Shown here: positions 1 through 64,000 of the stretch, piece after piece
How the letters are laid out: every line of letters begins with the position of its first letter
How positions within the stretch are numbered: position 1 is the first letter of the stretch
Source: Syntrophorhabdaceae bacterium
GTDB lineage: Bacteria; Desulfobacterota; Syntrophorhabdia; Syntrophorhabdales; Syntrophorhabdaceae
Reading direction: 5' to 3'
Assembly: GCA_963665295.1 (NCBI GenBank)
Contig: OY762209.1
Coordinates: forward strand, 480,001 to 544,000
DNA: 64,000 nucleotides
The notes under the pieces: generated by a model
Database searches by the model: none
What the model was told of the DNA's origin: nothing
Seen by the model: the letters and a program-made list of their open reading frames with translations, nothing else
Translations under genes and position numbers: made by a program

Positions 1-473
1 ACGACAGCGCGGAACCGTAGATCGTTGAGCCTTTTGCTGCCAATGGTATCGATGAACGCTTCAATTTCTTCTTTATTGAGAAATATGACTTCGCGTCTGG
101 CGATCCGTGGAGGCCGAATCTGTTTTGGGTCCAGGGTCGGGAGCTTGAGGAAAATCCGGCAGTAGGTCAAGAAACTCTTGGTCGCGAAGACCACGCTGGC
201 TATCCGGGACTGACTCGCTCCTCTCTCGACCATGAGTCTTTTGAGGCGGACGAAGTCTTGAATTGATAGTTCAGTGATTGCCTTGTCGCCGATGTCCCTG
301 ATGAACCAACCGAGACACTCCCTATACTTCACAACTGTCTTAGGAGAGAGGTTGAGTTCGTATTGGGCGTACTCCAGAAAGCCGTCTATGAGGGTGCTCA
401 TCCCGGTGTCCGCAACACCTCCGGAAGTGCAGTAGAAACCAGGCGATTCCACGACACTTTGATTATTGTGCAT
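1..473 (-). CDS. Tyrosine recombinase/integrase (XerC/D-like), N-terminal part; truncated by window edge
   Basis: Manual translation from ATG at 473: MHNNQSVV...LIDGFLEYAQYELNLSPKTVVKYRECLGWF...KSFLTYC...EVIFLNKEEIEAFIDTI...LRFRAVV. This fits a SAM-like core-binding domain leading into the start of the catalytic domain. Confidence 0.8.
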   Translation of the reverse strand, partial: MHNNQSVVESPGFYCTSGGVADTGMSTLIDGFLEYAQYELNLSPKTVVKYRECLGWFIRDIGDKAITELSIQDFVRLKRLMVERGASQSRIASVVFATKSFLTYCRIFLKLPTLDPKQIRPPRIARREVIFLNKEEIEAFIDTIGSKRLNDLRFRAV

Positions 474-480
474 AAAAATG

Positions 481-700
481 AAAAAAACTCGCTAAAAAAT
501 TCCAACGAGTTCTCTTCTATCGCAAACTTTTGTGATTAGTCCAAAGTCTATGCGCACCCTTGTACAAGAGGTACGGCTACTGATTATTTGGCTCAGTTAA
601 GCCCTTGGCGTTCCCTCAATTTGCATTGAGGTTCGACCGCCAGACGATAATCAATGCTTCCCATCATGTCCTATGAGGGACATAATTGCTACTAAGAAAT
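481..700 (-). ncRNA. Candidate structured leader RNA with terminator-like hairpin upstream of the integrase
   Basis: Several stem-loops (CCTCAAT/ATTGAGG, TGGCG/CGCCA, GGCT/AGCC, TGATTAT/ATAATCA, ATGTCC/GGACAT). They end in AACTCGTT...AGCGAGTTTTTTT on the minus strand, just before the ATG. TTGACA lies at 714-719 (minus). Confidence 0.4.
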
Positions 701-891
701 ATTTCTAGATTATTGTCAAATTCTCCCTAGAAAGGAGGTGAATCGCGGCGTATTTTCTACGGGACTTTCGCAAAAAAAATGGATTGGAGAATGAACGGAA
801 TTTTTTCAGCGGATTGAATTAAGTTGTTAATATAATTCCATTGTAGAGCATAGTCAAAAAAATGTAAAGGGGGTGAAAATTAATTCAACAG

Positions 892-1743
892 TTACAGTTT
901 TTCCGAAATCTCTCGCTCCAGAATCGCTTTCATATTCTTGCTCATATTATTCACAAAACCAGGATTCGCAATGAGAGCTTCAAGGTCAAGCTGGATGCTC
1001 TTGCTATCAATGCGGGCGACCATATCAAGAAGTTTTTCTTTGAGTTCCTTCATGCTTTCAACATCTTCGATGCAGGAGAGGTTGGGCTGAATCCCCTTCT
1101 GGAGATACCACAAGAGATCGAAATAGTCCCTTCCCTTTACCTTTACCGTAGTGTTCCCCTGCTTGTCGGTCTTTTCCCACTTGCGCAAAAGGATGGCCCT
1201 CACTTTCGTTGCCATGAGGGTTGCCGGGTCGAGGGTCTTGATGAGAACGGAACGGTTATACTTGAAAATCGGACGGATGTCCGTCTTGTAACTCTCGCAG
1301 AAGTCGAACTGGGAATACACCTCAACCTTGAGGAAAAGATCGTCTGTCTCTTCTCTGGTTGAAAGGCCGAGATCACGGAGGATTGAAAATTTCAAATGGA
1401 CGCGGAACTTCTGGACAGCTGTCCTTACTGGCAGATCGGTGCGCATCAGAAAATACTCTTCCAGATCCTTGGCCAGTTTTGCGGGTTTGATCTTCTTCGA
1501 TTCGTCGATGAAGTCTAAATCCTCGGAAAGACGCTGGAGGTCGAAGCAGTGCGCGAGGGCAGATCCTCCGTAAAACAGGAGCTGACTGTAAACAGGGTGA
1601 GAGTAAATGAAATCGAGGACCACTATCTGAAGGTATTCCTTGAGAAGGTTCCGTTTGAACAGATTATTCCGGGACGGCGACTCGCTTATAATATTTGCGA
1701 GTATCGGCTTGATGGTTTCCATAATGGTGGTTATTTTAGCCAA
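892..1743 (-). CDS. abiEii: AbiEii-family nucleotidyltransferase toxin (type IV TA)
   Basis: Motifs LLFYGGSAL, RLSEDLDF and KGRDYFDL; overlaps the upstream antitoxin gene. Confidence 0.9.
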   Translation of the reverse strand: MAKITTIMETIKPILANIISESPSRNNLFKRNLLKEYLQIVVLDFIYSHPVYSQLLFYGGSALAHCFDLQRLSEDLDFIDESKKIKPAKLAKDLEEYFLMRTDLPVRTAVQKFRVHLKFSILRDLGLSTREETDDLFLKVEVYSQFDFCESYKTDIRPIFKYNRSVLIKTLDPATLMATKVRAILLRKWEKTDKQGNTTVKVKGRDYFDLLWYLQKGIQPNLSCIEDVESMKELKEKLLDMVARIDSKSIQLDLEALIANPGFVNNMSKNMKAILEREISEKL

Positions 1744-2372
1744 TTAAAAATCTCCTTCATCCGTGGCGACCCTTCTTTCTCGACATAGGTTTCAAGTTCC
1801 TTGAAATCGTCTTTTGTGAACTCGTCAAGGTTCAGTCTCAATTCCTCCATCGCCAGCTTGTCTATAAGCAGCCTTTTCCTGAAATAGAGGAAGTCGAAGA
1901 GCGCTTTGGCCTTCGTTGCTTTGAGGATTGAGAAGTTCCCCTTTTTTACTACATTGAACCCGGTGAAGAGTTTTTCCTTGATCTTATGATAGATGAAGGT
2001 TCCCAATTCATTTGAAAAGGAGTCCGTTTTCCGGAGTCCCACGGACGTCATACTCCTCGGAATCTCCGTGAGCATGTTGTGTTCGTGGAGCACGTAATCG
2101 AGACTCAGATACGAGGGAGAATAGAGCTTGTTAGCGATGAACTCGACATACTCCGAGTACGTGCCCTTCTTCTCGGCGTTGTCGAGGTAAGCTTTGGTAA
2201 CGTACAAGTTCTTTCTTAGGTGGAGCATGGTTCCCCGTTTCGCGTAGCGGGACAAAATAATGTTGAGGTAGGTTCGTTTCTCTCCTATGGGAGCGAGGTC
2301 GCCCGCGCCAAAAAACGGCAGGGTTCCGGCCAGCTTGAGTATCTTCTTGGTCCTTATCTCGTCGTTTCTCAT
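1731..2372 (-). CDS. abiEi: AbiEi-family antitoxin / transcriptional regulator
   Basis: N-terminal wHTH (LSRYAKRGTMLHLRKNLY), PSYLSLDYVLHEHNMLTE and KALFDFLY motifs; directly upstream of abiEii. Confidence 0.85.
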   Translation of the reverse strand: MRNDEIRTKKILKLAGTLPFFGAGDLAPIGEKRTYLNIILSRYAKRGTMLHLRKNLYVTKAYLDNAEKKGTYSEYVEFIANKLYSPSYLSLDYVLHEHNMLTEIPRSMTSVGLRKTDSFSNELGTFIYHKIKEKLFTGFNVVKKGNFSILKATKAKALFDFLYFRKRLLIDKLAMEELRLNLDEFTKDDFKELETYVEKEGSPRMKEIFNWLK

Positions 2373-2383
2373 AATATACTTTC

Positions 2384-2412
2384 ATTGTATATTTAGAGAA
2401 ATCTATTGTCAA
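2384..2412 (-). promoter_or_regulatory. Sigma70-type promoter for abiEi-abiEii
   Basis: TTGACA (2407-2412), 17 bp spacer, TACAAT (2384-2389) on the minus strand, 11 bp before the ATG. Confidence 0.75.
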
Positions 2413-2416
2413 GTGA

Positions 2417-2464
2417 GCTGGAATCGAATATAGTTGGCTATATTCGATTATATTCGATTCCAGC
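2417..2464. promoter_or_regulatory. Inverted repeat (operator or terminator) between res and abiEi
   Basis: GCTGGAATCGAATATA ... TATATTCGATTCCAGC, with an extra internal copy of TATATTCGATT. Confidence 0.6.
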
Positions 2465-2471
2465 GGCTTCT

Positions 2472-5150
2472 TCACAAGTCAGTTATTTCGAACCTTCGGG
2501 CCAAAGCCTCAAAGCTCATATTTACAAAGACGCTGTTATGAGGTATCAGTACGTACTTCCAGGGCTTGCCACCGTTGGCAGTGGTAAACTTCGTGGCATT
2601 TTTGCAGTAGAGTAAAGCTGCCGCTGTTTTCTCCTGGACTTCGGCGGTTTCTATATCGCCTTCCTTCTTAGTCTCTATCATATGGATAGCGATATCCGTC
2701 TGCACTACAAAATCGGGGTTATACTGTTTCGTATTGTGGTTCCAGTATATCCTGAATTGCTTTTGCGCGGGTCTCAACCATTTCAGAACATCTTTATCCT
2801 GCTCAAGAACGATGGTGAAATCCTTCTCGGTCTTCGAGTCGAACTTGTACAGATTGTGACACGCTTTCCGGAAGCCGGAGAACACCTTGCTCGGGATAGT
2901 GCTGGTCGGGGTTATGGTGTCCGTATAATGATGAATCACATCCTTTGTGTACTTCGAGAAGTTGTGCTCTTCGATTCTTGAAAAGGGCTTTACAACCGGT
3001 TTCTCGAACACCGGTGCCTCACAAAAGAAGTGTTCCATCATCTGAGAATAAATGTATCGGCCGATCTCCTTCTTGTGGAACTGGACAACGTTCGTCACTC
3101 CATCATCGGAAAGATAAGTGCTGAATTTTGCAGTCGCCTCCGTTGCAAGTTTAAAGAGAAGCTCGGACTGGGCGTCATAATCTATTTCAGAAAAGTTCAT
3201 GAGTTCGTTCACAATGATATTTTCCATGGAATCGAGAACTATCCTGCCCTTTCCAATTACAATATCGATGCCGTTTTCCTGCTCTCTAAGTTTCTTCACG
3301 AGGATTTCTTCTGAAACGGGCTGGAAGTTGAGATTTCTCGTGTCAAGGTCGAACGCATGGAAACCGGATTTTATCTCATTCCTCTGAAGGATCATGATTC
3401 TTGGAATCTCTATGATGTTGTCGCTGAAGTCCTGCACCACCGCTTCATATGCCTGCTCCGCCTCCCTAACCATATCTGCGGCAAAGAGATACGGTTGAGG
3501 AGCGTACATAATCTTCTCCTTTATCTTCTCAAGAACAATCTCCTTGATTTCCTCCCGTTTAAGCTCCGCAATTTGAGTGACTTCAGTACTCATTTCGGGA
3601 AGAGCGGAAAGTATCACCTTCCGCACGTCAAGGTTCACCTGAGCCATCTGTTTGGCTTCGGGCTCCGTGATTGCGTCAATTCTCTTCTGTTCTTCTTCCA
3701 CCCTTTGGTCAAGAACTGATGTCGAGGTCATAACCTCTTTAGGTCGACCAAGGTCCTCTGCATCTATGGTGATGATGTTTTCTTTCCTGATGATCGAATC
3801 AGGTTTGTTGGCTTCGTCTACGATCTCTTGGAACCTGTCGTGGGCAACGATGGTAAGTTTATCCACTTTGTCATCGCCGGTCCTCTTGCCGTAGGGCAAA
3901 CGTAATCCTCTGCCGATGGTCTGCTCCCGGAGCGTCGTGGATGCTGCGGTTCTCAAGGGTATGATGGTATAGAGGTTCGTCACGTCCCATCCTTCTTTGA
4001 GCATGTTGACGTGAATGACGATTTCGATCTTGTTTAGGGGGTTCTCAAGGGAAACGAGTCTCTCGATGTTGTCATCCTTTTCGCTGCCTGTCTGGTTGGA
4101 ATGGATTTCCATGACCTTGTCGGCATAGTACCCGTCGAAAAACCCCTTCGAGGCTATCATCTCCTTAAGCTTACCTGCGTGGTCGGTGCTTTGGGAGACC
4201 ACCAGGACGAAAGGTTTTACGGGACTCGCTTTCATGTCTCTGGCAAAGATATCAAGGGCGACCTTCGTGTCCTCATGGAGGCGAATGCCGTCTTCGAGTT
4301 TGATTCTGTCGAGGTCTTCCGGGGTATAGTGAGATGGGTCAAAATCTTTTCTCGTTGCCACGGCCGGTTCCTTCACAAAACCATCTCGGATTGCCCTGGC
4401 TAAAGAATATTCGTAGACTACGTTCCTAAACTTAATAGCGCCGCCGCTTCTCTCCACCTGCGGGGTTGCAGTCAGTTCCAAGCCGACCACAGGGTTCAGT
4501 TCGTTGATTACCTCCATGCCCCTGTCTGCGCGGTAATGGTGCGACTCATCCATGAGCACCACGAGATCGTCAAGGTTGGTAAGGTAGTTGAAATAGGAAT
4601 CCCCGAGGTATTCGACGAGTCTTTTAATTCGTGCAGGCTTGCCTCCCCGTGTCTCCGCGTTGATCTTGCCGATATTGAAGATGTTGACATGGATTTCATA
4701 TTTGAAGAGTTCCCCCTGTCGGACCTCTTCGTAATTGTCGCCGGTAATGATCCTCGGTCGACGGTGGACAAATTCCCCGATGCCCTGGAACACATACTTG
4801 GGGCTTCCCATGTTGGAGAAATCCTCGATGAGCTTGTTATAGACGGTGAGATTAGGCGCCAGGACGAAAAAGTTTCTGATGTTCTTCGCGAGGTAGAGGT
4901 AAGCAATGAAGGCCCCCATGAGCCGGGTCTTTCCTACTCCCGTTGCAAGGGCAAAGCATAAAGAAGGGAAGGTTCTCTCGAAATCGGAACAGGTCGGATA
5001 AAGGCCCTTCACCTTTTCCAACTCAACCTCAAGGTTTGCATTCTTTTGAAGGGCAAGTTTGTCGGCAAGGTCTGCGAGGATTGCGAGGCTGTCTTCCTGG
5101 GGAGGTCTCAGGCTTAGTCTGTTTCTGATAGAGTTGGCGATCCGGTTCAT
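2472..5150 (-). CDS. res: Type III restriction endonuclease Res subunit (SF2 helicase + PD-(D/E)xK nuclease)
   Basis: ATGVGKT Walker A, DESHH, LTATP, MLKEGWDV, EQTIGRGLRLP, and C-terminal YNPDFVV...IETK. Confidence 0.92.
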   Translation of the reverse strand: MNRIANSIRNRLSLRPPQEDSLAILADLADKLALQKNANLEVELEKVKGLYPTCSDFERTFPSLCFALATGVGKTRLMGAFIAYLYLAKNIRNFFVLAPNLTVYNKLIEDFSNMGSPKYVFQGIGEFVHRRPRIITGDNYEEVRQGELFKYEIHVNIFNIGKINAETRGGKPARIKRLVEYLGDSYFNYLTNLDDLVVLMDESHHYRADRGMEVINELNPVVGLELTATPQVERSGGAIKFRNVVYEYSLARAIRDGFVKEPAVATRKDFDPSHYTPEDLDRIKLEDGIRLHEDTKVALDIFARDMKASPVKPFVLVVSQSTDHAGKLKEMIASKGFFDGYYADKVMEIHSNQTGSEKDDNIERLVSLENPLNKIEIVIHVNMLKEGWDVTNLYTIIPLRTAASTTLREQTIGRGLRLPYGKRTGDDKVDKLTIVAHDRFQEIVDEANKPDSIIRKENIITIDAEDLGRPKEVMTSTSVLDQRVEEEQKRIDAITEPEAKQMAQVNLDVRKVILSALPEMSTEVTQIAELKREEIKEIVLEKIKEKIMYAPQPYLFAADMVREAEQAYEAVVQDFSDNIIEIPRIMILQRNEIKSGFHAFDLDTRNLNFQPVSEEILVKKLREQENGIDIVIGKGRIVLDSMENIIVNELMNFSEIDYDAQSELLFKLATEATAKFSTYLSDDGVTNVVQFHKKEIGRYIYSQMMEHFFCEAPVFEKPVVKPFSRIEEHNFSKYTKDVIHHYTDTITPTSTIPSKVFSGFRKACHNLYKFDSKTEKDFTIVLEQDKDVLKWLRPAQKQFRIYWNHNTKQYNPDFVVQTDIAIHMIETKKEGDIETAEVQEKTAAALLYCKNATKFTTANGGKPWKYVLIPHNSVFVNMSFEALARRFEITDL

Positions 5151-6842
5151 CTATTCGCCCTCCGTATCAAAAAGGCCCGGTTGGTTCTTGTTTGATTTCC
5201 TTGGCGTTTTCCGGGTGGGTGGACTTGAGGAAGGGAGATCATCCGATTCATTATCTGGGGCAGGAGGTATATCCGCAATATTCAAGCTGTAATCCTCTTT
5301 TCCGAACTCGCATCGCCCCAAGAGCATATTAGGAATCTTCTTTACGGTAATGTTTGCATACCTGTCAGCGCAGGCTTCCTGAAAAGATTTGCAGCAGATA
5401 AGAAGGCTTTCATCGGTCGCCATCTCTTCGTGGATAGCGTCAAGGTATTGGATGGTAACGAAATTGGTGGTAGTGAAGATATAGTCCTTTTCAGTCGATC
5501 TTCCTTGCTTCCAATAAAAGGTGTCGTCAGGATTGTAGATAAAGCCTTCATGTTTGGCCATTGCTGAGGCAAGCATCGTCGCATTGTATTCGCCGCTGAT
5601 AACCCAGTTATCCCATTTGTCCTTTTCAAGAAGAGAGGGGGCAAGACGGAAATACCGGAAGCCTCCTCCGCCTTTCCAGTCCATTGCGTTCGTGATACCT
5701 CCGGGATCATCTCCGTCGATGACTTTCTTCATACGAGAAATGATGTGCGTGTGGCAATGCTCGCCCAACTCCACCATGATCCATCTGCGACCCATCTTGT
5801 GTGCCACCGCACCCGTTGTACCCGAACCGGCGAAGGAGTCGAGGATGATATCGCCGGGGTTGGACGCTAGCCCGACAATTCGCTTGATTAGCCTCTCCGG
5901 TTTCGGAGTCGAAAACACTTCTAACCCTTCGTTCGCCAGCGCCTTGCTCTCCCTCCGCGCTTCATCATTGTGACCAGCCTCTTTATAATCCCACCACGTC
6001 GTTGAAGGTACACTTTCCGAGACCTCCGAAAGAAACCTTTTGAGCCGTGGAACGTTGTTTCCTCTCTGACCAAACCATATCCTATTATCTTCAATCAATT
6101 CCGATATTCTGTCCTTTGTGAATCGCCAACTTGTTCCCTGAGGAGGCCAATGCTCTTTGCCCGTGGCGCTGCGAATTGGAAAAATAGCGTACTCCCGTGC
6201 CTCATTTCGTTGAAGTGGACCTGACGTCCACGGCCCACGAGGATCACTATCGGGATTTGCATATCTGGCATCCTGCTCGGCAGTCCGAGAAAGACGGTTA
6301 AGTTTCGCTTTAGCCCGATCTTTGGCAAAGACCAGTATATATTCATGCGAGTCTGAGAAGAACTCCGAGTCACTCTTCACAGCATACTTCTTTTGCCAGA
6401 CAATTTGAGCGATAAAATTCTTCCTGCCGAAAGCCTCATCCAGCAAGATTCGGAGATGAGCCTGTTCGTTGTCATCTATCTGGGCAAAAAGGACCCCGTC
6501 CTCACGAAGCAAAACCTTGAGCAAATCCAGCCTGTCTCTCATTAGAGAAAGCCAAAGGGAATGCTCTATGCCATCGTCATAGTGGTCGAATGCGCTTCCC
6601 GTATTGTAGGGCGGATCGATGTAAATGCATTTGATCTTTCCCGCAAACTCCTGCTCCAATGCCTTCAATGCCAGCAAATTATCTCCAAAGATCAACCGGT
6701 TGTCGAGGATGTCGTTCTCGCTCACGCGGTGAGGCGCGTGGTAGGACTTTTCAGGGTCCTCCAGTAGAATCCGGGGCTCCAGTTGAGGTCGGTTCTCTTT
6801 TCCTATCCACGTAAGCTCCAGTCTTTGTTTCTTATCCACCAT
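5151..6842 (-). CDS. mod: Type III RM adenine methyltransferase (Mod)
   Basis: IYIDPPY catalytic motif, FSTPKPERL, DSFAGSGTT SAM-binding motif; abuts res. Confidence 0.93.
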   Translation of the reverse strand: MVDKKQRLELTWIGKENRPQLEPRILLEDPEKSYHAPHRVSENDILDNRLIFGDNLLALKALEQEFAGKIKCIYIDPPYNTGSAFDHYDDGIEHSLWLSLMRDRLDLLKVLLREDGVLFAQIDDNEQAHLRILLDEAFGRKNFIAQIVWQKKYAVKSDSEFFSDSHEYILVFAKDRAKAKLNRLSRTAEQDARYANPDSDPRGPWTSGPLQRNEAREYAIFPIRSATGKEHWPPQGTSWRFTKDRISELIEDNRIWFGQRGNNVPRLKRFLSEVSESVPSTTWWDYKEAGHNDEARRESKALANEGLEVFSTPKPERLIKRIVGLASNPGDIILDSFAGSGTTGAVAHKMGRRWIMVELGEHCHTHIISRMKKVIDGDDPGGITNAMDWKGGGGFRYFRLAPSLLEKDKWDNWVISGEYNATMLASAMAKHEGFIYNPDDTFYWKQGRSTEKDYIFTTTNFVTIQYLDAIHEEMATDESLLICCKSFQEACADRYANITVKKIPNMLLGRCEFGKEDYSLNIADIPPAPDNESDDLPSSSPPTRKTPRKSNKNQPGLFDTEGE

Positions 6843-6904
6843 TTAAGCTTTAGGCCCTCGCTATGTCCTATCTGATATTCTTTAGATAAAGAAAATAAAA
6901 GAAC

Positions 6905-9787
6905 TCAAGTTATTTTCCATCTTATCAGGAAAAGTTCATTCCTTTCAACCGTTTGTTGCAAGCGGGCTTCGATTTCCTCGATGAGCCTTTCTTTTTTCGT
7001 ATCCACTTCGTCCTGGGCCTGATAGAGGTTCATCCGGAGGGTATTCCTCTTTTTCTCAAGCTCCTTAATGAACCGTTGGGCTTCGACCTTATCTGCGAGG
7101 CCAAGAATCTTCTTAGCCTCTGTTTTCCGGAACTTAATCTCCTTGTCCAGTTCCTTGAGTTCTATTTCAAGACTGTTCTTTACGTCTTCCGCCCAATTAT
7201 CGAGTTTCCCCATCTCAGTATCGAAAAATCCTGCGTTGCGCTCGCTTATAGTTTGAAGCACCTCCACTTCTAATCCGTGCGCCATTTCCTTGATCCGTTT
7301 ATCGATTCCATTCTCCTTCGGAGAGCCGCACGCATTTACCGTGGCGGGTAGGGAAAAGAGCCTCTGACATATATCGACATCAAGTTCCATTCCGTCGTCG
7401 CATATGCCACAGAAGAGCATCTCATCCTCCGCTTCGAAGGAATTGACGGTGAGGTTGATAATGGAGAGCCATCCTGTCCTGCCTACGAGGGGCTCCAGAA
7501 CGGATATCTTCTTTGGAGTTGTCGAGTAATGGAACGTCAGTTCCTGGTGAGGCAGGGAAAGGTCTTTGCACTTCGTTACGATCCGCTGGGCAAGGGGATG
7601 ACCGACTCTGTAAATATTCGCATCTTCGATGTTTTTGCCGATCCTGTAAGGTCCCGAATGAATTTTTTCGTGGGGAAAAGGGTTCTCCCGGAGCATGAAG
7701 GAATGGTCTTCAGACGAGAAGTCCGCGTAAGGGGCAAGGTAATATCGCGTAAGTTCCCAGAGCCAGTATTCATAACGTGAGAGATAGTCCTTGCTTTCCC
7801 GGAGGTTCACCCTGAGTTTTTCATGGACTTCTTCATCGAAGTTCTCCAGAAGAGACTGCCTAGTGATATTCATCGTTTCGTCAATTTCAGTCTCCATTTC
7901 CCGCTGGAGTTCGTCAAATGCATTCTGTATCTCCTCTTCTGACCGGCAGTTCTGATAGATAAGGGCGATGCGTCTCTCGAAGTCTATCCCTGATTCAATA
8001 GTTCCGAGCACTTCGTCGCTCGCCCCGAAGACTCCTTCGAAGAGCTTGAACTTCTCGGAAAGAAGTTGATACACCCTCTGATCGGCAGCGTTCTTTTTGT
8101 TGAGGAAGTTCACTACCACCACGTCGTGCTTCTGGCCGTATCGGTGGCATCGGCCTATTCTCTGCTCTATCCTCTGAGGGTTCCAGGGAAGATCATAATT
8201 CACCACAAGAGAGCAGAACTGGAGGTTAATCCCCTCTGCTCCCGCTTCCGTAGCGATCATTATCTCCGCTTCGTCCGTGAAGTAGTCAACTAGGGCCGCC
8301 CTCATATCGGCGGTTTTCGATCCGGTGATCCTGTCAGTCCCTGCGTGTCTCTCCAGCCACCGCTTGTATATTTGACGAGATTCCGAGTCATTGTTGGAAC
8401 CGTTGAAAAGGACGATCTTGCCTTTGTATTCCGTGTTGTCGAGAATTCGTTTGAGGTACTCCTGGGTCCTCGTGGATTCGGTAAAGATTACCGCCTTTCT
8501 GCTGGCCCCTTTTTCCTCCGCCTGAGCGAATCCCCGGTTGAGGGCGGTGAGAAGGACTTCCCCTTTCGAGTTTTTCTGAATCGACTTGGCCAGGGCATGA
8601 AACTCCGTGAGAGAGCGCATTTCCTCTCTTATTGCTTTCAGATCTTCCGGGGTGTATTCGCGTTTTTCTTGTTCTTTGGGGGTCTCTCCCTCCTCTTCCT
8701 CGGTCCATTCATCTTTCACCTCTTCCACTGTTTCAAACTGCTGGACGATAGAATCCTCTAGGGAAGGTGTTTCGTGCCCTCTCGCTATGGTCTCCAACCT
8801 CTTTGAAAGAGCTTCGAGCGTTGCGGAGATTGCATAGGTTGAGGACGCGAGAAGCTTTCTCAAGATGAGCGTCATCAACTGTCTCTGACTTGCCGGTAAA
8901 GCATAGAGGTTGGGCCTTTGCAAATATTCGGAGACAAAGTTATATAACCGTTGCTCATTCTCACTGGGATGGAATTCCTGCGTGATCGGTATCCGGTTTG
9001 TGTACTTGATGTATTCGAGGACCTGTCTTCTCAGCGTTCTCTGGCAGATGGGCTTGAGCCGCGACTTGAGATCATCGAAATTGTCTTCGCCGGTGAGTCT
9101 GGAATACTGGTTCTTAAAGCTCTTGAGATCACCGAAGGCATAATCATCGATGACGCTCACGAGGCCATACAGCTCAAGAAGTGAGTTCTGAAGAGGCGTA
9201 GCAGTAAGGAGCACCTTAGGCGCATGGGCAACTGCGGCCTTTATGGTATTGGCGATCCTGTTCGTGGGCTTATATACATTCCTCAGATGGTGCGCCTCGT
9301 CAATAACGATGAGGTCCCAATTAACTTGCTTGATGTACGCATCTTTGCTTCGGGTGAAATGATAAGAACAGATAACGATGTCGCGCTGATCGAAAGGGTT
9401 GAGGTTTCCTTTCTTTATTTCCTGATTGAAGGACTTTGTCTCAAGAATAAGGGACGGGAGGAAGAACTTGTCGGCCAGCTCCTGGTTCCACTGCTTGCGA
9501 AGGCTTGAGGGCACAATAATGAGAAGCCTTCTCTTTCTCTCGGCCCACTTCTGAGAAAGGAGGATGCCGGCTTCAATGGTTTTCCCCAGGCCCACTTCAT
9601 CCGCGAGGATTGCGCCCTTCGAGAGCGGAGAACGAAATGCGAAAAGTGCAGCCTCCACCTGATGAGGATTAAGATCAACCTGAGCATCAGATAGAGAAGC
9701 CGCCAGCTTCTGAATGCTGTTGGACGAACAGCGCTTCGTCAGTTCATAGGCGTAATACTTCGCGTGATAAGGAGTTATCTGCATCAA
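6905..9787 (-). CDS. SNF2-family helicase associated with the type III RM locus
   Basis: LADEVGLGKT, DEAHH, LTATPLQN, TEAGAEGINLQ, YDLPWNPQRIEQRIGRCHR; C-terminal coiled coil. Confidence 0.9.
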   Translation of the reverse strand: MMQITPYHAKYYAYELTKRCSSNSIQKLAASLSDAQVDLNPHQVEAALFAFRSPLSKGAILADEVGLGKTIEAGILLSQKWAERKRRLLIIVPSSLRKQWNQELADKFFLPSLILETKSFNQEIKKGNLNPFDQRDIVICSYHFTRSKDAYIKQVNWDLIVIDEAHHLRNVYKPTNRIANTIKAAVAHAPKVLLTATPLQNSLLELYGLVSVIDDYAFGDLKSFKNQYSRLTGEDNFDDLKSRLKPICQRTLRRQVLEYIKYTNRIPITQEFHPSENEQRLYNFVSEYLQRPNLYALPASQRQLMTLILRKLLASSTYAISATLEALSKRLETIARGHETPSLEDSIVQQFETVEEVKDEWTEEEEGETPKEQEKREYTPEDLKAIREEMRSLTEFHALAKSIQKNSKGEVLLTALNRGFAQAEEKGASRKAVIFTESTRTQEYLKRILDNTEYKGKIVLFNGSNNDSESRQIYKRWLERHAGTDRITGSKTADMRAALVDYFTDEAEIMIATEAGAEGINLQFCSLVVNYDLPWNPQRIEQRIGRCHRYGQKHDVVVVNFLNKKNAADQRVYQLLSEKFKLFEGVFGASDEVLGTIESGIDFERRIALIYQNCRSEEEIQNAFDELQREMETEIDETMNITRQSLLENFDEEVHEKLRVNLRESKDYLSRYEYWLWELTRYYLAPYADFSSEDHSFMLRENPFPHEKIHSGPYRIGKNIEDANIYRVGHPLAQRIVTKCKDLSLPHQELTFHYSTTPKKISVLEPLVGRTGWLSIINLTVNSFEAEDEMLFCGICDDGMELDVDICQRLFSLPATVNACGSPKENGIDKRIKEMAHGLEVEVLQTISERNAGFFDTEMGKLDNWAEDVKNSLEIELKELDKEIKFRKTEAKKILGLADKVEAQRFIKELEKKRNTLRMNLYQAQDEVDTKKERLIEEIEARLQQTVERNELFLIRWKIT

Positions 9788-9900
9788 ACCGATTATACCA
9801 ATATATCACTATGTTATTGCAAGAAATAAAAGAGGGGCTTCGGGGGATTGTACTTTCTTTCCGCAATCGAAGAAACTCATGCGGACACAATAGAAGGAAA

Positions 9901-10884
9901 TCAAGTCTGTTCGGGCGGTTGTTTTTCGAAAATCGGAGTTATTGTCACGTTGTAAGTAGCCTCGTCGGTAAGGAGTGTCGCAAATAGTACCAGCTCGAAA
10001 TTTGTTTTGTCAAAACCAATTGATTTCATTCCATTCCTGATGTTGGGATAGCCCTTAAACAATATTTTGTTGTATTTCGGTTCGAATAAATTTACGAGGA
10101 ATGCCTCAAGTTCATTGGTTGCAAAAGTCCGAACCTCATCGAGCTGCTTGGGGCGAAATGCATCGTATACTTCTTCGTCACTCAGCTTCTTTCCATTTAT
10201 ATTTTCAAAATTATCAGAGCCAGACGGATCGATCAGTCGTCTTTCAGTGATACCGACAAACCTTAAAAAGATTAATGACAACTCATAAGGGCTAAACTCC
10301 CCTTCTACAAAAGGGTGTTCAAGTGCGAGAACCCTCGAAAGCTTTTCATGCCCCGTCAATCTCTCCCAGATATTTTGATTTTGGGCTTGTCCGATATAAT
10401 GAACGGTATACTTCAAGAATTCGTGGATATCTCCTTCAATGGATGCTTCTAACTGGCCTCTCCAATAGAGATATATTAGCCTTTCTGGTGATAGCCATCC
10501 AATAAACTCTTTCTCTGCGTTGAACAGTTTTATTCCTGCAACATTTCTAAACGGCTGCTCAGTCTGTTTCTCGCTGTAGAAATGAAATTCAACCCAAATC
10601 CCACCTCGACCCTTCAAATCCTCGTCATAGCTGTAGGGATTGAACTCAACCGCCACTTCTCTGTCGTCCCCTCTTTGTCTAATCTTTAAAGAAATGGTTT
10701 GAGTTTCCTCATCGAAGCGTACTTCATCAAAATAGAGAACAGGACGTTGACATATAATGTAGATTGAAGATCCTTTCCAGCATTCCAGCACCTCATCTTC
10801 ATCCTTGAAGTGTTCAAATTCGTACACAGTCATGGCTGGGTACGACATCATGAATTCCAGATCAACCATTCTAATCAGGTCCAT
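9901..10884 (-). CDS. Hypothetical protein with GIY-YIG-like nuclease motifs
   Basis: YTVHYIGQA...ERLTGHE...ELEAFLVNLFEPKYN shows the YIG, Arg, Glu, Asn order of GIY-YIG nucleases; starts 46 bp after the herA stop. Confidence 0.5.
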   Translation of the reverse strand: MDLIRMVDLEFMMSYPAMTVYEFEHFKDEDEVLECWKGSSIYIICQRPVLYFDEVRFDEETQTISLKIRQRGDDREVAVEFNPYSYDEDLKGRGGIWVEFHFYSEKQTEQPFRNVAGIKLFNAEKEFIGWLSPERLIYLYWRGQLEASIEGDIHEFLKYTVHYIGQAQNQNIWERLTGHEKLSRVLALEHPFVEGEFSPYELSLIFLRFVGITERRLIDPSGSDNFENINGKKLSDEEVYDAFRPKQLDEVRTFATNELEAFLVNLFEPKYNKILFKGYPNIRNGMKSIGFDKTNFELVLFATLLTDEATYNVTITPIFEKQPPEQT

Positions 10885-10930
10885 TACAAATCCTGCCAGA
10901 CGGCCATATTTACCCCCGACATAAAGAACG

Positions 10931-12466
10931 CTATGGATTTACCAGCCAATTATGAATTACTTTGGGATCATCGCTATCTGTTGTCGGATTAGCCGTTTCG
11001 ATCTTAACGATGTCCGAATAAGCGAAAGCTTCACCTATTACTACCGCATATTGCCTTTCAAGGCCCGATATAACCTTGAGTACTTCTGAATCGCTTGAAC
11101 TTAAAGCCTTGCTAATAAAGTCAAGATCACCTTTGTTCGTGATTTTGTGGATAATGTATGAATTGCATTGCGATAGGACCGTTTTTGATAATTCTGACGG
11201 TCTTTGGCTTGAGATAATGAGGCTAATGCCGAACTTTCGGCCTTCCCTCGCCAGCCTCTCTATATAATAGTTTCCAAGTTTATAGTCTTCCTTGTCTTCG
11301 TCGTTGATGTACCTATGAGCTTCTTCGAATACGAGAAGGAGGCTAATCTTTTCCTTGGCGCCCCGTTTCTTTGACGCGTATTGGTAGATTAGTTTGCTGA
11401 ACAGAAAACTGACGATATCAATTTCATTCTTATTGAACTCCGCCTGAATAATGATAATCTCGCAATCCTTAAATTCGCCAAAAATCTTTTCGACCGTGCT
11501 CTCGTTAGTATTTATGACTGAACTGATATTCGTATCATCCAAGATCTTTTGTAGGCGTAAATTCATGGTCGAACACCACTGAAGCCATTGGTTGTACTGA
11601 TTCCCAGCTTTCTTTTTTATCGAAGAGTCTATTTCTGCTTGTAGTTCCTGTAATGAAAAAGTTTTGTTGCCTTTTGCATTGAACGTATCTATAGCATCCC
11701 TTAGGACCGGAGCTTGCACTCCTTGACTAGCCTCTAACAATTTCACATATTCGGAGGTTGTAAGCGTATTGTGAGGTAACCTGAGCTCTTCCTTCGCTAC
11801 TATAGCAACTTTAAATTCCGTGTCCTTGAAAGCTTGGGCATACTCATTGTTCGCGTCAAAGATGATGATTTTGGGCTTTACTACAGTTCGCTTCCCGTCC
11901 TCGTCTATAAGCCTTCTCTTGGTTCCCTGTATTAACGATGCCACAGTACAACTCTTCCCGGTGCCCGTATTGCCAAAAATGCCTAAATGCTTCCCAAAAA
12001 GGATGTCCGGGTTAGCTGTGATTTTTATGGAACTATCAAGGAAACTTGAACCAACCTCGATTACATGCCTTGAACTGATGGACAGAAATTTCTGATAAAT
12101 CTCATTTGGCAACGCAAAGACATCTGATCCGATGATGGGAAAAGTGTTCACGCCATTTTCAAGCTCCTGACTGAAGTCATCAAAGATAGCCGTCAGTTTG
12201 GCTTCCACAAGATATTTGGAGCTTGTTTTAATATAAACGCCTTCTTTTCTAAAGACGTCTTTATCGTATATCTGAGTGATTCTCGCGACAATTCTCTTGT
12301 TATTGGGCAAGTATGAGAAGACATATTTGTGGATAGATACCACAAAGTCCTTGATGTTCCAACAAAGGACAATTTTGCTGAGCTCTTCTTCTTGAATCAC
12401 TTCGAAAAGAATATTGAGCCCTTCAATTCGAACGATTCTTCCTATTTTAAACTGTTCCTGCGCCAT
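10931..12466 (-). CDS. herA: HerA/FtsK-family ATPase of a SIR2-HerA defence system
   Basis: N-terminal HAS-barrel-like region, KHLGIFGNTGTGKS Walker A, LVFEEAHRY Walker B, REGRKFG...SQRPSELS. Confidence 0.9.
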   Translation of the reverse strand: MAQEQFKIGRIVRIEGLNILFEVIQEEELSKIVLCWNIKDFVVSIHKYVFSYLPNNKRIVARITQIYDKDVFRKEGVYIKTSSKYLVEAKLTAIFDDFSQELENGVNTFPIIGSDVFALPNEIYQKFLSISSRHVIEVGSSFLDSSIKITANPDILFGKHLGIFGNTGTGKSCTVASLIQGTKRRLIDEDGKRTVVKPKIIIFDANNEYAQAFKDTEFKVAIVAKEELRLPHNTLTTSEYVKLLEASQGVQAPVLRDAIDTFNAKGNKTFSLQELQAEIDSSIKKKAGNQYNQWLQWCSTMNLRLQKILDDTNISSVINTNESTVEKIFGEFKDCEIIIIQAEFNKNEIDIVSFLFSKLIYQYASKKRGAKEKISLLLVFEEAHRYINDEDKEDYKLGNYYIERLAREGRKFGISLIISSQRPSELSKTVLSQCNSYIIHKITNKGDLDFISKALSSSDSEVLKVISGLERQYAVVIGEAFAYSDIVKIETANPTTDSDDPKVIHNWLVNP

Positions 12467-13721
12467 GGCTTGTGCTTAGCTTTTGAAGCTCCTGGAATGT
12501 TCTAAATACTATGTCTTCCTGATTGTTGGCATCCGAATAAGGCATCAGATACTTGACTATGAATTCAAAATCTCCCAATACCTGTCCCTTCAAGATCGTA
12601 ATCCGATTATCTTCTTTGCTTTTTTCCCACAGCTCTTTGAAGTAGTCGCTATTCGCTTTATCCAGCTCATCAAAACAAAACACCACAAGATTAAAATCAG
12701 GGTTTGCCAGAGCATTCGTCAGGATGTCGTTGACGTGCTCATCCAGAAAACTATAGCCAATCACGATCAGGACGGAACGTTGCTTTCCGAGAGCCTCAAC
12801 AAACTGTCTGAATAGCTCACTATAGGGTAGGTCGAGCGAATGCTTTTTCTTGCTCTGTACGGGATAAATAATCGATTCGTTTCTAATTTGATCGTAAGCG
12901 ATCTTATGGCTTGACGCATCAACAAAAAGTTGTCTTTCAGAAATACCATATGGAGGCTTATTCGCATCTTCGTGCCATGATATCGACCCATGCAGCTTGA
13001 ACAGGTTGAGCGTTTTGTTGTATTTCTTGCCCATACCGGTGTTGTTCAAATGCAAATCCAACTGATACGAAGCAGGAGAAAAATGCCTGTCTTGAAATCC
13101 AAAAAATCCATTATTGACATATATACCGAGCTGCTCTGCCGTCTTTTCGATCAACAAATCATAGTTAAGAGTGAAAATATTTACCTTATTCAGTTTGCTA
13201 TCCCGCGAAATCACCTTTTTGAGAAATTGCTTATGGATGGCATTTCGAGAATAGTCGACATTCAACACAAACTCTTCTAAGAATGACTTCTTCAAGTTGA
13301 TTATCAGGGTGTCAACATCCTTTTTTGCGTCTTCGTCTCTAATAATTTCATCAAAATGATACTTAATCTGATACAGGTTATCGAGCGCGCTTTCGGGTCT
13401 CAACGCGGCATAACCATTTATCGTCGTTTGATATTCCTCATGTGTTTTGTCTTTGTTGAATTTAAACGTCGATAGTAACTCCTTGTAGCGTGCTGAACCG
13501 GCTGAATCATTTATTGCCTTAGAGCCAGCACAGTAAGAACAACCATTACTAATCAAGAAACTCAGATTATCACTGGAAAGGAACTTCGGCAAGATCTGGG
13601 TCCGAATGTTCTCAGTCTCTTTAACGATCTCATCACGCTTGGCAGGATTGCCGATGTCTTCTTTTTTCAGCTTTAGTAAGCTAAGCTCTGTATTATATAT
13701 GTATTCCATAATTAAGCCCAT
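12447..13721 (-). CDS. SIR2-family NADase effector (SIR2-HerA / Nezha-like)
   Basis: FTLNYDLLIE, LFKLHGSISW, VIGYSFLDEHVN; overlaps the herA start. Confidence 0.88.
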   Translation of the reverse strand: MGLIMEYIYNTELSLLKLKKEDIGNPAKRDEIVKETENIRTQILPKFLSSDNLSFLISNGCSYCAGSKAINDSAGSARYKELLSTFKFNKDKTHEEYQTTINGYAALRPESALDNLYQIKYHFDEIIRDEDAKKDVDTLIINLKKSFLEEFVLNVDYSRNAIHKQFLKKVISRDSKLNKVNIFTLNYDLLIEKTAEQLGIYVNNGFFGFQDRHFSPASYQLDLHLNNTGMGKKYNKTLNLFKLHGSISWHEDANKPPYGISERQLFVDASSHKIAYDQIRNESIIYPVQSKKKHSLDLPYSELFRQFVEALGKQRSVLIVIGYSFLDEHVNDILTNALANPDFNLVVFCFDELDKANSDYFKELWEKSKEDNRITILKGQVLGDFEFIVKYLMPYSDANNQEDIVFRTFQELQKLSTSHGAGTV

Positions 13722-13895
13722 TCTTATTTTGAATTATGGTTAGTGGTGGATCTTCAGCATTTGATGCCAATGCTAATATCATGCTGATTCCAAATAATTC
13801 CATCTATCTCGAAACTATTGACCCATGCTTCCATTATATACCCCGTCCCATTATTTACCAACAAGAATTCAGTAGAAAAATAAGCAAATCATATG

Positions 13896-13926
13896 AAACA
13901 GCCTCGCGAGTTTACGAGGCTGTTTT
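13896..13926. terminator. Intrinsic terminator-like hairpin
   Basis: AAACAGCCTCG-CGAGTTTA-CGAGGCTGTTTT, just past the stop of 13935..14684. Confidence 0.6.
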
Positions 13927-13934
13927 GCTGAACG

Positions 13935-14684
13935 TCACATTTCAAATCCGGAGATTACCTCCATGCCTGTGCCTTTGGCCATTTCTTTGAGCTTTTCGCC
14001 GAGGGCTTTAATCTGGGCCGTGCTTTCCCAGAAGGCTTCAGCGGCTTTCCGCATGTCTCCAGTTCCGTAATAACCGGCTTCATCATAAATCCTCGAATAG
14101 GCGACGTACCTTTCGGTAAGCTCGATGATTTTGCAGACCAGGATGTGAATCTTCACGCCTGCGTACTGCGTTTTGCAGAAGAATCCCTCATAGCCATAAA
14201 TGAGGTCAGGTGTATGGTCATATTGCTGATAGTCAGCGAGCTCCAAGCTGACCAGGTCGAAGACGAACTCGATGCCCTCACACTGAGGATGGACATTCAG
14301 CCATATCCCCTTAACCTTGGTATCGACGAAGAAATGTGGCTGCTCTCCGTTCCGAAATGCTTTGCGGACCTCTTCCGCATATTTGCTATCCGAAAATTTG
14401 AAGTAACCGTTGCACTGTCTTGAGACCATGGCCGGAAAAAATTCGATGCCTTCCTTCTCTACCTGTTCTTTGGTCGGTATGAATCCGAACCCGTAACCCC
14501 ACGAAGGACAAAGCTCACCTTTTATCTCCTTCTCGACGAGCCCGTGCTCCCAGCCAAGCTTCTCCGCTGTTTGTTGGAGTTCCGTGATAAGACTGTCAAC
14601 CGCTTCGAGACTCTTTGCCTTTCCCCTGTAATGAATTGTTATACCCATGGCCTTCCTCCTTTTGTTTTTAAGAACTGCTTTCAT
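13935..14684 (-). CDS. Hypothetical protein (MGITIHYRG...FCKTQYAG...DEAGYY type); likely start at MGIT
   Basis: Long ORF; an AGGAGG RBS precedes the internal ATG at 14648. Confidence 0.7.
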   Translation of the reverse strand: MKAVLKNKRRKAMGITIHYRGKAKSLEAVDSLITELQQTAEKLGWEHGLVEKEIKGELCPSWGYGFGFIPTKEQVEKEGIEFFPAMVSRQCNGYFKFSDSKYAEEVRKAFRNGEQPHFFVDTKVKGIWLNVHPQCEGIEFVFDLVSLELADYQQYDHTPDLIYGYEGFFCKTQYAGVKIHILVCKIIELTERYVAYSRIYDEAGYYGTGDMRKAAEAFWESTAQIKALGEKLKEMAKGTGMEVISGFEM

Positions 14685-14737
14685 GGTAGAGGAAGCGGGA
14701 AATGAAAAAAGACGGGCAATTATGCCGTCCGTGACAT
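14596..14737. repeat. Direct repeat copy 1 (~140 bp: upstream region + 5' end of the 13935..14684 gene)
   Basis: Near-identical to 19793-19934 (TCAACCGCTTCGAGACTCTTTGC...GAAAAAAGACGGGC...GTGACAT). Confidence 0.9.
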
Positions 14738-14899
14738 CCTTTCAATGAAGGTTAAAGTCCTGAATTAATAATTGCAGTCATGCCATGCCTAAAAGACATT
14801 GTGATTGCCTGGCCGAAAATACCTTTTTGGCTTGAAAATATACTAACGTGAGTGGTAATGGTTATTTAAAAACCGATGGCGACATAAGGGTGACTTGTT

Positions 14900-17800
14900 A
14901 TGGGAGATCAAGCAACCGGAATGAGTGCTTTCATCACCAGAGAGCTGGCAAAAGTTAGGGATGTCTATGTGACGGCTCCAGAGCGCATTATTGGCGACTA
15001 CAACACCGAGAATGAGAAAATCAGCGATTACAAGGGCAGGGAACTGCTAGAGATGTTGCAGAATGCCGATGATGAATCAGATATCGCACAAGACAAAGTT
15101 GCCTATATTGAACTTAAAGACGGTTTCCTAACAATTGCTAACAATGGTCAGCCATTCTCAGAGGATGGGGTTACCTCTCTGATTTATTCTCATCTCAGTC
15201 CAAAATATAAGCGTCAAAACAAGATCGGATCGAAGGGCACAGGCTTCCGTTCTATCCTCAGTTGGGCGAAACAAATTTTCATAAAGAGCTTAGACCTGTC
15301 TATTGAGTTTTCAAAGGAGAATGCAATCTCCTTCTTGAATGGCTTAGTCCTGGATAATCCAAATATTCGTCGATTTTTGGCTGAAAAGTCACCCTTTGCC
15401 GATCCTATAGCTATCCTTTTGACGCCAAAGTGGAAAGATACCGAGACCGGTACGTTCTCTGATTATGACACATACATAGTTGTTGAGCTTAAAGAATCCG
15501 TTGAAGCTGACGTTCAGCGGCAAATTGATGGTCTGGACAAAGAGGTTCTGCTTTTCCTTCACAATCTTCAACGCATCGTATTGAATAGTCCGGGAAGAAG
15601 AGAGGTCATCCGAAAGGAGCCGACGTACGATGGGAAGATAGAGATCAAAGTCGAGTCCATGGATGGGTCTTTCCTGAGCAATAGAACATGGCTTATTAAA
15701 GAGAAGCAAGGAACGTATGAGAATAGAAATTACGAGCTTAAGGTTGCGTACAATGAAGCCTTGGACGACTCAAAAAATATTCTATATTCCTATTTCAAGA
15801 CAGATGTCAGATTTCCCTTTCCTGCCGTCATCCATGGCACTTTTGAACTTACAGGAAATCGTAACCAGTTAACTCGCTCCGAAGTAAACAAATTTCTCTT
15901 AGGGGAACTCGCCCAGCTACTCATCGACGTTGCCCTGCAAATTGCCAATAAAGATACGGAACCGAGCTGGACGCCGTTCCGGCTCCTTTCCTTTACCTCC
16001 GGTTTTGATCAGGCTATAACCGACCTGGGGTTTGAGAATATCCTTTTAGAAAAAATCAAATCGAATAGGCTTTTCCCAACGGTCGTAGGCAACTACATCA
16101 CACATGCTGATAAACCAAAAGTGTACAGGAAGGATTACGCCGCTATTCTGCATTCTAAACCTCAATTTTCTAAGCTGACCATACATTCGGCAGATGAAAA
16201 TGTTTGGCGCCTTCTAAACCGATTGAGTTGGTGGAAGTATGATGCGCAATGGTTCTTCAGCCAACTCTCCGCCATCTCTAAGAGTTTCTCATTAGAGGGC
16301 CGTGCGAAACTTATCGTGTTCATACTCCAGGATTACGAGGAAGCCCTTAAAAGCATTCCCAAGGAAAAATTGCCAACATTATTTATGGACGATTCGGACA
16401 ACGTCATAGGGACTAACATTGAGGTTATCCTTCCTCCCGAGAAAGAAGCTTTCACAATTCCGAATTATGTTCATCTTCGATTTCTTAACGCTGAATTGTT
16501 TGAATATCTCTGCAGAGAACTAAATATAAAAGGCGCTCGTGCCCTAAGAGATAAATTGTCTGCCTTTGATGTTCAGGAATATAGTTTTGAAACGGTACTC
16601 AGGAGAGTTGTTGCTGGCACCAAAGAGCAAATAGAGAAGAAGAAAAGCAAGAAACTTAAGTACATAAGAACATTGGTTCAATTCCTGTGGCAATCATTTT
16701 CCAGGGGTAATGTATCGGACAACATCCCCAAGGACATAGATGTTCCATTGCTCAACCGATTTGAAGCAGTTGTGAGCGCGTCACGCCTGTATCTTGGTAA
16801 GGATTATGGCGATCAGGTCACAGAAAATCTTTTGAGAAACGTGGACAAGAAAATCTTCGTTGCTTCAGCAAAGCTGCTTGGCCTTGGTGATAAGGATGCC
16901 GACACCGTCAAACGATTCCTTTTATGGTTACGTGTCGCACAATATCCAAGGTTCCTGCAAAAGAGGTTCTCTCAGCCACAAGAGGCTGAATACGTGCATT
17001 TTGTCTATAACCAATTGGCCCGGCCCATAATCGTTGGTGACCTATCGTTTGATTCAGCTCAAGATCTCATTGACAGTTCCATCGGACACAGAACCTTTGT
17101 TGAAGTCGAGACAATAGAGTCCTTGGAGCAAATCCTAAATAAAGCCTTGACCGAAGACATATTACTGTGGCTGATCAAAGATCAAGCGATAGCTCGCATC
17201 ATTAGCGATAAGACAGAAAAAAATGCCAGTTCCAACTTTAAGATTGACTTCCACGGAAAGTCAAAGACAAGGTATCTTCGCAGCAACGGTATTTTCCCTT
17301 ATGCCCTCTGGGTCTTGAGAAGCAGGAAGTGGGTTAAGACCAAGAGTGAACGGCGAGTTGAACCAACGATATGTTGTCTTTCCAAAGCCATAGGTCCTGA
17401 CTTCTCTCCAATAATTGAAGCACCAGATGTTGACTATAACAGCAAGAAATTTGTCCAAGCTAAAGTAAGCCGCGAGGATATTGAACATCTTCTTGCGGCG
17501 GTGGGTGTAGCTTCCGACCTCACCAGATTTCCCACAGATACCATTTACTCTATTCTGCTCAATTTACCGGAGCTTGATGCGGCCGGGGACAAGGCAAAGT
17601 TAATATACAAGCAAATCATTGAGAACAGATCCAAGGATCAGATAGATCGCAGCAGCCCCGCTTATAAGCAGTTTCAAAAGGAGGGGAAAGTCTTGGCTAT
17701 ATTGAGCCAACAAAAGAGTTATAAGCCACTGCAAAGCGTTTACTACGTCGAAAATAGAACCTTTTGCCAAGACGTGATTAATCAGTTCCCTGTTCTTGAT

Positions 17801-19726
17801 CTTGACAAAAGGGTGGGCAAAGACAAGGTCAGGTCTGTGTTGGGCGTCAAACCCTTGGAAGAGGTTTCCTTTAGAGTCAAAGGCGAACCGAAGATTCATC
17901 CTCTCGGCATAGAGTTTGGGATAGATTTTGAGGAATTCAAACCCTATGTTTATGCATTAAGAGTGGAGAAGGACCCGAGGCATGCCCAGTTGTCAGCTCT
18001 GAAGCAAAGCAAAGTCACCCTGTGTACCGATGTGGCTGCCTCATATTTTTACAATGGCGAAGAAAGAGGATTTAGTGTGGAGTCTTATGAGCATATCTTT
18101 ATCAGCAAAGCCAACAACGTCTATTTGAAGGTAGAGGCCGATCTCCATAATTCGCTATCCGATTTTAGACGAGACATCCGGTTCTGCGAAACTGTTGCTG
18201 AAATAGTTTCCGGTCTTTTTAAGGTAGAAGAAAACAGAGAGACGATTGGCAATCTTTACTCCAGAGATGAACACCAAAGAAAGGAATTGCTAAGAATGCG
18301 GCTGGATGATGATGAATTGGTCAGTCTGGACCGCGCCTATAAATTACTGGAGATCACCACCGACCCTCAAAAGGATTTCTGGCACTGCGTCTATAGGGCA
18401 GCAAAACCCTCTTCCTCATTCCCAGAATTCACTGACGACGATAAACTCAAGGATCTCCTTCAGCACAACCTCCGCTTGGATGAATCGTTAATCGGCAGGC
18501 TCCTCAGAGACATAGATTATGATGACCTGAATTCGCCAACAAATCTGGCGATCATAATAGAACTTTTTAGAAAGATCGGGATCGATATCGCCGTTTTTAA
18601 CCAGCTTACTACGCGGACGCTGAACTTGACCGAGTATTATCGTGGACTGCTCGACGCTCTCAAGCATCGATACCAGCGACAATATGATAGTCATCTATAT
18701 ACGAAGCTAAAGAAAGAATCAGTAGAGAAGAAAAAGACATTTCTATTGGAGAAGTATAGATACGAAGAATTCGATGGGTTTGTGATTGAGAATTCGGTGG
18801 CATTTGTCCCTGAAGACTATTTCAGGTATTTACTGAAAGTAGAATTTGACTGCGACTTAACGGATATCGAAAACCAGCAAGTGATTGATTTGACCGAACT
18901 TTATAATGCTAACAAAGACAAATTGAAACAAGCATTGTTGGGTAAGCACCCCGTAACAACACATGCATATCTCGAAACGTTCTTGAACGATAAACGTTTC
19001 AGAAGCCTGATCTATTTTGGAGAAGCCGATTATCTAGAAAAAGAGTTTGCGGATAAGTACGGACACCAACCTGAAGCTATGCCTCAACCTCAAAGCAAAA
19101 CCATCGAATTCTATGGAAACAGAATACCATACCAAAGTCTGGAAAAGCTGGGAGCGGCAATTGGCGAGAACTTGCTCAGAAAAGACCTTCAGATTTTAAA
19201 CGTCACGCCTTGCGCAGTCGTATCGCTGGTGCAAAAGTCCGGAAAAGCCGGGACGAGCAGAAGTTCGGGCGCAAGGCCGCGCAGACCTAATGAAGAAACT
19301 GGATTCTTAGGCGAATGTACCGTTTATAGTCTGCTTACCCTCAAATATGGGAAGGAGAAAGTCTTCTGGGTGTCAGAGAATGCACTGAAAGCTGGAATCA
19401 ATGAGAATGGAAGCGAAGGCTTTCATTATGACATGCGGTACGTTGATGGCAGGGGCAAAACTATGTATGTCGAAGTGAAAGCGTCTGTCTCCAATGATCT
19501 GATTTTTCATATTACTCCTGAAGAAGTCGCATTTGCAGAAGAGAAGAAGGATGATTACGAGATATACTTTCTGCCGGGCATCAACAGTAGTGATGCAAAA
19601 GCTCTAAAAATTCCAGGATTATTCAGGTACAAGAAAGGAGAATCTTTTGCAAAGAACTCCAAGTTTTCAGTAGAAAACGATTCGTTTACAATTGAGTTCA
19701 GGCTCGGCGAGAAAGATAAGAAATAG
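14900..19726 (+). CDS. Sacsin-like GHKL ATPase fused to a C-terminal DUF3883/NOV-type PD-(D/E)xK nuclease domain
   Basis: ELLEMLQNADD, NNGQPF, IGSKGTGFRS, FPAVIHGTFEL at the N-terminus; GFLGE...YDMRY...YVEVKAS...FHITPEE at the C-terminus. Confidence 0.8.
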   Translation: MGDQATGMSAFITRELAKVRDVYVTAPERIIGDYNTENEKISDYKGRELLEMLQNADDESDIAQDKVAYIELKDGFLTIANNGQPFSEDGVTSLIYSHLSPKYKRQNKIGSKGTGFRSILSWAKQIFIKSLDLSIEFSKENAISFLNGLVLDNPNIRRFLAEKSPFADPIAILLTPKWKDTETGTFSDYDTYIVVELKESVEADVQRQIDGLDKEVLLFLHNLQRIVLNSPGRREVIRKEPTYDGKIEIKVESMDGSFLSNRTWLIKEKQGTYENRNYELKVAYNEALDDSKNILYSYFKTDVRFPFPAVIHGTFELTGNRNQLTRSEVNKFLLGELAQLLIDVALQIANKDTEPSWTPFRLLSFTSGFDQAITDLGFENILLEKIKSNRLFPTVVGNYITHADKPKVYRKDYAAILHSKPQFSKLTIHSADENVWRLLNRLSWWKYDAQWFFSQLSAISKSFSLEGRAKLIVFILQDYEEALKSIPKEKLPTLFMDDSDNVIGTNIEVILPPEKEAFTIPNYVHLRFLNAELFEYLCRELNIKGARALRDKLSAFDVQEYSFETVLRRVVAGTKEQIEKKKSKKLKYIRTLVQFLWQSFSRGNVSDNIPKDIDVPLLNRFEAVVSASRLYLGKDYGDQVTENLLRNVDKKIFVASAKLLGLGDKDADTVKRFLLWLRVAQYPRFLQKRFSQPQEAEYVHFVYNQLARPIIVGDLSFDSAQDLIDSSIGHRTFVEVETIESLEQILNKALTEDILLWLIKDQAIARIISDKTEKNASSNFKIDFHGKSKTRYLRSNGIFPYALWVLRSRKWVKTKSERRVEPTICCLSKAIGPDFSPIIEAPDVDYNSKKFVQAKVSREDIEHLLAAVGVASDLTRFPTDTIYSILLNLPELDAAGDKAKLIYKQIIENRSKDQIDRSSPAYKQFQKEGKVLAILSQQKSYKPLQSVYYVENRTFCQDVINQFPVLDLDKRVGKDKVRSVLGVKPLEEVSFRVKGEPKIHPLGIEFGIDFEEFKPYVYALRVEKDPRHAQLSALKQSKVTLCTDVAASYFYNGEERGFSVESYEHIFISKANNVYLKVEADLHNSLSDFRRDIRFCETVAEIVSGLFKVEENRETIGNLYSRDEHQRKELLRMRLDDDELVSLDRAYKLLEITTDPQKDFWHCVYRAAKPSSSFPEFTDDDKLKDLLQHNLRLDESLIGRLLRDIDYDDLNSPTNLAIIIELFRKIGIDIAVFNQLTTRTLNLTEYYRGLLDALKHRYQRQYDSHLYTKLKKESVEKKKTFLLEKYRYEEFDGFVIENSVAFVPEDYFRYLLKVEFDCDLTDIENQQVIDLTELYNANKDKLKQALLGKHPVTTHAYLETFLNDKRFRSLIYFGEADYLEKEFADKYGHQPEAMPQPQSKTIEFYGNRIPYQSLEKLGAAIGENLLRKDLQILNVTPCAVVSLVQKSGKAGTSRSSGARPRRPNEETGFLGECTVYSLLTLKYGKEKVFWVSENALKAGINENGSEGFHYDMRYVDGRGKTMYVEVKASVSNDLIFHITPEEVAFAEEKKDDYEIYFLPGINSSDAKALKIPGLFRYKKGESFAKNSKFSVENDSFTIEFRLGEKDKK

Positions 19727-19792
19727 GGAACTTGCGTCTCCGCCCCGCCCCGTGGCAATGATACCTCGGCCCGCCACTGCCTGAAGCTCAGC

Positions 19793-19934
19793 TCAACCGC
19801 TTCGAGACTCTTTGCTTTTCCTCTGTAATGAATTGTTATACCCATGGCCTTCCTCCTTTTGTTTTTAAGAACTGTTTTCATGGTAGAGGAAGTGGAGAAT
19901 GAAAAAAGACGGGCTTTTATACCGCCAGTGACAT
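19793..19934. repeat. Direct repeat copy 2; truncated pseudo-copy of the 5' end of gene 13935..14684
   Basis: Encodes MGITIHYRGKAKSLEAV, then similarity stops abruptly at ~19793. Confidence 0.9.
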
Positions 19935-20322
19935 GTTCAAATAAGAATTTTGTCTTCGGCTTTCGATTTCCAGAGTCTAGGACTAATGCAAACGCTTGCC
20001 CAGCGCTATCTACTGATGTCTCATAATGCTCGCAAAGTTTACCTTGAGGACATTCCTTTCGTGATGCCCAAAATGACTATGAGACGACACTGCGCCAATC
20101 CTCCTCCCCTCTCGACTTTGATAACTCTTGTGGGGACAGTGCGCATTTCGAGAAAACTTTGATGGATTGTGCTGGACATTCAAAATCACAAGTGATAATA
20201 ATCAGTTTTGTAAATGCTCTGTTTGCGGCAGACTTGTTGGCGTTCAGAATAAAACGGTGGTATCCCTTTTGTCGGAACCATTTAGTTTGATACATTTAAT
20301 CAATTACGATTGAGATGACAAG

Positions 20323-21807
20323 ATGAAGCTTCAGAATATTCAGAATCGAATAAACGAACTAATGGCCATTTTCGTTGCCCAGGTCAAAGGCGCTACCGCT
20401 ATGGGAAGAACCGACATCAATCGGGTATCTGAGACGGTCTTAATACCTCTCCTCTCGGAAGTGTTCGGCTATCAAGCCCTTAAGAATCTCAACTACACTG
20501 AAGAGGAAAACTATCCTGGGATTGATCTCGGAGACGAGCAGGCCCGAGTCGCCTTTCAGGTGACCAGTACAGCCAGCATCGAAAAAGTAAGGGAAACTCT
20601 TATAAAATTCGTACGGTACCGGCTTTACGAAAAGTACGATCAGCTATTCATGTATATTCTGACGGAAAAACAGAAATCTTACTCGGACAAAGGTCTTTCC
20701 GAAATACTTGAAGGAAAATGCTCTTTTGACGTTTCAAGACAGATTCTTGATTATCAAGATATTCTAAGGGCAATAAGCGGTTTCCAAATCGAAAAGGCAC
20801 TTTCTGCATGCAGTATTTTGGAACGAAACCTTAGCTATACGCCTCACCTTCTAGAACATATCACTAATCAAACGTATGAACCGCTTGAGGGTGGAACTGA
20901 GACAGTATATCTCAACCTCGTGGAGGTATCCTTTCCAGATATCTTGTATATCGGAAATCTACCGTCTTTGCCAACCAAGAAACAGGAAAAGAATCGGAGA
21001 TGGAAGGGCCTCAAACCCAAATCCCAGAGAGACGCCGTGCGAGAGAAACTCCTCGAACTCGGACTACGATTCGGCACCGATTGGGAGACTTTCGGGAAAA
21101 GGATAATCACTTTTCATAACCTCTCGAATGACGCAATCCCCTTAGCCCAAGTTGTGCTGCCCGAAAGTGTATCAGCTACTTCAACACTTGATTTCTATTC
21201 AGTTGACGAGGATCACGACAGGGTTTTCAAGTCTTTGTTGCGAAGATGTCTTCAGCAAAAGCTTTATCACCGTGGTATACAATGGCAAAACGATAAGAAC
21301 CTCTTTATCTTTGTAAGCAAAGATGGCGAAGATCATCGGGAAGAACACTGGGTAGGAAGTAAATCGAGTGAACGCGTCGTGTTTGAGAGGACAAGAAAGA
21401 CAAAGAAGCCCGATGAGACGTGGTACTGTAAGCACCTGGCTTTCGCTTCTCGCTTCTATTGCATCGATCACCAATGGTTCATGGCCGTAAAGCCGGATTG
21501 GTTCTTTAGTCGAGACGGCTATAGTGAATCTTTTTATGCTGCGCAAAAAGTCAACTGGCTTAAAAAGAGAGAAAACAATGAGCATCTCTACAATCAATTT
21601 CGGTTTATATGCTATTTTGTGACACACGATGACATTCCTAATCTTTTCGAAAAAGACAGAAGATATCCTTACCTGTCATTTGGCAATGCCGTCGCCTTCC
21701 AATCTTACCCGGAGTTGAACGATGATGTATGGAACCCTCCGAAATCGGATGGCGAGGATGAAGACCTGGATGATGCAGTGTCACAAATGAGTCTGTTTGA
21801 TTTATGA
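20323..21807 (+). CDS. SMEK-domain (REase-like) protein fused to an APAZ-like domain; partner of short pAgo
   Basis: N-terminal DINRVSE...NLN...NYPGIDLGD...AFQVTS is the SMEK signature. C-terminal HLAFASRF...WFMAVKPDWFFSRDG...KKRENN...FRF is APAZ-like. Its TGA overlaps the pAgo ATG (ATGA). Confidence 0.75.
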   Translation: MKLQNIQNRINELMAIFVAQVKGATAMGRTDINRVSETVLIPLLSEVFGYQALKNLNYTEEENYPGIDLGDEQARVAFQVTSTASIEKVRETLIKFVRYRLYEKYDQLFMYILTEKQKSYSDKGLSEILEGKCSFDVSRQILDYQDILRAISGFQIEKALSACSILERNLSYTPHLLEHITNQTYEPLEGGTETVYLNLVEVSFPDILYIGNLPSLPTKKQEKNRRWKGLKPKSQRDAVREKLLELGLRFGTDWETFGKRIITFHNLSNDAIPLAQVVLPESVSATSTLDFYSVDEDHDRVFKSLLRRCLQQKLYHRGIQWQNDKNLFIFVSKDGEDHREEHWVGSKSSERVVFERTRKTKKPDETWYCKHLAFASRFYCIDHQWFMAVKPDWFFSRDGYSESFYAAQKVNWLKKRENNEHLYNQFRFICYFVTHDDIPNLFEKDRRYPYLSFGNAVAFQSYPELNDDVWNPPKSDGEDEDLDDAVSQMSLFDL

Positions 21808-23231
21808 AGATAGATACTTTTGATGAACCACTCCTTGAATTTGGCACCGGCACACATTTGTGTCCGAGAGCCGGTATTGCCATGCACTCAGCTTACGACA
21901 CCAGAATGGCGGTTAGAAGAGAACGGATTTTGGTAGGAGCGGTTGGAATAACCGATCATCTGACGAAGTTAATGGAATGGCTCGATAGATGTTCACGGCC
22001 TATACCAGGAAAGATGAACTCTACGAAACCAAATCTCTTTCCAGGTTTCTGTGGATTCAATCGAAATATTGGGTTCAAGGCAGAATTTATAATCAACGAT
22101 GAGATTACTCGCTCACTAAGTCTCTCAGAGGTCAGACGCATTACAAAGACGAAAAATCGCCAGTCATGTGTCAATGACGCCGTGGAATTATATTATCGTC
22201 AGGTAGAGTTTCTAGCTCAAAACAGAGCTGTCGACGTCATAATTTGCATTTTGCCCTCAAAACTGTATGGCAAAATCGTAAGAGAAGGTCTGGAAAAAGC
22301 TGAGATAGATCTCGAAGAAGAACAGTTGGAAGATGATATCTTAGAGGCTAATTTCAGACGCGCCCTTAAGGCCAAGACAATGCATCTGGGTAAGCCTATT
22401 CAGATCATGCGGGACCTGTCCCTGGAGTCTAACCCGAGAACCCAGCAAGATGATGCAACAAAAGCATGGAACTTCTGTACCGCTCTCTATTATAAGGCTA
22501 ATCAAACAGTTCCATGGAAACTTATCACAAATGTAAACAGACCTCCAATCTGTTTCGTCGGCATCGGTTTCTACCGCAGCCGCGACGGCAAGAGTTTGCA
22601 CACGAGTCTTGCTCAAGTCTTCGACGAATTGGGGAATGGAGTAATCCTCAGAGGAACACCGGTTAAGCTGGACAGAGAGGATAGAACGCCACACCTTACT
22701 GAAGAGCAAGCTTCCACTCTTCTTGAAAGAGCGCTTTGTGAATACCAGGCCGCGATGGACAACCTGCCCGGCAGAATAGTCGTTCACAAATCCTCCAACT
22801 TTAATGAGTTGGAATTGCAAGGCTTTCGAAATGCTACTGACCAAGCCCGAGTCAAATCGGTTGATTTTGTCACGGTCATGGAAACAAAGCTAAGACTCTT
22901 GCGCGGAGGGATATACCCGCCTTTTCGAGGGACTTATATCGAGCTGGATGCAACAACACACATTCTTTACACACGAGGATCTGTCAATTACTATCAAACT
23001 TACCCCGGCAAATATGTTCCCCAGCCTCTGGAAATACGGATCGTCGAATCAGATGAGTCGCCGGGACTGATCTGCAGAGAAATTCTTGGGCTAACAAAAA
23101 TGAACTGGAATAATACACAGTTCGATGGCAAATATCCGATTACAATAGAATGCGCAAGAAAGGTCGGTCAAATAATGAAATACGTAGACGAAAACGAGAA
23201 GCCACAAATTCGCTACAGTTTTTATATGTAA
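21804..23231 (+). CDS. Short prokaryotic Argonaute (MID-PIWI), catalytically inactive
   Basis: EPLLEFG start, MID residues RRALKAK...IQI...ALYYKA, PIWI CFVGIGFY and VVHKSS (catalytic Asp positions replaced), LTKMNWNN...PITI, and YSFYM C-terminus. Confidence 0.92.
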   Translation: MKIDTFDEPLLEFGTGTHLCPRAGIAMHSAYDTRMAVRRERILVGAVGITDHLTKLMEWLDRCSRPIPGKMNSTKPNLFPGFCGFNRNIGFKAEFIINDEITRSLSLSEVRRITKTKNRQSCVNDAVELYYRQVEFLAQNRAVDVIICILPSKLYGKIVREGLEKAEIDLEEEQLEDDILEANFRRALKAKTMHLGKPIQIMRDLSLESNPRTQQDDATKAWNFCTALYYKANQTVPWKLITNVNRPPICFVGIGFYRSRDGKSLHTSLAQVFDELGNGVILRGTPVKLDREDRTPHLTEEQASTLLERALCEYQAAMDNLPGRIVVHKSSNFNELELQGFRNATDQARVKSVDFVTVMETKLRLLRGGIYPPFRGTYIELDATTHILYTRGSVNYYQTYPGKYVPQPLEIRIVESDESPGLICREILGLTKMNWNNTQFDGKYPITIECARKVGQIMKYVDENEKPQIRYSFYM

Positions 23232-23242
23232 GATGGCCCCAC

Positions 23243-23355
23243 ACAAAAAAAGACTCCGCCTGTTTCTTTGAAAACAAACGGAGCCAGGGTCGAAGGGTCA
23301 AAGCTGTGAGCCAAGGACTCAAAACTCAAAGAGCTACTTGCGACGAAGGAACACC
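23243..23355 (-). repeat. Conserved 3' tail of DGR-target-like genes, with hairpin (copy 1; others at ~24023-24145 and ~24571-24640)
   Basis: Shared CGCAAGTAGCTCTTT..AG..CTTGG..CTTTGACCCTT..; copies 1 and 2 also share the GTTTGTTTTCAAA.AAACAGGCG hairpin. Confidence 0.75.
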
Positions 23356-23840
23356 CACCGGTTGTCAGCATACCAGAAGCTGCCAGAATAGCCATAACTG
23401 CCGCCGAGACACAGGCCGTCGTCATCGTGTACGACGCTGGACCGCGTCAGGCAGCCATCGGAGTCCATGATGCTGTCCATGGCTATAAAAAGAGCTTCTC
23501 TTTTTGGTTGTTCGGAATATTGGAGACGCAGTTGTGGGCCGACTTCAGCGGGACAGATGTCCCCAATCTTCTTGATGCGCCTATCGATGTTGCGGTAATA
23601 TGCGCCATCTTTAAATCCGAGTTCGGCGGTAGTTGCCGTCATCAGCTCGACTTCTTTTTGTTCCCGGCTCAGGGTGACTTTGCTCAAAATGTCGCCCGCC
23701 CATTCGCCGACTTTGAATCCGTTTTTCTCCAGAGCTTCGCGGAGTTCGGGAATCGATTTGTAGATTCCCAGCTTGATGGTCTTCCAGGTTGGAAGATCGC
23801 AAATGCTTTCATACAGTCCACTTTCGACCTTTCTAATCAT
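23334..23840 (-). CDS. DGR-target-like protein (C-type-lectin-like variable C-terminus), copy A
   Basis: GGAGG RBS before ATG 23840; CPAEVGPQLRLQY core; C-terminus DSDG...HDDDGLCL...FWYADNRWVFLRRK resembles CPR DGR variable proteins. Confidence 0.7.
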   Translation of the reverse strand: MIRKVESGLYESICDLPTWKTIKLGIYKSIPELREALEKNGFKVGEWAGDILSKVTLSREQKEVELMTATTAELGFKDGAYYRNIDRRIKKIGDICPAEVGPQLRLQYSEQPKREALFIAMDSIMDSDGCLTRSSVVHDDDGLCLGGSYGYSGSFWYADNRWVFLRRK

Positions 23841-24022
23841 GACAAACCTCCTCTTAATTGAGATATGCCGCTTCATAGCAGCCTTGGAGGAACTTCGAGA
23901 AATTCCCTGAAGGATGCCATGAAATTGTGAGGAGTATGACATAAAGGGGCTTTCCTGAAGCTGAACCCCCTATTGTACACCTAATCCATATTTTGTCAGT
24001 ATCTGAAATCAAAGAGCATTTG

Positions 24023-24155
24023 CACAAGAAAAGCTACGCCTGTTTTTTGAAAACAAACAGTGCCAAGCTCCAAGGTTCCAAGGGTCAAAGTTGAAACCAA
24101 GAATCCGAGGCTCAAAGAGCGTACTCGCAGAGAAGGAATACCATCGTTTTTGTCA
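24023..24155 (-). pseudogene. Remnant 3' end of a third DGR-target-like gene (or template-repeat fragment)
   Basis: GACAAAAACGATGGTATTCCTTCTCTGCGAGTACGCTCTTTGAG aligns with the DNRWVFLRRK* end and its downstream tail; no upstream coding part remains. Confidence 0.6.
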
Positions 24156-24218
24156 AAACCGATTCGTGCGGTATAATTAGAATATCTTTCAACAATCCTA
24201 ATTATTGGTACCAAAAAT

Positions 24219-24569
24219 ATGGAGAAGAAGATATTGGCTGTCTCTGCGATAGTTATTATGCTCTTGGTTGGAGGTTTTTTGACGTTTATGTTTGTGAAAA
24301 TTTCTGATCAGAAAAATGAAAATATTTCCAATCCAAATCGGCCTTTGCTGGTTGAAGATTATTACGAAAATCTAAAGAATAAATGTAATGGTAATTCTTG
24401 TTGCATTTCCTCAGTTGATTCAATGAAAAGTGCAAGCGCAAAGTTGGCTGAGAATGAAACATGTCCGGATGGATCTGAAAAAGATATGCTCAAGTGTGAA
24501 GGGACTTATATTTGGTGCAAAACCTCAACTGTCTCTGGGAATGAGAATAATCATCAGGCTAACAACTAG
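24219..24569 (+). CDS. Small membrane-anchored Cys-rich protein
   Basis: N-terminal hydrophobic helix; C..SCC..S..M..CP.G..MLKC.G..WC pattern. Confidence 0.7.
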   Translation: MEKKILAVSAIVIMLLVGGFLTFMFVKISDQKNENISNPNRPLLVEDYYENLKNKCNGNSCCISSVDSMKSASAKLAENETCPDGSEKDMLKCEGTYIWCKTSTVSGNENNHQANN

Positions 24570-24614
24570 CGGAAAGGTTCAAGGTTGACGACCAAGAACC
24601 CGAGACTTAAAGAG

Positions 24615-25088
24615 CTACTTGCGGCGGCGAAGAAACACCCACCGGTAGTCACCAGTCCAGAAATCGCCCGGGTGACCAAGGCTGCCGTCGAGCCACAGAA
24701 CGCCGTCATCGTGCCCGACGCAGAACCGTCGCAGGCGGCCGCCGGAGCCCGAAATGGGGTTCATAGTAATGAAGTTCCGTTCATCCTTTGGCTGGTCCGG
24801 GTACTGGAGACGAAGTTGCGGCCCGACTTCAGCGGGACAAACATCGAATCCCAGCCCCTTAATACGCTTCTCGATGTCGCAGTAACGGGCTCCATCTTTG
24901 AAGCCGAGTTCGGCGATGGTAGCCGTCACCAGCTCGATTTCTCTTTCTTCGGGGCTCAGACTGACTTTGCTGAGAATGTCGTCCGCCCAGTTGCCGATTT
25001 TGAATCCGCCTTTGCTCAAAGCTTCGCGGAGTTCCGGAATCGACTTGTAGGTGCCGAGCCTAATAGGCTTCCAAGTGTTGAATATCAT
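24615..25088 (-). CDS. DGR-target-like protein, copy B
   Basis: Paralogue of 23334..23840; C-terminus GSGG...HDDGVLWL...FWTGDYRWVFLRRRK. Confidence 0.7.
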   Translation of the reverse strand: MIFNTWKPIRLGTYKSIPELREALSKGGFKIGNWADDILSKVSLSPEEREIELVTATIAELGFKDGARYCDIEKRIKGLGFDVCPAEVGPQLRLQYPDQPKDERNFITMNPISGSGGRLRRFCVGHDDGVLWLDGSLGHPGDFWTGDYRWVFLRRRK

Positions 25089-25122
25089 ATTTTTGATTTA
25101 TTTATTACACATCTTCACACAA

Positions 25123-25527
25123 TCACTGCTGTTCGTCTTGTTTTTCAACGATAATCTCAGTGGCATTCTTTGCGGAATCATATTTCACAGTGGCACTTCC
25201 GCCCAGCTTAACGCCTCCGAGACCGACAGCTTTCTTTTCTCCGTCTTCCATTGAATAGACCGGTGTTTCAGCACTGATTTTGAATTGAGTCTTGTCAGTT
25301 CCGATGTAGATGTAGTCTTGATCCATGCTGACGACCAGTCCTCTTGTTTCATTGGTATTTGCTGGTTCTTTATCAGGGGCAGCCTGATCCGCCTGACTGT
25401 TTACTGCTACACTCTGCGTGGTGGAACTCTGGGGAACGGTATTCACCTTTTTAGCTTTTCTCATAATATAGATTCCGCTCAGGGCCAGAATGGCAATGAT
25501 TGCGATGATGACGATTGTTTTTTTCAT
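25123..25527 (-). CDS. Membrane-anchored hypothetical protein (OB-fold/DUF5666-like)
   Basis: N-terminal TM helix, low-complexity linker, G.VVSMD....I...FKIS.ETPVY...VKLGG.ATVKY pattern. Confidence 0.6.
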   Translation of the reverse strand: MKKTIVIIAIIAILALSGIYIMRKAKKVNTVPQSSTTQSVAVNSQADQAAPDKEPANTNETRGLVVSMDQDYIYIGTDKTQFKISAETPVYSMEDGEKKAVGLGGVKLGGSATVKYDSAKNATEIIVEKQDEQQ

Positions 25528-25576
25528 ATTTGTTTGTTTTATTAATTTATTATTACTCTTATTTTAAGCTGGATTA

Positions 25577-28500
25577 TTAGGGAGCCACCTCCTTCCAATT
25601 CATGTTCCTATATCTGTCTGCATAACAACGAGCTGTTTCCCCTCCGCATACTCCGCTGCAGGTCCAGGTCCAAGACAATTTCGATGTTTGAGGATTGGAG
25701 CTTCCGCCAAAACTTGAACATAGTTCTGAGTCTGGTTTTGTTTTCCATTCTTTGTGCGTAGCATCACCGCATTGTCCGTCAACTGAAGGCTGGAGACCAT
25801 GGCAATCTTGGGTTTGTGGAGAAGTAGGACAAGCAACGCCTCCGTATTGTGGATAAACAGAAACTGTTATGTCTCTGGTTTGTGTTCCAGTTTGATTAGC
25901 ACAAAGAGCAGTACAAGTGTGCCAGTTTGACCAGGTATATTGGCAGTCGATAGGACACTGTCCTACCCAAGTGCTATGAGGAGGGACGCAATTGTTAAGA
26001 TCATACAGGGAAGCCCACCCTGTCTCGGTGCAAGTCGGAAGTCCTCCCCAATACCAGTTTGGCTGTTTAGTTCCGGTACAAGAACTCACTGAATTTGATT
26101 TATATATTCCGTTTCCATTGATGTTGTAGCAATAGTTTCCGGAATCACTGCAATCGAGAGGACATTGACCAACCCGAACGTTTCTTGGTAATTCACAGCT
26201 ATTCAAATCGACTTGGCTTGCCCATCCTGTCTCGGTGCAAGTCGGAAGCCCTCCCCAATACCAGTTTGGCTGTTTGGTTCCAGTGCAAGAACTCACTGAA
26301 TTTGATTTATATACTCCTCCGCTCGCGCAATATTTTCCCGAGTCGCTGCAGTTAAGGGGGCATTGTCCTACCCAGACGTTTCTATTATTAGGCACGACAC
26401 ACCGATTACTATCAATTTGAGTCATCCAGCCGGTTTCGGAACAGCTTGGAAGAGGAGGTGACCAATTTGATTGTTTGATTCCGGTGCAGCTCACACACGC
26501 ATCTGATTTATATACTCCGCTATTAGCGCAATGACTGCCAGAGTCATTGCAGTTCATTGGAGATTTTGTTCCCCAGGTAAGTTTTCCCTCATTTCTGCAA
26601 TTTCCTGTTTGAGAAAATTGCTGGCAAGTCAGATAATCTGAAGCAGGAGGAGACCAAGACCAACTAGAATTCTCTTTGCAAGTTCCTCCACAACCATCGG
26701 ATTCTCCCCCACAAGTATTAGAAGGACAATATGGGGTGCAAGTTACCGTATATGGTATTTTTATTGGCGTATAGGTAAACTTGGTATTTGGACACAAGTT
26801 TTGCGTTCCAAGTCCATAAAAATTTACATAATATGTACCGGGAGTCGTGGAAACATTTCCAGTTGAAGATCCGAATTCGCTCTTTACATTAGCGCATGCT
26901 TGTTGTGAATTCTTTATCGTACATGTTCCATTGACACATTTAGCACAAGCAACGGCGCCGTTATTGCCGTAATTTGACTTGAGACAATCCGGTCTAACGC
27001 TGGCAGGCCTGCAATCTCCCAAACGGCTAGTGTTTATATTACTATAATTAGGAAAATCCGTTAGAACTCCTGCATGAGTATACCCATTGCAGTAACCAGA
27101 CCCTTGTTCTATCCTTCCGTAAACCGTCAAAGAAGCGCCAGGGCTTAGATTAGTGCTGCTAAGATTCACAGTATATGTAGCATTGTCAGCATAAAGCGTT
27201 TCTGCTTTCGCTTCGCTGAAAAACAAGAGAAAGCTTACAGTAGAAACGACAAATAGGACGGCGATACTACTTCGGTTATTTTTCTTCTTTTTAATGATAA
27301 AAACTATCACAACAATCAGAATTAAAGCTGACAATCCAAAAACAAGAAGCGTCGCTGATTTTCCAGAAGATTCATTTAAGCTGTTTTTTTCGTCTGCTAC
27401 AGGACCTCCCCCACCCATAAAATTAAACTCGACTTCATCCAAAACTTTTCCATCGCTATCTTTAATCTGAGCGAAAATGTGAGGATTTTGACAATCAGAA
27501 GTAATCGGAATAGTTAAGTCTTCTATATTTTTCGCCAGATCTAATTCTTTGCTGAAATCATCAGAGCAAGAATTTCCTTTTGAACTTTTGGTTGAAACAC
27601 TGAAAAAAAGCTCGCCAGTTCGAATGCTTTCCCCTCTAGAGATAAAGGAAGAATTAGGCGGTGAATTCCAATAAAGAAACACCTTGGCATTTTCTCCTTT
27701 TTGATAATAATTTTTGTCTACTCTTAGATTTTTGATAGTAACACTTTTCCCTTTTGTAATATACTGAAACGATAACTCGTTAGAAACCTTCCGAACCGAA
27801 TTACTTTTATCCAAGAATGACAACTTTATTCCATATACTTGAGGAATAGAAATGTTCTTAATAACAAAGCTTTTTTCATTCTCTCCCGGATTCAAGATAA
27901 TGGCGTCTTGCTTTTCGTTTTCTATTATCTTTCCAAAAGTGGAATATAGATAGGTTTCAAAATATGGCACTACAGATATGGAATTCTTGAAGTTATTTTT
28001 AATTCTGCACTCCAGGGACAGTTCTTCTTCTTGGCTGACGCTTATTGCATAGCCCAAGGGATATTTGTTTCCATCACCTTCCACCAGAAAATTGCAGGCA
28101 TCAGGAGCAATTTCGACATATTCTCCATTTCCGGTGAGATGAATCTCTCCTGCCATATTCATTCCAAGAGACAAACCTTTGTCGTTTTCGGAAATTATCC
28201 ATACTTGATAGTTCCCATTCAAATAATCCGGAATTGTGTAGGCTATTTCTTTGTGAATTGTTTCATTTTGTCCCAGATTTACAGTTTCTTCATAGACTTC
28301 TTCATCAACAATGCCGGAACTTTCTTTTTCAACAAGCTGGACGGCATATTTAACATTTGGCTGAATTTCTTCCCTGTTGGACAAGTCAAAAGACAGTTTC
28401 ATCTCATTGCCGTTTTGAGAGACTATTTTTGCATCGTAGATATTGACAGTAGCCACGATAACAGCTTCACTTTTTTCTGCTTGTTTTGAATCAGCATTAT

Positions 28501-28618
28501 CAAATAAAATGGGGTTTTCTTCCTGCGCTTTGGCCTCAAATCCTGAGAGAAACAGGAAAAGTGAGGCAGAGACGAAGAATGTCGTCTTTAAAAAATGCGC
28601 ACGGTTTCGGTTTTTCAT
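25577..28618 (-). CDS. Large cell-surface protein: signal peptide, beta-rich ectodomain, two TM segments, Cys-rich repeats, TSP1-like domain
   Basis: Signal ending AKA; hydrophobic segments around aa 425-470; three CSDSG..C...YKS...CTGTKQPNW repeats; DCQYTWSNWHTCTALC..GTQTR..GGVACP; ends NWKEVAP. Confidence 0.8.
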   Translation of the reverse strand: MKNRNRAHFLKTTFFVSASLFLFLSGFEAKAQEENPILFDNADSKQAEKSEAVIVATVNIYDAKIVSQNGNEMKLSFDLSNREEIQPNVKYAVQLVEKESSGIVDEEVYEETVNLGQNETIHKEIAYTIPDYLNGNYQVWIISENDKGLSLGMNMAGEIHLTGNGEYVEIAPDACNFLVEGDGNKYPLGYAISVSQEEELSLECRIKNNFKNSISVVPYFETYLYSTFGKIIENEKQDAIILNPGENEKSFVIKNISIPQVYGIKLSFLDKSNSVRKVSNELSFQYITKGKSVTIKNLRVDKNYYQKGENAKVFLYWNSPPNSSFISRGESIRTGELFFSVSTKSSKGNSCSDDFSKELDLAKNIEDLTIPITSDCQNPHIFAQIKDSDGKVLDEVEFNFMGGGGPVADEKNSLNESSGKSATLLVFGLSALILIVVIVFIIKKKKNNRSSIAVLFVVSTVSFLLFFSEAKAETLYADNATYTVNLSSTNLSPGASLTVYGRIEQGSGYCNGYTHAGVLTDFPNYSNINTSRLGDCRPASVRPDCLKSNYGNNGAVACAKCVNGTCTIKNSQQACANVKSEFGSSTGNVSTTPGTYYVNFYGLGTQNLCPNTKFTYTPIKIPYTVTCTPYCPSNTCGGESDGCGGTCKENSSWSWSPPASDYLTCQQFSQTGNCRNEGKLTWGTKSPMNCNDSGSHCANSGVYKSDACVSCTGIKQSNWSPPLPSCSETGWMTQIDSNRCVVPNNRNVWVGQCPLNCSDSGKYCASGGVYKSNSVSSCTGTKQPNWYWGGLPTCTETGWASQVDLNSCELPRNVRVGQCPLDCSDSGNYCYNINGNGIYKSNSVSSCTGTKQPNWYWGGLPTCTETGWASLYDLNNCVPPHSTWVGQCPIDCQYTWSNWHTCTALCANQTGTQTRDITVSVYPQYGGVACPTSPQTQDCHGLQPSVDGQCGDATHKEWKTKPDSELCSSFGGSSNPQTSKLSWTWTCSGVCGGETARCYADRYRNMNWKEVAP

Positions 28619-28681
28619 ATTGTTGTTTTTGATTAACTTGTTAACTTATTTAAAAACTAAAGAAATTTCTTGAAAATGGTT

Positions 28682-31600
28682 CTAATGAATAATCAGCCAG
28701 TTGAATTTGATGTCGTCTTTGTAGGGCTCTCCGTCCAGCCTGACGGTGAAGCTCTTCCCATCGTCTATATCATCCTTATTTACGTATATGCTTTCGCCAC
28801 CCGAAGAACCCGTGAGGGTGACAAATATCTTGGCGTTCTGTGTGGCTTGAGTCGTGTTGATGATCACCTTATCGTCGCCAGCTTTGATCACAGCGCTTCC
28901 AGAGGAAGGGTCAGCGACTTGCCCGGAATCCGTTCTTTGGTCCGAACTGCCCAGCACTATCGATTTTGTCTTGACCACCTCCGCTTCGACGCTTTTTGCC
29001 GTGACTGTCGCTTCGGGAAGGGTGAGGTTTCCGGAAGGGTCGAGGTAAATCAGGGTCTTGGGGTTTAGGGCCAGGAGCAGACTGGTGTTGGCGTCGGTCT
29101 GGGCTTTGATGTCGGCTAATTGAGATTGAAGCTGATTGATCAAAGTCTGCTGGGAATTCATTTGGTTCACCGATTCGCTGATCACCTGATCAACTGATTC
29201 ACTGTTAACATCAGCGACTTTGTTTATTGTTTCGGTGACCTCTAATTTGACGTCGCCGATCTTGACCTCGCTTATGCCCGATAATTTGAAATATACTCTC
29301 ATGTAATTGAGGCTCGTCCAGTCGATCTCGCCGGTCTTTATTCCTTCAGAAATATTAAGTCTTATTTCATTCCAGCCGCTTTGGAGGATCTGATGGTTTG
29401 CGGTGTTCCATTGGACTTCCTTGGTGTCTCTTTGGTTTCCGAGTTCGGTGGCAAAGTCAGTGATACTGGCGGGATCTTCTATGTATAGGTTGTATATCAG
29501 GTGGCCGTCCTGAATGTCATAGCCGGAAACATCCATTCCGGGCGGGTTGATGGTTATTTCATTATATGCATCAGGAGTGGTGCAGTCTCCGCTAAGAGTA
29601 TTATTGGAAGCTTGAAGATTGGTGAGAGTGGAAGTGATGTAATCTGTGGTTTCAAACTCTTGGAAAGTGATTTCTTTGGTCTGAGTGATGGTCTGAGCTT
29701 GGGATGCCGGATTCTGGAGAGACGCGATCTTTTCTTCGAGCGAATTGACCTTGTCTTCAAGTCCGGCAATCTGCATCTGATACGGATCATTTTCAATTCT
29801 TTCTTCCAAAGTGTTAATCTGTCCGGTGAGAATCGAATATTTTTCAGTGATTTCAAAATTGATATCGGAAATTTCTGAATCAGTATTTTTTGACAAAGAA
29901 TTCAAACTTGTAATTTCAGTCTTTTGACTAATCTGCTTTAGGTTTAATTCTTTGATAGCATTTATCATTGTATAGAAAATTGGCCCTTGGGTAAGAGTGA
30001 GATAACCGTTTTGAGATCCGACTGCTTCTGGAATTAGCTTTTGAACATCTTGAGCCATAACTCCGATTACTTCCTGATCATCGGTTATTCCCAATTTTGA
30101 GTTATCCTTATAACGGAAATATACCGGATTTAAAGAAGCTATTTCATCCAAACCTCTTGAAAATGAACCTTCAACATTTTTGAGATTTTTGTCGGAATAA
30201 CTATGCACTCCTCCGTCGTGGGTGTAGATGTCGGTGGCTCGGGCATTGCCGTTGACGTCAAGAAGATAGGTTGGAACAGTTGTTCCAATTCCCACGTAGC
30301 CGTCGCCTGTCCAAGAAAGAGCGGGTGTCATCGCGGAAGCGTTTCCGGGAGACGTCATTGTTCCGAGCCCCCATCCCCCTGTTCCTGTTTTTGTTGTAGC
30401 TCCGATGGCTCCGTATAGAGATCCTGCGGAGGTCATTCCATACGATGCATTTCCTGGAGTATTTGGAGAGTAAACCATTCCACCATCAATTTGGAGTTTA
30501 ACAGCCGGCCCCGTCGTTCCTATCCCGACGTTACCGCTAGGATCAATTCTCATCTGTTCTGCGAGGCCAGCTACTCCGTTAGCTCTTGTGAAAAATGCCA
30601 GATAGGACGCATAGTTTCCCCCCGTAGAATTCCATTTTCCCCCCTTAATGCCGGCATAATTAAGTGCACCGGAAAAAATTATTGAACCACCTGTATCCTT
30701 CGCCTGAGTAGCAGTATCTCTTAATATAAGTTGGGTATTTCCTATGCCACTTAAAACTTGATTTGCTCCATCAACTTCCAAATTGGTTCCTATATCTGTT
30801 GTTCCGATTCCGACGTTGCCGCCGTCTTGGATCACGACGCTTGAGCTTGAAAAAGCGGAATTGCTGTCCATAAATCCCAAATCGCCTGCCGAGTTTATTC
30901 CCAATTGCCAGGATTCTCCTCCACTGTTTTCTTCGAGATTGAGAGCTTTACCGGTGGAATCAGAAAGTATTCCTACTTGTCCGTAATTCCCAGTAACTCC
31001 TCCGACATCCAATTTTCCTTGCGGTAAGGTTGTTCCGATGCCGACGTAGCCGCCGTTTAGGATTGTAACTTCTGGGCTATTATGGCCCAACATGATTGGG
31101 GCTGTTTCTCCATAATTTGAAATTACAAGCGAATAGGCTGGTACCGAAGAGAAAACATAATTACCAGAACTGTTTTCTTTTCCGATATACCCACGATGAT
31201 TCCCGTTGTTCGGAAAAAATATCGATTGAGAGGTTGATGTCGAAGGGGAGGATTGTACGTCACCAACCACTTCGAGTTTGACAGTTGGATTCGTCGTTCC
31301 GATGCCGACATTGCCGTCACCTGTCCAGGAAAGAACGGGTGTCATCGCGGAAGCGTTTCCGGGAGAAGTCATTGTTCCGAGCGCCCATCCTCCTGTTCCT
31401 GTTTTTGTTGTGGCTCCGATGGCTCCGTATAAAGATCCTAGGGAGGTCATTCCATACGATGCATTTCCTGAAGTATTTGGAGAGTAAACCATTCCACCAT
31501 CAATTTGGAGTTTAACAGCCGGCCCCGTCGTTCCTATCCCGAGGTTACCGGCAAAAACTCCGTATCCAGCAGTCAAATCAACATTATATCCCACCGACAG

Positions 31601-34600
31601 TCCACCTGAATCAACATGCAAATTATGTTGTCCCGACCCATCGCCAATTCTGACATCAGTCCCAGCCAGATAATTAAGCTCCAGAGTATCTCCAGCCGTG
31701 CTGTTTATCGTATCGAGAATTGCAGAATTTCCGCCGTTAGTTCCAACACCGACTCCATATGATGTTCCACCATTAAGAAATATTGCTCCGGAAGCACTCA
31801 TTTGAAGATTCCCTGTCATTGTGTCTCCGGATGTGTTCACATAGACATCACTGCATCCCACTCCATTTCCAGTTATTGATGCGCATGGCACAGTTCCAAC
31901 AGCCAAAGAACCCCCACTGAAATACCACTGCCATCCGGTTCCTTCAATATACATTCCGGTTGCTCCGTCAGCATCAACCATAAGTGTTGACTCGTAGGTT
32001 CCGCTTCCGTCAAAGAAATTTATTCCGCTATAACTGCCCTTCTTCCCCCAAACATCAATTCCTCCATATGTTTTTGTTGTACTACCTCCGTATCCACCAG
32101 ATACGTATAACTTGCTAGTCGGCGTCGTTGTACCAATGCCCACGTAGCCGTCGCCTGTCCAAGAAAGAGCGGGTGTCATCGCGGAAGCGTTTCCGGGAGA
32201 CGTCATTGTTCCGAGCCCCCATCCCCCTGTTCCTGTTTTTGTTGTAGCTCCGATGGCTCCGTATAGAGATCCTGCGGAGGTCATTCCATATGATGCATTT
32301 CCGTTGGTGTTATGGCTGTAGATCATGCCGGTAGCAACATCGAGTGCTGATAATGGAGCAGTCGAGCCGATTCCAACGTTGCCACCGTTCGTAATTCGCA
32401 TTCTTTCCGCTGAATTTGTTCTTATGTATATGTCAGGGTTGCTTCCGCTTGTTGTCCAGTTAATGTCTGCATCTCCGTAATTATTTACAATTCTGTTGCT
32501 TCCACCAGCGATAACAAATTGCTCTTGACTGCTTATTGCTCCGACAACTGTTAGCATAAACCCCGGACTCGTCGTTCCGATTCCGACGTTGCCACCGTCT
32601 TGGATCACGACGCTTGAGCTTGAAAAAGCAGAATTGCTGTCCATGAATCCCAAATCACCTGCCGAACTTATTCCCAATTGCCAGGATTCTCCTCCACTGT
32701 TTTCTTCAAGATTGAGAGCTTTACTATTGGAATCAGAAAGTATTCCTACTTGTCCGTAATTCCCAGTAACTCCTCCGACATCCAATTTTCCTTGCGGCGT
32801 CGTCGTTCCGATGCCGACGTTGCCGCCGTTGAAATAACTGTCCCCATTACTATTAAATTTAATCGCAGTCGTAGTATCAGCTTTAATGCTCATCCAGCCA
32901 TAATTGGCAGTACCGGTTGTAAACATAAAAGTATTTTTACCGGCAGTATCAGGACTGAAATAAACAGAATTGCCAACTACATCTAATTTGACCTGCGGAC
33001 TTGTCGTCCCGATGCCGACGTTGCCACCGTTGAAATATGAATTTCCACCCGTGTGAATAAGAACCGTTTGTGCATTGTTGTTGTCGTACATATTAATGAG
33101 ACCTTTTGAAGCAGAGTAGGTCATATCAACCTTGTTATTTGATCCGTCCCAGATATACATGTGTGAGTCGGTTCTAATCGAACTTACAACATCTAATTTC
33201 TGCCCTGGACTCGTCGTTCCGATGCCGATATTGCCACCGCTGGGATTCAGCAAAATCTCATTGCCTGAAATATTTTCTAATATCGTTTTGCCCGAAATAC
33301 TGGCCAAGCCCGAACGGCCAGTATAAAGTTTACTCATAATGCCTAGATCGTTTGTAGAAATAATATGAGGGCTAAGCGAACTTGAATTTGAATATACTTC
33401 CAATTTTCCCGAAGGCGCCGTCGTCCCAATTCCGACGTTGCCGTTACCTTTAAGAACCAAAATATTCGTAACCGCAGTGGCGCCATTATAGTTGGCTGTC
33501 ATATATGACGCTTGATCTGTACTGCTCGGTATCAGTTGCCATTCCATATAGGGAGTGTTGGTATTGCCCGCTCCTTTTAAAGTAATCGCTGGAGCTCCAC
33601 CGGCTGTCGCAGTTGTTACGTACAGTTTTGGATTTCCAGTATCATAAACTTCCAATTTCCCGCCCGGGCTCGTCGTTCCGATTCCGACGGAGCCGCTTGG
33701 ATCAATCCTTACTCTTTCCCCTCCGCTAATTCCATTTCTAAGCGTTCCAAATGTAATCCACTCATCCGCGCCATCAGTAGCAAACGCTTGCCAGGCTGAA
33801 TTACCGCCAAATACATTACCAGCAGTATGACCAATATAATGAGTTACTACGTTTCTTTCTCCAAATGAAAGATTTCCATTCACAGTCAACTTCGCATTCG
33901 GATTCGTCGTCCCTATACCGACGTTACCAGCCGTTGGAACCATTACAATATTATTGCTGCTTCTATCGAAAGTCATGGCTGTCGTACCGCCAACCGTCAG
34001 GGTTAATCCCGGAGAAGCGTTAGCAATAAAATTATAAAAATCAGAATTTGTCGTGTTTGTGAGTTTCAATAAGGTGCCTGCCGTAGAAGATACTTCCAAC
34101 TTCGCGCCCGGACTCGTTGTTCCAATTCCGACGTTGCCGCCACTTAGGATAGTCATTGCTACTGCGTTATTAGTCGCTAACTGCAAAGGATAAGCACCGC
34201 CGTGTCCAAAAACAGCAGCATAGGGAGATGCCCCTGTAATTATTCCTCCGCCAGTACTACTTTCCTGTCCGAGATAGACCGTGCCACCGGTATTTGCAAA
34301 CTGTATATTGGACCTATTTGTTCCTGCTGTAGAAACTAGCCTGATATCAGCAGTGGCATTGCTTATTTGCAGAGAATAAAGCGGATTGGTGGTTCCTATC
34401 CCGACGTTGCCAGCGCTGGTGATTCTGATTCTTTCACTACTGTTTGTACCAAAAATAAGGGGCTGGGCTTCGTTCGTGTTTATAGCAAAGGGAATACCCG
34501 TTCCCTGTGTTTCCATAAACGCCACGGTCGTACTAAATCTGGAACCACTTGGAGACATATATATACCAGCCGATCCGGAAGAACCAAGCCAGAATGAACT

Positions 34601-37600
34601 ACGAACATCCAACTTCGTTACCGGATTCGTCGTTCCGATGCCGACGTTGCCGTCGTTTATAACCATCATGGTGTCTCCGCTTCCGCTTGGACGAGTGCTG
34701 CCAGTATGATTATTTTTAAAATATATAATTCCAGCACTTGAAGAAGTAGACAAATACAAATCATTGCCCAATTGTTCAATTGCTCCTGAATTTGCATCAG
34801 TATCATTCAATCTTATCCAGGGGCCAGCACTGTTAGCCACTTCCAAATATGCCTGAGGACTCGTCGTCCCGATGCCGACGTTGCCGTTCTTATCTATCCT
34901 CATTCGTTCTGTTGTTGTATCAACCGGCGAACCCGCGCCAGCGTTTACTTCAAATATTAATTGTCCACCATAACCAGATTGGTTAGCAGTTTTTATTCTA
35001 GCTAACGTCCAATTATCTGTTCCATTATTTATTCTATATTGTAACGATGCTCCATCTGCTGCCGCTCCCCAAGCAGATTGCAATCTCAAAACATCGGGGT
35101 TACCAGTGCTTAATGAATACACATTCAATAATGTTCCTGGACTTGTCGTTCCGATGCCTACGTTGCCACCTTGAGTAATTCTCATATATTCATTGCCGTT
35201 TGTAACACTACTGAAGATATGAGCAGGATCGGTCGTAGCTGAGTTTTGTCTTAGAATTTGATATCCGGCATATCCATCTTGATAGAATTTGAATCCGTTT
35301 CCACCAGCATCTGTAGAAGTAATATATTCATTAGATCCAACTCCGAAATAGATTGTTCCAACTGTGGAAGAAGAACCAAACTGCGCATCACCCCTCACAT
35401 CAAACAACTTCCCTGGCGCAATTGTTCCGATTCCAACATTACCGCTTCCCAGAATAGTCATCGCAGTAATTCCGTTACTGGCGCTTGAGGCTCGCATGTT
35501 AAAATACAAACGCGCTGACGCGCTGTCATAAACATTTCCAATCATCGTGTGTCCTTGATTGCTTGTCCAAAAACCTAACCCCTCCGTGGGAGAGGCTGTA
35601 TTTGTGGGTGAAATATACAAGCCATTTGCAAAACTGGTGTAAGTATAATTATTGTTATATCCATAAATTTCTTGAGCGCCATTAACAACAAGATTCATAG
35701 TCGGACTCACCGTCCCGATTCCGACGTTGCCAGATGAATTGATAAACATCCGGCTTGAACCATTGGTTCTAAGATACAGATCATATTGAGAATTTCCCAC
35801 AAACAATGCACCATGGGCATTATCATTTGAATAACTTATATCGCCTGTCTCTGTCACACCACCTCTCTTAAATGAAATAACTCCGGCATTTCCTGAATCA
35901 TAAATTGTTAATTTTGACCCCGGACTCGTCGTCCCGATGCCGACGTTGCCGCCGAATATTGTATTTGCCCCTGACGCATTTATGTATAGCGGCTTGGTAA
36001 CAGTATTGGCGGCATTCACAGAATCAATATGATTAGCAGTAAGTCCATTCACATCATTCCTCGCCATGATATACAATCCCAAATCCATACCGGTAGTCGC
36101 CGGGGAAATGAAACTGGCAATACGGATTCCACCCGTTCCGGTTTTTTCAACAGCAAGTGGTGCCCCCGGACTCGTCGTCCCGATACCGACGTTGCCGTTA
36201 TTTACATTTAGACCATTAACTCCTCCAGTAATTAACGAAAGAATATTGGCTCCGGCCGAGCTCATACCAGTGTCCTCATCTCCTACAAATGAAAAGACGG
36301 GATTAGTCGCCGAAGGTGCCTCACCTAAAAGGGTCGGGTAGGTAGCAATGGAACTGCCAAAGTAAGGATTACTGAATTTCCACATATCCGTTCCGGCAAT
36401 TGAAATACGGAAATTATCATCGCTAGCTTCAAATATTCCGCTATCACCATCGCCGAATGCTAAAGTGGGAGTTGTCTGCAACGCTCCTGGTGTTTGATTG
36501 AGATGTAATAATCCATTTGGACTGGTGGTCCCAATTCCGACTTTTCCGTAGGTATTTATGCGCATGGCTTCATGGAAACCCACGCCACCTTCATAGGTAC
36601 TGAAAGCTAGTTGACCACTGTTGGCATAAAGCTCTCTGTAAGATTCAATTTTTGCCAAGTTATAGTTGCTGGAGGTTATATTGGTAAATAGTAATGTACC
36701 AGTAACAGAACTGTTTGAAGTTTGGTTGGCATGAATTGTAAGTGTTGGTTGCGTATCAAAAATTTCCAATTTTGAGGTTGGTCCCGTCGTCCCGATTCCG
36801 ACGTTGTACGAAGTTGAATCCGGATAGAGATTTGATCCAGTGAGGGTCCAAGCTCCTCCACTACTTGAGATGTCTGACCATGATGCATTTCCGGAAGCAT
36901 CAGTGGTGAGATAATATCCAGCCGATGCTCCATTGGTCATTGTGAGAGTAGTGGTATATGTTCTTCCATTGACTTGCAAATTTCCGCTGGATGGGTTGGT
37001 TGTTCCGATTCCAACGTTGCCGTTGCCTAAAATAGTGACTGCATTCACATCTGTTCCGGTATCTCTCATTCTGAAAGTCATTTTTGCTGTAGCGCTGTCA
37101 TATCCATTCGAAAAGATAGCATTTGTTTGCCCGGAATTATCAAAGTAAGCATGGAGTCCGCTTGTTGCAGAGCTGCCCACAGTCAGGCCTTCTGTAATAG
37201 CATCATTAGTCGGAGTGCTTACCTGCAGAGTACTGACGGGCGCAGTTGTCCCGATGCCGACGTTGCCGCCGCTTTGCAAAAACATTGTTATCGTAGAATT
37301 TGCACCTAATTCCAAATCTCCAACAGAAGTTAATCTAATATCATTAGAATCAGTACCCACAATCATCGACCCGGCGCCAGTCACATAATAACCAGTCGTA
37401 TCACGAATGCTTCCTATGACATGTAGCGTATTGCTCGGACTCGTCGTCCCGATTCCGACGTTGCCAGCTGGTGATAAAAGAATATGACCGGTTCCTCCAG
37501 AAGTAGATAGAGTCATATTATTATCATCATGAGCCACTCTTCCGTAATAACCCGCCGTTAAACCCGCACCTCTCAAAGTTATATTTTGTGTAGCCGCAAT

Positions 37601-40600
37601 ATTGCCAGCTACGGATAATAAAGCTTGGGTCGGCGCAGTCGTCCCAATTCCGACGTTGCCGCTTGTAAAAATGGTACTGTACCCGCTACGCGGCGTTATG
37701 TCCAAATTAGCTGTTGTATCGTTATACCTCAAAGATGCAGCATAAGTTGTAGCGTTAGTATATGGACCAAGATATAGAACAGCATCGCCCGGACCCGTAC
37801 CGCCCGGCCGCCCAATCAATACTGAAGTGTCTACCGCCAACTTCGCCCCCGGCGCCGTTGTTCCAATCCCGACGTTGTACGAAGTTGAATCCGGATAAAG
37901 ATTTGATCCAGTGAGAGTCCAAGCTCCTCCACTACTTGAGATATCTGACCATGATGCATTTCCGGAAGCATCAGTGGTGAGATAATATCCAGCCGATGCT
38001 CCATTGGTCATTGTGAGAGTGGTGGTATATGTTCTTCCGTTGACTTGCAAATTTCCGCTGGATGGGTTGGTTGTTCCGATTCCGACGTTGCCATTAGTTG
38101 GAGCTAGCAGAACATTAGTCCCATTAACCTGCCATCTATAAACTAAGTTTGTCTGATCGTATAAACCAAAAGTTGAACCGCCTATTTGAAAATTATAAGT
38201 ATTAGCTGAGGATCTTTGGAACTGTAAGGCATTGGATGTGCTTGAATATATATCTAGCATCGATGCTGGATTCGTCGTTCCGATTCCGACGTTGCCGCCA
38301 CTGGGTTGCAGTAACATATTGTAGGCGGTCGCGGTGCCGTCGATGCGTTGCACTTGTTGGAAAACATCGCCGGTAGCCAAACCTCCAACTAACAAGCCAT
38401 GACCGGAACCGACGGTCACTCCAAGCGACCCTCCATAAACGCCCAGCGCCGGTATGGTGTCCGTGCCCGTTCGGCGGATGTCTAATTTACCGAGCGGGTT
38501 CGTTGTCCCAATCCCGACGTTGCCGTCTGTTTTTATAGTAACTTTTGCCTCTCCAATAACACTTCCGGTTCCAATCTCCAATCTGTCTCCATCTGAATTA
38601 TCCATTCCCAAATGCCAGTATTGAGTTGCATAAGCACCCAAGACATATAACGGATCTCCTGCGCTTGCGCCTCCCACAAAATTGATAATTCTGGAACCTG
38701 AACTAACATTGGTATTATCAGTATTCATCAAATATTCATCCAAGTTTCCACCAACACTTGCCTTGCGAACATCAAGTAATCCTACCGGTGCTGTCGTCCC
38801 GATGCCGACGTTACCGCCTTGAGTAATTCTCATTCTCTCATTAGCATCAGCGTAACCGCCAGTAAAGAGTCTCAATAAGCCTGCCGCATCCGAAGCGGCG
38901 ATGTTAATTCCTCCTGTTCCATTAGCACCAATTTGCATAGCGCCTGCTTGATAAGCCCCATTGGTTGTGTATCCTGAACCATAATTATCTATAAACGCCG
39001 AGCTTGCATTTGTCTGTAAAAGCATTCTGCTATACGCCGCATTGCCAGTGTTTGGATTTTCAATTCCTAGTTCTGCTACAGAATTGGCGTTTTTCCAAAG
39101 ATAAAACATTTGCGCTGGCGCTGTCGTCCCGATGCCGACATTGCCGCCACTGGTAATTCTCATCGCTTCAGCCAAACTTGAAGTTGAATGTGTAGAAAAT
39201 GTCAAAGCAAAAGGATAACTTCCCCAAGCCTCTCTTACCGCTTTTATCTCGGCCCCGCTTGCACCAGTTTCTTGATAAAATTGAAGTGCCTGCGCTTGAC
39301 TGTAGTCACCGCTTGTTTGATTGCCATTTTGAATAGCGATATTGCCGTTCGCAACTTGTAACTTCGCCCCCGGCGCCGTCGTTCCGATTCCGACGTTGCC
39401 GTTATTTACATTTAGACCATTAACCCCTCCAGTAATTAACGAAAGAATATTAGCTCCGGCAGAACTCATACCAGTGTCCTCATCTCCTACAAATGAAAAG
39501 ACGGGATTAGTCGCCGAAGGTGCCTCACCTAAAAGGGTCGGGTAGGTAGCAATGGAACTGCCAAAGTAAGGATTACTGAATTTCCACATATCCGTTCCGG
39601 CAATTGAAATACGGAAATTATCATCGCTAGCTTCAAATATTCCGCTATCACCATCGCCGAATGCTAAAGTGGGAGTTGTCTGCAACGCTCCTGGTGTTTG
39701 ATTGAGATGTAATAATCCATTTGGACTGGTGGTCCCAATTCCGACTTTTCCGTAGGTATTTATGCGCATGGCTTCATGGAAACCCACGCCACCTTCATAG
39801 GTACTGAAAGCTAGTTGACCACTGTTGGCATAAAGCTCTCTGTAAGATTCAATTTTTGCCAAGTTATAGTTGCTGGAGGTTATATTGGTAAATAGTAATG
39901 TACCAGTAACAGAACTGTTTGAAGTTTGGTTGGCATGAATTGTAAGTGTTGGTTGCGTATCAAAAATTTCCAATTTTGAGGTTGGTCCCGTCGTCCCGAT
40001 CCCGACGTTGTACGAAGTTGAATCCGGATAAAGATTTGATCCAGTGAGAGTCCAAGCTCCTCCACTACTTGAGATATCTGACCATGATGCATTTCCGGAA
40101 GCATCAGTGGTAAGATAATATCCAGCCGATGCTCCATTGGTCATTGTGAGAGTGGTGGTATATGTTCTTCCGTTGACTTGCAAATTTCCGCTGGATGGGT
40201 TGGTCGTCCCAATTCCGACGTTGCCACTTTGGTTAATAACCATCACATCATTTCCACTAGATGCTCTAAATTCGAGTGCGCTACCTGTGGAAAGTTGATT
40301 TGTTCCTATGCCCCATCGGTATAAAGAATTGTCATAGAATGTAAGAGCAGCAGAACCACCGTTTGTAGCGGTTTCAATTCTAAGTCCAGTATCTCCGGTA
40401 CTGTTATATAAATGAAGTTTGACAGCCGGACTTGTCGTCCCGATTCCAACGTTGCCGCCGGTTATTGTGGTATTACCACCATTGTTTTCGAGAGCGATGC
40501 CTTTCGCTGAAATTGCCAAGTTCTCCCAAGCCCCACCCGTCCGGTCATACGACTGAATCTGTGAGCGAGTATTGCTTGTGGCATACCACATTTCAAGCCC

Positions 40601-42622
40601 CTTGCCCGCGGGCCAAGTCACCACGTCTCCGCGAACAAATAAACTTGAAAGTGCGTTTACTTGTCCATTAACTTCCAGCTTCGCCCCTGGACTCGTCGTC
40701 CCGATGCCGACGTTGCCGGCACTATTTACAACCATTGCCGATGTACCTGACCAATTCCCCAACCTCACACCATTAGTATCAGTCCATAATCCATAACCAG
40801 TAGCTTGTCCTGTAAGTTTAATTTGATTAGCCCCCGTTGAATATACTTCCAGTTTCCCGCCCGGACTTGTCGTCCCAATGCCGACGTTTCCGATTTCTGT
40901 TGCCAAAACCACTTGTCCTGCAGCTGCCAATGATTTGTAATTTCCTGCTCCGCCTCTAGTTCCCAACGCTAAAACATATCCATCAAAGCCAGGCCTACCT
41001 GCTTGATAGTCAGCTGCACTATTTCCTGTATTCACAATCAAATATGGAGCAGCTGCCCCGATACTATTCCTTACTGCAAAAACATTTGCCGCATCATTTC
41101 CTGTTCCTTCCACAGTTAATTTATAAACCGGACTTGTCGTCCCAATTCCCACGTTGCCACTCCTTTGTAGATACAACACTGTGTCATTTATATCGGCGTT
41201 GCTACTATCGGCTGTATTATCTAACATGAAAGCCAGATTCCCACGATTATAAGACCCGCCAATATCGTCATACACTCCAACTCTCACCTTTGAATAATTT
41301 TGGCCTCGCACCGAATTAAAGTTTAGGGCCTGTCCCAATCCTACGGCACCAGTCGTATCAGTCGTAATAGCAATATTTCCACCCTGAACCTCTAATTTTT
41401 GATACGGCACCGTCGCCCCGATACCCACATTGCCATTCTTATCAATTACCATTTTAGCAGTTCCTAAAGAATCTCCACTATTTGTATAAAATTCTAACTG
41501 ACTTTGTAGTGCAGATGGATCGGCTTGAGTAATCTGCGACCTAATTAAACCTATCGCGGTTTGAGAACTCCAAATACCTGCTCCCGTCTTAAACTGCAAA
41601 TCAGCATAATTCGTAATAGCTTCCGTGGTGGTTTGCAATCTAATTGTTGAACCGGTAGTAGCGGTTACCTCAAGATTTACTCGTGGATCAATCGTTCCGA
41701 TACCAACGTTGCCTTCTATTATCATTCCATTATCAGGAGCGTTGTTTCCTACTGCAAAACCGCTACCAACAGCTATTGAACCGTCATCACCAAACAAAAC
41801 ATTTTTGTCCCCATTGCCATCTTTAAGATAAAGACCGCCGGAATCTACAATGTTGAAATCGTAAAATTTATTGGCATAAGCCGTATTGGTTATTCTTAAT
41901 GTTGGTGAACCGTTTTTTGTTATTTCCAATAAAGCTCCCGGAGCCGTCGTCCCAATTCCCACATTTCCTCCGTCAATCACACTCATCACCGAAGTTGTGC
42001 TATCGAAAAGTTCCAGAATCTTTCCGGTTCCCGATTGCTGAACGCGAAGAGCCGTTCCAGTCCCACCACCGGATCCGTAGACGATGCTCGAAGCACTGTA
42101 TGTTCCCGATGCCGGATTGTAATTTATGTTTGATGCATCATGAGTGGTATCAATGTTGTCAACGTCAAGATATCCGTTGCCGATGAGATTCAGTGAATTG
42201 AAAGAATAGGGAGTAGCACCGATTTTTTTTCTCGGACTCATTTCCGCATCAGACCCAACTGTCACCCCGAGCCAGTAGCTGGCAGAAAAATCAAGATTAA
42301 GCGTGTTGTCTCCGCTTTCACCAAGTAAAGTATTAAAAATTCCGCTGACAGTTGAGATTGATTTCGCCGTTGGAGTACCACAAGTTCCTCTCGCTGTCCA
42401 AACACAGTTTCCGCCACTCACCGCATCATACAAAGTGAGTTTGATGTTATAAGCCGCGTCCGGAACAACCACTCCGCTGCCATTGGTAAGCTTTCCTTGA
42501 TAACTGATTTCTTTCGTTATGGCAGCTTTAGAGTTTGAAACTGCACCAAAAACAAGACATACTGTGACTATCACAGATACAATGACTCTAAGCAATTTTT
42601 GTTTTTCTTTTAGCGTGATCAT
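28682..42622 (-). CDS. Giant (4646 aa) fibre/adhesin-like protein with dozens of GNVGIGTT repeats and a peptidase S74 intramolecular chaperone domain
   Basis: Signal peptide followed by ISYQGKLT N-domain; recurring GNVGIGTT.P; SDKNLKN...LNPVYFRYK...GVMAQDVQ..IPEAV...INAIKEL (S74); coiled coil; C-terminal GSAVIKAG...FNWLII domain. Confidence 0.9.
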   Translation of the reverse strand: MITLKEKQKLLRVIVSVIVTVCLVFGAVSNSKAAITKEISYQGKLTNGSGVVVPDAAYNIKLTLYDAVSGGNCVWTARGTCGTPTAKSISTVSGIFNTLLGESGDNTLNLDFSASYWLGVTVGSDAEMSPRKKIGATPYSFNSLNLIGNGYLDVDNIDTTHDASNINYNPASGTYSASSIVYGSGGGTGTALRVQQSGTGKILELFDSTTSVMSVIDGGNVGIGTTAPGALLEITKNGSPTLRITNTAYANKFYDFNIVDSGGLYLKDGNGDKNVLFGDDGSIAVGSGFAVGNNAPDNGMIIEGNVGIGTIDPRVNLEVTATTGSTIRLQTTTEAITNYADLQFKTGAGIWSSQTAIGLIRSQITQADPSALQSQLEFYTNSGDSLGTAKMVIDKNGNVGIGATVPYQKLEVQGGNIAITTDTTGAVGLGQALNFNSVRGQNYSKVRVGVYDDIGGSYNRGNLAFMLDNTADSSNADINDTVLYLQRSGNVGIGTTSPVYKLTVEGTGNDAANVFAVRNSIGAAAPYLIVNTGNSAADYQAGRPGFDGYVLALGTRGGAGNYKSLAAAGQVVLATEIGNVGIGTTSPGGKLEVYSTGANQIKLTGQATGYGLWTDTNGVRLGNWSGTSAMVVNSAGNVGIGTTSPGAKLEVNGQVNALSSLFVRGDVVTWPAGKGLEMWYATSNTRSQIQSYDRTGGAWENLAISAKGIALENNGGNTTITGGNVGIGTTSPAVKLHLYNSTGDTGLRIETATNGGSAALTFYDNSLYRWGIGTNQLSTGSALEFRASSGNDVMVINQSGNVGIGTTNPSSGNLQVNGRTYTTTLTMTNGASAGYYLTTDASGNASWSDISSSGGAWTLTGSNLYPDSTSYNVGIGTTGPTSKLEIFDTQPTLTIHANQTSNSSVTGTLLFTNITSSNYNLAKIESYRELYANSGQLAFSTYEGGVGFHEAMRINTYGKVGIGTTSPNGLLHLNQTPGALQTTPTLAFGDGDSGIFEASDDNFRISIAGTDMWKFSNPYFGSSIATYPTLLGEAPSATNPVFSFVGDEDTGMSSAGANILSLITGGVNGLNVNNGNVGIGTTAPGAKLQVANGNIAIQNGNQTSGDYSQAQALQFYQETGASGAEIKAVREAWGSYPFALTFSTHSTSSLAEAMRITSGGNVGIGTTAPAQMFYLWKNANSVAELGIENPNTGNAAYSRMLLQTNASSAFIDNYGSGYTTNGAYQAGAMQIGANGTGGINIAASDAAGLLRLFTGGYADANERMRITQGGNVGIGTTAPVGLLDVRKASVGGNLDEYLMNTDNTNVSSGSRIINFVGGASAGDPLYVLGAYATQYWHLGMDNSDGDRLEIGTGSVIGEAKVTIKTDGNVGIGTTNPLGKLDIRRTGTDTIPALGVYGGSLGVTVGSGHGLLVGGLATGDVFQQVQRIDGTATAYNMLLQPSGGNVGIGTTNPASMLDIYSSTSNALQFQRSSANTYNFQIGGSTFGLYDQTNLVYRWQVNGTNVLLAPTNGNVGIGTTNPSSGNLQVNGRTYTTTLTMTNGASAGYYLTTDASGNASWSDISSSGGAWTLTGSNLYPDSTSYNVGIGTTAPGAKLAVDTSVLIGRPGGTGPGDAVLYLGPYTNATTYAASLRYNDTTANLDITPRSGYSTIFTSGNVGIGTTAPTQALLSVAGNIAATQNITLRGAGLTAGYYGRVAHDDNNMTLSTSGGTGHILLSPAGNVGIGTTSPSNTLHVIGSIRDTTGYYVTGAGSMIVGTDSNDIRLTSVGDLELGANSTITMFLQSGGNVGIGTTAPVSTLQVSTPTNDAITEGLTVGSSATSGLHAYFDNSGQTNAIFSNGYDSATAKMTFRMRDTGTDVNAVTILGNGNVGIGTTNPSSGNLQVNGRTYTTTLTMTNGASAGYYLTTDASGNASWSDISSSGGAWTLTGSNLYPDSTSYNVGIGTTGPTSKLEIFDTQPTLTIHANQTSNSSVTGTLLFTNITSSNYNLAKIESYRELYANSGQLAFSTYEGGVGFHEAMRINTYGKVGIGTTSPNGLLHLNQTPGALQTTPTLAFGDGDSGIFEASDDNFRISIAGTDMWKFSNPYFGSSIATYPTLLGEAPSATNPVFSFVGDEDTGMSSAGANILSLITGGVNGLNVNNGNVGIGTTSPGAPLAVEKTGTGGIRIASFISPATTGMDLGLYIMARNDVNGLTANHIDSVNAANTVTKPLYINASGANTIFGGNVGIGTTSPGSKLTIYDSGNAGVISFKRGGVTETGDISYSNDNAHGALFVGNSQYDLYLRTNGSSRMFINSSGNVGIGTVSPTMNLVVNGAQEIYGYNNNYTYTSFANGLYISPTNTASPTEGLGFWTSNQGHTMIGNVYDSASARLYFNMRASSASNGITAMTILGSGNVGIGTIAPGKLFDVRGDAQFGSSSTVGTIYFGVGSNEYITSTDAGGNGFKFYQDGYAGYQILRQNSATTDPAHIFSSVTNGNEYMRITQGGNVGIGTTSPGTLLNVYSLSTGNPDVLRLQSAWGAAADGASLQYRINNGTDNWTLARIKTANQSGYGGQLIFEVNAGAGSPVDTTTERMRIDKNGNVGIGTTSPQAYLEVANSAGPWIRLNDTDANSGAIEQLGNDLYLSTSSSAGIIYFKNNHTGSTRPSGSGDTMMVINDGNVGIGTTNPVTKLDVRSSFWLGSSGSAGIYMSPSGSRFSTTVAFMETQGTGIPFAINTNEAQPLIFGTNSSERIRITSAGNVGIGTTNPLYSLQISNATADIRLVSTAGTNRSNIQFANTGGTVYLGQESSTGGGIITGASPYAAVFGHGGAYPLQLATNNAVAMTILSGGNVGIGTTSPGAKLEVSSTAGTLLKLTNTTNSDFYNFIANASPGLTLTVGGTTAMTFDRSSNNIVMVPTAGNVGIGTTNPNAKLTVNGNLSFGERNVVTHYIGHTAGNVFGGNSAWQAFATDGADEWITFGTLRNGISGGERVRIDPSGSVGIGTTSPGGKLEVYDTGNPKLYVTTATAGGAPAITLKGAGNTNTPYMEWQLIPSSTDQASYMTANYNGATAVTNILVLKGNGNVGIGTTAPSGKLEVYSNSSSLSPHIISTNDLGIMSKLYTGRSGLASISGKTILENISGNEILLNPSGGNIGIGTTSPGQKLDVVSSIRTDSHMYIWDGSNNKVDMTYSASKGLINMYDNNNAQTVLIHTGGNSYFNGGNVGIGTTSPQVKLDVVGNSVYFSPDTAGKNTFMFTTGTANYGWMSIKADTTTAIKFNSNGDSYFNGGNVGIGTTTPQGKLDVGGVTGNYGQVGILSDSNSKALNLEENSGGESWQLGISSAGDLGFMDSNSAFSSSSVVIQDGGNVGIGTTSPGFMLTVVGAISSQEQFVIAGGSNRIVNNYGDADINWTTSGSNPDIYIRTNSAERMRITNGGNVGIGSTAPLSALDVATGMIYSHNTNGNASYGMTSAGSLYGAIGATTKTGTGGWGLGTMTSPGNASAMTPALSWTGDGYVGIGTTTPTSKLYVSGGYGGSTTKTYGGIDVWGKKGSYSGINFFDGSGTYESTLMVDADGATGMYIEGTGWQWYFSGGSLAVGTVPCASITGNGVGCSDVYVNTSGDTMTGNLQMSASGAIFLNGGTSYGVGVGTNGGNSAILDTINSTAGDTLELNYLAGTDVRIGDGSGQHNLHVDSGGLSVGYNVDLTAGYGVFAGNLGIGTTGPAVKLQIDGGMVYSPNTSGNASYGMTSLGSLYGAIGATTKTGTGGWALGTMTSPGNASAMTPVLSWTGDGNVGIGTTNPTVKLEVVGDVQSSPSTSTSQSIFFPNNGNHRGYIGKENSSGNYVFSSVPAYSLVISNYGETAPIMLGHNSPEVTILNGGYVGIGTTLPQGKLDVGGVTGNYGQVGILSDSTGKALNLEENSGGESWQLGINSAGDLGFMDSNSAFSSSSVVIQDGGNVGIGTTDIGTNLEVDGANQVLSGIGNTQLILRDTATQAKDTGGSIIFSGALNYAGIKGGKWNSTGGNYASYLAFFTRANGVAGLAEQMRIDPSGNVGIGTTGPAVKLQIDGGMVYSPNTPGNASYGMTSAGSLYGAIGATTKTGTGGWGLGTMTSPGNASAMTPALSWTGDGYVGIGTTVPTYLLDVNGNARATDIYTHDGGVHSYSDKNLKNVEGSFSRGLDEIASLNPVYFRYKDNSKLGITDDQEVIGVMAQDVQKLIPEAVGSQNGYLTLTQGPIFYTMINAIKELNLKQISQKTEITSLNSLSKNTDSEISDINFEITEKYSILTGQINTLEERIENDPYQMQIAGLEDKVNSLEEKIASLQNPASQAQTITQTKEITFQEFETTDYITSTLTNLQASNNTLSGDCTTPDAYNEITINPPGMDVSGYDIQDGHLIYNLYIEDPASITDFATELGNQRDTKEVQWNTANHQILQSGWNEIRLNISEGIKTGEIDWTSLNYMRVYFKLSGISEVKIGDVKLEVTETINKVADVNSESVDQVISESVNQMNSQQTLINQLQSQLADIKAQTDANTSLLLALNPKTLIYLDPSGNLTLPEATVTAKSVEAEVVKTKSIVLGSSDQRTDSGQVADPSSGSAVIKAGDDKVIINTTQATQNAKIFVTLTGSSGGESIYVNKDDIDDGKSFTVRLDGEPYKDDIKFNWLIIH
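36186..40224. repeat. Near-identical internal duplications in the giant gene: 36186-37020 vs 39390-40224, third partial copy 37869-38091
   Basis: Direct comparison; the offset of 3204 bp preserves frame, and the protein block NPSSGNLQVNGRTY...GLNVNNGNVG is repeated. Confidence 0.9.
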
Positions 42623-42639
42623 TTACGGTGTGATTTATT

Positions 42640-43092
42640 TCAATTTTTCTTTTTGACCTCCACCGATTTCACTTTCTCCGGAAAATCGGCATAGAGGGTT
42701 ATGTGCCCGTCATTGTCCTCAGAGATGGTGTACTTATTTCTGATCGTCTCGGATCTTTGGTCGTCTCTGATCTTCCAGAAGATCACTCCCCCGACGAGAA
42801 CCAAAAGGAATGCTACCCCCAAGAGTGCGAGTCGCCATTTCAGGCTGAGTGGTTGCTTGGCCTCTTCGGGAGGAATCTCTACATTGAATCTTTGCTGGTA
42901 CTCCTGTTTGGCGATAGCCGCTTGCCGAATGTAATCTTTTAACGCACTCTCAGTGGTGTAGATTTTGCCCCCGACTTTTTCACCGTACATTTTTCCCTTG
43001 CGTACCAAGAGCCCGAGGTATTCTTGGCTATAGGGAGATAACTTTACCGCCTCACGTAGTGAGATCAATTTTGGTTGTTGCTCGTGTGACAT
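42640..43092 (-). CDS. HTH-domain protein with one TM helix, upstream of the giant gene
   Basis: LISLREAVKLSPYSQEYLGLLVRKGKMYGEKVGGKIYTT (MerR/excisionase-like HTH), followed by a hydrophobic helix. Confidence 0.75.
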   Translation of the reverse strand: MSHEQQPKLISLREAVKLSPYSQEYLGLLVRKGKMYGEKVGGKIYTTESALKDYIRQAAIAKQEYQQRFNVEIPPEEAKQPLSLKWRLALLGVAFLLVLVGGVIFWKIRDDQRSETIRNKYTISEDNDGHITLYADFPEKVKSVEVKKKN

Positions 43093-43197
43093 ATTTGTTT
43101 TTGTTCAACGAGTTTAAAATGCAGCTATATCAAACAGATGGTAGATATGATATCGGACATGTATGGGATACGTATCGGGACGTACCCGACGACCATA

Positions 43198-43321
43198 CAA
43201 AAAAGGACAACCATCTACTAAGATTGTCCAGTCGCCAAACTAGTCGCACTGTTCGAAATGGTTGCCCATCGCTGAGTACGACTAATCGCTAAGCTGCTAA
43301 GCTTGCTAATTTGGCGACTGG
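43198..43321 (-). promoter_or_regulatory. Candidate structured 5' leader plus intrinsic terminator for the HTH-giant protein operon
   Basis: Stem CCAGTCGCCAAATTAG/CTAGTTTGGCGACTGG, followed by GGACAATC...GGTTGTCC-TTTTTT on the minus strand. Confidence 0.5.
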
Positions 43322-43540
43322 AATTTTTCTAATTTAATATTATTATTCTTTTGGATTCTCGTCAAACAGTGAGCCAAATGTCGACTCTGTGGATAACTTA
43401 AAAAGATCGCCGAAGGGTTCTGGCGGACTCCGATGGCGGCCTGGAACGGTTCGGCGCCAATGTCTCTACTGACGCTGTACAGGCAGATACAAAAAGAGGC
43501 AGAGACTTGCGACATGCAAATCTCTGCCTTTCAGCCAGCT

Positions 43541-44284
43541 TCAATAGTAATGGATCTCTGCCGGCTGGCAATCAAGGTCCGGAAAACTTGTAGCCAACTT
43601 CCCGTTTCCCTTTTTTTCGTCTTCGACCAGCTTTGAATACTGCGATCCGGTCAAACTGACTTTGACGAGGTACTTACCGTAGAAATGAATCTCCCCGTTA
43701 AGGTTCATATTGCCGATCCTGACCTTCACCTTATCTCCTGAAACTCCAACAGGCGACGAAGTCTTGCTCCAATCGAGTTCAATGAAGCCGACATATTTTC
43801 CGCCAGTTTTCAAGAACTCAACCGAGGAACTATTTATGATAGCTGAATATACTGCCGGTATTGTCTCTATGAAGTCCATGTAATAGAGAACTCCCGTCGC
43901 GTTGTCCTCCCAATATATTCTCACTACCATTTCAGCTCCCGCTTGACTTTCCGGCAACCTAAGCGACTTGCTCAGAATACCGCCCCCTTGAAGATCGGTC
44001 ACTACATCCTCTTTAGAAACTGAGACATCTTGTCCTTGAGCAAACTCGCCATTGAAATACACCTCCCACCTTTTCAGGTTGAAGACTTTATCGATCGTAA
44101 AAGTCACCACTCTCCTATCCTCGTTATTGCCGTAAGGATAGAAGAAATACGTGGTATCCAATGAAGGGCATTCTCCTCCACGCAAACAATGCCCAGGCGC
44201 TGCACTTTCAGGAACCTCTTGGGCGCCCGCAAAATTAAACAACAGCGACATAAAGCAAAATGCAAAAACCGCCTTCTTCAGCAT
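43541..44284 (-). CDS. Secreted hypothetical protein
   Basis: AGGAGG RBS; signal peptide MLKKAVFAFCFMSLLFNFAGA. Confidence 0.75.
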   Translation of the reverse strand: MLKKAVFAFCFMSLLFNFAGAQEVPESAAPGHCLRGGECPSLDTTYFFYPYGNNEDRRVVTFTIDKVFNLKRWEVYFNGEFAQGQDVSVSKEDVVTDLQGGGILSKSLRLPESQAGAEMVVRIYWEDNATGVLYYMDFIETIPAVYSAIINSSSVEFLKTGGKYVGFIELDWSKTSSPVGVSGDKVKVRIGNMNLNGEIHFYGKYLVKVSLTGSQYSKLVEDEKKGNGKLATSFPDLDCQPAEIHYY

Positions 44285-44480
44285 GACAAACCTCCTTGTA
44301 TAATCAATTTTGTTAGAGTGGCAACGTCACTCTTTTGTCATTCTATCTAATCAGCAGTTATCCCTGTAATATCGATTAGTTGTCAAATAGCTGACTGTCC
44401 AGTGTATAATACAATTGAAATCTGTCAAGTGGCTTGGAGAGAGAACTCCAATTTTGTTGGGGATTTGAATAGAATGATGT

Positions 44481-44783
44481 TTAAGCGTTGCGTTTGGCAA
44501 GGGTTCGAGGAAAAACTTTTTCTTCCAACCTCTCCACTCTATGCTCCAAATCCTTATGATCAAAGACGTGGACCCGGCGGTGTTCCACTTCTGCTTTAAG
44601 GTCCTCAAGCTTATCTTCAATTATGTCAAATCTCCTATCAACTGCGTCAAATCTTTCATTAACTGCCTCAAATCTCTTGTCTACTACCTGGAATTTTTTG
44701 TCCATCTTCTCGTTTATTTCATTAAAACCATTGGCCACCATTCCGGCCAAATCCTCCAAAGTTATTTCTTTGTTTTGTCCCAT
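44481..44783 (-). CDS. Small coiled-coil protein (DKRFEAV repeats)
   Basis: ITLEDLAGMVANGF followed by heptad repeats and LEHRVERLE. Confidence 0.75.
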   Translation of the reverse strand: MGQNKEITLEDLAGMVANGFNEINEKMDKKFQVVDKRFEAVNERFDAVDRRFDIIEDKLEDLKAEVEHRRVHVFDHKDLEHRVERLEEKVFPRTLAKRNA

Positions 44784-44996
44784 ATGAAGTGTTTTAAGTT
44801 ATGAATAACATTACTATTTTATCATAATCATACATCTCGTCAATTTTCCTATTCATCGCCACACTCATCGCTTCTTTTTCTAATGCCTTCTTCGGCAACA
44901 ATCCCCTTCTTTTGTAATTCTGTGAGTCCTCTAAACTGAAGAAATCCGAACGGAAGTTATTTTGAAAATTTATTGGGACTAAAAGGAGGTGTTCCC

Positions 44997-45143
44997 ATGG
45001 ATTACGAGAAGATGTCCAATGAAGAGCTTGACCAATTGATCTTACAAATGTTTTCCGGACGATATTTCAAGGAGGTGACGGACGACAACCGCGAAACAGC
45101 AATAGCCTTTCTGAAGTTCTTCGAAGAAGAGAAAGGAGGTTAA
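44997..45143 (+). CDS. Small hypothetical protein (48 aa)
   Basis: AAAGGAGGT RBS; manual translation MDYEKMSNEELDQLILQMFSGRYFKEVTDDNRETAIAFLKFFEEEKGG. Confidence 0.6.
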   Translation: MDYEKMSNEELDQLILQMFSGRYFKEVTDDNRETAIAFLKFFEEEKGG

Positions 45144-45145
45144 AG

Positions 45146-45403
45146 ATGTACAGTCCGAAGATTAACGAAGACCTAATCCCCTATCTCTACCGGCTCAGCC
45201 GGCATCTCGGACAGCCAATGACCAGAACGGTGAACTCGATCCTCAAGGAGGCGTTACTCCATTTCAAGGACACCGGAATATTCTCGGAAATCGAAGCGGA
45301 AGAGAAAGCTCTCGAAGAGCTGACCGCCTACTTCAGAAAAGTCACGAGTGGCAGGAAGAAGAAGACCGCCCAGGTTATCGAGCTTCTCAGAAAAATCGCA
45401 TAG
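45146..45403 (+). CDS. Small ribbon-helix-helix-like hypothetical protein
   Basis: RBS; MYSPKINEDLIPYLYRLSRHLGQPMTRTVNSILKEAL. Confidence 0.65.
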   Translation: MYSPKINEDLIPYLYRLSRHLGQPMTRTVNSILKEALLHFKDTGIFSEIEAEEKALEELTAYFRKVTSGRKKKTAQVIELLRKIA

Positions 45404-45834
45404 GAGGTGTGAGGTGATCACTATCACCAGGGAAGAAGTGGAAAGAATCTTTTCGATCTCCACTCATCAAGTGGAAGTGGTGGAGGCGCTTTACCGGCTC
45501 GCGTTCCCAGATTACGACGAGATCATGAAGCTTGACGGTTTCCCGGAAGCGGGAGAGAAACTCTCCAAGCTCATCTGGAACAAGTTTTTTGATTTCGATG
45601 AAAAGCATCACCCGAACGTGATGAAGGGCGGAAGATGGATGAACAACGGCTTCTCAACCAACAAGAAACTTGGCGATTGGGAAGTTGATGTTGCCGGAGT
45701 GAAGAAGATTATGAAGGAGAAAGAGAGTCCGCTTTTCCGGAATTTCTATCGCTGTGCGCAGGACGGTACGCGGTGACAGGAAGAAGAAGACCGCCCAGGT
45801 TGTCCAATCTCTCAACAAAATCGCATAGGAGGTG
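45348..45834 (+). repeat. ~62 bp direct repeats at 45348-45409 and 45773-45834 flanking one gene
   Basis: GTG.CAGGAAGAAGAAGACCGCCCAGGTT...CTCA..AAAATCGCATAGGAGGTG in both copies. Confidence 0.85.
45414..45776 (+). CDS. Hypothetical protein
   Basis: GTG start after GGAGGTG; ORF track 45348..45776. Confidence 0.65.
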   Translation: MITITREEVERIFSISTHQVEVVEALYRLAFPDYDEIMKLDGFPEAGEKLSKLIWNKFFDFDEKHHPNVMKGGRWMNNGFSTNKKLGDWEVDVAGVKKIMKEKESPLFRNFYRCAQDGTR

Positions 45835-45838
45835 AATC

Positions 45839-46057
45839 ATGAAAAAGCGCCGCCGTCAGAAGCCCAAGAAACTCATATGGATATTGGGCGCAGTATCCTT
45901 ATTTCTTCTCGCCGTTATCGCGTTCGGTACGACGATGATATCGTACTCGCTACACGAGATTCTTGTAACCGCTCAGGAAAATATCGCTTCATACGAACCC
46001 GAACACAAGGAACCCACCAAATTCAAAAGCATAGGAGGAATGAAATGGAAGAAATGA
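45839..46057 (+). CDS. Small membrane protein
   Basis: AGGAGGTG RBS; basic N-terminus followed by a hydrophobic helix. Confidence 0.55.
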   Translation: MKKRRRQKPKKLIWILGAVSLFLLAVIAFGTTMISYSLHEILVTAQENIASYEPEHKEPTKFKSIGGMKWKK

Positions 46058-46782
46058 TTATTCATCGGGGAGGAGAGATCGTTACCCGAGAACAGCTTGA
46101 CCTTATCAAGGTGCCGGATGCCACCGATTCATACATCCCGGTATCGCACTACCATCTGGCCGACAAACTGGTCGGCATATCGAAGGATATTCTCCGCGAT
46201 TACGTTTTGGTCGGAGAAAACTACGCCGTGGCCCGGCAGGGGAACCAGATGTTCGCGGCGCTCAAGTTCCAGCGGGACGAGTCGGACATGGCGCTCTCTA
46301 TCGCCTTCCGGAATTCTTACGACCGCTCGATGAGTCTCGGGATCGCTATCGGCGCTTCGGTCTTCGTCTGCGATAACTTGGCCCTTCAGGGCGACATCGT
46401 CATCATGAGGAAGCACACCAAGAATGTCTGGAACGAACTCGAAGATTTGGCGATTGCGACGCTCTACAAATCCCAGAAGACCTTTGAGCAGATCGTGGCC
46501 GACGCGGCCCTGCTCAAGAAGCAGCGCCTCAAGAACGACGAGGCGTTCATGTTCATGGGGATGCTCTTCGGCTATCACATCGTGAGCCCGAGACAACTCT
46601 CGATCCTCAAGGAAGAATGGCTTAGGCCGTCGCATACCGAATTCGAGGAAAGGAACATGTGGTCACTCTTTAACGCGACAACCGAAAGTCTCAAGAGCTG
46701 TCCGCCCGTCACCATCATGGAAAAGCACGGTCAGGCGTACAACCTGCTCACGCAAGGCAAATACCCGGCGCTCACCGCGTAA
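46045..46782 (+). CDS. DUF932/DUF945-like mobile-element protein
   Basis: SYIPVSH, FRNSYDRS, VFVCDNL, RKHT and NMWSLFNATTE motifs; AGGAGG RBS before ATG 46045. Confidence 0.75.
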   Translation: MEEMIIHRGGEIVTREQLDLIKVPDATDSYIPVSHYHLADKLVGISKDILRDYVLVGENYAVARQGNQMFAALKFQRDESDMALSIAFRNSYDRSMSLGIAIGASVFVCDNLALQGDIVIMRKHTKNVWNELEDLAIATLYKSQKTFEQIVADAALLKKQRLKNDEAFMFMGMLFGYHIVSPRQLSILKEEWLRPSHTEFEERNMWSLFNATTESLKSCPPVTIMEKHGQAYNLLTQGKYPALTA

Positions 46783-46812
46783 TCCGATTTCTCGAAATTT
46801 AAGGAGGCCGTC

Positions 46813-47220
46813 ATGATCGTATCACGGGAAAGGGCGGAACTTTCTTCGCCCGCAGCAGCGGCAGGCCTCCTTAGGAAACTTCTCCGAAAGGAAGACTGCC
46901 TATCGAAAGACAGAGAGCATTTCTGGGTCATCACGCTCAATACCAGAAACCGGGTAAGGTTTGTGGAACTCATAAGCCTTGGGACGATGAACACCAGCGT
47001 CGTAGCCCCGAGAGAGATCTTCCGAAGGGCCATAATCAGGGGAGCGTCCTCGATCATACTGGGACACAACCATCCTTCGGGAAACCCTGAGCCCAGCCAA
47101 GAGGATTTGGAGATTACCAGAAGGATTGTGGAAGCCGGAAAGATCGTCGGGATCGAGGTGGTCGACCATATCATCATCGGCAAAAGCGATTATTCCTTCA
47201 AAGAAAAGGGGCTCATTTAG
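46813..47220 (+). CDS. radC: RadC-like JAB domain protein
   Basis: REHF, PREIF, HNHPSGNPEPSQED, VDHIIIG. Confidence 0.9.
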   Translation: MIVSRERAELSSPAAAAGLLRKLLRKEDCLSKDREHFWVITLNTRNRVRFVELISLGTMNTSVVAPREIFRRAIIRGASSIILGHNHPSGNPEPSQEDLEITRRIVEAGKIVGIEVVDHIIIGKSDYSFKEKGLI

Positions 47221-47229
47221 GAAAACAAT

Positions 47230-47424
47230 ATGGAAAAGAAAACACCCGTTATCAAGAAGAAAATACTCACTACCAAAGACCTTGCGCTCCTCTTGGTGGG
47301 AACCACCATCAAGCTGGACTGCGGGCATGAGGCTACCATTGGACATAACTTCGCCAATACGGTAATTATCTTGTCCGAGGGCGGAGGAAAGATTAAGACC
47401 CTCTGCCATAATTGCGGATATTAG
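47230..47424 (+). CDS. Small zinc-binding hypothetical protein
   Basis: LDCGH...CHNC. Confidence 0.6.
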   Translation: MEKKTPVIKKKILTTKDLALLLVGTTIKLDCGHEATIGHNFANTVIILSEGGGKIKTLCHNCGY

Positions 47425-47433
47425 GAGGAAGAG

Positions 47434-47583
47434 ATGTTTGTCATTCTCAGTTGATTGGATCATTCAGACATCGGCCTTATCCTCCACCAGGACGGAAAGG
47501 TCCGGCTGTTTGAGACCCACGCCGAAGCGGAGAGCTTCGCGGAGTCGGAGCTTGCCGCGAATTGGCAAATCATTGAATTGTAA
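47434..47583 (+). pseudogene. Small ORF with in-frame TGA at codon 7
   Basis: AGGAGG RBS; MFVILS*LDHSDIGLILHQDGKVRLFETHAEAESFAESELAANWQIIEL*. Confidence 0.5.
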
Positions 47584-47748
47584 TTTTGGGGGAAGAACCG
47601 AAACCGGATCTTCCCCTCTCATTTTGCCCAAAGCATACCTGAATAAGCACCTGATCTGATGCATAGACATATTACCCATCCCTTTTGGCCCGATAGAATC
47701 AACTGCCAGTCGCCGAATTTCTTGAAATCGGCTTAAACAAGTAATTAA

Positions 47749-47883
47749 TTTGGGGGAGAAGCATTTTCTGTGGTCCGTCGGCGAAGCACGACAGAACCCC
47801 AGCGCAGGGCTTTAACCGCAAAAGCAAAACAATGACGGTATAAACCCCTGCGCTGGGCTTCGCCACAGAAAAGCATCCCCCCG
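47749..47883. other. Long imperfect inverted repeat directly upstream of a Replic_Relax-like gene
   Basis: GGGGG..GC.TTTTCTGTGG..GGCGAAGC..CCCAGCGCAGGG / CCCTGCGCTGGG-CTTCGCC-ACAGAAAAGC.TCCCCC. Confidence 0.7.
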
Positions 47884-47895
47884 TATTTTTGATTT

Positions 47896-48570
47896 ATGAT
47901 ACTCAGTAGAGCAACCATCCGGGAGTTCATTTCCAAAATGGAATGGGCCACCGCCGCCAACATCTGCTTTCTCCTTTCCGGAAAGAGGAAGCGGAGAGAC
48001 TACGCCATTGTCGCCGCCGAACTTAACAGCATGTGCCGGACCAAGCGCAAGGAAATCCGTCTTAAAAAACTCAACCACGAATTCTATACCTGCTATGCTC
48101 TGGCCACCAATCCGAGAACAACCCTCAACCACAACCATGTCGAACACGACATCAAGCTCCGGAGCTGTTTGGGAAGATACTTCTATCTTTGCGGCCATGG
48201 ACTCATGGAATACCTCTCCATCGAAACCTTTGCCGACGCGGTCCTCAAGCTCAGTACCGGAGACCTGTATTTCGAATTCGACAGCGGACATATGGGAAGG
48301 AAGCAACTCAAGACCAAGATTATGACGCATTACACAGGCAAAGGAGCCTTCAGAGTTGTCTTCTGGACAGGGACCGCCGAATACGCCCACTGGAAGAACG
48401 CGGCAACGATTAAATGCCTGGAACGGAACCGTCTCAACCTGTTATTTCAAATCACGAGAAAGGTACTCAGGGAGAAACCGAACCGGGTGTTGGGGGCTTC
48501 GTATCACGACTATCTGGAAACCGGGAGACTGCATACCCAGAAAGGGTCCTCCATTTGGACCAATGAGTGA
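47896..48570 (+). CDS. Replication-relaxation (Replic_Relax)-like wHTH + PD-(D/E)xK protein
   Basis: HVEHDI, ADAVL..LYFEFDSGHM...KI..Y...FRVVFWT parallel the motifs in 56250..57155. Confidence 0.55.
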   Translation: MILSRATIREFISKMEWATAANICFLLSGKRKRRDYAIVAAELNSMCRTKRKEIRLKKLNHEFYTCYALATNPRTTLNHNHVEHDIKLRSCLGRYFYLCGHGLMEYLSIETFADAVLKLSTGDLYFEFDSGHMGRKQLKTKIMTHYTGKGAFRVVFWTGTAEYAHWKNAATIKCLERNRLNLLFQITRKVLREKPNRVLGASYHDYLETGRLHTQKGSSIWTNE

Positions 48571-48827
48571 AATCGTCCTACTGCTCTCAACTGTGACTAC
48601 GAACCAGATGGAGTAGTCGTCGGTAACGGCTTTTGAATGAAAGCCGGAAACACCGCCTAACTCAATAGAGGGAGGCTATGCGAAATGCTGATGGTGACGT
48701 GACTAAGCTGGCGACGGGTCGGGCTCTCTCGGTTTCACGCGACGGGTCCGGTCTTAAAGGACGAAACGTTTCGTTCCCCTCTCGGCCATAATGGTCGGGA
48801 GGGGACAAACCCTTGCGAATAATGAAT

Positions 48828-49403
48828 TCAGTCAACCTTTGTGGTTACAAGTTTCCTGATGAATGACATGAGATCATCGTAGTCTTTCCTTCTCTTACCA
48901 TATAAATCCTCGTAAATCAAAATCTCGGAAAAAGCCGAAAACGCCGCACCAGCTCTCATAAATTCCTTCAGCTTTTCACTACTCAGATTATCAATGTATT
49001 CCTCGTAATCAGAAATTTCGGGGTAAGGCAGATCCTTGATAGCAGCGACGAAAGAGCCTCCAAAATACATATTGAAGGCCCATAGTTTCCAAGTGTTCCG
49101 GCATTCAATTTTGTATCTGTCGTATGCTTCGATTATTCCCAAAAACCAGTCAATAATGGGCGCATCGGCATCAATTTCCCTTTTGAGGCAATCGACGAGA
49201 TACACCATGCTCAGCCATTCAATGAATTCAATCACGGTTCCCCTGAAGTTGATTTTGTCTTTATCCTTGTATGCGCTCTGGACCAGTGATTTGTTGGCGA
49301 AGGCTTTATCAACTGTCGGGTCTTCTAAGATCGGGGTTGAGGCTACCGCTTGGATAACATTGTAATACCTGCCATACATCTCATGTATGAGTTTTCTCTC
49401 CAT
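48828..49403 (-). CDS. Hypothetical protein
   Basis: 191-aa ORF with GGAGG RBS. Confidence 0.65.
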   Translation of the reverse strand: MERKLIHEMYGRYYNVIQAVASTPILEDPTVDKAFANKSLVQSAYKDKDKINFRGTVIEFIEWLSMVYLVDCLKREIDADAPIIDWFLGIIEAYDRYKIECRNTWKLWAFNMYFGGSFVAAIKDLPYPEISDYEEYIDNLSSEKLKEFMRAGAAFSAFSEILIYEDLYGKRRKDYDDLMSFIRKLVTTKVD

Positions 49404-49528
49404 TGTCCACCCTCCGGATCAATTTGCAAAAAGATAATTATATACCGTACGTATTAAATGTCAACCAGAAATTGTAGACAGCTAACTGCCGAAAAGAGAA
49501 CAATAAGCGCCTTTACTGAATTATTGTC

Positions 49529-49557
49529 TTGACAAAGATTCTTATTGTATAGATAAT
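49529..49557 (+). promoter_or_regulatory. Sigma70-type promoter
   Basis: TTGACA-N17-GATAAT. Confidence 0.7.
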
Positions 49558-49649
49558 AGTGTATAGTATTATTTTAACATTATTAAGTGTAGGGGCCACA
49601 GCGGATTCGATTAGAGCGCCGATTCCATCGGCAAACGCAGGTGCAAAAG

Positions 49650-49880
49650 ATGAAGGCGGAGAAGAGAACAGAGATCATGAAGACTCTGGAATTTTTAAAA
49701 GTAGCAGAGCCGCTCACCATCGGAGCAGCCATCAAAAAACTCTACCAGGAGAATTTTGTCTACAGGAATGAAGCATCAATCATCAACAACGACCGAACCG
49801 GTAATGTTAACCCTCCTCTCAAACTACTGATAGCAGGCAGCCAAAATCTTCCGCCAACAGGCAAGACTTTGGCTGCGTAG
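49650..49880 (+). CDS. Possible small protein ending in LAA
   Basis: ORF MKAEKRTE...PPTGKTLAA*; start uncertain. Confidence 0.35.
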   Translation: MKAEKRTEIMKTLEFLKVAEPLTIGAAIKKLYQENFVYRNEASIINNDRTGNVNPPLKLLIAGSQNLPPTGKTLAA

Positions 49881-50006
49881 GTCCCTATAAACCACTCCTT
49901 GCCTTTATTGCGGAAAAGCTCTCAGCAATTGCCGCTTTCACGCAGTATCGACCAGGAAACATTTAATATCCTCAACACCATAATAAAAAGATAGGAGGTG
50001 TCCCTT

Positions 50007-50222
50007 ATGTCGCGCTGGTGGCATGCTAACGAAATCGCAAAAGAATACAATCGTACTCGCCGCACCATCTACCGCTGGCTTGAAGAAGGATATATCAAAG
50101 GCAAAAAGATAAAGAGCAACTGGCTCGTCCCTGACGAAGAGGTCAAAAAGATAATAAGGGACCCCGATGATGACGGGAGCGATCCCAGCTTTAACAAGCC
50201 TTCACCAGATTCAACTACGTAG
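50007..50222 (+). CDS. Excisionase/MerR-like HTH DNA-binding protein
   Basis: AGGAGGTG RBS; ANEIAKEYNRTRRTIYRWLEEGYIKGKKIKSNWLVP. Confidence 0.8.
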   Translation: MSRWWHANEIAKEYNRTRRTIYRWLEEGYIKGKKIKSNWLVPDEEVKKIIRDPDDDGSDPSFNKPSPDSTT

Positions 50223-50237
50223 CAATACTCGCCGTTA

Positions 50238-50278
50238 GCCCCCCAGCCCCCATTTGCAAGGGACTGGGGGGCTTTTTT
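50238..50278 (+). terminator. Intrinsic terminator
   Basis: GCCCCCCAGCCCC...GGGACTGGGGGGC followed by TTTTTT. Confidence 0.75.
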
Positions 50279-50417
50279 GTCGAACGTACCACCAAACCTT
50301 CGCAACGTTTAGAAAAACTTTTGTGCGACACCCTACGACACCCTACGACAACCTTCCTGGTAACCGCATTATCCTCGTGGGAAAATCTCACATAGAAACA
50401 CTCTCAAGGAGGACGAC

Positions 50418-50837
50418 ATGGACTCACTTGTACACGAAACAAATGGAAGACTGGTTATGCTCGACCTTTGGGGATGCGATTTTGAGACGCTCAATAATTT
50501 CGCATCTCTTTCGAGTGAGGCAAAAGTGGCAGCCGAAAAGGCGGGAATGAATGTTCTCGCAATTTCCGTTGTGCCTTTTGTGCCGCAGGGGTACAGCATA
50601 GTCTTGACTCTAAGTGAATCACACCTCACTATCCACACCTCTCCCGAACAGGGGTATGCGGCTATCGACGTCTTCACCTGCGGGCACGGAAAACCTCACG
50701 TTGCCGCGAACCATTTACTGGCAATTCTCAAACCCGGCCAGATTCTTGCGAAAGTAATCCAAAGAGGGGAGCAGGCTCCGGCAGGCGCAGAGGGCTTTAA
50801 TGGAAATTTTCAGTCCGGGAGCACCCGCCATGCTTAG
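50418..50837 (+). CDS. speD: S-adenosylmethionine decarboxylase proenzyme
   Basis: FVPQGYS...LSESHLTIHTSPEQGYAAIDVFTCG, including the E-SH autocleavage site. Confidence 0.88.
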   Translation: MDSLVHETNGRLVMLDLWGCDFETLNNFASLSSEAKVAAEKAGMNVLAISVVPFVPQGYSIVLTLSESHLTIHTSPEQGYAAIDVFTCGHGKPHVAANHLLAILKPGQILAKVIQRGEQAPAGAEGFNGNFQSGSTRHA

Positions 50838-51399
50838 TGGCCAACTCACTCGCTTGAGACCTCTGGAAGATAAGGACTTTGCCTACTACTACTCGTGCAT
50901 GGACAATCCCGACTTGGCCGGAGTTGTCTTGGGAGACGCAGTCCCCTCTCCAAGGGAACTGACCAAGAAGCTGCTTCAAAAACAGGACGACCTCCTCCTT
51001 ACGGTAGAAACCTTATCGGGTACGCCAGTAGGTTTTTGCTTTCTCCGCAACATGCACCCCATTCACCGCTTTGCCGAGCTTGAACAATTCTTTATCGGAA
51101 ATCCCAGAGACCGCCGTCGTGGACACGGAGAAGATGCCATCCGGACGCTCACTCGCTACTGCTTTAGCATCCTCGGACTCAATCGAGTCTGGCTCATAAC
51201 CTATGCTTACAACTTCTCTGCAATACGCTTCTATGAAAAATGCGGTTTCTCGAAAGAAGGCGTGCTCAGACAGATTCAATTCACAGGAAGGGAGTATCAT
51301 GACGGGGTCACCATGGCCATCTTGCAGCAGGACTGGATTGCTATGCATAAAAGACACCGGTCACCGCACGAACCATCACCGATTGGGGTATCCCGTTGA
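50800..51399 (+). CDS. GNAT acetyltransferase (RimJ/RimL/SpeG-like)
   Basis: LRPLE, RRRGHG acetyl-CoA motif, LGLNRVWL, YNFSAIRFYEKCGFSKEGVLR. Confidence 0.85.
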   Translation: MEIFSPGAPAMLSGQLTRLRPLEDKDFAYYYSCMDNPDLAGVVLGDAVPSPRELTKKLLQKQDDLLLTVETLSGTPVGFCFLRNMHPIHRFAELEQFFIGNPRDRRRGHGEDAIRTLTRYCFSILGLNRVWLITYAYNFSAIRFYEKCGFSKEGVLRQIQFTGREYHDGVTMAILQQDWIAMHKRHRSPHEPSPIGVSR

Positions 51400-51812
51400 C
51401 GGATCAGCAAATCAACCTTTTTCGATCCAAGCAGTCGGACGATTGGGCCACCCCCAAGTGGCTCTACGACCAACTTGACGCGGAATTCCATTTTGACCTC
51501 GACCCTTGTCCCCTCAACCCTACCTTTGACGGGCTTAAAATCCCCTGGTGCGGAAACGTGTATGTAAACCCTCCGTACAGCAGGGTCCGCGAATTTCTCG
51601 CCAAAGCCCACGAGGAACTTAGGGCCGGACGAGCCCGGACGGTCGTGTTCCTGGTGTTCGCGAACACTGATACGGATTGGTTTCACACCTATGTCTACCA
51701 TCAGGCTGAGATTCGATTCCTTAGAGGCCGGATCAAATTTGTGGCCCCGGGCAAGAACAACTCCGCCATGCGGCCAAGCATGCTCGTTATCTTCAGAAAC
51801 AGAATCTCCTAA
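51396..51812 (+). CDS. Phage-type Dam-like N6-adenine methyltransferase (small)
   Basis: DDWATP, FDLDPC, VYVNPPYS, TDTDWFH, IRFLRGRIKF. Confidence 0.88.
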   Translation: MTDQQINLFRSKQSDDWATPKWLYDQLDAEFHFDLDPCPLNPTFDGLKIPWCGNVYVNPPYSRVREFLAKAHEELRAGRARTVVFLVFANTDTDWFHTYVYHQAEIRFLRGRIKFVAPGKNNSAMRPSMLVIFRNRIS

Positions 51813-51961
51813 TCACCGAAAAGAACATTCCCAAAACACGGCTGACGAAACATTTTTTGAAAGGTCGTATGACACCGAGGATCATTGTGTTCCATCGTGA
51901 TATTCACGCCCAGACCGTCCCTGTGGGACAATCTAATCATAAACAGACAGAGGAGGTGCCC

Positions 51962-52531
51962 ATGGAGATTTCAAGAAATGCTTATCCGTACCAGACACTG
52001 GCGATTTTCATCGACTACCACAACTTCGAGGCTTCTTTGAGGGACGAGGGCCTGCAGGTAGACCTCTTGCCCTTGAGGGAGTACCTGGCCGGAGGCAGGC
52101 AACTGCTGGAGACATTCGTGTTTGTCGGCTTCAACCCCAACAACGCTCACGAAGACGGACAGCTCCATCGGTTCTTGCGAGTGAACGGTTTTCTCGTACG
52201 GACTAAGCTGGCCAAGGTAAGGCCTGATGGTTCCTTGAAATGTGATCTCGATATCGAGATGGCTTTGTCTGTGGTCGATTACGTGACTCGGAACAGACTG
52301 GACACCGTGCTCCTCGTGACTGGCGACGGGGACTTCTCTCCCCTTGCCTCGTGGCTCCGGATGAGAGGCGTCCGGGTAGAAGTGGCTTCGCTAGAACGCA
52401 GTATGTCCCATGAGCTTAAGGAGTCGGCAAACGGCTACATTGACCTCCGTGAAGCCATCGAAGAAATCGAGGCAGGACGGGGAGAACTCATAAGAGAGGA
52501 GGTGAGAACCTATGGCAACGGCAATTATTAA
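51962..52531 (+). CDS. NYN/LabA-family PIN-like ribonuclease
   Basis: IFIDYHN, KCDLDIEMAL, LVTGDGDFSPL...GVRVEV...LKESANGYIDL; GGAGGTG RBS before ATG 51962. Confidence 0.85.
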   Translation: MEISRNAYPYQTLAIFIDYHNFEASLRDEGLQVDLLPLREYLAGGRQLLETFVFVGFNPNNAHEDGQLHRFLRVNGFLVRTKLAKVRPDGSLKCDLDIEMALSVVDYVTRNRLDTVLLVTGDGDFSPLASWLRMRGVRVEVASLERSMSHELKESANGYIDLREAIEEIEAGRGELIREEVRTYGNGNY

Positions 52532-52718
52532 TGGACGGCGGGTTGACATTCCCTCCACGGCAACGGATGACGATATTCGTCAGGCCGGAGGAATTCGTCC
52601 CGAGAGGACCCTCATCAAACGGGAGAGGCACGGGAACTTCGTGATCCAGCGCGGGTCAAGGACGAATGTCAAAGAAGGTGATGTGTTTGTTGATTCACCG
52701 AAAAGGATCAAGGGTTAA
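52512..52718 (+). CDS. Ubiquitin-like (beta-grasp) protein with C-terminal Gly
   Basis: 68 aa; AIINGRRVDI...VKEGDVF..SPKRIKG*; lies immediately upstream of E2-like and E1-like genes. Confidence 0.7.
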   Translation: MATAIINGRRVDIPSTATDDDIRQAGGIRPERTLIKRERHGNFVIQRGSRTNVKEGDVFVDSPKRIKG

Positions 52719-52770
52719 ATCACAACGGAGGGCCGGGCAACCCTGGCCCTCCCCTTAAAGGAGGAGACGT

Positions 52771-53298
52771 ATGGCAGAATTTTTGAATTCGTTGTTCAGA
52801 GGATTATTCGGCAGTCCGTCTGAAGCACCCCGGCAGGACACTGCGTTACCCGGAAGACATCCGGTCCGTTCCATCCGGAACGAAAGGCTTCTCAATGAGA
52901 TCATGATGATCGCCCCGAGATTCAGCCAGAACGGAGGGGTGTACTACGACGAGCACAACTTCGACTGGATCATGATTCCCAAGTACGCCCTGCCGGAACG
53001 GTGGGAGGAGAGATGGTGTAAGCTCCTTATTATACCCCCCGCAGGCTATCCGAGCATGCCTCCTATCGGCTTTTATCTCAACCAAAAATTTCACCTCAAA
53101 ACGGGTGGCCACGACCCTCACAACACCAGCACCGCTTACCATGGGGCACCCGACCTTCTGCATAGTGGCTGGCACTGGTACTGCGTTACCGTGGCAGACG
53201 GGCCGGGCGGCTGGCAGCCATCGGTCGATTACCGCGAAAAGGACAATCTCTGGACGTTTCTTAATATGGCCAGAGAAACCCTTACCAACGACTTTTGA
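52771..53298 (+). CDS. Prokaryotic E2/UBC-like protein
   Basis: WIMIPKYALPERW...LLIIPPAGYPSMPPIGFY...GWHWYC...WQP...DNLWTFL. Confidence 0.8.
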   Translation: MAEFLNSLFRGLFGSPSEAPRQDTALPGRHPVRSIRNERLLNEIMMIAPRFSQNGGVYYDEHNFDWIMIPKYALPERWEERWCKLLIIPPAGYPSMPPIGFYLNQKFHLKTGGHDPHNTSTAYHGAPDLLHSGWHWYCVTVADGPGGWQPSVDYREKDNLWTFLNMARETLTNDF

Positions 53299-53309
53299 AG
53301 GAGGCACAA

Positions 53310-54809
53310 ATGAAATACAGGATCATTCTCACCAAAGGCATGGCGGAGGAGTTGAAGAAGCACCTCCTTACAGACCGACGCAAGGAACAGATGGCTGTCA
53401 CCTTGTGCGGAGTGAACCGCCTCAAGAACGAAACCAGATTACTCGCCAGACACCTCATACTCTTTCCACCCGAGGCGTTCCAAACCCAGTCTTCGGCCTA
53501 CCTCGAACTGGACCAGGGGGTCCAGCGTCAGATTCTTGGATTGGCCGCAGCGGAAGGGCTGTCGCAGATTGATTGGCACAGTCACCCCGGCGACACATCG
53601 TGCATCGGCTTTTCCGGCGTTGACAACCACAATGAAAGTAAGCTCGCGGCCTACCTTCACGAAAAGATCCCCGGTACACTCTACGGGTCCGTGGTAGTGA
53701 ACCGGAACGTCTTCGACGCCAGGATTTGGCAGGTCGAAAAAGAAAGTATCCAGACAAGACCCGTAGAATCGGTTCGGTGGGGGGACTTCAACGATGCAAG
53801 CCCTGTCTCTTCCAGAGGCGCCAGGCCCGAGGCAATCGAGGAACAGTACTCCCGGCAGGTAGCCGCTTTCGGAAGCGTCTTGCAGACGAGGTTGAGGAAA
53901 TGCAAAATCGGGGTCATCGGGGTTGGCGGTTTGGGAGCGGTCGTTGTAGAAATGCTGTCAAGACTTGGCTCTGACACCTGGATGCTTGTGGACGACGATG
54001 TCGTCGAAATCAGCAACCTTAACCGCCTTCCCGGATCGTCCCGCAGAGACGCCTATTACCGGACTTTAAAGGTCAATGTCGCTCAAAGGAATATCACGAA
54101 AGCCAATCCTTACGCCGCCATTACGGTTTTGCCTTTAAGTGTCACAAATGAGAGGGTCGTCCAGTCCCTCAAGTCTTGCGACCTTTTGGTTGTAGCCACA
54201 GACAACAACAGCAGCCGTCTTATCGCCAATCGCCTCGCCGTGCAATATCTCATTCCCCTTATTCACATCGGCGTCAACATCGACGTGGACGATAACAGGA
54301 CCATAACCGACATGAGCGGAGAGTACGTGTTTCCGCCTCTAGGCGAGTGGTGCCTTCACTGCGCCGGGATCATTGATGGTCAGATGGCCGGATGGGAATT
54401 GGCGGATGAAGGGTTGAGGAGTGTGCTTCGGGAGCGGGGATATGTGAAAGACACACCGGCCCCGGCGGTCTATCATCTGAACACCGTGATGGCCGCCCTC
54501 GCGGTGGCGGAGATACACAACTTTGTCTCCTCTTACAAGCCCGTCCGGCGTTACCTTACCTACGATGAACTCAAAGGAGAGCTTCTGCCTCTTGAAGTCT
54601 CGAATGAACTTCGCTGCCCGGTGTGCGACAACGAAGAGGGATATCTCGGCCTTGGGGACCTAGAGCCCTTGCCGGATTATACGGGGAGGACAAGAACGAT
54701 GCCAAGTACCGATGCGTTTGACGGAGACGGAGAGATGCGCATTTTGCCGGTCAACAATCCCGACAATTCCAACGAAGTTGAGCTTGTGGTCAAAGAGGAG
54801 ACCTTGTGA
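53310..54809 (+). CDS. JAB peptidase - ThiF/E1-like adenylyltransferase fusion
   Basis: N-terminal E...HSHP.....FSGVD JAB motif; YSRQ, GVGGLG, DDDVVEISNLNR, ATDN..SR, CLHC and CPVC. Confidence 0.88.
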   Translation: MKYRIILTKGMAEELKKHLLTDRRKEQMAVTLCGVNRLKNETRLLARHLILFPPEAFQTQSSAYLELDQGVQRQILGLAAAEGLSQIDWHSHPGDTSCIGFSGVDNHNESKLAAYLHEKIPGTLYGSVVVNRNVFDARIWQVEKESIQTRPVESVRWGDFNDASPVSSRGARPEAIEEQYSRQVAAFGSVLQTRLRKCKIGVIGVGGLGAVVVEMLSRLGSDTWMLVDDDVVEISNLNRLPGSSRRDAYYRTLKVNVAQRNITKANPYAAITVLPLSVTNERVVQSLKSCDLLVVATDNNSSRLIANRLAVQYLIPLIHIGVNIDVDDNRTITDMSGEYVFPPLGEWCLHCAGIIDGQMAGWELADEGLRSVLRERGYVKDTPAPAVYHLNTVMAALAVAEIHNFVSSYKPVRRYLTYDELKGELLPLEVSNELRCPVCDNEEGYLGLGDLEPLPDYTGRTRTMPSTDAFDGDGEMRILPVNNPDNSNEVELVVKEETL

Positions 54810-56302
54810 TATTCGAGATGCTCGAAAACGCTGTCATCAGAGGTCTCAATTCTCTCACCTCGCCTAAGCGGGTGAAGAAATCGAGGGAGCCCTCCCGGAT
54901 ACTCATCGGGAGGGCCGCCCACCCTTATCATCCGGAACACTGGGAAGAAATATCGCTCGACGTCGAAAACCTTCTCCGTCACCTGTACTGCTTGGGCGGT
55001 ACGGGCATGGGTAAGACGAAACTGCTGGAGTTTATTATCCAACGTATAATCCTCGCCCACCACGGTTTTGCCCTTATCGATCCGCACGGCGATCTTACGG
55101 AGAACATCATCAATTTTCTCTGTCACAACAAGACTCAATTCGAGATAGACGAATTGGGAGAGCGGGTCATCCTCATTGAACCCTTCGACCGGGAATGGGC
55201 CATCGGATTCAACCCCTTGGACTCGGATGAACCATTCGCCGCGTCTCTCGGTCTCGTGGATATCTTCCGCCAATTTTGGGGCGACAGTTATCGGGGACCG
55301 AGGATGGACGAGCTTCTCAGGAACAGTCTCGCGACCCTCTCTGAGAACAAGCTGACCCTTCTTGAGACAAGACCTTTACTCACCCATCCAGAATTCAGAG
55401 CAAGGCTCGTTAAGAACGTGTCCTTCGGCGAAGTGCGGGATTACTGGAATCATCGGTATAATCCTCTTTCGGAAAAAATGCAGGCCATGTACCGGGAACC
55501 CGTGCTCAACAAAATCACCGCATTCATAACGGACCCGACCATTTACCGAATTCTATGCCAGACAGAAAGCACGGTGAATTTCCGTCGGGCCATGGATCAA
55601 GGGAAATGGATTCTCCTCAATCTCAGCAAAGGACATCTGGGCGAGAACGTGAGGCTTCTCGGTACCCTGTTTCTTTCCAAGCTCAAACAAGCCGCGTTCT
55701 CCAGAATCGATATACCGGAAGAGAGCAGACGTCCGTTCTTCGTCTTTGCCGACGAATTTCAGAGCTTCATGGGGGATGCGGGGACAATTGAAACAGTACT
55801 CTCAGAAAGCAGAAAATTCCGTTTGGCCATTTTTATGGCAAATCAGAATTTGGGGCAGATACCTGCGCAGCTGCGATCAGCCATTTTAGGGAATGTTGGA
55901 GTGGAAATTTTCTTCCGTCTCTCCAACCAGGACAGCGTTTTAGTCTCTTCGGAAATGAGCCACGGCGACAAGCATCTCATCGAAAAGCGGCTGATCGATT
56001 TCAAGGTTGGAGAAGCGTATCTCAAGGTCAAGGGCCAGAAAGCGCGGCTCTTTAAGACTATCCATGTGCCTTCGCTCAGAGTTCCGGAAAGAATGATTGA
56101 ACCACTGAGGGTAGCCTCTTTCCGGAACTGGGCCGCGCCGGTCAGCAAAGTGGAGGAAGAGATCGCGGAGCGGAGAGGAATGTGGGAAGAGAGCGGGATA
56201 GACAACGATTGCTCCCCAAGGGAAACGCAAGGGGCAATTGTAAGGACCGATGATGTTCTTCCTGTCCGCGACTCCTTCGAGGAAGGACAAAGTGAATGGT
56301 GA
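54806..56302 (+). CDS. VirD4/TraG/TrwB-like coupling ATPase
   Basis: RHLYCLGGTGMGKT, IDPHGDL, GFNPL, FADEFQSF, SESRKFRL..ANQNLGQ, AILGNVG..IFFR. Confidence 0.82.
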   Translation: MIFEMLENAVIRGLNSLTSPKRVKKSREPSRILIGRAAHPYHPEHWEEISLDVENLLRHLYCLGGTGMGKTKLLEFIIQRIILAHHGFALIDPHGDLTENIINFLCHNKTQFEIDELGERVILIEPFDREWAIGFNPLDSDEPFAASLGLVDIFRQFWGDSYRGPRMDELLRNSLATLSENKLTLLETRPLLTHPEFRARLVKNVSFGEVRDYWNHRYNPLSEKMQAMYREPVLNKITAFITDPTIYRILCQTESTVNFRRAMDQGKWILLNLSKGHLGENVRLLGTLFLSKLKQAAFSRIDIPEESRRPFFVFADEFQSFMGDAGTIETVLSESRKFRLAIFMANQNLGQIPAQLRSAILGNVGVEIFFRLSNQDSVLVSSEMSHGDKHLIEKRLIDFKVGEAYLKVKGQKARLFKTIHVPSLRVPERMIEPLRVASFRNWAAPVSKVEEEIAERRGMWEESGIDNDCSPRETQGAIVRTDDVLPVRDSFEEGQSEW

Positions 56303-57155
56303 GACCAGAACCAGTAAGTGGCAGAGGACCAAAAATCCGAAGCCCATCTTTCTTCAGGAAAGAGATCAGGAGATAGTCGCCAGGGTCTATGACTTTGGCT
56401 TCCTCACCAGGCAACAAATACAGCGCCTCATTGATTTCAACTGTACAACCAGGGCCAACATACGACTCCGGAAGCTTTTTGATCACGGTTACCTTTTAAG
56501 GCGATTTCTTCCGGTAGTAAAAGGATCATCTCAGGCTCTGTACTTCCTGGGTCCCAAGGGCATAGACCTTGTCTCGGAAAGAACGGGAATCGATGCGGCT
56601 TTAATCAAGAAAAGGCAGGGGAACCATTACGAGCGCAAGGAGTTGTTCCTTGACCATGATCTTCTTCTCAATGATGTGAGGATCGGCGTCTATGATGCTT
56701 TGAAGAAATCTCCCGGCACGGAACTTGACCATTGGGTGAATTACACCGATTGTCTTCAGGAGTGGAATGTCCTCAATCCGAAATCGGGCCGCCAAAACAA
56801 AGTGGCCCTCAGACCTGACGGATATTTCCGCTACTTCTCTGCAGACAAGCTCTTCGGATGTTTTGTGGAGGTGGACAGATCCACTATGAGCAACAGCCGG
56901 TTTCAGTCCAAGGTGAAGCTGTATCTTGAATATATCCGCTCGGGACTCTATCCGGCAAAATTCGGGCTCCAATTCTTCCGGGTTTTGGTAGTGACTGAAA
57001 CAAGGCAGCGCCTTCTTAATCTCAAGTCAGCCACTGAGCAACTCACCGACAAGGTATTCTGGTTCGCGCTGGCCAACAACCTCGTGGAGGGAAATGTCTT
57101 CGAGTCCATCTGGGCGAGACCGGGCAAACCGGGAACCTTCAGTCTGCTGGAGTGA
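56250..57155 (+). CDS. Replication-relaxation (Replic_Relax) family protein
   Basis: LQERDQEI..FLTRQQI..RLRKL wHTH; LDHDLLLND; LRPDGYF..FVEVDRSTM..KVKLY..FRVLVVT. Confidence 0.82.
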   Translation: MMFFLSATPSRKDKVNGETRTSKWQRTKNPKPIFLQERDQEIVARVYDFGFLTRQQIQRLIDFNCTTRANIRLRKLFDHGYLLRRFLPVVKGSSQALYFLGPKGIDLVSERTGIDAALIKKRQGNHYERKELFLDHDLLLNDVRIGVYDALKKSPGTELDHWVNYTDCLQEWNVLNPKSGRQNKVALRPDGYFRYFSADKLFGCFVEVDRSTMSNSRFQSKVKLYLEYIRSGLYPAKFGLQFFRVLVVTETRQRLLNLKSATEQLTDKVFWFALANNLVEGNVFESIWARPGKPGTFSLLE

Positions 57156-57158
57156 GTC

Positions 57159-57617
57159 GTGAGATATTGCCCCCGCTGCCATCACTTCAATCCGGGCAAT
57201 CTCCCGATCTGCCATTTCTGCGGAGCCACCTGGTATGTAAGGCTCTGCCCGAGAGGTCATGAGAATCCCCCAAGCGCCCAATATTGCGGGACATGCGGAT
57301 CAACGGATTTGAGTGAGACGGCGGGCCGCCGACCATGGCTTTTGATTGCCTTTAAATTATTCCTGTGGCTCCTCGTCGGTCTCTTCGTTTACTCACTAGT
57401 CTTTGGCGCTGGCCCCATTTCAGGCAGTCAAATCTTTGCCTATATCTTCTCTCTCGCCTTTCCCCTCTGCCTCCTCCTTGTTGGCCTCTGGCTTCTGCTC
57501 TCGCTTCTGCCGAAGTCTGTAGGGCAGTCAGTTCGCAAGCTGATGAGGCATGTGCTGAGGCTGGCTGGCTTGGCAGCATGGGGTTTGTTGAAGCTGATAT
57601 GGAGGATATTGAAATGA
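57159..57617 (+). CDS. Double zinc ribbon membrane protein
   Basis: CPRC..CHFCG..CPRGH..CGTCG, followed by two to three hydrophobic helices. Confidence 0.75.
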   Translation: MRYCPRCHHFNPGNLPICHFCGATWYVRLCPRGHENPPSAQYCGTCGSTDLSETAGRRPWLLIAFKLFLWLLVGLFVYSLVFGAGPISGSQIFAYIFSLAFPLCLLLVGLWLLLSLLPKSVGQSVRKLMRHVLRLAGLAAWGLLKLIWRILK

Positions 57618-57842
57618 CAATGAGTCGGGAGCGCGGCTCTGGTCCTTCGGGGTCCCAAGTCCTTGATTTGAATTATAAATCGGTCGAAACCCATAGTGCA
57701 GTCGGAAAACCACCCGTTGCACTATCCGTTGCACTACCTGCACTATCCCGCACAGGATGGCATTGCCGGGAACGGCAACAATGCCCGTCTTTGCGGGCGG
57801 GCTGCGCCCGGCTACTATGGAAGAAAGGAAAGGAGGAGGATC

Positions 57843-58196
57843 ATGGAATTCTTGACGGTTGACGAGATTGCACGGATGCTCAAAGCGAGTCGCGAGTTCG
57901 TTTACAAAAACAGGAGCCTCTTCGGAGGCATCAAAGTGGGAAGGCTCGTGAGATTTCCAAAAATAATTTTTGAGAAGATAATCGAGGAGGTGATAGGAAG
58001 TGGTGGAGAAACACGGCAACAAGTGGAGGTACGATTTTCTGAAGGACGGGACGAGGTACAGAGCGGGAGGATTCAGGAGCAAAGCCGAAGCTATCGAAGC
58101 CGAGGCAAGAGCAAGAGCAGGAGCAAAATCGATAAATACGGACTTGCTAAAGCTTATGAACTCAAGGCTGGAGGATATCCAGATTCGGAGGACTAA
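57843..58196 (+). CDS. Excisionase-like HTH protein
   Basis: GGAGG RBS; MEFLTVDEIARMLKASREFVY...IKVGRLVRFP; overlaps the integrase 5' end. Confidence 0.75.
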   Translation: MEFLTVDEIARMLKASREFVYKNRSLFGGIKVGRLVRFPKIIFEKIIEEVIGSGGETRQQVEVRFSEGRDEVQSGRIQEQSRSYRSRGKSKSRSKIDKYGLAKAYELKAGGYPDSED

Positions 58197-58344
58197 ACTC
58201 CATTTCTGGGAAAACAACAAACTATTCAAAGAACTGATGCAGCGTTGGGGGAACCTCCCCAAGATAACCACAGATGATGTGGAAAAATATCTTAACGAAA
58301 TAGCCAAGAAGTCTAAGCCTATGGCAAACAAATATCTTAGACTA

Positions 58345-60019
58345 GTCTCCATCCGGAAACCCCCATTTTCGAGCAAGCCCCCGGTCTATTGCCAGGGTGG
58401 GCGCTCAGCCGTCCGGTGATTCCGTCATCCCTTTTCGGATTTCACTCCATCGGGCCCGTTTTCCCCAGAGTCAGGGCGTAGCTCACCCTTGTCCCCTTGA
58501 GAAAATAGTCTTCTCTCATCATGAGGCCATCCTGATGCGGGCGATGACGAGAAGATTGTAGGAGACGATACTGGAGAGCACGTACCGGGCAAACCCTTCC
58601 CATCCTGTCCACGTCGCCCGGTCAAGGCCGAAGGACCGTTTCAATGTGGAGATGCCTGCTTCAATGCCCGCCCGGAAGTTCCTGAGCTTCTTGTAGACCC
58701 AGGTGCTCTTTGCCATGTCGAGGATGGAGAGCCCCCTCTTTCTGGCGAAGACGGCATCCTTGATATGGTTCTCCTTCGCATAGGCGAGGTTCTCTTTTGA
58801 GGCAAAGCCCCCGTCGGCCGTCACTTGGCGAGGCATCTTCCCGTACCACTCCTTATGCTGCTCAAGGAGGGATTGATACTGGTCGGTATCAGCGGGGTTG
58901 CCCGGGACGATGAGACACCCGATGATCATGGTGGAGCGTCCTCCTGTAAGGAACACCTTATGGCCGTACTCGGTATCCCTCCTCCCCTTCACGATGATGT
59001 CCGTGTGGTCCTCGAAGAAAGAGACGATCTTCTCGGAGGCGGGGACCTTCTCGTTCTTGAAGACTCTCCGGTCGGTCTGGTCGATGACCTTCCCGAGTAT
59101 GCCCACGGCGCGTTCAAGTCTCCGGGCAAGCTCGCGGGCAGCGAAGGTGTCCATGAGATTATCGCCCTCGTAGGGGATGAGTTCGGTGATCGCCTCTTCG
59201 GCATATCCCTTCACGAGATTCGCATAGTGGAGGAGGTCCTTGTAGGCGCTCTTCCGTGTTCTGTCGTTCTTTGCATTGAGGATCGTCATGAGCTTCTTCT
59301 TGGCTACTCTCCTATGGTCACTGTAGGCATACCGGGGCACGGGAGCAAGCTCCTTCCCTTCGGTGAGTAACCGGGTAATGACGCGGATGCCGTCCACGAT
59401 GAGCGATGAGTCGGTGGGGTGGTGGATGTTGGTCTCCACCGTGGTGGAGTCTACTCTTACCACGCGGCCGGATTCTATCTTCTCCTTTACCGCGTAGCGG
59501 TTTACTTCCTGAATGATCGCCTCCCAGGTTTCTTCCCGTATCGCCTTTATGTTCTCCTGAAGGACCGATTTGGAGGGGTACTGTCCCATCTCCAATCTCG
59601 CGAAACTGCGGAGTGCGTCGGAGTCTTCCATGTGGAAGGCAAGCTCTTCATACGTCAGTTGGCGGTACTGCTTGAGTATGGCGATCCGGAGCACCTGTTC
59701 CGCGGTGAGCCCCTCTCTTCCCGTGTCGGTGCGACAGAAGGAGGTCATATCCCCGAAGACCAGATCCAGAAGGCGGGGATTGGCGTCTATGACCTTTGAC
59801 ATCTCCTGAAGCTCCTTTACAATAGAATGGCGCATCATGGGGGAGAAGAGACCTGTCTGGGGGTTGAATTTCTGGCGCATTCCGGAATCCTTTCTGAAGG
59901 CGTTAGGTAATGATATTGCCTTGTTACAACCATATTGTACCTCAGATGAGGGGCGAAACTCCAGGGGAATGTGGGGATTTGGGCAAATATTTCATGGGGT
60001 TAGGTTTCCGGATGGAGAC
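58345..60019 (-). mobile_element. IS element (IS5/ISNCY-like DDE) with 17 bp terminal IRs and TAGACTA target duplication
   Basis: IRs GTCTCCATCCGGAAACC / GGTTTCCGGATGGAGAC; TAGACTA at 58338-58344 and 60020-60026. Confidence 0.9.
58519..59880 (-). CDS. DDE transposase (IS5/ISNCY-like)
   Basis: RVDSTTVETNIHHPTD, EYGHK, TADGGF, RAGIEAGISTLKRSFGL. Confidence 0.9.
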   Translation of the reverse strand: MRQKFNPQTGLFSPMMRHSIVKELQEMSKVIDANPRLLDLVFGDMTSFCRTDTGREGLTAEQVLRIAILKQYRQLTYEELAFHMEDSDALRSFARLEMGQYPSKSVLQENIKAIREETWEAIIQEVNRYAVKEKIESGRVVRVDSTTVETNIHHPTDSSLIVDGIRVITRLLTEGKELAPVPRYAYSDHRRVAKKKLMTILNAKNDRTRKSAYKDLLHYANLVKGYAEEAITELIPYEGDNLMDTFAARELARRLERAVGILGKVIDQTDRRVFKNEKVPASEKIVSFFEDHTDIIVKGRRDTEYGHKVFLTGGRSTMIIGCLIVPGNPADTDQYQSLLEQHKEWYGKMPRQVTADGGFASKENLAYAKENHIKDAVFARKRGLSILDMAKSTWVYKKLRNFRAGIEAGISTLKRSFGLDRATWTGWEGFARYVLSSIVSYNLLVIARIRMAS

Positions 60020-60218
60020 TAGACTAATCAAGGCACTCTTTAATCACGGGATAAAGAGAAACTGGTTCATATTTAACCCATGCCACGGCATAGCGCCTTT
60101 CGGTATCGAGAAAAGAAAGAAGTATATCCCAACTTTTGAGGACATCGAGAAAGTAATCTCTCTTGCCAAAGAGGAACAGAGGAACTATCTCCTGGTGGTG
60201 GCTCTTACAATGGCTAGA

Positions 60219-62139
60219 CCGAAGTTCCCCCTGTGAAATCCCCCCAATATCACTCTATCCCGTTGAAATGACGGGAATAGGGTGATAATCATATCTTCTA
60301 CTTGTTGCCATGTAATAGTGCATTATGTACTTGACATGTAGGTAAGCTATTTGCTATATATGTTCCATGTACATCGAAAGCATCCCCAACCGCAACTCCC
60401 GGCCCGCCATCCTCTTGAGGGAGGCATGGAGGGAAGGCAAAAAGATAAAGAAGAAGACAGTCGCAAACCTCACTGATTGGCCGGAAGAGAAGATCGAGCT
60501 CTTGAGGCGTGTATTGAAAGGGGAGTCTCTCGTCTCTCCGAAGGAAGCCTTTAAGGTTGAGCAGTCTCTCCCCCACGGCCATGTGGAGGCCATACTCGGG
60601 ACAATAAAGAAGCTTGGCCTTGATACGGTCATTGCCTCGAAGCCTGGAAGGGAGAGAGACCTCGTAATCGCCATGATCGTGGAACGCCTCATCCACCCCT
60701 CATCGAAATTAGCAACTACGAGGCTCTGGCATACTACTTCGGTGGCGGAGGAACTCTCGGTTGCAGATGCCGATGAGGACGAACTCTATGATGCCCTGGA
60801 CTGGCTTTTGGCAAGACAGGAGCGGATCGAGAAGAAGCTGGCGAATAAGCACCTTACCGAGGGCTCGCTCGTGCTCTACGATGTGACGAGCAGTTACTAC
60901 GAGGGCCACACCTGTCCCCTTGCGCAGTTCGGCCATGACCGGGATGAAAAGGGAAAGAGGATCATCGTCTATGGAGTACTCACCGATCACGAAGGCCGAC
61001 CTGTTGCAGTTACCGTCTATCCGGGGAATACGGGCGATCCCTCTACCATTCCCGACCAGACGGCAAAGCTCAAAGAAAGATTCGGTCTCGATCACCTCGT
61101 CCTCGTGGGCGACAGGGGCATGCTTACGGAGACACAGATTACAAAGATAAAGGAGATGCCCGGCATAGGGTGGATATCGGCCCTCAGGTCTTCCGCCATA
61201 CGCGAGCTTGTGGGACAGGGGAGCATCCAGATGTCCCTCTTCGATACCCAGGACTTTGCGGAAATCACCTCTCCCGAGTATCCGGGGGAAAGGCTCATCG
61301 CTTGCTTCAACCCCCTTCTTGCCGAAGAGAGAAAGAGGAAAAGAAACGCGCTCCTCGATGTGACGGAAAAGAAGTTGTCCTCCATTGTACGGGCGGTCGG
61401 GAGAAGGACAAGGACGCCTCTTTCCGCAGCGGAGATAGGGAAGAAAGTCGGCGCGGTAGTCAACGATCACAAGATGGCGAAGCACTTTATCCTTACCATC
61501 GGAGACGGGTCCTTCTCATTCGCCCGGAACGAGGAGTCAATCACCGAAGAAGAAGCCCTCGACGGGATCTATGTGATCCGTACGAGTGAACCAGCCCTTC
61601 CTCCCGCCGATGTGGTACGGAACTACAAGAACCTTGCCCGGGTAGAGCGGGCCTTCAGGACCTTGAAGGGCATCGATCTTCTCGTCCGTCCCATTCACCA
61701 CCGTACCGAGGATCACGTGCGAGCCCACATCTTTCTCTGCACCCTCGCCTATTACGTAGAGTGGCATATGAGGGAGGCCCTTACGCCGCTGCTCTTCGAC
61801 GATGAGGAGCTTCCCCTCTCACGAACGACGAGAGACCCGGTAAAGCCCGCGGAGTCATCTTCTTCCGCAAAGAAAAAGAAGACCACCAAGCTCACCCCTG
61901 ACGGCCTTCCCGTCCAGAGCTTCCGTACCCTCCTTGCCGCACTGGGGACCCGATGCAAAAACCGGTGCAGGATGGTTTTGGACTCCATGGCCCCGGCCTT
62001 CACCCTTCTTACTGATCCGACACCTCTCCAGGCCCGCGCCCTTGCCCTCCTCGGACTGTAGCCAGTAACGGGAAATCAATTTCTGCCATAATCATTGGAA
62101 TATCAAGGTGATGGGTTAATATTGGGCGGGGAACTTCAG
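60219..62139 (+). mobile_element. IS1634-family element with GCTAGA target duplication
   Basis: IRs CCGAAGTTCCCC / GGGGAACTTCAG; GCTAGA at 60213-60218 and 62140-62145. Confidence 0.9.
60367..62061 (+). CDS. IS1634-family transposase
   Basis: LYDVTSSYYEG, FGHDRD, VGDRGM, DGIYVIRT, YKNLARVERAFRTLK, VRAHIFLCTLAY. Confidence 0.9.
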   Translation: MYIESIPNRNSRPAILLREAWREGKKIKKKTVANLTDWPEEKIELLRRVLKGESLVSPKEAFKVEQSLPHGHVEAILGTIKKLGLDTVIASKPGRERDLVIAMIVERLIHPSSKLATTRLWHTTSVAEELSVADADEDELYDALDWLLARQERIEKKLANKHLTEGSLVLYDVTSSYYEGHTCPLAQFGHDRDEKGKRIIVYGVLTDHEGRPVAVTVYPGNTGDPSTIPDQTAKLKERFGLDHLVLVGDRGMLTETQITKIKEMPGIGWISALRSSAIRELVGQGSIQMSLFDTQDFAEITSPEYPGERLIACFNPLLAEERKRKRNALLDVTEKKLSSIVRAVGRRTRTPLSAAEIGKKVGAVVNDHKMAKHFILTIGDGSFSFARNEESITEEEALDGIYVIRTSEPALPPADVVRNYKNLARVERAFRTLKGIDLLVRPIHHRTEDHVRAHIFLCTLAYYVEWHMREALTPLLFDDEELPLSRTTRDPVKPAESSSSAKKKKTTKLTPDGLPVQSFRTLLAALGTRCKNRCRMVLDSMAPAFTLLTDPTPLQARALALLGL

Positions 62140-62595
62140 GCTAGAGTGAGAGAGATTAACAACCTCAAATGGGAAGATGTTAACCTGGATGAAGGATACC
62201 TTGTCCTCAAGACGCGAAAAGCCAAGAACTCTGACGTGGTTTCGAGGAAAATTCCTTTAGTGCCGACTATTAAGAAGATACTCGAATCAATGGATAAGGG
62301 AAACGAGTATGTCTTTGTTAACCCTGTTACCAAAACCAGATACGATTACAGGGACAAGTTTCTCCCGAACCTTTGCAGGAAAGCGGAGGTACGGCCTTTC
62401 ATGTATCACTCACTGAGGCACTACGGAGCATCAAAACTCGCTCACTCTGGCGTACCCTTGACAGACATTCAAGAGCTTCTTGGCCACCAGAGAGCCACTA
62501 CCACCGATATATACCTTCAGAGCTTGAAAAACAGTCTGAGGGAATCCATTAACAAACTCGACTTCCCCCAAAATTTCCCCCAAGACTAAAAGAAA

Positions 62596-62669
62596 TGCGC
62601 CCAGCAGGAATCGAACCTGCAACCTTTGGATTCGAAGTCCAGCACTCTATCCAATTGAGCTATGGGCGC
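62596..62669 (-). tRNA. tRNA-Arg(TCG); CCA not encoded; probable integration site
   Basis: GCGCCCATAGCTCAATTGGATAGAGTGCTGGACTTCGAATCCAAAGGTTGCAGGTTCGATTCCTGCTGGGCGCA folds as a cloverleaf; its 3' end lies 6 bp from the integrase stop. Confidence 0.95.
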
Positions 62670-62762
62670 CAACAGGTTAAGAGAGCATACCACAAAACCG
62701 CAGAGCGTTGTAGCCCATTCGTGTTTGAAGGCAAGCGCCCGCCTCCCGGTCCTTTTTGAATT

Positions 62763-63695
62763 CTATCTCGTGAGATATCTTGTCATGAAGTGATTCACGA
62801 GGAAACGCACCACATTAAGCTCAAAAAAGGGCACCATCCGTCTCATGCCCCCGATAACCTGATTCGAAGGAATAAAACCCTTTCCGACAGCGCGGCAAAA
62901 ATGTTTCAGAATTTCATTGTGGATTCTCTTCATCGACGGAGGGGGCAGACTTTGCATAATAAAACGGTATATACGAAGCATTTCTTGAAGATAGAGGTCA
63001 TCGGCATAATAGCGATGGCACGATGATCCTCCATGGATACGGAGGAAATTGAGCGGTTTTGCCACGTAACCGATGTCCGTGGCGAGGAGCATGCGCAGGT
63101 AGAGAAACCAATCACCACAGTACCGCATGTCGGCGTCGGCAAGACCGGCATTGATATAGGCGGTTTTCCGGAATAACACGCTGCTTGCATTATTGATGGT
63201 GTTGCTTACGCAGAGATACTTTTCTATTTCGTCCCTGCCGCTGTTGAGATAATCCGAAGTTCTTCTTTTGTCGGCGGAGGAATAGTCGTTTGATATGGAT
63301 CCTGTAAATTGTCCCTTGTCATCGATGATCAGCGCATCGCAATAGGCAAGGCCGACATGAGGGTTATTTTCCAGAAGGGGGACCATTTTCTCCAGAAAAT
63401 CAGGAGCGGCCACGTCATCGGACTCCGCGATCCACACATATTCGCCTTCTGCCTGTATGACGCCGCAGTCCCACTGCTTAAACGGGCTGCCGCTGTTGCG
63501 CTCATTGATGGAGGCCCTGATGCGGGGGTACTTTGACTTGTAATGACGGATTATGTCCTGACTCCCGTCGGTTGAACAATCGTCTAAGAGGATCATTTCG
63601 AAATCCTGCAAAGTCTGGCTGAGAATGCTCTCCAGACGTTGCGGCAGAAAGGGTGCATGGTTGTAACTGGGGACGATAACGGAAACCTTAGGCAT
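62763..63695 (-). CDS. Glycosyltransferase family 2
   Basis: VSVIVPSYN, LDDCSTD, WIAESDD, CGDW. Confidence 0.92.
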   Translation of the reverse strand: MPKVSVIVPSYNHAPFLPQRLESILSQTLQDFEMILLDDCSTDGSQDIIRHYKSKYPRIRASINERNSGSPFKQWDCGVIQAEGEYVWIAESDDVAAPDFLEKMVPLLENNPHVGLAYCDALIIDDKGQFTGSISNDYSSADKRRTSDYLNSGRDEIEKYLCVSNTINNASSVLFRKTAYINAGLADADMRYCGDWFLYLRMLLATDIGYVAKPLNFLRIHGGSSCHRYYADDLYLQEMLRIYRFIMQSLPPPSMKRIHNEILKHFCRAVGKGFIPSNQVIGGMRRMVPFFELNVVRFLVNHFMTRYLTR

Positions 63696-64000
63696 GCCGC
63701 TCGGAATGTAACCTCCTCCTTATCCTGCCCGAGAGAGATTTCAACAGTTTATAAACCAAAACCGGGTAATCTTTCAGAGGTCGCCGGCGCAACTCCTTCA
63801 ATGCCTCCCGCCCGTGGTAAAGCATTTGGGCGCCATGATATCTCAATCCTTCCCGGTTCGAGACCAGGGCCTGGTTGAAGATATGAAAGTATTGCGTTTG
63901 CGTGCCTCCGAAACTTCTTAAATGTTTTTCTATGGGCTGAATATCGGAACCGCCGAAGTTGAGAATACGGACTTTGTCACTGAAGTACTTGATTACATGC
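63688..64000 (-). CDS. C-terminal part of an upstream gene (possibly GNAT/FemAB-like); truncated by window edge
   Basis: Open frame ...LNFGGSDIQPIEKHLRSFGGTQTQYF...SERHA*; the stop overlaps the GT2 start. Confidence 0.5.
   Translation of the reverse strand, partial: HVIKYFSDKVRILNFGGSDIQPIEKHLRSFGGTQTQYFHIFNQALVSNREGLRYHGAQMLYHGREALKELRRRPLKDYPVLVYKLLKSLSGRIRRRLHSERHA

Follow-up and report, generated by a model that had tools for sequence, protein, structure and literature searches.

Two adjacent genes at positions 20323-23231 of the window, a 64,000-nucleotide stretch of DNA from a Syntrophorhabdaceae bacterium (contig OY762209.1), encode a nuclease-like effector and a short prokaryotic Argonaute (pAgo). 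Judged from its sequence, the pair makes up a bacterial immune module of two intact genes, one for a short Argonaute and one for its nuclease partner. The coordinates of its features are listed in Table 1. The two genes overlap at an ATGA, as a preliminary description of this DNA had proposed in suggesting translational coupling. Contigs from two public runs span 19845-23500 with no difference and no gap; these runs may themselves be the source sample and therefore do not count as independent. A promoter scan of the region returned 10 sites versus 4.9 ± 2.4 in shuffles, which is not evidence of function.

Table 1. Features of the locus, with positions in the window
Feature	Position	Strand	Basis
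SMEK(Mrr-like)-APAZ effector, 494 aa	20323..21807	+	Open ORF; PADLOC Aga_REase-PNTD1-PNTD2 PDLC02399 aa 1-481, E 2.1e-151
Short prokaryotic Argonaute (MID-PIWI, assigned to clade S2B), 475 aa	21804..23231	+	Open ORF; PADLOC pAgo_I E 5.4e-180
ATGA stop/start overlap (translational coupling) of the two genes	21804..21807	+	Sequence
SMEK / Mrr-like predicted PD-(D/E)xK-fold nuclease domain, aa 1-172	20323..20838	+	PF21941; PDB 26bh
Candidate active site	E37 (20431), D68 (20524), Q79 (20557), T81 (20563), K88 (20584)	+	Alignment to 26bh
APAZ (N-L1-L2-like) domain, about aa 188-475	20884..21747	+	Matched in sequence and in fold by DREN-APAZ, HNH-APAZ and TIR-APAZ chains
Acidic C-terminal effector tail, net charge -7 in last 25 aa	21730..21804	+	
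Possible sigma-70-like promoter 5' of the pair, weak evidence	20173..20202	+	10/12 consensus match
Attachment-like 46-bp repeat that marks the right border of the roughly 68-kb island, at the 3' end of tRNA-Arg(TCG)	62593..62638	-	
tRNA-Arg(TCG)	62596-62669		

The pair is carried in a defence-rich, tRNA-integrated island of roughly 68 kb. The repeat at its right border is identical at 45 of 46 positions to a left copy (G000:C1:474678-474723), near which lie two tyrosine integrase genes, and the defence neighbours on the island are AbiE, type III RM, SIR2-HerA and TmtA. The idea of a larger operon that takes in the TmtA-like gene upstream, or SIR2-HerA, was rejected; across 80 loci, TmtA was represented by one 106-aa match and SIR2-HerA by one locus.

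The effector and its candidate active site

In an AlphaFold2 model (mean pLDDT 90.2), the effector folds into two domains separated by a low-confidence linker at residues 174-187. Pfam SMEK_N (PF21941) covers aa 9-151 over the full length of the Pfam model (E 2.1e-44), and NCBIfam NF033859 also matches the N-terminal part. The solved Mrr domain of the Mrr-APAZ partner in Kordia jejudonensis (PDB 26bh) matches aa 7-165 at E 9.4e-30 by sequence, with an identity well under half over the aligned residues, and positions 7-171 at E 3.2e-44 by profile. SMEK is the database name of the "Mrr-like" effector of clade S2B, of which 175 proteins have been counted. The preliminary description had correctly named a SMEK-like N-terminus and an APAZ-like C-terminus, but it had taken the effector for a different and uncharacterised one, a view that the Kordia match overturns, provided that the Kordia APAZ and Argonaute belong to the same clade.

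That the effector forms a class apart from every characterised short-pAgo partner, and hence a new system, is very improbable. In favour of this reading, a Pfam scan found no DUF4365 in the effector at E <= 0.1, with aa 9-151 going to SMEK_N; the Argonautes paired with SMEK form a clade of their own; and a 2026 review names SPARTA, SPARSA, SPARDA and SPARHA and leaves Mrr, SMEK and Kordia unmentioned. However, the direct match to the Kordia domain, the identity of SMEK with the Mrr-like S2B effector, the full-length models in PADLOC and the name SPARMA, already in print (bioRxiv 10.1101/2025.04.08.647717), all argue against novelty.

The best match of the N-domain model in a VIA search was LlaBIII 12-165 (Z 8.4, rmsd 3.3, 124 aligned), the single row above Z 8. 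FokI (Z 7.4), NucC (Z 7.0), Avs4 1-175 (Z 6.8) and AspBHI (Z 6.3) were also among the best rows, where nucleases at Z 6-7.4 were interspersed with unrelated helical rows. A Foldseek comparison, which the preliminary description had recommended for both parts of the effector, yielded no PDB match at E <= 0.001 for the N-domain. The 26bh structure appeared in neither search, the libraries of which end in April 2026; no DREN domain was among the 50 VIA rows, although a likeness to it may exist. The secondary structure of the model and the VIA matches place the predicted fold in the PD-(D/E)xK superfamily and identify it as Mrr-like. Together with the match to 26bh, the LlaBIII result bears out the PD-(D/E)xK-like effector originally described.

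The motif first noticed in this domain, PGIDLGD...FQVTS, corresponds to aa 65-82, and the aspartate of IDLGD put forward as a catalytic candidate is D68. E37, D68, Q79, T81 and K88 each align to an identical residue in 26bh, and all but T81 are invariant in 119/119 and 61/61 aligned sequences. Compared to the catalytic D...(E/Q)xK pattern, D68 and Q79 are kept, while T81 occupies the usual lysine position in 119/119 homologues; according to the alignment, the invariant K88 may stand in for the replaced lysine. The threonine could also mean that the domain is a weak or degenerate DNase (QxT for QxK) whose substrate is RNA or some other molecule, or that the complex protects by binding alone. 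The moderate structural matches and the weak activity ascribed to the Kordia system in the accessible part of the literature point in the same direction. Yet such degeneracy is improbable, as the invariance of the other four residues in both pAgo-linked and STAND-linked domains is what would be expected of a live active site, and the accessible reports credit the Kordia system with nuclease activity.

The APAZ part matches the DREN-APAZ chain 9jsb_D by sequence (E 5.8e-12), DREN-APAZ by profile (E 2.6e-28) and 9qcc_I by fold (TM 0.84 by target, rmsd 3.5), which upholds its earlier identification as APAZ; the sequence matches to DREN-APAZ chains are restricted to this part. Among 42 effector proteins with lengths of 400-560 aa, 39 have a net negative charge over the last 25 residues. 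An acidic tail is described as inhibitory in S2A/S2B systems in the available part of one source, and by analogy the tail is probably an auto-inhibitory element here.

The Argonaute, its clade and its relatives

The Argonaute consists of MID and PIWI only and matches PADLOC pAgo_I and short Argonautes in the PDB over its full length. Its PDB matches rank SPARDA (E 5e-87) above SPARHA (9om4_B, E 1.5e-65), followed by SPARTA and then SPARSA. G255, S330 and R452 stand at what we take to be the DEDX tetrad positions, assigned from the PIWI motif. Among 41 Argonautes these positions, placed by motif and NbaAgo alignment and not by an active Argonaute, hold S/G/A, S/T and R/K. Without a DEDX tetrad the Argonaute is, by its residues, catalytically dead, in line with the inactive MID-PIWI protein of the preliminary description. 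The putative pocket for the guide 5'-phosphate (R185, K189, Q200 and K231) is invariant in 41/41 Argonautes; R185, K189 and K231 align with NbaAgo R183, K187 and K240, and Q215 and N223 with NbaAgo Q224 and N232.

In an alignment read by eye, none of six PIWI-PIWI filament residues of NbaAgo is identical here (NbaAgo/here: E253/V244, F256/P247, R285/L276, R287/N278, K324/Q315, E360/K351). Filament formation as in Nba is therefore not transferable residue by residue, and a different chemistry of the PIWI-PIWI interface is possible. This divergence would fit a cis-acting nuclease of the same family, in which the Argonaute brings the Mrr-like domain to guide-matched DNA and the cut falls at or near the target, so that the invader is cleared and the cell survives. 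The FokI-type cleavage domain among the structural matches (Z 7.4) would also fit, as would the accessible accounts of the Kordia system, one of RNA-guided target DNA cleavage and another of weak collateral activity. If true, the result would be a programmable targeted nuclease. However, cutting in cis is unlikely. First, both well-studied S2B sister systems, with DREN and HNH effectors, cleave collaterally. Second, in the part of the source available, a set of AlphaFold models mostly adopts filament-like interfaces, and models of the Kordia system lacking the Mrr domain belong to this set. Third, the long flexible linker of the effector (aa 174-187) resembles the tether of the DREN system.

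At least 399 full-length-class effector homologues were found, and 80 loci were kept of 396 matching stretches. SMEK, APAZ and pAgo occur together in 38 of the 80 fetched loci. Each of the 43 loci that combine an APAZ match with further sequence downstream also has the Argonaute, and three more are cut by the contig end. Because the pairing holds at all 43 loci and the 4-base overlap recurs in 29 of the 38, the association of APAZ and Argonaute is not due to chance. No conserved third gene was found across the fetched loci, and no neighbour recurs in more than 3 of the 38. Viral carriage was considered and rejected: 34 loci from the viral collection match the N-terminal part only (<= aa 233) and none contains the whole protein. 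At SMEK-only loci the domain is 47-61% identical over aa 1-171; 13 of 15 of these proteins have NACHT/AAA domains or repeats (Pfam matches judged by eye; an NTPase family in 12), and in those 13 SMEK would serve as the N-terminal effector of STAND NTPases.

A quick tree of the Argonautes, built without L016, L064 and L065 (shortened Argonaute) and L097, L099 and L101 (split or partial genes) and containing no SIR2 or HNH rows, gave the phylogenetic placement that had been proposed as a check. The window's Argonaute falls inside a 45-row clade (support 99) that is sister to five DREN-partner rows; SMEK and DREN rows together make up 50 rows (support 96), and TIR rows stand apart (support 100). 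All 41 SMEK-partner Argonautes, including two from Bacteroidota-related hosts, lie in the 45-row clade; KjAgo is not among the rows. This tree and the PDB ranking assign the Argonaute to clade S2B.

In cyanobacterial sister loci, EAD8 takes the place of SMEK, and an EAD8-trypsin protease adjoins in 3/3 loci with flanks. The arrangement of EAD8-APAZ, pAgo and EAD8-trypsin, for which a limited literature search found no paper, may be a protease-coupled Argonaute. Of two scans of metagenomes for EAD8-APAZ, the first came back empty and the second gave four loci (two SMEK-APAZ, one without the N-terminus, and L140), adding no new EAD8 locus. The arrangement is a more valuable lead than the SMEK pair and, if real, would be an Argonaute with proteolysis as its output.

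Proposed mechanism and comparison with known systems

The pair is probably a two-protein immune system of the SPARMA type, an RNA-guided, DNA-triggered and indiscriminate DNase acting through abortive infection. The starting point is what was observed here: the structure of the genes and their organisation as a pair, the identity of the domains, the residues that are conserved, and the clade. The co-translated proteins would form a 1:1 complex, with APAZ providing the N-L1-L2 lobe missing from the short Argonaute, and the MID pocket would take up an RNA guide that bears a 5'-phosphate and is drawn from transcripts. The accessible parts of papers on relatives, namely the Kordia system, supply the heterodimer, the use of RNA as guide and DNA as target, and the weak collateral DNase activity. 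Complementary single-stranded plasmid or phage DNA would then pair with the guide, displacing the acidic tail and rearranging PIWI, whereupon the complexes would oligomerise and the tethered Mrr-like domains would meet to form an active metal-dependent nuclease. Its active site would comprise E37, D68 and Q79, with K88 in place of the lysine replaced by T81. DNA would be cut without sequence specificity, killing the cell or sending it into dormancy; tail release, oligomerisation and abortive infection are proposed by analogy with SPARDA and SPARHA.

Several lines of evidence support this SPARMA-type mechanism: the homology to Kordia's Mrr domain, including identity at the motif residues, the PD-(D/E)xK fold matches and the invariant E37, D68, Q79 and K88; the NbaAgo-like RK-type MID pocket, the tree position and the defence-island setting; and the presence of SMEK in STAND NTPases and Lamassu LmuA, both triggered by oligomerisation. 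The moderate structure scores, T81 in place of lysine, the 0/6 Nba filament residues and the divergent accounts of the Kordia work count against it. A more speculative elaboration, which we consider doubtful, is that within SPARMA the SMEK type differs from SPARDA and SPARHA in its D..QxT..K site, changed 5'-nucleotide pocket and lack of Nba filament residues, giving another guide preference and non-filament or target-proximal cutting, and that the Argonaute clade swaps its output in cyanobacteria to an EAD8 adaptor recruiting a trypsin-like protease. If true, such a mode of SMEK action would lend itself to the programmable detection or targeting of DNA.

As a discovery the pair carries little weight: the gene pair, its clade and a name for it already exist, a defence library has a model of it, the type has been studied in vitro, and the structure of a domain has been solved. 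The Mrr/SMEK type has received far less study than SPARDA or SPARHA have; the literature searched held no study of its in vivo role or activation, and it is the sole S2B nuclease effector for which this is so. An intact copy of so thinly studied a type is of some use as material.

Compared to STAND (Avs-like) NTPases, in which the same SMEK domain is fused to NACHT/AAA-TPR/WD40 sensors (Avs4 1-175, Z 6.8), and to Lamassu LmuA, for which the available part of one source lists SMEK as effector, the present system has a guide-loaded Argonaute in place of an ATPase that senses proteins or DNA ends. SPARHA (HNH-APAZ with a short pAgo) also belongs to S2B, and the APAZ part here matches its chain 9om4_A, but its effector is HNH, a domain that Pfam did not find in this effector.

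SPARDA (DREN/DUF4365-APAZ with a short pAgo; Nba, Tmu, Xau and Eae) is the sister within S2B and provides the closest solved Argonautes and APAZ domains. It shares the RK-type MID pocket, an effector of the PD-(D/E)xK superfamily and the acidic tail. In contrast, DREN is Hjc-like and the effector here Mrr-like, with different topologies; the SPARDA motif D41/Q60/K62 faces D..QxT..K; and the two tryptophans of the Nba 5'-A pocket correspond to V159 and R203, which suggest that the guide bias may depart from the 5'-AU of an Nba-like system. The sequence places the pair outside SPARDA in the strict sense of a DREN/DUF4365 effector. The preliminary description had raised the possibility that the N-terminus falls within characterised SPARDA families, and this holds in the broad sense, because in the available part of one paper SMEK is counted with the nucleases of SPARDA; another paper calls the type SPARMA.

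The remaining comparison is with SPARMA itself and the Kordia system of clade S2B, on which an in vitro study has been published (Kim, Jung and Lim 2020). According to the accessible parts of the sources, KjAgo is the only tested Mrr-type system and a SMEK-APAZ/pAgo heterodimer, and secondary accounts diverge between "RNA-guided target DNA cleavage" and "weak collateral nuclease activity". The effector domain (aa 7-165, motif residues identical) and the organisation of SMEK-APAZ with a short pAgo are the same; the sequences are distant, host and island differ, and the direct comparison is of the Mrr domain alone. By its likeness to Kordia in Mrr domain and gene organisation, the pair is best classed as a new copy of the already named SPARMA type.

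The gene pair and its genomic island

The effector gene (ORF1) and the short MID-PIWI Argonaute gene (ORF2) overlap in the bases ATGA, and the start methionine of ORF1 is also the start of its homologues. Positions 19845 to 23500 were free of gaps and differences in contigs from two public runs, possibly those of the source sample. The pair is genuine and intact, an ordinary example of its class. Both genes have a G+C content of 44–45%, compared to 54.7% for the 5.5 Mb genome.

The integrative island at tRNA-Arg(TCG), about 68 kb long, takes in the whole window. Two tyrosine integrase genes lie close to the left copy of the 46-bp repeat. The cargo of the island includes AbiEi/AbiEii, a type III restriction-modification pair, an SNF2 helicase, SIR2-HerA, the TmtA-like protein, and the SMEK-APAZ/Argonaute pair, as well as the E2/ThiF pair, which is possibly a ubiquitin-like conjugation module, and relaxase and coupling-protein genes. 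The Argonaute gene is present as a single copy in its own genome and was absent from all three same-genus genomes searched; these results, together with the island setting, fit a horizontal gain of the pair as island cargo. Among 30 relatives searched for the Argonaute, two gave a match, which was distant (30–34%).

Several neighbors deserve mention. The 142-bp repeat, which has weaker copies elsewhere in the genome, has the look of a scar left by an insertion or a cassette exchange. The two small paralogous genes gave no Pfam match, and each has a shared repeat of 24–53 bp on its downstream side. The 4646-aa and 1013-aa proteins, the latter with cysteine-rich repeats and a TSP1-like match, have one locus each in this genome; they may resemble the giant surface proteins found in Patescibacteria, and as such would be odd cargo for a 5.5-Mb host.

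Coordinates of the gene pair, its neighbors, and related loci (L, fetched loci; G000:C1, contig of the window's own genome)
Feature	Position	Strand	Remarks
249-aa gene	13935-14684		start within first 142-bp copy; truncated start in second
142-bp direct repeat	14596-14737 and 19793-19934		92% identical; flanks 1608-aa TmtA-like gene
Sacsin-like ATPase/NOV_C protein	14900-19726		1608 aa; full-length PADLOC TmtA match, 1202 bits
ORF1, SMEK-APAZ	20323-21807	+	open frame, 494 aa
ORF2, short Argonaute	21804-23231	+	open frame, 475 aa
Two paralogous small genes	23334-23942 and 24615-25088	-	about 74% identical DNA
4646-aa protein (34 GNVGIGT repeats, Peptidase_S74) and 1013-aa protein	25577-42622
Prok-E2_E-like and ThiF/E1 gene pair	52771-54809		adjoins mobilisation genes
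46-bp repeat of tRNA-Arg(TCG) 3′ end	62593-62638 and G000:C1:474678-474723		copies bracket about 68 kb
Integrative island at tRNA-Arg(TCG), further coordinates	L136:5014-8474
EAD8 (PF19961) replacing SMEK on APAZ	L016:4519-7125; L017:5632-12375; L018:109-2837; L019:4521-8330		cyanobacterial records including a Nostoc carneum plasmid
DUF4062 (PF13271)-APAZ before Argonaute	L062:5033-7823		Bacteroidota

Distribution and probable effector exchange

A protein search with ORF1 (E ≤ 0.001) returned at least 399 relatives of similar length, the best 120 of which were 44–53% identical (the window's own protein aside) and all carried PF21941. In a genome-collection search, 396 matching stretches were found and 80 were retained as loci: 38 encode SMEK, APAZ, and Argonaute, 34 SMEK only, and five APAZ and Argonaute with another N-domain, while three are cut by a contig end. 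SMEK and APAZ lie on a single frame-run ORF in 37 of the 38 three-part loci, and a 4-base overlap is found in 29; L064 and L072 are seemingly broken, and beyond the pair itself no gene was shared by more than three of the 38. At least 80% of the effector was present in six plasmid records, with an adjoining Argonaute gene in all four examined.

In a quick tree built by maximum likelihood from 55 Argonautes, without KjAgo, HNH, or SIR2 rows, the window Argonaute lies within a 45-row clade (support 99) whose partners are SMEK (41), EAD8 (3), and DUF4062 (1); its closest neighbor is an Anaerolineales protein (68% identical). Five DREN-partner rows are sister to this clade and four TIR-partner rows are separate.

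Twelve of 15 SMEK-only proteins scanned carry NACHT/AAA-type NTPase families or WD40 repeats (the other three have SMEK alone), and SMEK is therefore a portable effector. In the SMEK-only loci L021–L075, from cyanobacteria, Poribacteria, and Chloroflexota, it sits at the head of large STAND NTPases that carry TPR, WD40, or HEAT repeats. These SMEK domains are 47–61% identical to that of the window, which suggests a recent effector exchange between Argonaute and Avs-like systems. The DUF4062 locus, in the same Argonaute clade, is another effector swap.

The EAD8-partner Argonautes are nested in the SMEK clade (three tree rows); the EAD8 score of L019 is below the Pfam cut-off. The adjoining gene encodes EAD8 and a trypsin-like peptidase in all three loci with flanking DNA (the L018 record starts 108 bases upstream of the gene), and L017 has an additional EAD8-NB-ARC-TPR gene. 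Eight more close APAZ proteins were found by protein search as sequences without genomic context, with EAD8 in six of seven scanned (four above cut-off). EAD domains recruit effectors by binding to other domains of the same type. The EAD8 loci may represent a protease-coupled short Argonaute. A literature search for EAD8 with Argonaute, APAZ, or trypsin found no paper containing EAD8.

Comparison with characterized systems

The preliminary description regarded the effector as distinct from characterized partners. ORF1 matches PF21941 SMEK_N (aa 9–151, E 2.1e-44), NF033859, and PADLOC Aga_REase-PNTD1-PNTD2 (aa 1–481, E 2.1e-151), and its top PDB sequence match is 26bh_D, the Mrr domain of the Kordia jejudonensis Mrr-APAZ protein (aa 7–165, E 9.4e-30), followed by DREN-APAZ chains at aa 234–476. 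With a 119-sequence profile these reached E 3.2e-44 and 2.6e-28, respectively, and the HNH-APAZ chain 9om4_A was gained. A wholly new effector class is thus very improbable.

The AlphaFold2 model of ORF1 (mean pLDDT 90.2) has two domains, a low-confidence linker (174–187), and a loose C-terminus; Foldseek ranked SPARDA APAZ chains best (E as low as 4e-20), followed by SPARHA and SPARTA. For the N-domain modeled by itself (pLDDT 92.7), Foldseek returned nothing at E ≤ 0.001. VIA-align placed LlaBIII residues 12–165, presumably an Mrr-family nuclease, at the top (Z 8.4, rmsd 3.3, 124 aligned), with FokI, BspD6I, NucC, Avs4 1–175, AspBHI, and MspJI at Z 6.2–7.4 interspersed with unrelated helical proteins.

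E37, D68, Q79, and K88 are invariant in 119/119 full-length homologues and 61/61 N-domains, T81 is kept in 119 and 60, respectively, and the Kordia domain is identical at all five. Because of this conservation and identity, the candidate effector motif is D...QxT, joined by a conserved lysine in the helix that follows; we infer that K88 stands in for the usual lysine.

PADLOC pAgo_I covers all of ORF2 (E 5.4e-180), and the PDB matches of ORF2 rank SPARDA (5e-87 to 3e-78), SPARHA (1.5e-65), SPARTA (5e-33 to 4e-28), and SPARSA (2e-25), with some of the system names taken from entry titles. At the probable tetrad positions, assigned from the PIWI motif, ORF2 has G255, S330, and R452, so its PIWI domain is predicted to be inactive. 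R185, K189, Q200, and K231 are invariant in 41 aligned Argonautes (the window and 40 loci). The guide contacts R183, K187, K240, N181, F182, Q224, and N232 of the SPARDA Argonaute NbaAgo align with R185, K189, K231, N183, F184, Q215, and N223, whereas ORF2 has V159 and R203 where NbaAgo has the pocket tryptophans W159 and W201, and none of six Nba PIWI–PIWI filament residues, counted from the alignment, is identical.

Judging by published work on the Kordia system, the effector and Argonaute would form a heterodimer using an RNA guide and an ssDNA target; by analogy with SPARDA and SPARHA, the acidic tail would then be released, the complexes would oligomerize, and collateral DNase activity would lead to abortive infection. 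This whole chain is fairly probable. The last 25 residues are net negative in 39 of 42 effectors, and an acidic inhibitory tail of S2A/S2B partners is described in 10.1101/2023.09.23.559129. According to PMC12205087, KjAgo with SMEK-APAZ has a weak collateral activity that acts on both dsDNA and ssDNA. Cleavage limited to the target appears unlikely, and a weak or non-DNase effector slightly less likely.

Published groupings differ. PMC12205087 groups SMEK with SPARDA nucleases, while 10.1101/2025.04.08.647717 names the type SPARMA, on a branch different from SPARDA and with a monomeric apo form, and its models suggest that all systems chosen there may form filaments. PMC9097488 terms the Kordia partner DUF4365-APAZ, at odds with later papers and 26bh. 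PMC6299218, PMC12738770, PMC12663957, and PMC13618286 were also drawn on. The literature searched, mostly without subscription papers, contained no dedicated in vivo or activation study of the SMEK/Mrr effector class; the 26bh entry is a sign of work under way. Gene structure, domains, residues, and clade were directly observed. That the pair belongs to the Kordia-type group can be stated with much greater certainty than how it works, and the pair is a further copy of an already known type.

Follow-up and report, generated by a model that had tools for sequence, protein, structure and literature searches.

How did about 21.6 kb of genes resembling those of Patescibacteria (CPR) come to lie in a Syntrophorhabdaceae chromosome? 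In the window, the 64,000-nucleotide stretch of DNA analysed here, this Moranbacteria-type block comprises nine ORFs at ~23240-44870 within a 68-kb element. The first-pass annotation had reported such a block at this place in an apparently non-CPR host. The block was found there, its ends being refined to about 23232-23244 and 44845-44895, and the host chromosome (5.51 Mb, 98% complete) bore out the non-CPR assignment, as did its GTDB family, to which a genome with a protein listed by NCBI as Syntrophorhabdaceae also belongs. We consider it probable, at roughly three chances in four (0.74), that the block is DNA of a Moranbacteria-like Patescibacterium that recently moved into this chromosome as cargo of a tRNA-targeting element.

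The element was outlined as follows (window coordinates unless stated).

Genome 474678-542669, window part 1..62669: integrated element, 68 kb, outlined by att repeats and gene content
892..23231: left-arm defence cargo (PADLOC and Pfam)
45146..57617 (+): right arm, with genes for an 85-aa protein, DUF932, RadC, the 224-aa core protein, Dam, NYN, an E2/ThiF pair, an ATPase, and Replic_Relax
47896-48570 (+): 224-aa wHTH/nuclease-like core protein
54806-56302 (+): coupling-protein-like ATPase (Pfam TrwB_AAD_bind/DUF87 matches)
56250-57155 (+): Replic_Relax protein (Pfam)
58006-58347, 59976-60218, 62140-62583 (+; region 58006..62583): tRNA-targeting tyrosine integrase in three pieces
58519-59880: ISNCY interrupting the integrase, with 6 further copies in the host chromosome
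60367-62061: IS1634 interrupting the integrase, with 11 further copies in the host chromosome
62596..62669 (-): tRNA-Arg(TCG), the integration site

A 46-bp direct repeat of the tRNA-Arg 3′ end was found at genome position 474678 and window position 62593 (45/46 identical). The element starts 5.3 kb before the window; its first genes encode a protein with a DnaG-like primase fold, a RuvC-like protein, an HTH protein, and two XerD-like integrases in convergent orientation. According to PADLOC and Pfam, the left arm encodes AbiEi/AbiEii, a type III R-M system, a DrmD-like helicase, SIR2-HerA, and a TmtA-like protein (Tiamat), along with an Argonaute-associated REase protein and a class I pAgo at 20323-23231. 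At the opposite end, the IS1634 copy already noticed in the first-pass annotation and ISNCY broke the integrase, and the present copy is therefore probably fixed in place. Pfam searches of the 41 window ORFs found no mating-pore genes. The 85-aa, 224-aa, and primase-fold 255-aa core proteins matched no Pfam family at cut-off. The best structural matches of the 224-aa protein were to wHTH folds (VIA Z 7.1), followed by a restriction-nuclease subunit (Z 6.3; rmsd 3.8, 125 aligned), with no Foldseek match at E ≤ 0.001 and no plasmid match; a profile comparison with the Replic_Relax ORF gave a probability of 0.6, and 2/51 members had weak Replic_Relax matches. From the integrase, the primase-fold replication protein, the coupling-protein-like ATPase, Replic_Relax, and the lack of a pore, we infer a putative integrative mobilizable element (IME).

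The GC content was about 44% in the block, 54.7% in the host, about 48-55% in the right arm, and 39-51% in the left defence genes. The block had been described as AT-richer, which holds against the host and the right arm but not against the left defence arm; the latter is equally AT-rich, and GC was therefore rejected as a block marker. The block is instead singled out by tetranucleotide signal and codon usage. In the tetranucleotide profile that the first-pass annotation had suggested, it stood out with r values of 0.09-0.37 in 5-kb windows, compared with a genome 1st percentile of 0.32. Codon usage switched at 23.3 kb, with six consecutive block genes Moranbacteria-like and 18/19 ORFs left of the block not, in a comparison whose reference set contained homologous giants and in which three block ORFs scored on the host side.

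The features of the block and its junctions are listed below.

23232..23285 (-): left junction; pAgo stop at 23231, then within about 20 bp the intrinsic terminator (stem 23285-23252) that ends the last block gene
23334..23942 (-): RWVF gene 1, orphan DGR-target family (predicted); probable start near 23840 after a GGAGG site
23990..24140 (-): remnant of a third RWVF copy (3′ end and terminator)
24219..24569 (+): 116-aa membrane-anchored Cys-rich protein with its own sigma70-like promoter (24150-24177)
24615..25088 (-): RWVF gene 2, orphan DGR-target family (predicted)
25123..25527 (-): 134-aa protein with an N-terminal anchor
25577..28618 (-): 1013-aa surface protein with an N-terminal ectodomain, a TM segment, Cys-rich repeats, and a TSP1-like domain, ending in WKEVAP
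28682..42622 (-): 4646-aa predicted fibre adhesin with a signal peptide, an ISYQGKL domain, GIGT repeats, an S74 chaperone (SDxxxK), a coiled coil, and a C-terminal domain
42640..43092 (-): YSQEYL protein with HTH and TM parts; a conserved partner lying upstream of the giant
43541..44284 (-): 247-aa secreted protein; GGAGG site, own promoter and terminator
44481..44783 (-): EDLA coiled-coil protein
44816..44843 (-): sigma70-like promoter of the EDLA gene; 10/12 consensus, extended -10; last recognizable donor-side feature
44870..45000 (+): right junction and arm-end leader, GGCAAC..TCCCC..CTT..TAAACTG..AAAAGGAGGTG

All the gene types named in the first-pass annotation were thus present: the YSQEYL HTH gene, the ISYQGKL/GIGT/S74 giant, the Cys-rich WKEVAP protein, the EDLA coiled coil, and the RWVF genes. 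In the 5.5-Mb genome, the motifs YSQEYL, EDLA.M, and SYQG[KR]L each occurred once, inside the block, and G[NK]VGIGT occurred 36 times inside and twice elsewhere. Best-hit taxonomy, compared between a Moranbacteria-order sample and the host class, favoured Patescibacteria for 7/9 block ORFs, whose scores against Patescibacteria loci exceeded those against the masked host. Between these two lineages, the relatives of the block genes therefore appear to lie in Patescibacteria (Moranbacteria-order) and not in the host lineage, as the first-pass annotation had supposed. Homologues of the 1013-aa protein occurred in 68/151 Moranbacteria-order genomes (best 43% identity, E 2e-105), with Ca. Moranbacteria as the only taxon name among them; its Pfam TSP1_spondin match was below cut-off. 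RWVF gene 2 was found in 21/151 Moranbacteria-order genomes versus 0/95 host-class relatives, and the EDLA protein in 3/5 Moranbacteria-order genomes (best 46%). The 134-aa protein had a weak Patescibacteria match (42 bits) and no host match. Two ORFs had no placed relative: the 116-aa protein, with matches in 0/5 Patescibacteria genomes and Moranbacteria-like codon usage, and the 247-aa protein (best Atlas score 0.77). The YSQEYL protein was detected in 54/201 Moranbacteria-order genomes (six full length at 31-41%), and its top Atlas clusters were Moraniibacteriota/Minisyncoccota; its closest relatives (61-68% identical) lay on short contigs. In 6/8 Moranbacteria-order loci it formed a chromosomal tandem, directly preceding an ISYQG giant, and these loci adjoined glmS, leuS, atp, and rpoB by eye; no conserved order of the other seven block genes was found there. 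The block holds no marker gene, and no near-identical donor genome was found, best identities being 43-68%.

Alternatively, the surface genes may be spread by elements found in many phyla and resemble CPR genes without any epibiont link. The YSQEYL-type HTH is indeed widespread. Among 34 classified loci of 36, the motif was C-terminal in 24, on proteins of archaea, Chloroflexota, and Deltaproteobacteria that we take to be Fic-like from a motif; one was a fragment, and nine were N-terminal (eight labelled Patescibacteria, one without a label). With 24/34 on Fic-like proteins in other phyla, the motif alone was rejected as a CPR diagnostic. GIGT/S74 fibres and LamG proteins likewise occur in Bdellovibrio and others, two block ORFs are unplaced, and the elements also gather generic defence systems. 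This common-pool reading nevertheless seems improbable, and clearly so, given the conserved chromosomal gene order in Moranbacteria-order genomes, the prevalence of the block families there and their near-absence from 95 host relatives, the single taxon name among 1013-aa homologues, and the donor-type promoter and terminator at the block ends.

The giant gene is intact and contains an internal 860-bp duplication (97.7%). Its product has 36 G[NK]VGIGT repeats by the strict pattern and 44 by the relaxed one, spaced at a median of 82 aa, and a Pfam Peptidase_S74 domain at aa 4143-4201. The N-terminus was 54% identical to a protein of G140; the C-terminal part matched the Bdellovibrio MAT fibre 8ond (E 2e-10), further matches being 8oml and 8on4, and 1/95 host-class relatives had a match. 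These similarities suggest a MAT-like S74 fibre adhesin. The two RWVF genes are 66% identical; the C-terminus of gene 1 aligned to TR/VR regions of Moranbacteria-order DGRs, with the third pyrimidine kept at 8/10 template AAY codons (by eye). RWVF homologue loci in Moranbacteria-order genomes had an RT in 8/15 and an adenine-specific TR/VR pair in 7/15. No RT, Avd, or template was found in the block or host genome, and the two host RTs were group II-like/other by sequence, which excludes an active DGR in the host. The RWVF genes are thus orphan (frozen) DGR targets.

Could a co-occurring Patescibacterium have been spliced into the host contig during assembly? The genome is a MAG, and the junction support called for in the first-pass annotation was obtained for the right junction, the left junction being known from the genome assembly. 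One 18,196-nt contig in both X1 (study P1) and X3 (P2) bridged the right junction, with 0 differing letters over 40175-49999 and flat depth (26.6 and 13.4; block-interior contigs 28-36 and 9-21); X1-X3 may include the source sample, and both studies date from 2023. A short contig in X5 also bridged it. Some block contigs in X5 reached depths of 65 and 109 versus 16.8 for the junction contig, and X4 likewise had deeper block contigs, which may reflect a related organism in those data sets; these near-identical deeper contigs are a lead only toward the donor. Partial shares of the region in X4 and X5 were 0.68 and 0.49 with patchy cover, and no empty element was visible. A chimera nonetheless appears very improbable, since the right junction is bridged in two studies, the junction sequences are single-copy in the 5.5-Mb genome, the break coincides exactly with the arm end conserved in sister elements, and three independently assembled relatives hold the same kind of cargo. 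The arm-end leader was recognized by eye in 8/12 arm ends of the elements compared, and homology to sister elements ended at its left edge. When DNA of 40 relatives was compared for an empty site, the sole match for 19800-25600 was 113 bp. The longest word common to both junction zones was 6-7 nt; without a common repeat, an integron or cassette array was ruled out, and neither end showed microhomology or cassette repeats as a capture signature.

Related elements were present in 9/95 host-class genomes and 0/3 of the same genus, all on MAG contigs and known from assembly. Cargo was scored in five readable elements; G024, G028, G270, and G282 were too incomplete. Different Patescibacteria-type cargo was found in 3/5, one with a whole DGR, and 1/5 was ambiguous. 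The element of G019, with an intact integrase, carries a 172-aa and 877-aa pair found in 24/151 Moranbacteria-order genomes (at 43% identity), adjacent there too, and an EDLA-type gene (motif only). G255 carries a 1265-aa GIGT fibre, the sole match among 95 host relatives, and G293 a 1048-aa protein (33% identical, over 972 columns, to one from G140) with Avd, RT, and TR/VR. Cargo matches of G021 were domain-level, and the G029 candidate matched 0/5 genomes. Att repeats were present in G019, G021, and G255 and degenerate in G293. The five block motifs occurred in 0/20 long metagenome loci of more distant element relatives. Comparison of the sister elements thus indicates that the same arms flank other Patescibacteria-type pieces there, suggesting that genes have passed repeatedly from Patescibacteria into such islands. 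The first-pass annotation had weighed DNA movement against an element family with CPR-like attachment machinery; there is an element family, several members carry Patescibacteria-type DNA, and with a different piece in each, no single conserved attachment machine is common to the family.

How would such cargo be acquired? The excised element circle may take up foreign DNA in a slot beside the conserved arm-end leader and then re-integrate. Uptake would be by illegitimate recombination, because no repeat, IS, or att lies at the junctions. Patescibacterial DNA may be taken up often because such cells are attached to their hosts or lyse beside them, and we infer that the donor was an epibiont of the Syntrophorhabdaceae host. 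The element core was absent from 351 Patescibacteria genomes. Of two candidate routes, capture of epibiont DNA in a colonized host cell, rated at slightly under even odds, was put ahead of a round trip in which the element passes through the epibiont. The cargo itself is most likely a passenger, because its DGR targets lack an RT, its starts are mostly SD-less in an SD-using host, and the fibre has no known outer-membrane route.

The round trip is compatible with the main finding and differs in the place of capture: the element would enter Patescibacteria cells by competence or conjugation, integrate into or recombine with the chromosome or a prophage, and return, using the relaxase-less T4SS of the epibiont as its mating pore. 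We regard this as a tentative possibility. The element has coupling-protein-like and Replic_Relax genes without pore genes, and PMC12102498 describes Patescibacteria T4SS as mostly lacking a relaxase, with acquired ones in 103 genomes. Metagenome locus L196 resembles the mirror case, with an SD-less rpsB, a short tsf, and clustered tRNA genes; next come a serine recombinase and a resolvase (49% and 64% identical to G029 element genes), SD-led genes, and an 85-aa ORF relative; its RpsB, however, was 38-40% identical to four Patescibacteria versus 35% to the host. A 57% homologue of the left-arm integrase in Patescibacteria genome G313 was a lone gene and was rejected as an element. The 224-aa core gene occurred in 0/351 Patescibacteria genomes and the RuvC-like gene in 3/301 (best 30%), and core genes have strong SD sites, which are rare in Moranbacteria-order genes (4% vs 31% in the host). 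A distant T4CP/Replic_Relax/RuvC module (G041:C6) was set aside, as its 55-60% GC contig may be misbinned.

Phage delivery, in which Patescibacteria-type DNA arrives in particles or element-phage cointegrates package the element, is unlikely. Four IMG/VR records join element genes to terminase, portal, and capsid genes; SD sites preceded 6/8 core ORFs versus 3/50 others in circular G647 and 4/7 versus 0/13 in L283, and these two records alone had an attP-like arrangement, with a tRNA-Arg-like att beside the integrase. Yet capsid relatives of the four records were 24-30% identical across many phyla with no host assigned, Pfam found no phage genes in the window block, and alignment found no YSQEYL among 51 viral candidate contigs.

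Capture from an epibiont, if correct, has practical consequences. Hosts are known for few Patescibacteria, and recurrent multi-gene transfer from one Patescibacteria order into one host class yields a testable prediction, Moranbacteria-like cells on Syntrophorhabdaceae, and a genome-mining route to hosts by reading the cargo of resident islands. The element is a candidate vector crossing the two lineages, and the finding warns against treating every CPR-like gene in a non-CPR MAG as contamination. More speculatively, and rather doubtfully, this undescribed family might ferry DNA in both directions between Moranbacteria-like epibionts (with their phages) and Syntrophorhabdaceae, supplying relaxase and coupling protein to the relaxase-less T4SS and returning adhesins and whole DGRs, possibly as decoys or receptor blockers against colonization, and leaving a genomic record that names syntrophic aromatic degraders as Moranbacteria hosts. 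We found no published report of such blocks or of the element family in literature outside subscription journals and supplements.

tRNA-targeted IMEs and defence islands combine a tyrosine integrase at a tRNA 3′ end, an att repeat, a coupling-protein-like ATPase with Replic_Relax, no mating pore, and variable defence cargo. The present element shares all of these, together with the far-end tRNA repeat, integrase beside the tRNA, and patchy presence (9/95) of tRNA-integrated islands; it differs in a core without Pfam family or plasmid match, in repeatedly Patescibacteria-derived cargo, and in a core that also occurs joined to phage morphogenesis genes. Diversity-generating retroelements of Patescibacteria are a known system; the RWVF genes are alike in aligning to their VR/TR regions, but the block has no RT, Avd, or template, and the complete DGR of the G293 element has another target type. 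Like the mosaic adhesive trimer (MAT) fibres of Bdellovibrio, as outlined by Caulton et al. (2024; PMC10769870), the giant has a signal peptide, a beta-rich N-terminal domain (alike by description, as no solved relative was found), GIG-type loop repeats, and S74 with SDxxxK; it differs in length (4646 vs about 1000 aa), in extending about 450 aa past S74, and in lying behind a YSQEYL HTH gene. What the Patescibacteria T4SS transports is posed as an open question in PMC12102498. Cross-phylum transfer involving Patescibacteria has served as a hint of host association, with one Desulfobacterota donor listed by Gios et al. (2025; PMC12455944); the transfers described there are mostly single genes received by Patescibacteria, whereas here a nine-gene, 21.6-kb block would have moved outward, on a defined element, and repeatedly.

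Transfer across phyla is real and recurrent, and is carried by a new form of tRNA-targeted element. The host genome G000 comprises one contig (C1; 5,508,164 bp, 54.7% GC, 98% complete, 2.4% contamination; the window is G000:C1:480001-544000), and shares its family with genome G255, whose element encodes a protein identical to P0008, named Syntrophorhabdaceae bacterium at NCBI; the host is therefore not a member of CPR (Patescibacteria), bearing out the first-pass annotation. Copies of the tRNA-Arg(TCG) 3' end, 46 bp long, bound the element, which spans 68 kb and contains the following features.

Left end (beyond the window): 255-aa protein, DnaG-like primase fold (Foldseek E 7e-11)
Left end (beyond the window): RuvC-like, HTH, and two XerD-like genes
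Left arm, next: AbiE, type III R-M, DrmD-like, SIR2-HerA, TmtA-like, and a pAgo pair
23334..44783, eight minus-strand ORFs and one other: Patescibacteria-type block
Right arm: 85-aa protein, DUF932, RadC, 224-aa protein, coupling-protein-like ATPase, and Replic_Relax protein

The predicted structure of the 224-aa protein (pLDDT 92) comprised a wHTH and a half weakly resembling a nuclease. The integrase is split into three pieces by ISNCY and IS1634, which have six and 11 further copies, respectively, in the host chromosome; the element has therefore resided in that chromosome, and, because its integrase is interrupted, this copy is predicted to be unable to excise unaided. The right arm additionally encodes a SAM decarboxylase, GNAT, Dam, NYN, and a Prok-E2_E/ThiF pair (50418–54809), none of which were seen in the related elements of other host-class genomes. 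A 142-bp repeat (92%; 14596–14737 and 19793–19934) lies on either side of the TmtA-like gene, occurs as a single copy in each of the G021 and G255 elements, and by eye resembles the right arm-end leader in inverted orientation. Mu-like phage tail and baseplate genes, recognized by eye, adjoin the left att site (L001:5575-12380). Between two XerD-like genes in convergent orientation lies a second variable slot (L001:15014-18474; L238:3248-13715; L110:1998-5354; L234:8250-10194), which holds one gene in G000, an 8-kb methylase block in G255, and two genes in G019, and is empty in G021.

All of the motifs previously listed for the block were present within 23334–44783, and its nine ORFs are all intact, which fits both recent arrival and selection. 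The giant gene stays open over all of its 4646 codons; its product has 44 GIGT-type repeats and an S74 domain containing SDxxxK, and an 860-bp stretch is duplicated internally at 97.7%. A second, short gene with GNVGIGT was found elsewhere in the host (G000:C1:715659-716204) in surroundings of ordinary GC. The AT-richness that had been taken as a mark of the block did not hold, since the block's GC content (~44%) resembles that of the defence genes to its left and GC thus sets no limits, whereas the proposed tetranucleotide profile along the contig reached its minimum correlation with the genome over the block. A codon classifier trained on 123 ORFs of Moranbacteria-order loci and 123 low-GC host ORFs (held-out performance, 95% and 92%) was positive for the six genes at 23334–42622 and negative for the three short genes at the right end of the block, 18 of the 19 ORFs left of the block, and 15 of the 18 right-arm ORFs, with incomplete independence because the reference included homologous giants.

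The affinity of the block was examined gene by gene, taking as the Moranbacteria order that of G041, a record titled Moraniibacteriota. Seven of the nine ORFs scored better when compared with Patescibacteria loci totalling 0.73 Mb than with the masked host, in agreement with the lineage first proposed. The YSQEYL protein had matches in 54 of 201 Moranbacteria-order genomes, six of them full length, and in Atlas clusters of Moraniibacteriota and Minisyncoccota. Its gene immediately preceded the ISYQG giant in six of eight loci; in the other two, the giant lay two genes off or another large protein lay downstream. The N-terminus of the giant was 54% identical to its counterpart in genome G140, and its first 1000 aa matched one of 95 host-class relatives (the class comprises 96 genomes in the collection used). 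The RWVF family was found in 21/151 Moranbacteria-order genomes and 0/95 host-class relatives; among 15 homologous loci, eight had an RT and seven an adenine-specific TR/VR. The RWVF genes are, judged by sequence, members of a DGR target family; neither RT nor template for them was found in the block or the host genome. The 1013-aa protein matched 68 of the 151 Moranbacteria-order genomes searched (best identity, 43%), and its 17 database homologues comprised one Ca. Moranbacteria, one "bacterium", and others without taxon. The EDLA protein was matched in three of five Moranbacteria-order genomes, and homology searches with the 116-aa and 247-aa ORFs gave no lineage placement. The YSQEYL motif by itself was rejected as a CPR diagnostic, as it also occurs in Fic-like proteins of other phyla; in archaea, Chloroflexota, and Deltaproteobacteria, this HTH forms the C-terminal domain in a widespread family of Fic-like proteins (L028-L043 and other loci).

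At the left junction, ~20 bp separate the pAgo stop from the end of the terminator belonging to the last block gene. At the right junction, the EDLA promoter (-35 at 44843) lies 30–50 bp from the arm-end leader, a sequence common to eight of 12 arm ends inspected by eye. The longest word common to the two junction zones is at most 7 nt, and neither zone has a further copy in the genome. Window positions 40000–49500 were found in five public runs from two studies, four of which were aligned over 30000–49999; one of these may be the sample from which the assembly came. In runs X1 and X3, one 18,196-nt contig each spans 40175–49999 with zero differences (depth, 26.6 and 13.4; interior contigs, 28–36 and 9–21, respectively), supporting the assembly at ~44.9 kb, where read support had been called for. 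A short X5 contig also bridges this junction (388 of 568 letters aligned; depth, 16.8). X5 further contains two deeper contigs, one of 1212 nt that is identical (depth, 65) and one of 781 nt with two differences (depth, 109); summed depths do not equal copy number, and we regard these deeper contigs simply as a lead to a donor-like population.

The 85-aa ORF and the primase-fold gene matched five and seven of the 95 relatives, respectively (nine combined); five relatives carry both arms on a single contig, and att repeats at tRNA-Arg or tRNA-SeC were found for four of these five. The G019 cargo, behind a pAgo fragment, includes a 172-aa gene (24/151 Moranbacteria-order genomes, 43% identity) and an 877-aa LamG gene, which are also neighbours in Moranbacteria-order genomes. 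The cargo of G255 includes a 1265-aa GIGT fibre, and that of G293 a 1048-aa LamG protein 33% identical to the G140 gene upstream of YSQEYL; the G293 element also carries a complete DGR (Lcl_C target, Avd, TR, and RT; L115:6849-9999). The G021 cargo gave matches at the domain level only, the G029 candidate gave no match, and on metagenome contig L147 a GIGT gene, recognized at the motif level, lies 1.2 kb from the arm. The cargo pattern was found in none of 20 long loci of more distant relatives. In G021 (L235-L236), the right arm occurs twice in tandem, each copy with its own cargo.

The analysis demonstrates that the element is integrated at a tRNA, that its arms are conserved while its cargo varies, and that the block has the stated donor affinity; one junction, the right one, is also demonstrated. 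The element would excise and be mobilized as an IME, and contact with Moranbacteria-like cells would supply DNA captured beside the arm end via illegitimate recombination. Of the two possible routes, capture within the host is preferred, as the core has SD sites and was missing from the sampled Patescibacteria genomes: the 224-aa gene was found in none of 351, and the RuvC-like gene had weak matches in three of 301. The alternative that the element itself shuttles through Patescibacteria and back, against which the same two observations count, is somewhat less probable; in its favour, the element has no mating pore, Patescibacteria T4SS mostly lack a relaxase (PMC12102498), and islands are lost in MAG binning. 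Locus L196:126-12838 shows an SD-less rpsB, short tsf, and tRNA cluster, after which come a serine recombinase and SD-led genes with relatedness to the G029 element, and may represent a related, non-CPR-type element in a Patescibacteria-like chromosome. The Patescibacteria genome G313 has a lone XerD-like gene (L270; G313:C3:22127-23092), 57% identical to that of the element, beside a 16S rRNA-like region. In four viral records, core genes are fused to genes for terminase, portal, and capsid that are poor in SD sites. In the circular 43-kb viral record G647 (L225, L256-L258), the core (13549–19400), which has strong SD sites and an att resembling tRNA-Arg, is joined to SD-poor phage genes; L283-L285 hold similar fusions.

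The openly accessible article texts searched did not describe islands of Syntrophorhabdaceae that carry multi-gene blocks from Patescibacteria. In the parts of the reports consulted, Patescibacteria gene exchange chiefly involves single genes going into them (PMC12455944), and a few MGE modules from groundwater are noted to have mixed CPR and Nitrospirota associations (PMC12023590). In the donor, the giant most likely forms a trimeric fibre for adhesion, because its C-terminal part matches Bdellovibrio MAT fibres (PMC10769870).

Follow-up and report, generated by a model that had tools for sequence, protein, structure and literature searches.

A mobile SpeD clade paired with a GNAT acetyltransferase in a defence island of a Syntrophorhabdaceae bacterium, with an orphan-type adenine methyltransferase appended: a candidate decarboxylate-then-acetylate module

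The closest described relatives of the three genes considered here come from separate systems. The class 1b AdoMetDC of T. maritima (TM0655; structures 1tlu and 1vr7) relies on S63, H68 and C83 for processing and catalysis, and its Trp70 has what we take to be a role in SAM binding. According to excerpts of Li et al. 2023 (PMC10407285), SpeDA and SpeDC are SpeD homologues without SpeE, apparently horizontally moved, that were found by screening for SpeD in the absence of SpeE, and by its sequence SpeDA can hardly be told apart from AdoMetDC. The spermidine N-acetyltransferase SpeG is known from V. cholerae and E. coli, with roles for its allosteric and acceptor residues set out in part of PMC13212360. 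M.Phi93DAM (Phi93_04), one of the T1-Dam-like orphan methyltransferases of family PF05869, was tied to G6mATC by SMRT and DpnI/DpnII tests, as a section of PMC4190342 reports. Phage thymidine hypermodification, as excerpts of Lee et al. 2021 (PMC8989533) describe it, has decarboxylase and GNAT steps that act on amines carried by the DNA, the amine being unmasked and then acetylated by a GNAT, and uses a 5-hmdU kinase, an aGPT-Pplase2 transferase and PLP decarboxylases.

We considered a window of 64,000 nucleotides (positions 480,001 to 544,000 of contig OY762209.1, assembly GCA_963665295.1) of a Syntrophorhabdaceae bacterium. A preliminary description of it had singled out a trio of coupled genes, and open reading frame calls and family profiles bear this out: three overlapping genes on the + strand between 50418 and 51812, sharing 8 bp (speD/GNAT) and 4 bp (GNAT/MTase), the TTG start of the MTase gene overlapping the GNAT stop. 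The trio and its immediate upstream region contain the following features:

49998..50222, + strand: HTH_17/excisionase-like gene
50237..50279, + strand: terminator-like hairpin with a U-run (intrinsic type), z -3.4, 3' of the upstream HTH gene
50326..50345, + strand: a pair of exact 10-bp tandem repeats, 5' of speD
50418..50837, + strand: speD; PF02675, E 6e-29, 100.9 bits (cut-off 25); TIGR03330, 104.7 bits (cut-off 75.65)
50830..51399, + strand: GNAT; PF13302; best solved relatives SpeG, E 3e-16
51396..51812, + strand: MTase; PF05869, E 1e-22, 81.1 bits (cut-off 28.1); NPPY at residues 58-61

Since the hairpin separates the HTH gene from speD, speD probably begins its own transcript, and the tandem repeats are a possible regulator site. 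An in-frame ATG at 50800 lies upstream of the GNAT Met at 50830, at which homologues begin. The stretch 43500-58370 is covered with 0 differences by contigs of two public runs, which may be the source sample. The reading that we tentatively prefer is that of a mobile decarboxylate-then-acetylate module to which an ordinary orphan m6A methyltransferase has been appended in one subclade.

SpeD belongs to the class 1b pyruvoyl family, both by its profile scores, which exceed the cut-offs, and by the SpeD fold of its model, which superposes on the T. maritima enzyme with Z 19.8 and rmsd 2.6 over 116 aligned residues (about 40% identity). In a tree of 68 rows (17 first matches, 16 loci, P0288, and the short ones of the 38 best among 150 representatives), it falls in a divergent clade of 19 rows (support 98/92) that is separate from the housekeeping speD of the order, and its nearest named relative comes from a Syntrophorhabdus MAG. 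S68, H73 and C88, equivalent to S63, H68 and C83 of T. maritima, are invariant in all 14 core clade rows, and F54 and the ribose-binding equivalent E77 (T. maritima F49 and E72) are also kept. In contrast, the clade substitutes the otherwise conserved H12, H52, K53 and W75 positions, and the window SpeD differs from TM0655 in the replacement of H47 and of the first-strand His. Residue 75, which corresponds to Trp70, is Ser in 14/14 core rows and aromatic in 177/177 others (145/160 domains in the unfiltered set); the clade member P0166 keeps an aromatic residue there. Two further members, P0162 and P0163, have no Glu preceding the cleavage Ser and may be degenerate or further diverged.

The clade is thus found without the aromatic residue at the Trp70 position that is a trait of "bona fide AdoMetDC", and residue 6 possibly compensates. 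This residue is F, Y or H in 18/18 clade rows, compared with 61/303 others that have an aromatic residue 75 and with 3/4 outside rows that have a non-aromatic one, in counts from which rows without column 12 were dropped and in which kin are not independent; in the window SpeD it is His, not Phe. The model superposes on human AdoMetDC 1jl0 (Z 10.0, rmsd 2.5, 105 aligned) with its residue 4 on human residue 5, and on 1msv with its residue 3 on human residue 4, so that residue 6 would fall on human F7 if the alignment is ungapped; F7 forms one wall of the AdoMetDC substrate site, according to a part of PMC5201418. An initial reading of Ser75 as a loss of SAM binding was softened because of the 18/18 pattern at residue 6. 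SAM use is plausibly kept through this predicted eukaryote-like wall, and we consider SAM the probable substrate from the residues retained. Such a clade would lend itself to asking whether the Trp70 of a homodimeric AdoMetDC can be exchanged for an F7-type wall.

The substitutions at the four conserved positions would also suit a SpeD that has become a neofunctionalised amino-acid decarboxylase, for Arg or another amino acid, with the GNAT acetylating the amine product, no part played by SAM and the MTase as a passenger. The window SpeD resembles SpeDA and SpeDC in lacking a SpeE partner and in having apparently moved horizontally, and according to the excerpts of PMC10407285, homologues with no SpeE are often Arg or Orn decarboxylases. 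The Gln/Thr/Phe/Tyr set of SpeDC, diagnostic of ODC, was however unseen in the central motif of SpeD, at positions that are uncertain, being drawn from a figure legend in the same excerpts. The candidate "gamma" prolines P56 and P76 are both present (which of them is diagnostic is uncertain), which would argue against a change of substrate, as do the retention of F54 and E77 and the fact that the host already owns a pyruvoyl ArgDC. Unlike SpeDA and SpeDC, as far as the excerpts describe them, the window SpeD lies outside a polyamine gene cluster, a comparison made by signature and context. We regard an amino-acid decarboxylase as unlikely.

The island speD is the only speD in the genome, which is 98% complete. 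As the preliminary description had noted, the window carries no spermidine synthase (0/41 scanned window ORFs match such a family). Canonical SpeE was not found genome-wide (0 matches to PF17284, a profile that matched 7/14 controls), and PF01564 has two matches in the genome, both outside the window, in long fusion proteins of 783 aa and 541 aa, one of them with an MFS match. The host has a polyamine operon of its own:

4.903-4.908 Mb of the genome: pyruvoyl ArgDC (PvlArgDC), agmatinase, CASDH-like and CASDC-like genes (the last assigned from sequence); no speD

In five relatives an ordinary speD follows the same regulator gene in the polyamine operon, and no speD remnant was found at the corresponding host site (G000:4903197-4903541); this gap and the CASDH/CASDC-like genes further down the operon have the appearance of a pathway swap. 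Judged from its gene content, the host appears to make spermidine by a SpeD-independent route without dcSAM, such as the CASDH/CASDC pathway covered in the excerpts of PMC10407285. With this route and no canonical SpeE, any dcSAM would be an orphan, lacking a canonical consumer in the host, and to this extent the preliminary description is supported.

The GNAT has the RimJ/RimL/SpeG fold, and its closest solved relative is SpeG, tied with a Bacillus-type AAC(6') GNAT. Tyr135 (the SpeG catalytic Tyr134) and Glu83 (E84-like) are invariant in 20/20 rows. It differs from SpeG, as that enzyme is described in part of PMC13212360, in that the positions matching E33, E34, E72 and E75 are non-acidic, the allosteric-loop region is non-acidic in the 20 rows, and only E84 is clearly kept of the acidic set E33, E34, E37, E41, E72, E75 and E84; its NCBIfam SpeG score is 64.9 against a cut-off of 218. 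By these sequence signatures it falls outside canonical SpeG, and the earlier label of SpeG/RimL-like stands for the fold but not for most of the polyamine-binding acidic residues. Prediction of a SpeD2+GNAT complex gave a score of 0.15. The C-terminal tails of the GNATs P0021 and P0033 resemble the N-terminus of close MTases, possibly through a small duplication.

These data also bear on the idea that dcSAM is consumed by an aminopropyltransferase encoded elsewhere than in the trio, for example the two long SpeE-domain (PF01564) proteins of the host, with the GNAT trimming polyamines like SpeG. Functional SpeD and spermidine acetyltransferases are encoded in phage genomes, according to part of PMC9992855, which lends the idea some precedent; the two host proteins have no PF17284 domain, however, the host has the CASDH/CASDC route, the SpeG acidic residues are mostly missing, and one operon that both makes and destroys spermidine would be futile, which leaves this possibility quite doubtful.

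The pairing of speD with the GNAT is found beyond the window. In the metagenome locus L091, the two genes are adjacent and overlapping in the DNA itself. Among 11 speD relatives (53-76% identity) and 19 GNAT relatives (45-60%), five exact longest-contig sizes with matching source are common to both sets, compared with a mean of 0.045 under a jitter null in which five was reached in 0/20,000 simulations; from these identical sizes and sources we infer that speD and GNAT relatives share contigs, and the conserved unit looks like a SpeD+GNAT pair. A sigma54 activator gene, with a -24/-12 box some 55 bp 5' of speD, is present in both clade metagenome loci (L091 and L092). The activator genes lie at L092:2266-3210 and L091:3-809; the complete one codes for 315 aa with AAA+ and HTH only and no sensor domain, and that of L092 stands back to back with a divergent NB-ARC gene. 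Ten other speD loci have no GNAT on the speD strand but have one on the opposite strand, about 8 kb away in nine of them, and two phage speD neighbourhoods contain no annotated MTase or GNAT.

The whole trio appears to recur more narrowly. P0033, a clade GNAT, and P0044, one of the six closest MTases (83%), share a contig size of 4,768 bp and a source (null P ~0.007), and three GNATs bear tails like that of the window GNAT; on these two grounds the trio probably recurs in a small close subclade, there being about 5-6 close relatives of each gene. By contrast, four deeper speD+GNAT contigs (8026, 7765, 2474 and 2006 bp) showed no MTase among the best 120 of 451 matches, a word-limited search that covers these contigs incompletely. 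A 1,421-bp size match of the MTase P0079 was set aside, as its source differs and the chance expectation is 0.45. Synteny, which the preliminary description had put forward as its own check, therefore extends to speD and GNAT and probably, in the small subclade, to the trio, while MTase relatives occur without either gene in the 85 viral loci; its hypothesis is weakened and not refuted.

Clade members are scarce in the collections searched. In viral contigs, a single-protein query returned 0 relatives of the clade speD and an alignment query found 25 ordinary speD; none of the best 80 of 554 matches in genome contigs exceeded 49%; and the best 80 metagenome matches included two clade loci. No clade speD turned up in 95 further genomes of the order, in 400 genomes sampled from the phylum, or in classes of 2, 9, 83, 68, 10 and 4 genomes. 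Searches with the GNAT gave only distant matches in viral contigs and none in plasmids at 1e-15. This rarity, and the fact that close relatives could merely share an element, would suit unrelated cargo that was inherited together within one family of elements, without a common pathway. That account is nonetheless very unlikely in our view, as the pair persists at 50-60% identity across different settings (a sigma54 activator in L091 and L092, an HTH gene here) and SpeD and the GNAT both carry clade-wide fixed changes.

By family, the third gene encodes an orphan phage-type adenine N6-methyltransferase (PF05869; PADLOC oMTase; phrog_111). It is 44% identical to M.Phi93DAM (62/140 columns), has the same size and a single NPPY motif, and differs in sitting behind speD-GNAT and in lacking a 10-residue stretch after DPCP, a loss common to stand-alone viral relatives. 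N58, P59 and Y61 are invariant in 102 rows. Within the alignment of 102 relatives, columns conserved to at least 80% are not systematically altered in the window MTase and the six relatives closest to it, and subclade-specific residues sit at variable positions. The model (pLDDT 89) matches the folds of CAPAM, DIMT1/KsgA, EcoDam, Erm and M.TaqI, led by CAPAM at Z 9.9 (rmsd 3.4 and 137 aligned for the top match) with EcoDam at Z 8.6; the top rows are all methyltransferases and no spermidine synthase is among the fold matches listed. Neither PF01564 nor PF17284 matched the protein, PF05869 being the only match at E up to 0.01. Among 85 viral loci of MTase relatives (retrieved through MTase queries, with a few contigs counted twice; 71 of the loci include 1.2 kb or more of upstream DNA), none gave a match to a speD or GNAT profile at E 0.01. 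In plasmids, the leading regions are enriched for orphan MTases, as part of PMC11541004 reports. We consider it very likely that the MTase has m6A activity.

The core proposal of the preliminary description was that the MTase-like enzyme moves aminopropyl onto adenine, with acetylation to follow. In the form considered here, the trio would be a DNA modifier in the close subclade, on a conjugative defence island: the NPPY enzyme would move a three-carbon amine onto adenine N6, as aminopropyl from dcSAM supplied by SpeD or as aminocarboxypropyl that SpeD decarboxylates once DNA-bound, and the GNAT would cap it to give acetamidopropyl-adenine. The tight coupling of all three genes, the orphan status of dcSAM, the shared contig of P0033 and P0044 with the handful of close relatives of each gene, and a GNAT without the polyamine glutamates of SpeG are in its favour, and thymidine hypermodification provides a loose precedent for the chemistry (PMC8989533, PMC13458397). 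None of the scanned window ORFs matched the 5-hmdU kinase, aGPT-Pplase2 or PLP decarboxylase families. Use of dcSAM by an NPPY MTase is not known to us. The proposal is highly improbable, because the MTase would need to have changed and the comparison with a demonstrated G6mATC methylase, the conserved columns, the fold matches led by adenine N6-methyltransferases and the viral loci show no sign of change, and the deeper pair contigs add to the case against it. If true, it would show a DNA adenine MTase transferring aminopropyl for the first time.

The decarboxylate-then-acetylate module that we prefer would work as follows. SpeD, its processing residues being intact, would cleave itself to a pyruvoyl enzyme and probably decarboxylate SAM in a pocket with a eukaryote-like wall, the N-terminal aromatic residue standing in for Trp70. 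The dcSAM would be left as an orphan that the host does not use for spermidine, and the coupled GNAT may acetylate a primary amine, which could be the product of the decarboxylase or a polyamine. The net effect might be a one-way inducible sink for SAM and amines in conflict or stress, damping for example SAM-dependent restriction or host growth; this is the weakest step, suggested by the sigma54 control in relatives and by the defence-island setting. The MTase, in all likelihood an ordinary orphan m6A methylase added downstream in one subclade, would protect the DNA of the element. SAM depletion and amine handling, which had been offered as alternatives to aminopropyl-adenine, fit the data better than it does, the sink role itself being conjectural. 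As counterpoints, SAM depletion would also starve the MTase and the type III Mod of the island itself; and dcSAM inhibits MTases, which makes the coupling of a dcSAM-making operon to an MTase odd.

A SAM sink of the present kind, if true, would be an anti-restriction or dormancy route chemically unlike the phage SAM lyases. No description of the SpeD+GNAT pair or of the trio was found in the literature listings searched, which did not extend to Iyer et al. 2013. The parts are known; what appears new, on sequence grounds, is that a mobile SpeD clade, uncoupled from spermidine synthesis, has its substrate wall remodelled and a GNAT of its own as partner.

The trio lies within a tRNA-Arg-bounded island of about 68 kb that is full of defence systems. 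A 43-bp duplicate of the tRNA-Arg 3' end (G000:474681-474723) lies some 5.3 kb beyond the left edge of the window. PADLOC detected AbiE, type III RM, a DrmD-like helicase, SIR2-HerA, TmtA and a short pAgo pair on the island, of which the main features in the window are:

892-23231: stacked defence genes, namely AbiEi/ii, type III Res/Mod, DrmD-like SNF2, SIR2-HerA, TmtA-like, and short pAgo with REase partner
51962..54809, + strand: NYN nuclease, 68-aa ORF, Prok-E2_E and JAB-ThiF(E1), consecutive, 3' of the trio
54806..57155, + strand: coupling-protein-like ATPase and Replic_Relax protein, island transfer module
58000..62589, + strand: tyrosine integrase, seemingly cut into pieces by two IS elements (Pfam match on the 3' piece only)
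62596..62669, - strand: tRNA-Arg(TCG), right island end

Neither the speD clade nor the relaxase was detected in the 95 further genomes of the order, which points to accessory cargo. The two IS elements in the integrase are different and multi-copy (11 and 6 other copies among the matches listed), and their apparent interruption of it means that the island may be immobilised. GATC is mildly under-represented in the island (0.76 vs 0.93), and GC3 is higher in the MTase gene (0.67) than in speD (0.52) or the GNAT gene (0.57), differences too weak for inference.

The row of genes from 51962 to 54809 resembles a bacterial ubiquitination-like module, presumably reminiscent of the Bil/Bub anti-phage systems; its 68-aa ORF has no Pfam match and may be ubiquitin-like, judging from the neighbouring genes. 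A 4,646-aa ORF (28682-42622, - strand) has Peptidase_S74 near the C-terminus as its sole Pfam match and adjoins a 1,013-aa ORF (25577-28618) with a weak TSP1-spondin match. A tmRNA suspected at 49.6 kb was rejected. Divergent near-consensus sigma70 promoters (12/12 and 11/12) occupy 49437-49557, between the ORFs at 48828-49403 (- strand) and 49641 (+ strand). More integrase-like ORFs were seen at G000:477013 and 479532. DUF932 and RadC genes lie at 45832-47220 (+ strand), and a partial DNA match to this region at G000:3,236,118, beside a copy of the tRNA-Arg 3' end at 3,233,514, suggests a second related island.

What the first reader, a model, noticed from the sequence alone, without database searches (positions are those of the whole stretch)
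51962..57617. Ubiquitin-like conjugation module (NYN-Ubl-E2-JAB/E1) runs directly into a VirD4-like ATPase, a relaxase-like protein and a zinc-ribbon membrane protein
Seen: seven co-oriented genes with overlapping or near-abutting ends (the E1 TGA overlaps the ATPase GTG). The Ubl ends in a free Gly. Known: Ubl-E2-JAB-E1 sets resemble the bacterial Bil antiphage and Bub operons, and VirD4-like plus Replic_Relax genes are DNA-mobilisation modules. Inference: the Ubl may be ligated to the coupling or relaxase proteins to control transfer, or the ATPase, PD-(D/E)xK protein, NYN RNase and membrane protein may be repurposed effectors of one defence system. I know of no described system with this seven-gene layout.
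Basis: partly seen in the sequence, partly recalled or inferred. Interest (0 to 1): 0.85.

Follow-up and report, generated by a model that had tools for sequence, protein, structure and literature searches.

The report
Ubiquitin-like defence cassette on mobilisable element
A four-gene bacterial protein-tagging cassette with an unusual mix of catalytic residues rides at the front of a small mobile DNA element, and elsewhere sits inside CRISPR loci, so it is most likely an anti-virus module that is carried by the transfer genes rather than controlling them.

Summary
All seven genes are real, but they form two modules. NYN-Ubl-E2-JAB/E1 is a variant of Type I Bub. The JAB/E1 matches BubCD over about 410 residues and keeps the catalytic Tyr. 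The E2 has Cys where BubB has Ser and lacks its His and Asp. BubE was not found. This predicts an untested Tyr-ester to Cys-thioester relay. VirD4-Replic_Relax-zinc ribbon-xis-integrase is the known MOBC-type integrative mobilisable element layout. Of 36 cassette loci with at least 2 kb downstream, 17 lie in CRISPR loci without VirD4, 12 precede VirD4/relaxase and 7 match neither. Only 1 of 14 VirD4-relaxase loci found by the relaxase carries the cassette. Near-identical Amycolatopsis backbones occur with and without it. Against pure cargo: the link persists within two lineages whose common origin is not rejected. Best reading: a defence cassette held as long-term cargo (0.62); functional coupling to transfer about 0.13. 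The scan saw the CRISPR-linked form before on other DNA (e1-7751427), and Altae-Tran 2023 lists a like-named module.

The parts
51962..52531 (+). NYN (LabA/DUF88, PIN-like) predicted RNase; conserved first gene of the cassette
   Evidence: PF01936 87 bits; D18, N21, D103, D122 kept in at least 90% of 33 aligned homologues; NYN present in 33 of 44 loci with at least 1.2 kb upstream of the E2
52512..52718 (+). Single-domain beta-grasp Ubl of Bub type, ending in a free Gly (RxKG)
   Evidence: Model pLDDT 92.5; best structural matches are Citrobacter and E. coli multi-ubiquitin (Bub) proteins, Z 10.3 and 9.1; R65, K67, G68 invariant in 38 of 38; relatives carry short C-terminal tails or are fused to the E2
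52771..53298 (+). Prok-E2_E (BubB-like) E2 with Cys138 at the position of BubB Ser333; no His335 or Asp299 equivalent
   Evidence: PF14462; best fold match BubB 9eae_C, E 1.3e-4; C138 invariant in 35 of 35; register
53310..54809 (+). JAB peptidase-E1 fusion, BubCD homologue with crossover-loop Tyr378 and two CxxC pairs
   Evidence: phmmer to Citrobacter BubCD E 5.9e-32 over residues 4-415; next best PDB hit 1e-11; E26, H90, H92, D105, R239, Y378, C348, C351, C436, C439 invariant in 12 of 12
54806..56302 (+). VirD4/TrwB-like coupling ATPase, short form without a predicted membrane anchor
   Evidence: PF10412, PF01935; Walker A and B intact; no 19-residue window above hydropathy 1.6; homologues named T4SS DNA-binding or VirD4 proteins
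56292..57155 (+). Replic_Relax (PF13814; MOBC-type) relaxase-like protein
   Evidence: 89 bits; D176, E193, D195 invariant in 4 of 4; PF13814 equated with MobC in PMC5357655
57159..57617 (+). Double zinc ribbon plus two predicted transmembrane helices; part of the element backbone
   Evidence: DZR 24 bits, under cut-off; hydropathy peaks at residues 63 and 99; follows the relaxase in L004, L020, L022 and L097 and was not found with the cassette elsewhere
57843..58196 (+). HTH_17 excisionase-like gene
   Evidence: PF12728 24.9 bits, under cut-off; an ORF of similar size sits at the same place in L020 and L097
58000..62589 (+). Tyrosine integrase region interrupted by two insertion sequences; the C-terminal catalytic part is at 62095-62589
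   Evidence: PF00589 75 bits on the last piece; assigning the upstream pieces to the same gene is inference from position (the L020 integrase matched only the last piece)
58337..60027 (-). Insertion sequence A (DDE transposase, 25-nt inverted repeats), 7 copies in the genome
60231..62140 (+). Insertion sequence B (DDE transposase), 12 copies in the genome; ends approximate
62596..62669 (-). tRNA-Arg(TCG), integration site; its 3' 43 nt are repeated 68 kb away at G000:474681-474723, just before the window

Best explanation
Two modules are joined in one transcription unit. Module 1 (NYN-Ubl-E2-JAB/E1) is a self-contained protein-tagging defence cassette of the Bub lineage. Inferred steps: the E1 adenylates the Ubl's C-terminal Gly; Tyr378 takes it up as an aryl ester, as shown for BubCD Y370; the Ubl passes to E2 Cys138 as a thioester, not the Ser oxyester of Bub; the E2 transfers it, without an E3, to lysines of an invader or host protein. 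The JAB domain trims Ubl tails or Ubl-E2 fusions in relatives. Here the Gly is already free and BubE is missing, so JAB probably also removes the tag. NYN supplies an RNase arm whose link to tagging is unknown. Module 2 (VirD4-relaxase-zinc ribbon-xis-integrase at tRNA-Arg) is the backbone of a MOBC-type integrative mobilisable element that would borrow a mating pore in trans. It now looks immobile because two IS interrupt the integrase region. The cassette occupies the cargo slot ahead of the coupling gene and is kept there over long times. Shown: gene content, residues, contexts. Inferred: all chemistry, defence and transfer.
For: The cassette occurs without VirD4 or relaxase in 17 of 36 informative loci, between Cas6 and type III RAMP genes in Chloroflexi or next to RT-Cas1. 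It also lies in two cyanobacterial plasmid CRISPR loci, and upstream of a type III-E gRAMP in L058. 13 of 14 informative VirD4-relaxase loci found by the relaxase lack it. L019 and L139 in one Amycolatopsis genome share 88% DNA identity over 5.6 kb of backbone, but only L019 has the cassette. L004 has three genes, two of them DNA methylases, between E1 and VirD4. All cassette-linked VirD4s as one clade is rejected, p-AU 6.6e-6. The CP-relaxase-xis-integrase order is IME class 8 of PMC5357655. The surrounding 68-kb island holds AbiE, type III RM, Sir2-HerA, TmtA and pAgo genes. Two VirB4 loci elsewhere in the genome could serve as helpers.
Against: The link to VirD4/relaxase recurs in 12 of 36 loci. 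All 7 distinct members of the Binatia-type VirD4 clade carry the cassette, though 6 of them were found through the E2. The E1 and VirD4 trees are broadly congruent within the window and Binatia lineages. A common origin of those two VirD4 clades is not rejected (p-AU 0.12; held together with support 71). The E1 stop overlaps the VirD4 start in the window, L020 and L022. No window-clade VirD4 with known upstream DNA and without the cassette was found. HerA-type ATPases also flank the cassette in L057 and L074. No antiphage activity has been shown for Bub in the parts of the Bub preprint that I read.
Confidence: 0.62

Rival explanations
1. In the window and Binatia lineages the cassette has been recruited to work with the transfer genes. 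The Ubl is ligated to the coupling ATPase, the relaxase or a helper element's pore, and so gates the element's own transfer or blocks competitors.
For: Overlapping E1/VirD4 junction in three elements. Broadly congruent E1 and VirD4 trees in two lineages. The two VirD4 clades may share an origin. In L118 the order is cassette-relaxase-VirD4, so adjacency survived a rearrangement. Most Binatia-type elements lack NYN, as if another partner served.
Against: Closely related cassettes (about 50% E1 identity) sit in CRISPR loci without any VirD4. Backbones with and without the cassette coexist. Gaps of 0.1-2.8 kb, some holding other genes, separate E1 from the transfer genes in 9 of the 12 relatives measured.
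Confidence: 0.13
2. The ATPase and PD-(D/E)xK protein are no longer transfer proteins. They have become sensor and nuclease of one seven-gene defence system, in the manner of HerA-nuclease pairs.
For: The ATPase has no predicted membrane anchor and weakly matches PADLOC HerA and mad8 models. HerA genes flank the cassette in L057 and L074. No mating-pore gene was seen in the element.
Against: xis- and integrase-like genes, and in the window and L097 a tRNA target, follow the pair as in IME class 8. The pair is common without the cassette. IMEs normally lack pore genes (PMC5357655, abstract start).
Confidence: 0.08
3. The cassette is not an antiphage system in its own right but a regulator. It tags host or Cas proteins, or NYN matures RNAs, and so modulates whichever system it joins. 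In this genome it could be an orphan.
For: Strong enrichment inside type III CRISPR loci and next to RT-Cas1. A CRISPR-associated NYN is reported to process RNA (title and abstract start only).
Against: No RAMP gene was found in this genome, yet all catalytic residues are intact. Intact copies persist in many elements with no CRISPR nearby.
Confidence: 0.17

Closest known systems
Type I Bub (6E.1) operon, BubAB-BubCD-BubE (Ye et al., bioRxiv 10.1101/2024.11.21.623953; read parts 1-4 of 6)
   Same: JAB-E1 fusion homologous along about 410 residues, crossover-loop Tyr, Prok-E2_E fold, Bub-type beta-grasp Ubl; Ubl-E2 fusions occur in relatives.
   Different: E2 has Cys, not Ser-His-Asp; BubE not found; NYN added; Ubl and E2 are separate genes; E1 keeps a CxxC pair where Citrobacter BubCD has none.
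Type I/II Bil systems (as summarised in the Bub preprint and PMC11601603, part 1 of 6)
   Same: Ubl, E2 and JAB without an E3; cysteine-based transfer chemistry is used in Bil.
   Different: Bil has separate JAB and E1 genes and an E1 with a catalytic-Cys domain. Here JAB and E1 are fused and the E1 crossover loop has Tyr and no Cys.
[quoted passage not shown] 2023, PMC10910872; seen as a Fig. 6 legend and one row name in supplementary file 2)
   Same: The four gene names match this cassette, and its relatives are CRISPR-linked.
   Different: No CorA and no type III CRISPR here. The legend says E2 family A. Identity of the families could not be checked by sequence.
IME class 8: VirD4 + PF13814/MobC relaxase + excisionase + integrase (Coluzzi et al. 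2017, PMC5357655; passages read)
   Same: Same compact order of coupling protein, relaxase, xis and integrase, with no mating pore.
   Different: Tyrosine rather than serine integrase, an added zinc-ribbon membrane gene, a Gram-negative-type host context, and the Ubl cassette as first cargo.

Membership tests
Type I Bub | JAB-E1 fusion (BubCD) with intact JAB and adenylation sites | tested here: met
   E 5.9e-32 over residues 4-415; E26/H90/H92/D105 and R239 invariant
Type I Bub | Catalytic Tyr, no Cys, in the E1 crossover loop | tested here: met
   Y378 aligns with the residue that is Phe in the Y370F structure 9eav; a GY motif was found in 40 of 41 E1s
Type I Bub | E2 with Ser-His-Asp active site (S333, H335, D299) | tested here: not met
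   C138, T140 and I99 at those positions. The register comes from an ungapped reading; HMMER's own alignment put a gap here. Of 151 E2s, 91 were parsed: 83 Cys, 7 Ser-His-Asp, 1 doubtful Ser; 60 were unparsed
Type I Bub | BubE (DUF6527) serine protease in the operon | tested here: not met
   PF20137 in 0 of 1 own genome (98% complete) and 0 of 5 other cassette genomes; the control rang in Caulobacter
Type I Bub | Ubl-E2 fusion (BubAB) | tested here: not met
   Stop after G68 and a 52-nt gap; fused in several relatives such as P0003, L055 and L015
Type I Bub | ATP-dependent Ubl conjugation | not testable with these tools
   needs biochemistry
Bil (type I/II) | Separate JAB and E1; E1 with IAD-AAD-CYS architecture and catalytic Cys | tested here: not met
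   One JAB-E1 ORF; single ThiF domain; Tyr in the loop
MOBC-type IME (class 8) | VirD4 coupling protein directly before a PF13814 relaxase, then xis and integrase | tested here: met
MOBC-type IME (class 8) | Integration site with att direct repeats | tested here: met
   43-nt repeat of the tRNA-Arg 3' end, 68 kb apart. No nearer repeat longer than 10 nt, so the left end of this sub-element is not defined
MOBC-type IME (class 8) | Intact integrase able to excise | tested here: not met
   Two multi-copy IS interrupt the region; L020 and L004 carry uninterrupted integrase ORFs
MOBC-type IME (class 8) | oriT, and a hit to the CONJscan MOBC profile | not testable with these tools
   No such profile is offered; no oriT was identified
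[quoted passage not shown] | Same protein families | not testable with these tools
   Only the name was seen
[quoted passage not shown] | CRISPR link and CorA at the locus | tested here: not met
   No RAMP match in the genome; no CorA among the locus ORFs

The most novel reading that the evidence does not exclude
In one old lineage of integrative elements (window plus Binatia clades), a ubiquitin-like ligase with mixed Tyr-ester/Cys-thioester chemistry has been wired to the DNA-transfer machinery. It tags the coupling ATPase, the relaxase or the helper's secretion pore, so that protein conjugation controls DNA conjugation. The same ligase was separately recruited into type III CRISPR loci.
Probability: 0.13. 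Interest if true: 0.88.

Novelty: new variant of a known kind. Interest (0 to 1): 0.52.

Why it matters
The Bub preprint describes pathways that work entirely through oxyesters. This widespread sister family keeps the Bub Tyr on E1 but has a Cys on E2. Its relatives grade from Ser-His-Asp through Cys-His to Cys alone. That gives a ready series for testing how ubiquitin-like chemistry moved between thioester and oxyester forms. The same cassette shuttles between type III CRISPR loci and mobilisable elements, which offers two contexts in which to find its target. If it proved to act on the transfer proteins, it would be a new way of controlling horizontal gene transfer; my two literature searches for that combination returned no paper that, by title and abstract start, describes it.

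Tried and rejected
Single-protein E2 scan of genome contigs: nothing. Viral-contig scans with the E2, relaxase, Binatia-type VirD4 and E1 alignments: nothing confirmed. The window-type VirD4 alignment gave one 34% locus without the cassette. Complex prediction of Ubl + E2 with NYN as partner: no answer, score 0.01 against a mark of 0.32; not used either way. No complex job was run for VirD4 or the relaxase. A direct reciprocal test inside the window's own VirD4 clade failed for lack of loci. The relaxase was found in 0 of 95 other genomes of the class and 1 of 400 of the phylum. That one (L097) is frameshifted, and its upstream DNA looks foreign or chimeric. Searches around G449, G448 and G447 found no new member of either clade. 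About 70 short-form VirD4 homologues at 36-78% identity have no context available. Sequencing runs: no RNA holder listed. Contigs showed no joint that skips either IS or joins the att sites, but contigs break at repeats. ORF 47896-48570 as a second relaxase: hhalign probability 3%, inconclusive. The promoter scan was near chance, 10 sites against 5.8 +/- 2.2 expected. The ESM Atlas gave only an unnamed DZR cluster for the membrane protein. Foldseek gave no Ubl match at E <= 0.001. The careful E1 tree did not finish, so the quick tree was used. The first nine-row clade test did not finish and was redone on a different 25-row set. The idea that every cassette-linked VirD4 is a separate capture was dropped. 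Supplements of the bioRxiv Bub preprint (Table S1, its operon list) were not seen and might include Cys-type members. The Bil preprint was seen only as a search listing.


Full report
Observation. The seven ORFs exist as described, co-oriented and tightly packed. Family scans give NYN, Prok-E2_E, ThiF with a weak Prok-JAB, TrwB/DUF87, Replic_Relax and DZR. The 68-residue ORF has no real Pfam match, but it folds as a beta-grasp closest to Bub Ubls and ends in an invariant Gly. One contig spans 43800-58370 without differences in two runs; either may be the source sample. tblastn found no other copy of the module genes in the genome, apart from a weak 25% match to the E1 part.

Setting. The genes lie near the right end of a 68-kb island. 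It is bounded by tRNA-Arg (62596-62669) and a 43-nt copy of its 3' end at G000:474681. The island holds AbiE, a type III restriction-modification set, Sir2-HerA, TmtA and a short pAgo pair. After the seventh gene come an HTH_17 gene and a tyrosine integrase region interrupted by two IS, with 7 and 12 copies in the genome. The relaxase was not found in 95 other genomes of the class, which fits recent lateral gain.

The tagging module. The JAB/E1 matches Citrobacter BubCD over residues 4-415 (E 5.9e-32); the next PDB family scores 1e-11. The JAB residues, the adenylation Arg and Tyr378 (BubCD Y370) are invariant in 12 close homologues, and a GY motif was found in 40 of 41 E1s. The E2 model's best match is BubB. 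The Bub preprint (parts 1-4 of 6 read) defines the Type I E2 by S333, H335 and D299 and states that all Bub operons encode BubE. Here the motif is W-H-W-Y-C-V-T against Y-Q-R-W-S-R-H in BubB. The intermediate forms W-A-Q-F-S-F-H and W-A-W-L-C-x-H fall in the same columns. So Cys138 stands at the Ser, and the His and Asp are absent. This register is my ungapped reading; HMMER placed a gap there. Among 151 E2 sequences, 91 could be parsed: 83 have Cys, 7 have Ser and always His and Asp, and 1 is a doubtful Ser; 60 were unparsed. BubE was not found in the own genome or in five other cassette genomes. The cassette therefore works like Type I Bub but fails three of its defining features. From general chemistry (my own knowledge), a tyrosyl ester is activated enough to pass an acyl group to a cysteine, so a Tyr-to-Cys relay is plausible. 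It is untested.

Where the cassette occurs. An alignment of close E2s found 18 genome and 57 metagenome loci. 73 of these 75 passed the threshold, and 36 had at least 2 kb downstream. By marker search, 17 were CRISPR, 12 VirD4/relaxase and 7 neither. Four pairs have identical E1s, and many Chloroflexi loci are kin, so these are not independent events. Among the 7, L058 lies upstream of a type III-E gRAMP, L016 has Cas2 and Csx20 about 7 kb away, and L055 and L074 have HerA-like ATPase genes downstream. NYN was present in 33 of 44 loci with enough upstream DNA and is missing from most Binatia-type elements. Three cyanobacterial plasmids also matched; the two that I opened have the cassette among cas genes.

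The transfer module. The ATPase has intact Walker motifs and no predicted membrane anchor. The relaxase keeps its D...E-x-D core. Coluzzi 2017 (passages) equates PF13814 with MobC and describes IMEs with VirD4, MobC relaxase, excisionase and integrase in this order. The zinc-ribbon gene follows the relaxase in L004, L020, L022 and L097 and was not found beside cassettes lacking it, so it belongs to the backbone. Two VirB4 loci elsewhere in the genome could act as helpers. Defence cargo on IMEs is common (Botelho 2023, abstract only).

Reciprocal test. I fetched 29 regions around Replic_Relax matches. I left out three loci already known as positives from the E2 search (L003, L005, L019), the window, L097 and six weak matches. 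14 of the 29 had an adjacent same-strand VirD4 and at least 3 kb on the cargo side; only L118 carries the cassette. Adding back the three known positives gives 4 of 17. In one Amycolatopsis genome, two backbones 88% identical over 5.6 kb differ in having the cassette. All cassette-linked VirD4s as one clade is rejected (p-AU 6.6e-6). These loci are mostly distant from the window's own VirD4 clade, for which no cassette-free example with known upstream DNA was obtained.

Results against the cargo reading. The full layout is kept in L020 and L022, with the E1/VirD4 overlap. All seven distinct Binatia-type VirD4s carry the cassette, though six were found through it. The E1 and VirD4 branching is broadly congruent within both lineages. 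The window and Binatia VirD4 clades, about 19-24% identical, fall apart in two trees and together in one (support 71); holding them together is not rejected (p-AU 0.12). The Chloroflexi CRISPR cassettes branch inside this element-borne group with weak support (82), which would fit a move from element to CRISPR locus. Long co-inheritance is thus possible. It is expected of useful cargo in a fixed slot, but also of a working partnership.

Verdict. Most likely (0.62) this is a Bub-lineage defence cassette with a Cys E2 and an NYN RNase, carried as long-term cargo by a MOBC-type IME that now looks immobile. A regulatory role without its own antiphage activity (0.17), coupling to transfer (0.13) and a repurposed seven-gene defence system (0.08) remain. 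It is a new variant of a known kind. The mixed chemistry is the most solid new point. Literature searches for a Ubl-relaxase/VirD4 link and for NYN with Bub gave no paper that, by title and abstract start, describes it; the library lacks most subscription papers.

Noticed in passing
window 50418-51399; L022 713-1682: An AdoMet decarboxylase and a spermidine-acetyltransferase-like GNAT precede the cassette here and in L022 (55% and 54% identity): a polyamine-related cargo pair on a mobile element.
   Followed up: partly
window 51396-51812: Phage-type Dam methyltransferase between the GNAT and NYN; methylases also lie beside the transfer genes in L004 and L131.
   Followed up: partly
window 47794-48570: A 21-nt inverted repeat directly upstream of a 224-aa ORF without a Pfam match whose motifs faintly recall Replic_Relax (hhalign probability 3%).
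   Followed up: partly
window 28682-42622 (-): 4646-aa protein with about 40 repeats and a Peptidase_S74 domain, next to a 1013-aa TSP1-like protein, in a low-GC part of the island.
   Followed up: no
window 892-23231: Dense defence island: AbiE, type III RM with DrmD-like SNF2, Sir2-HerA, TmtA, REase-type short pAgo pair.
   Followed up: partly
L058 703-11426: The cassette (Ubl-E2 fusion, JAB/E1, NYN) lies directly upstream of four unannotated ORFs and a type III-E gRAMP, all on one strand.
   Followed up: partly
L015 7840-13062; L018 7546-13613: Cassette genes run into RT and Cas1 (with Cas2 and Cas4 in L015) on one strand in Cetobacterium and Fretibacterium.
   Followed up: partly
P0020, P0030, P0037, P0040; P0076; P0077: The E2 domain is fused to the C-terminus of about 1135-aa RRM proteins, and to EAD8- or TIR-domain proteins.
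   Followed up: no
G000 3233514-3323955: A second tRNA-Arg island of about 90 kb with a 39-nt att repeat, RadC and VirB4; a possible helper conjugative element.
   Followed up: no
L097 (G224:C16:1-8800): The contig start looks unrelated in gene content and composition to the rest; possibly chimeric.
   Followed up: no
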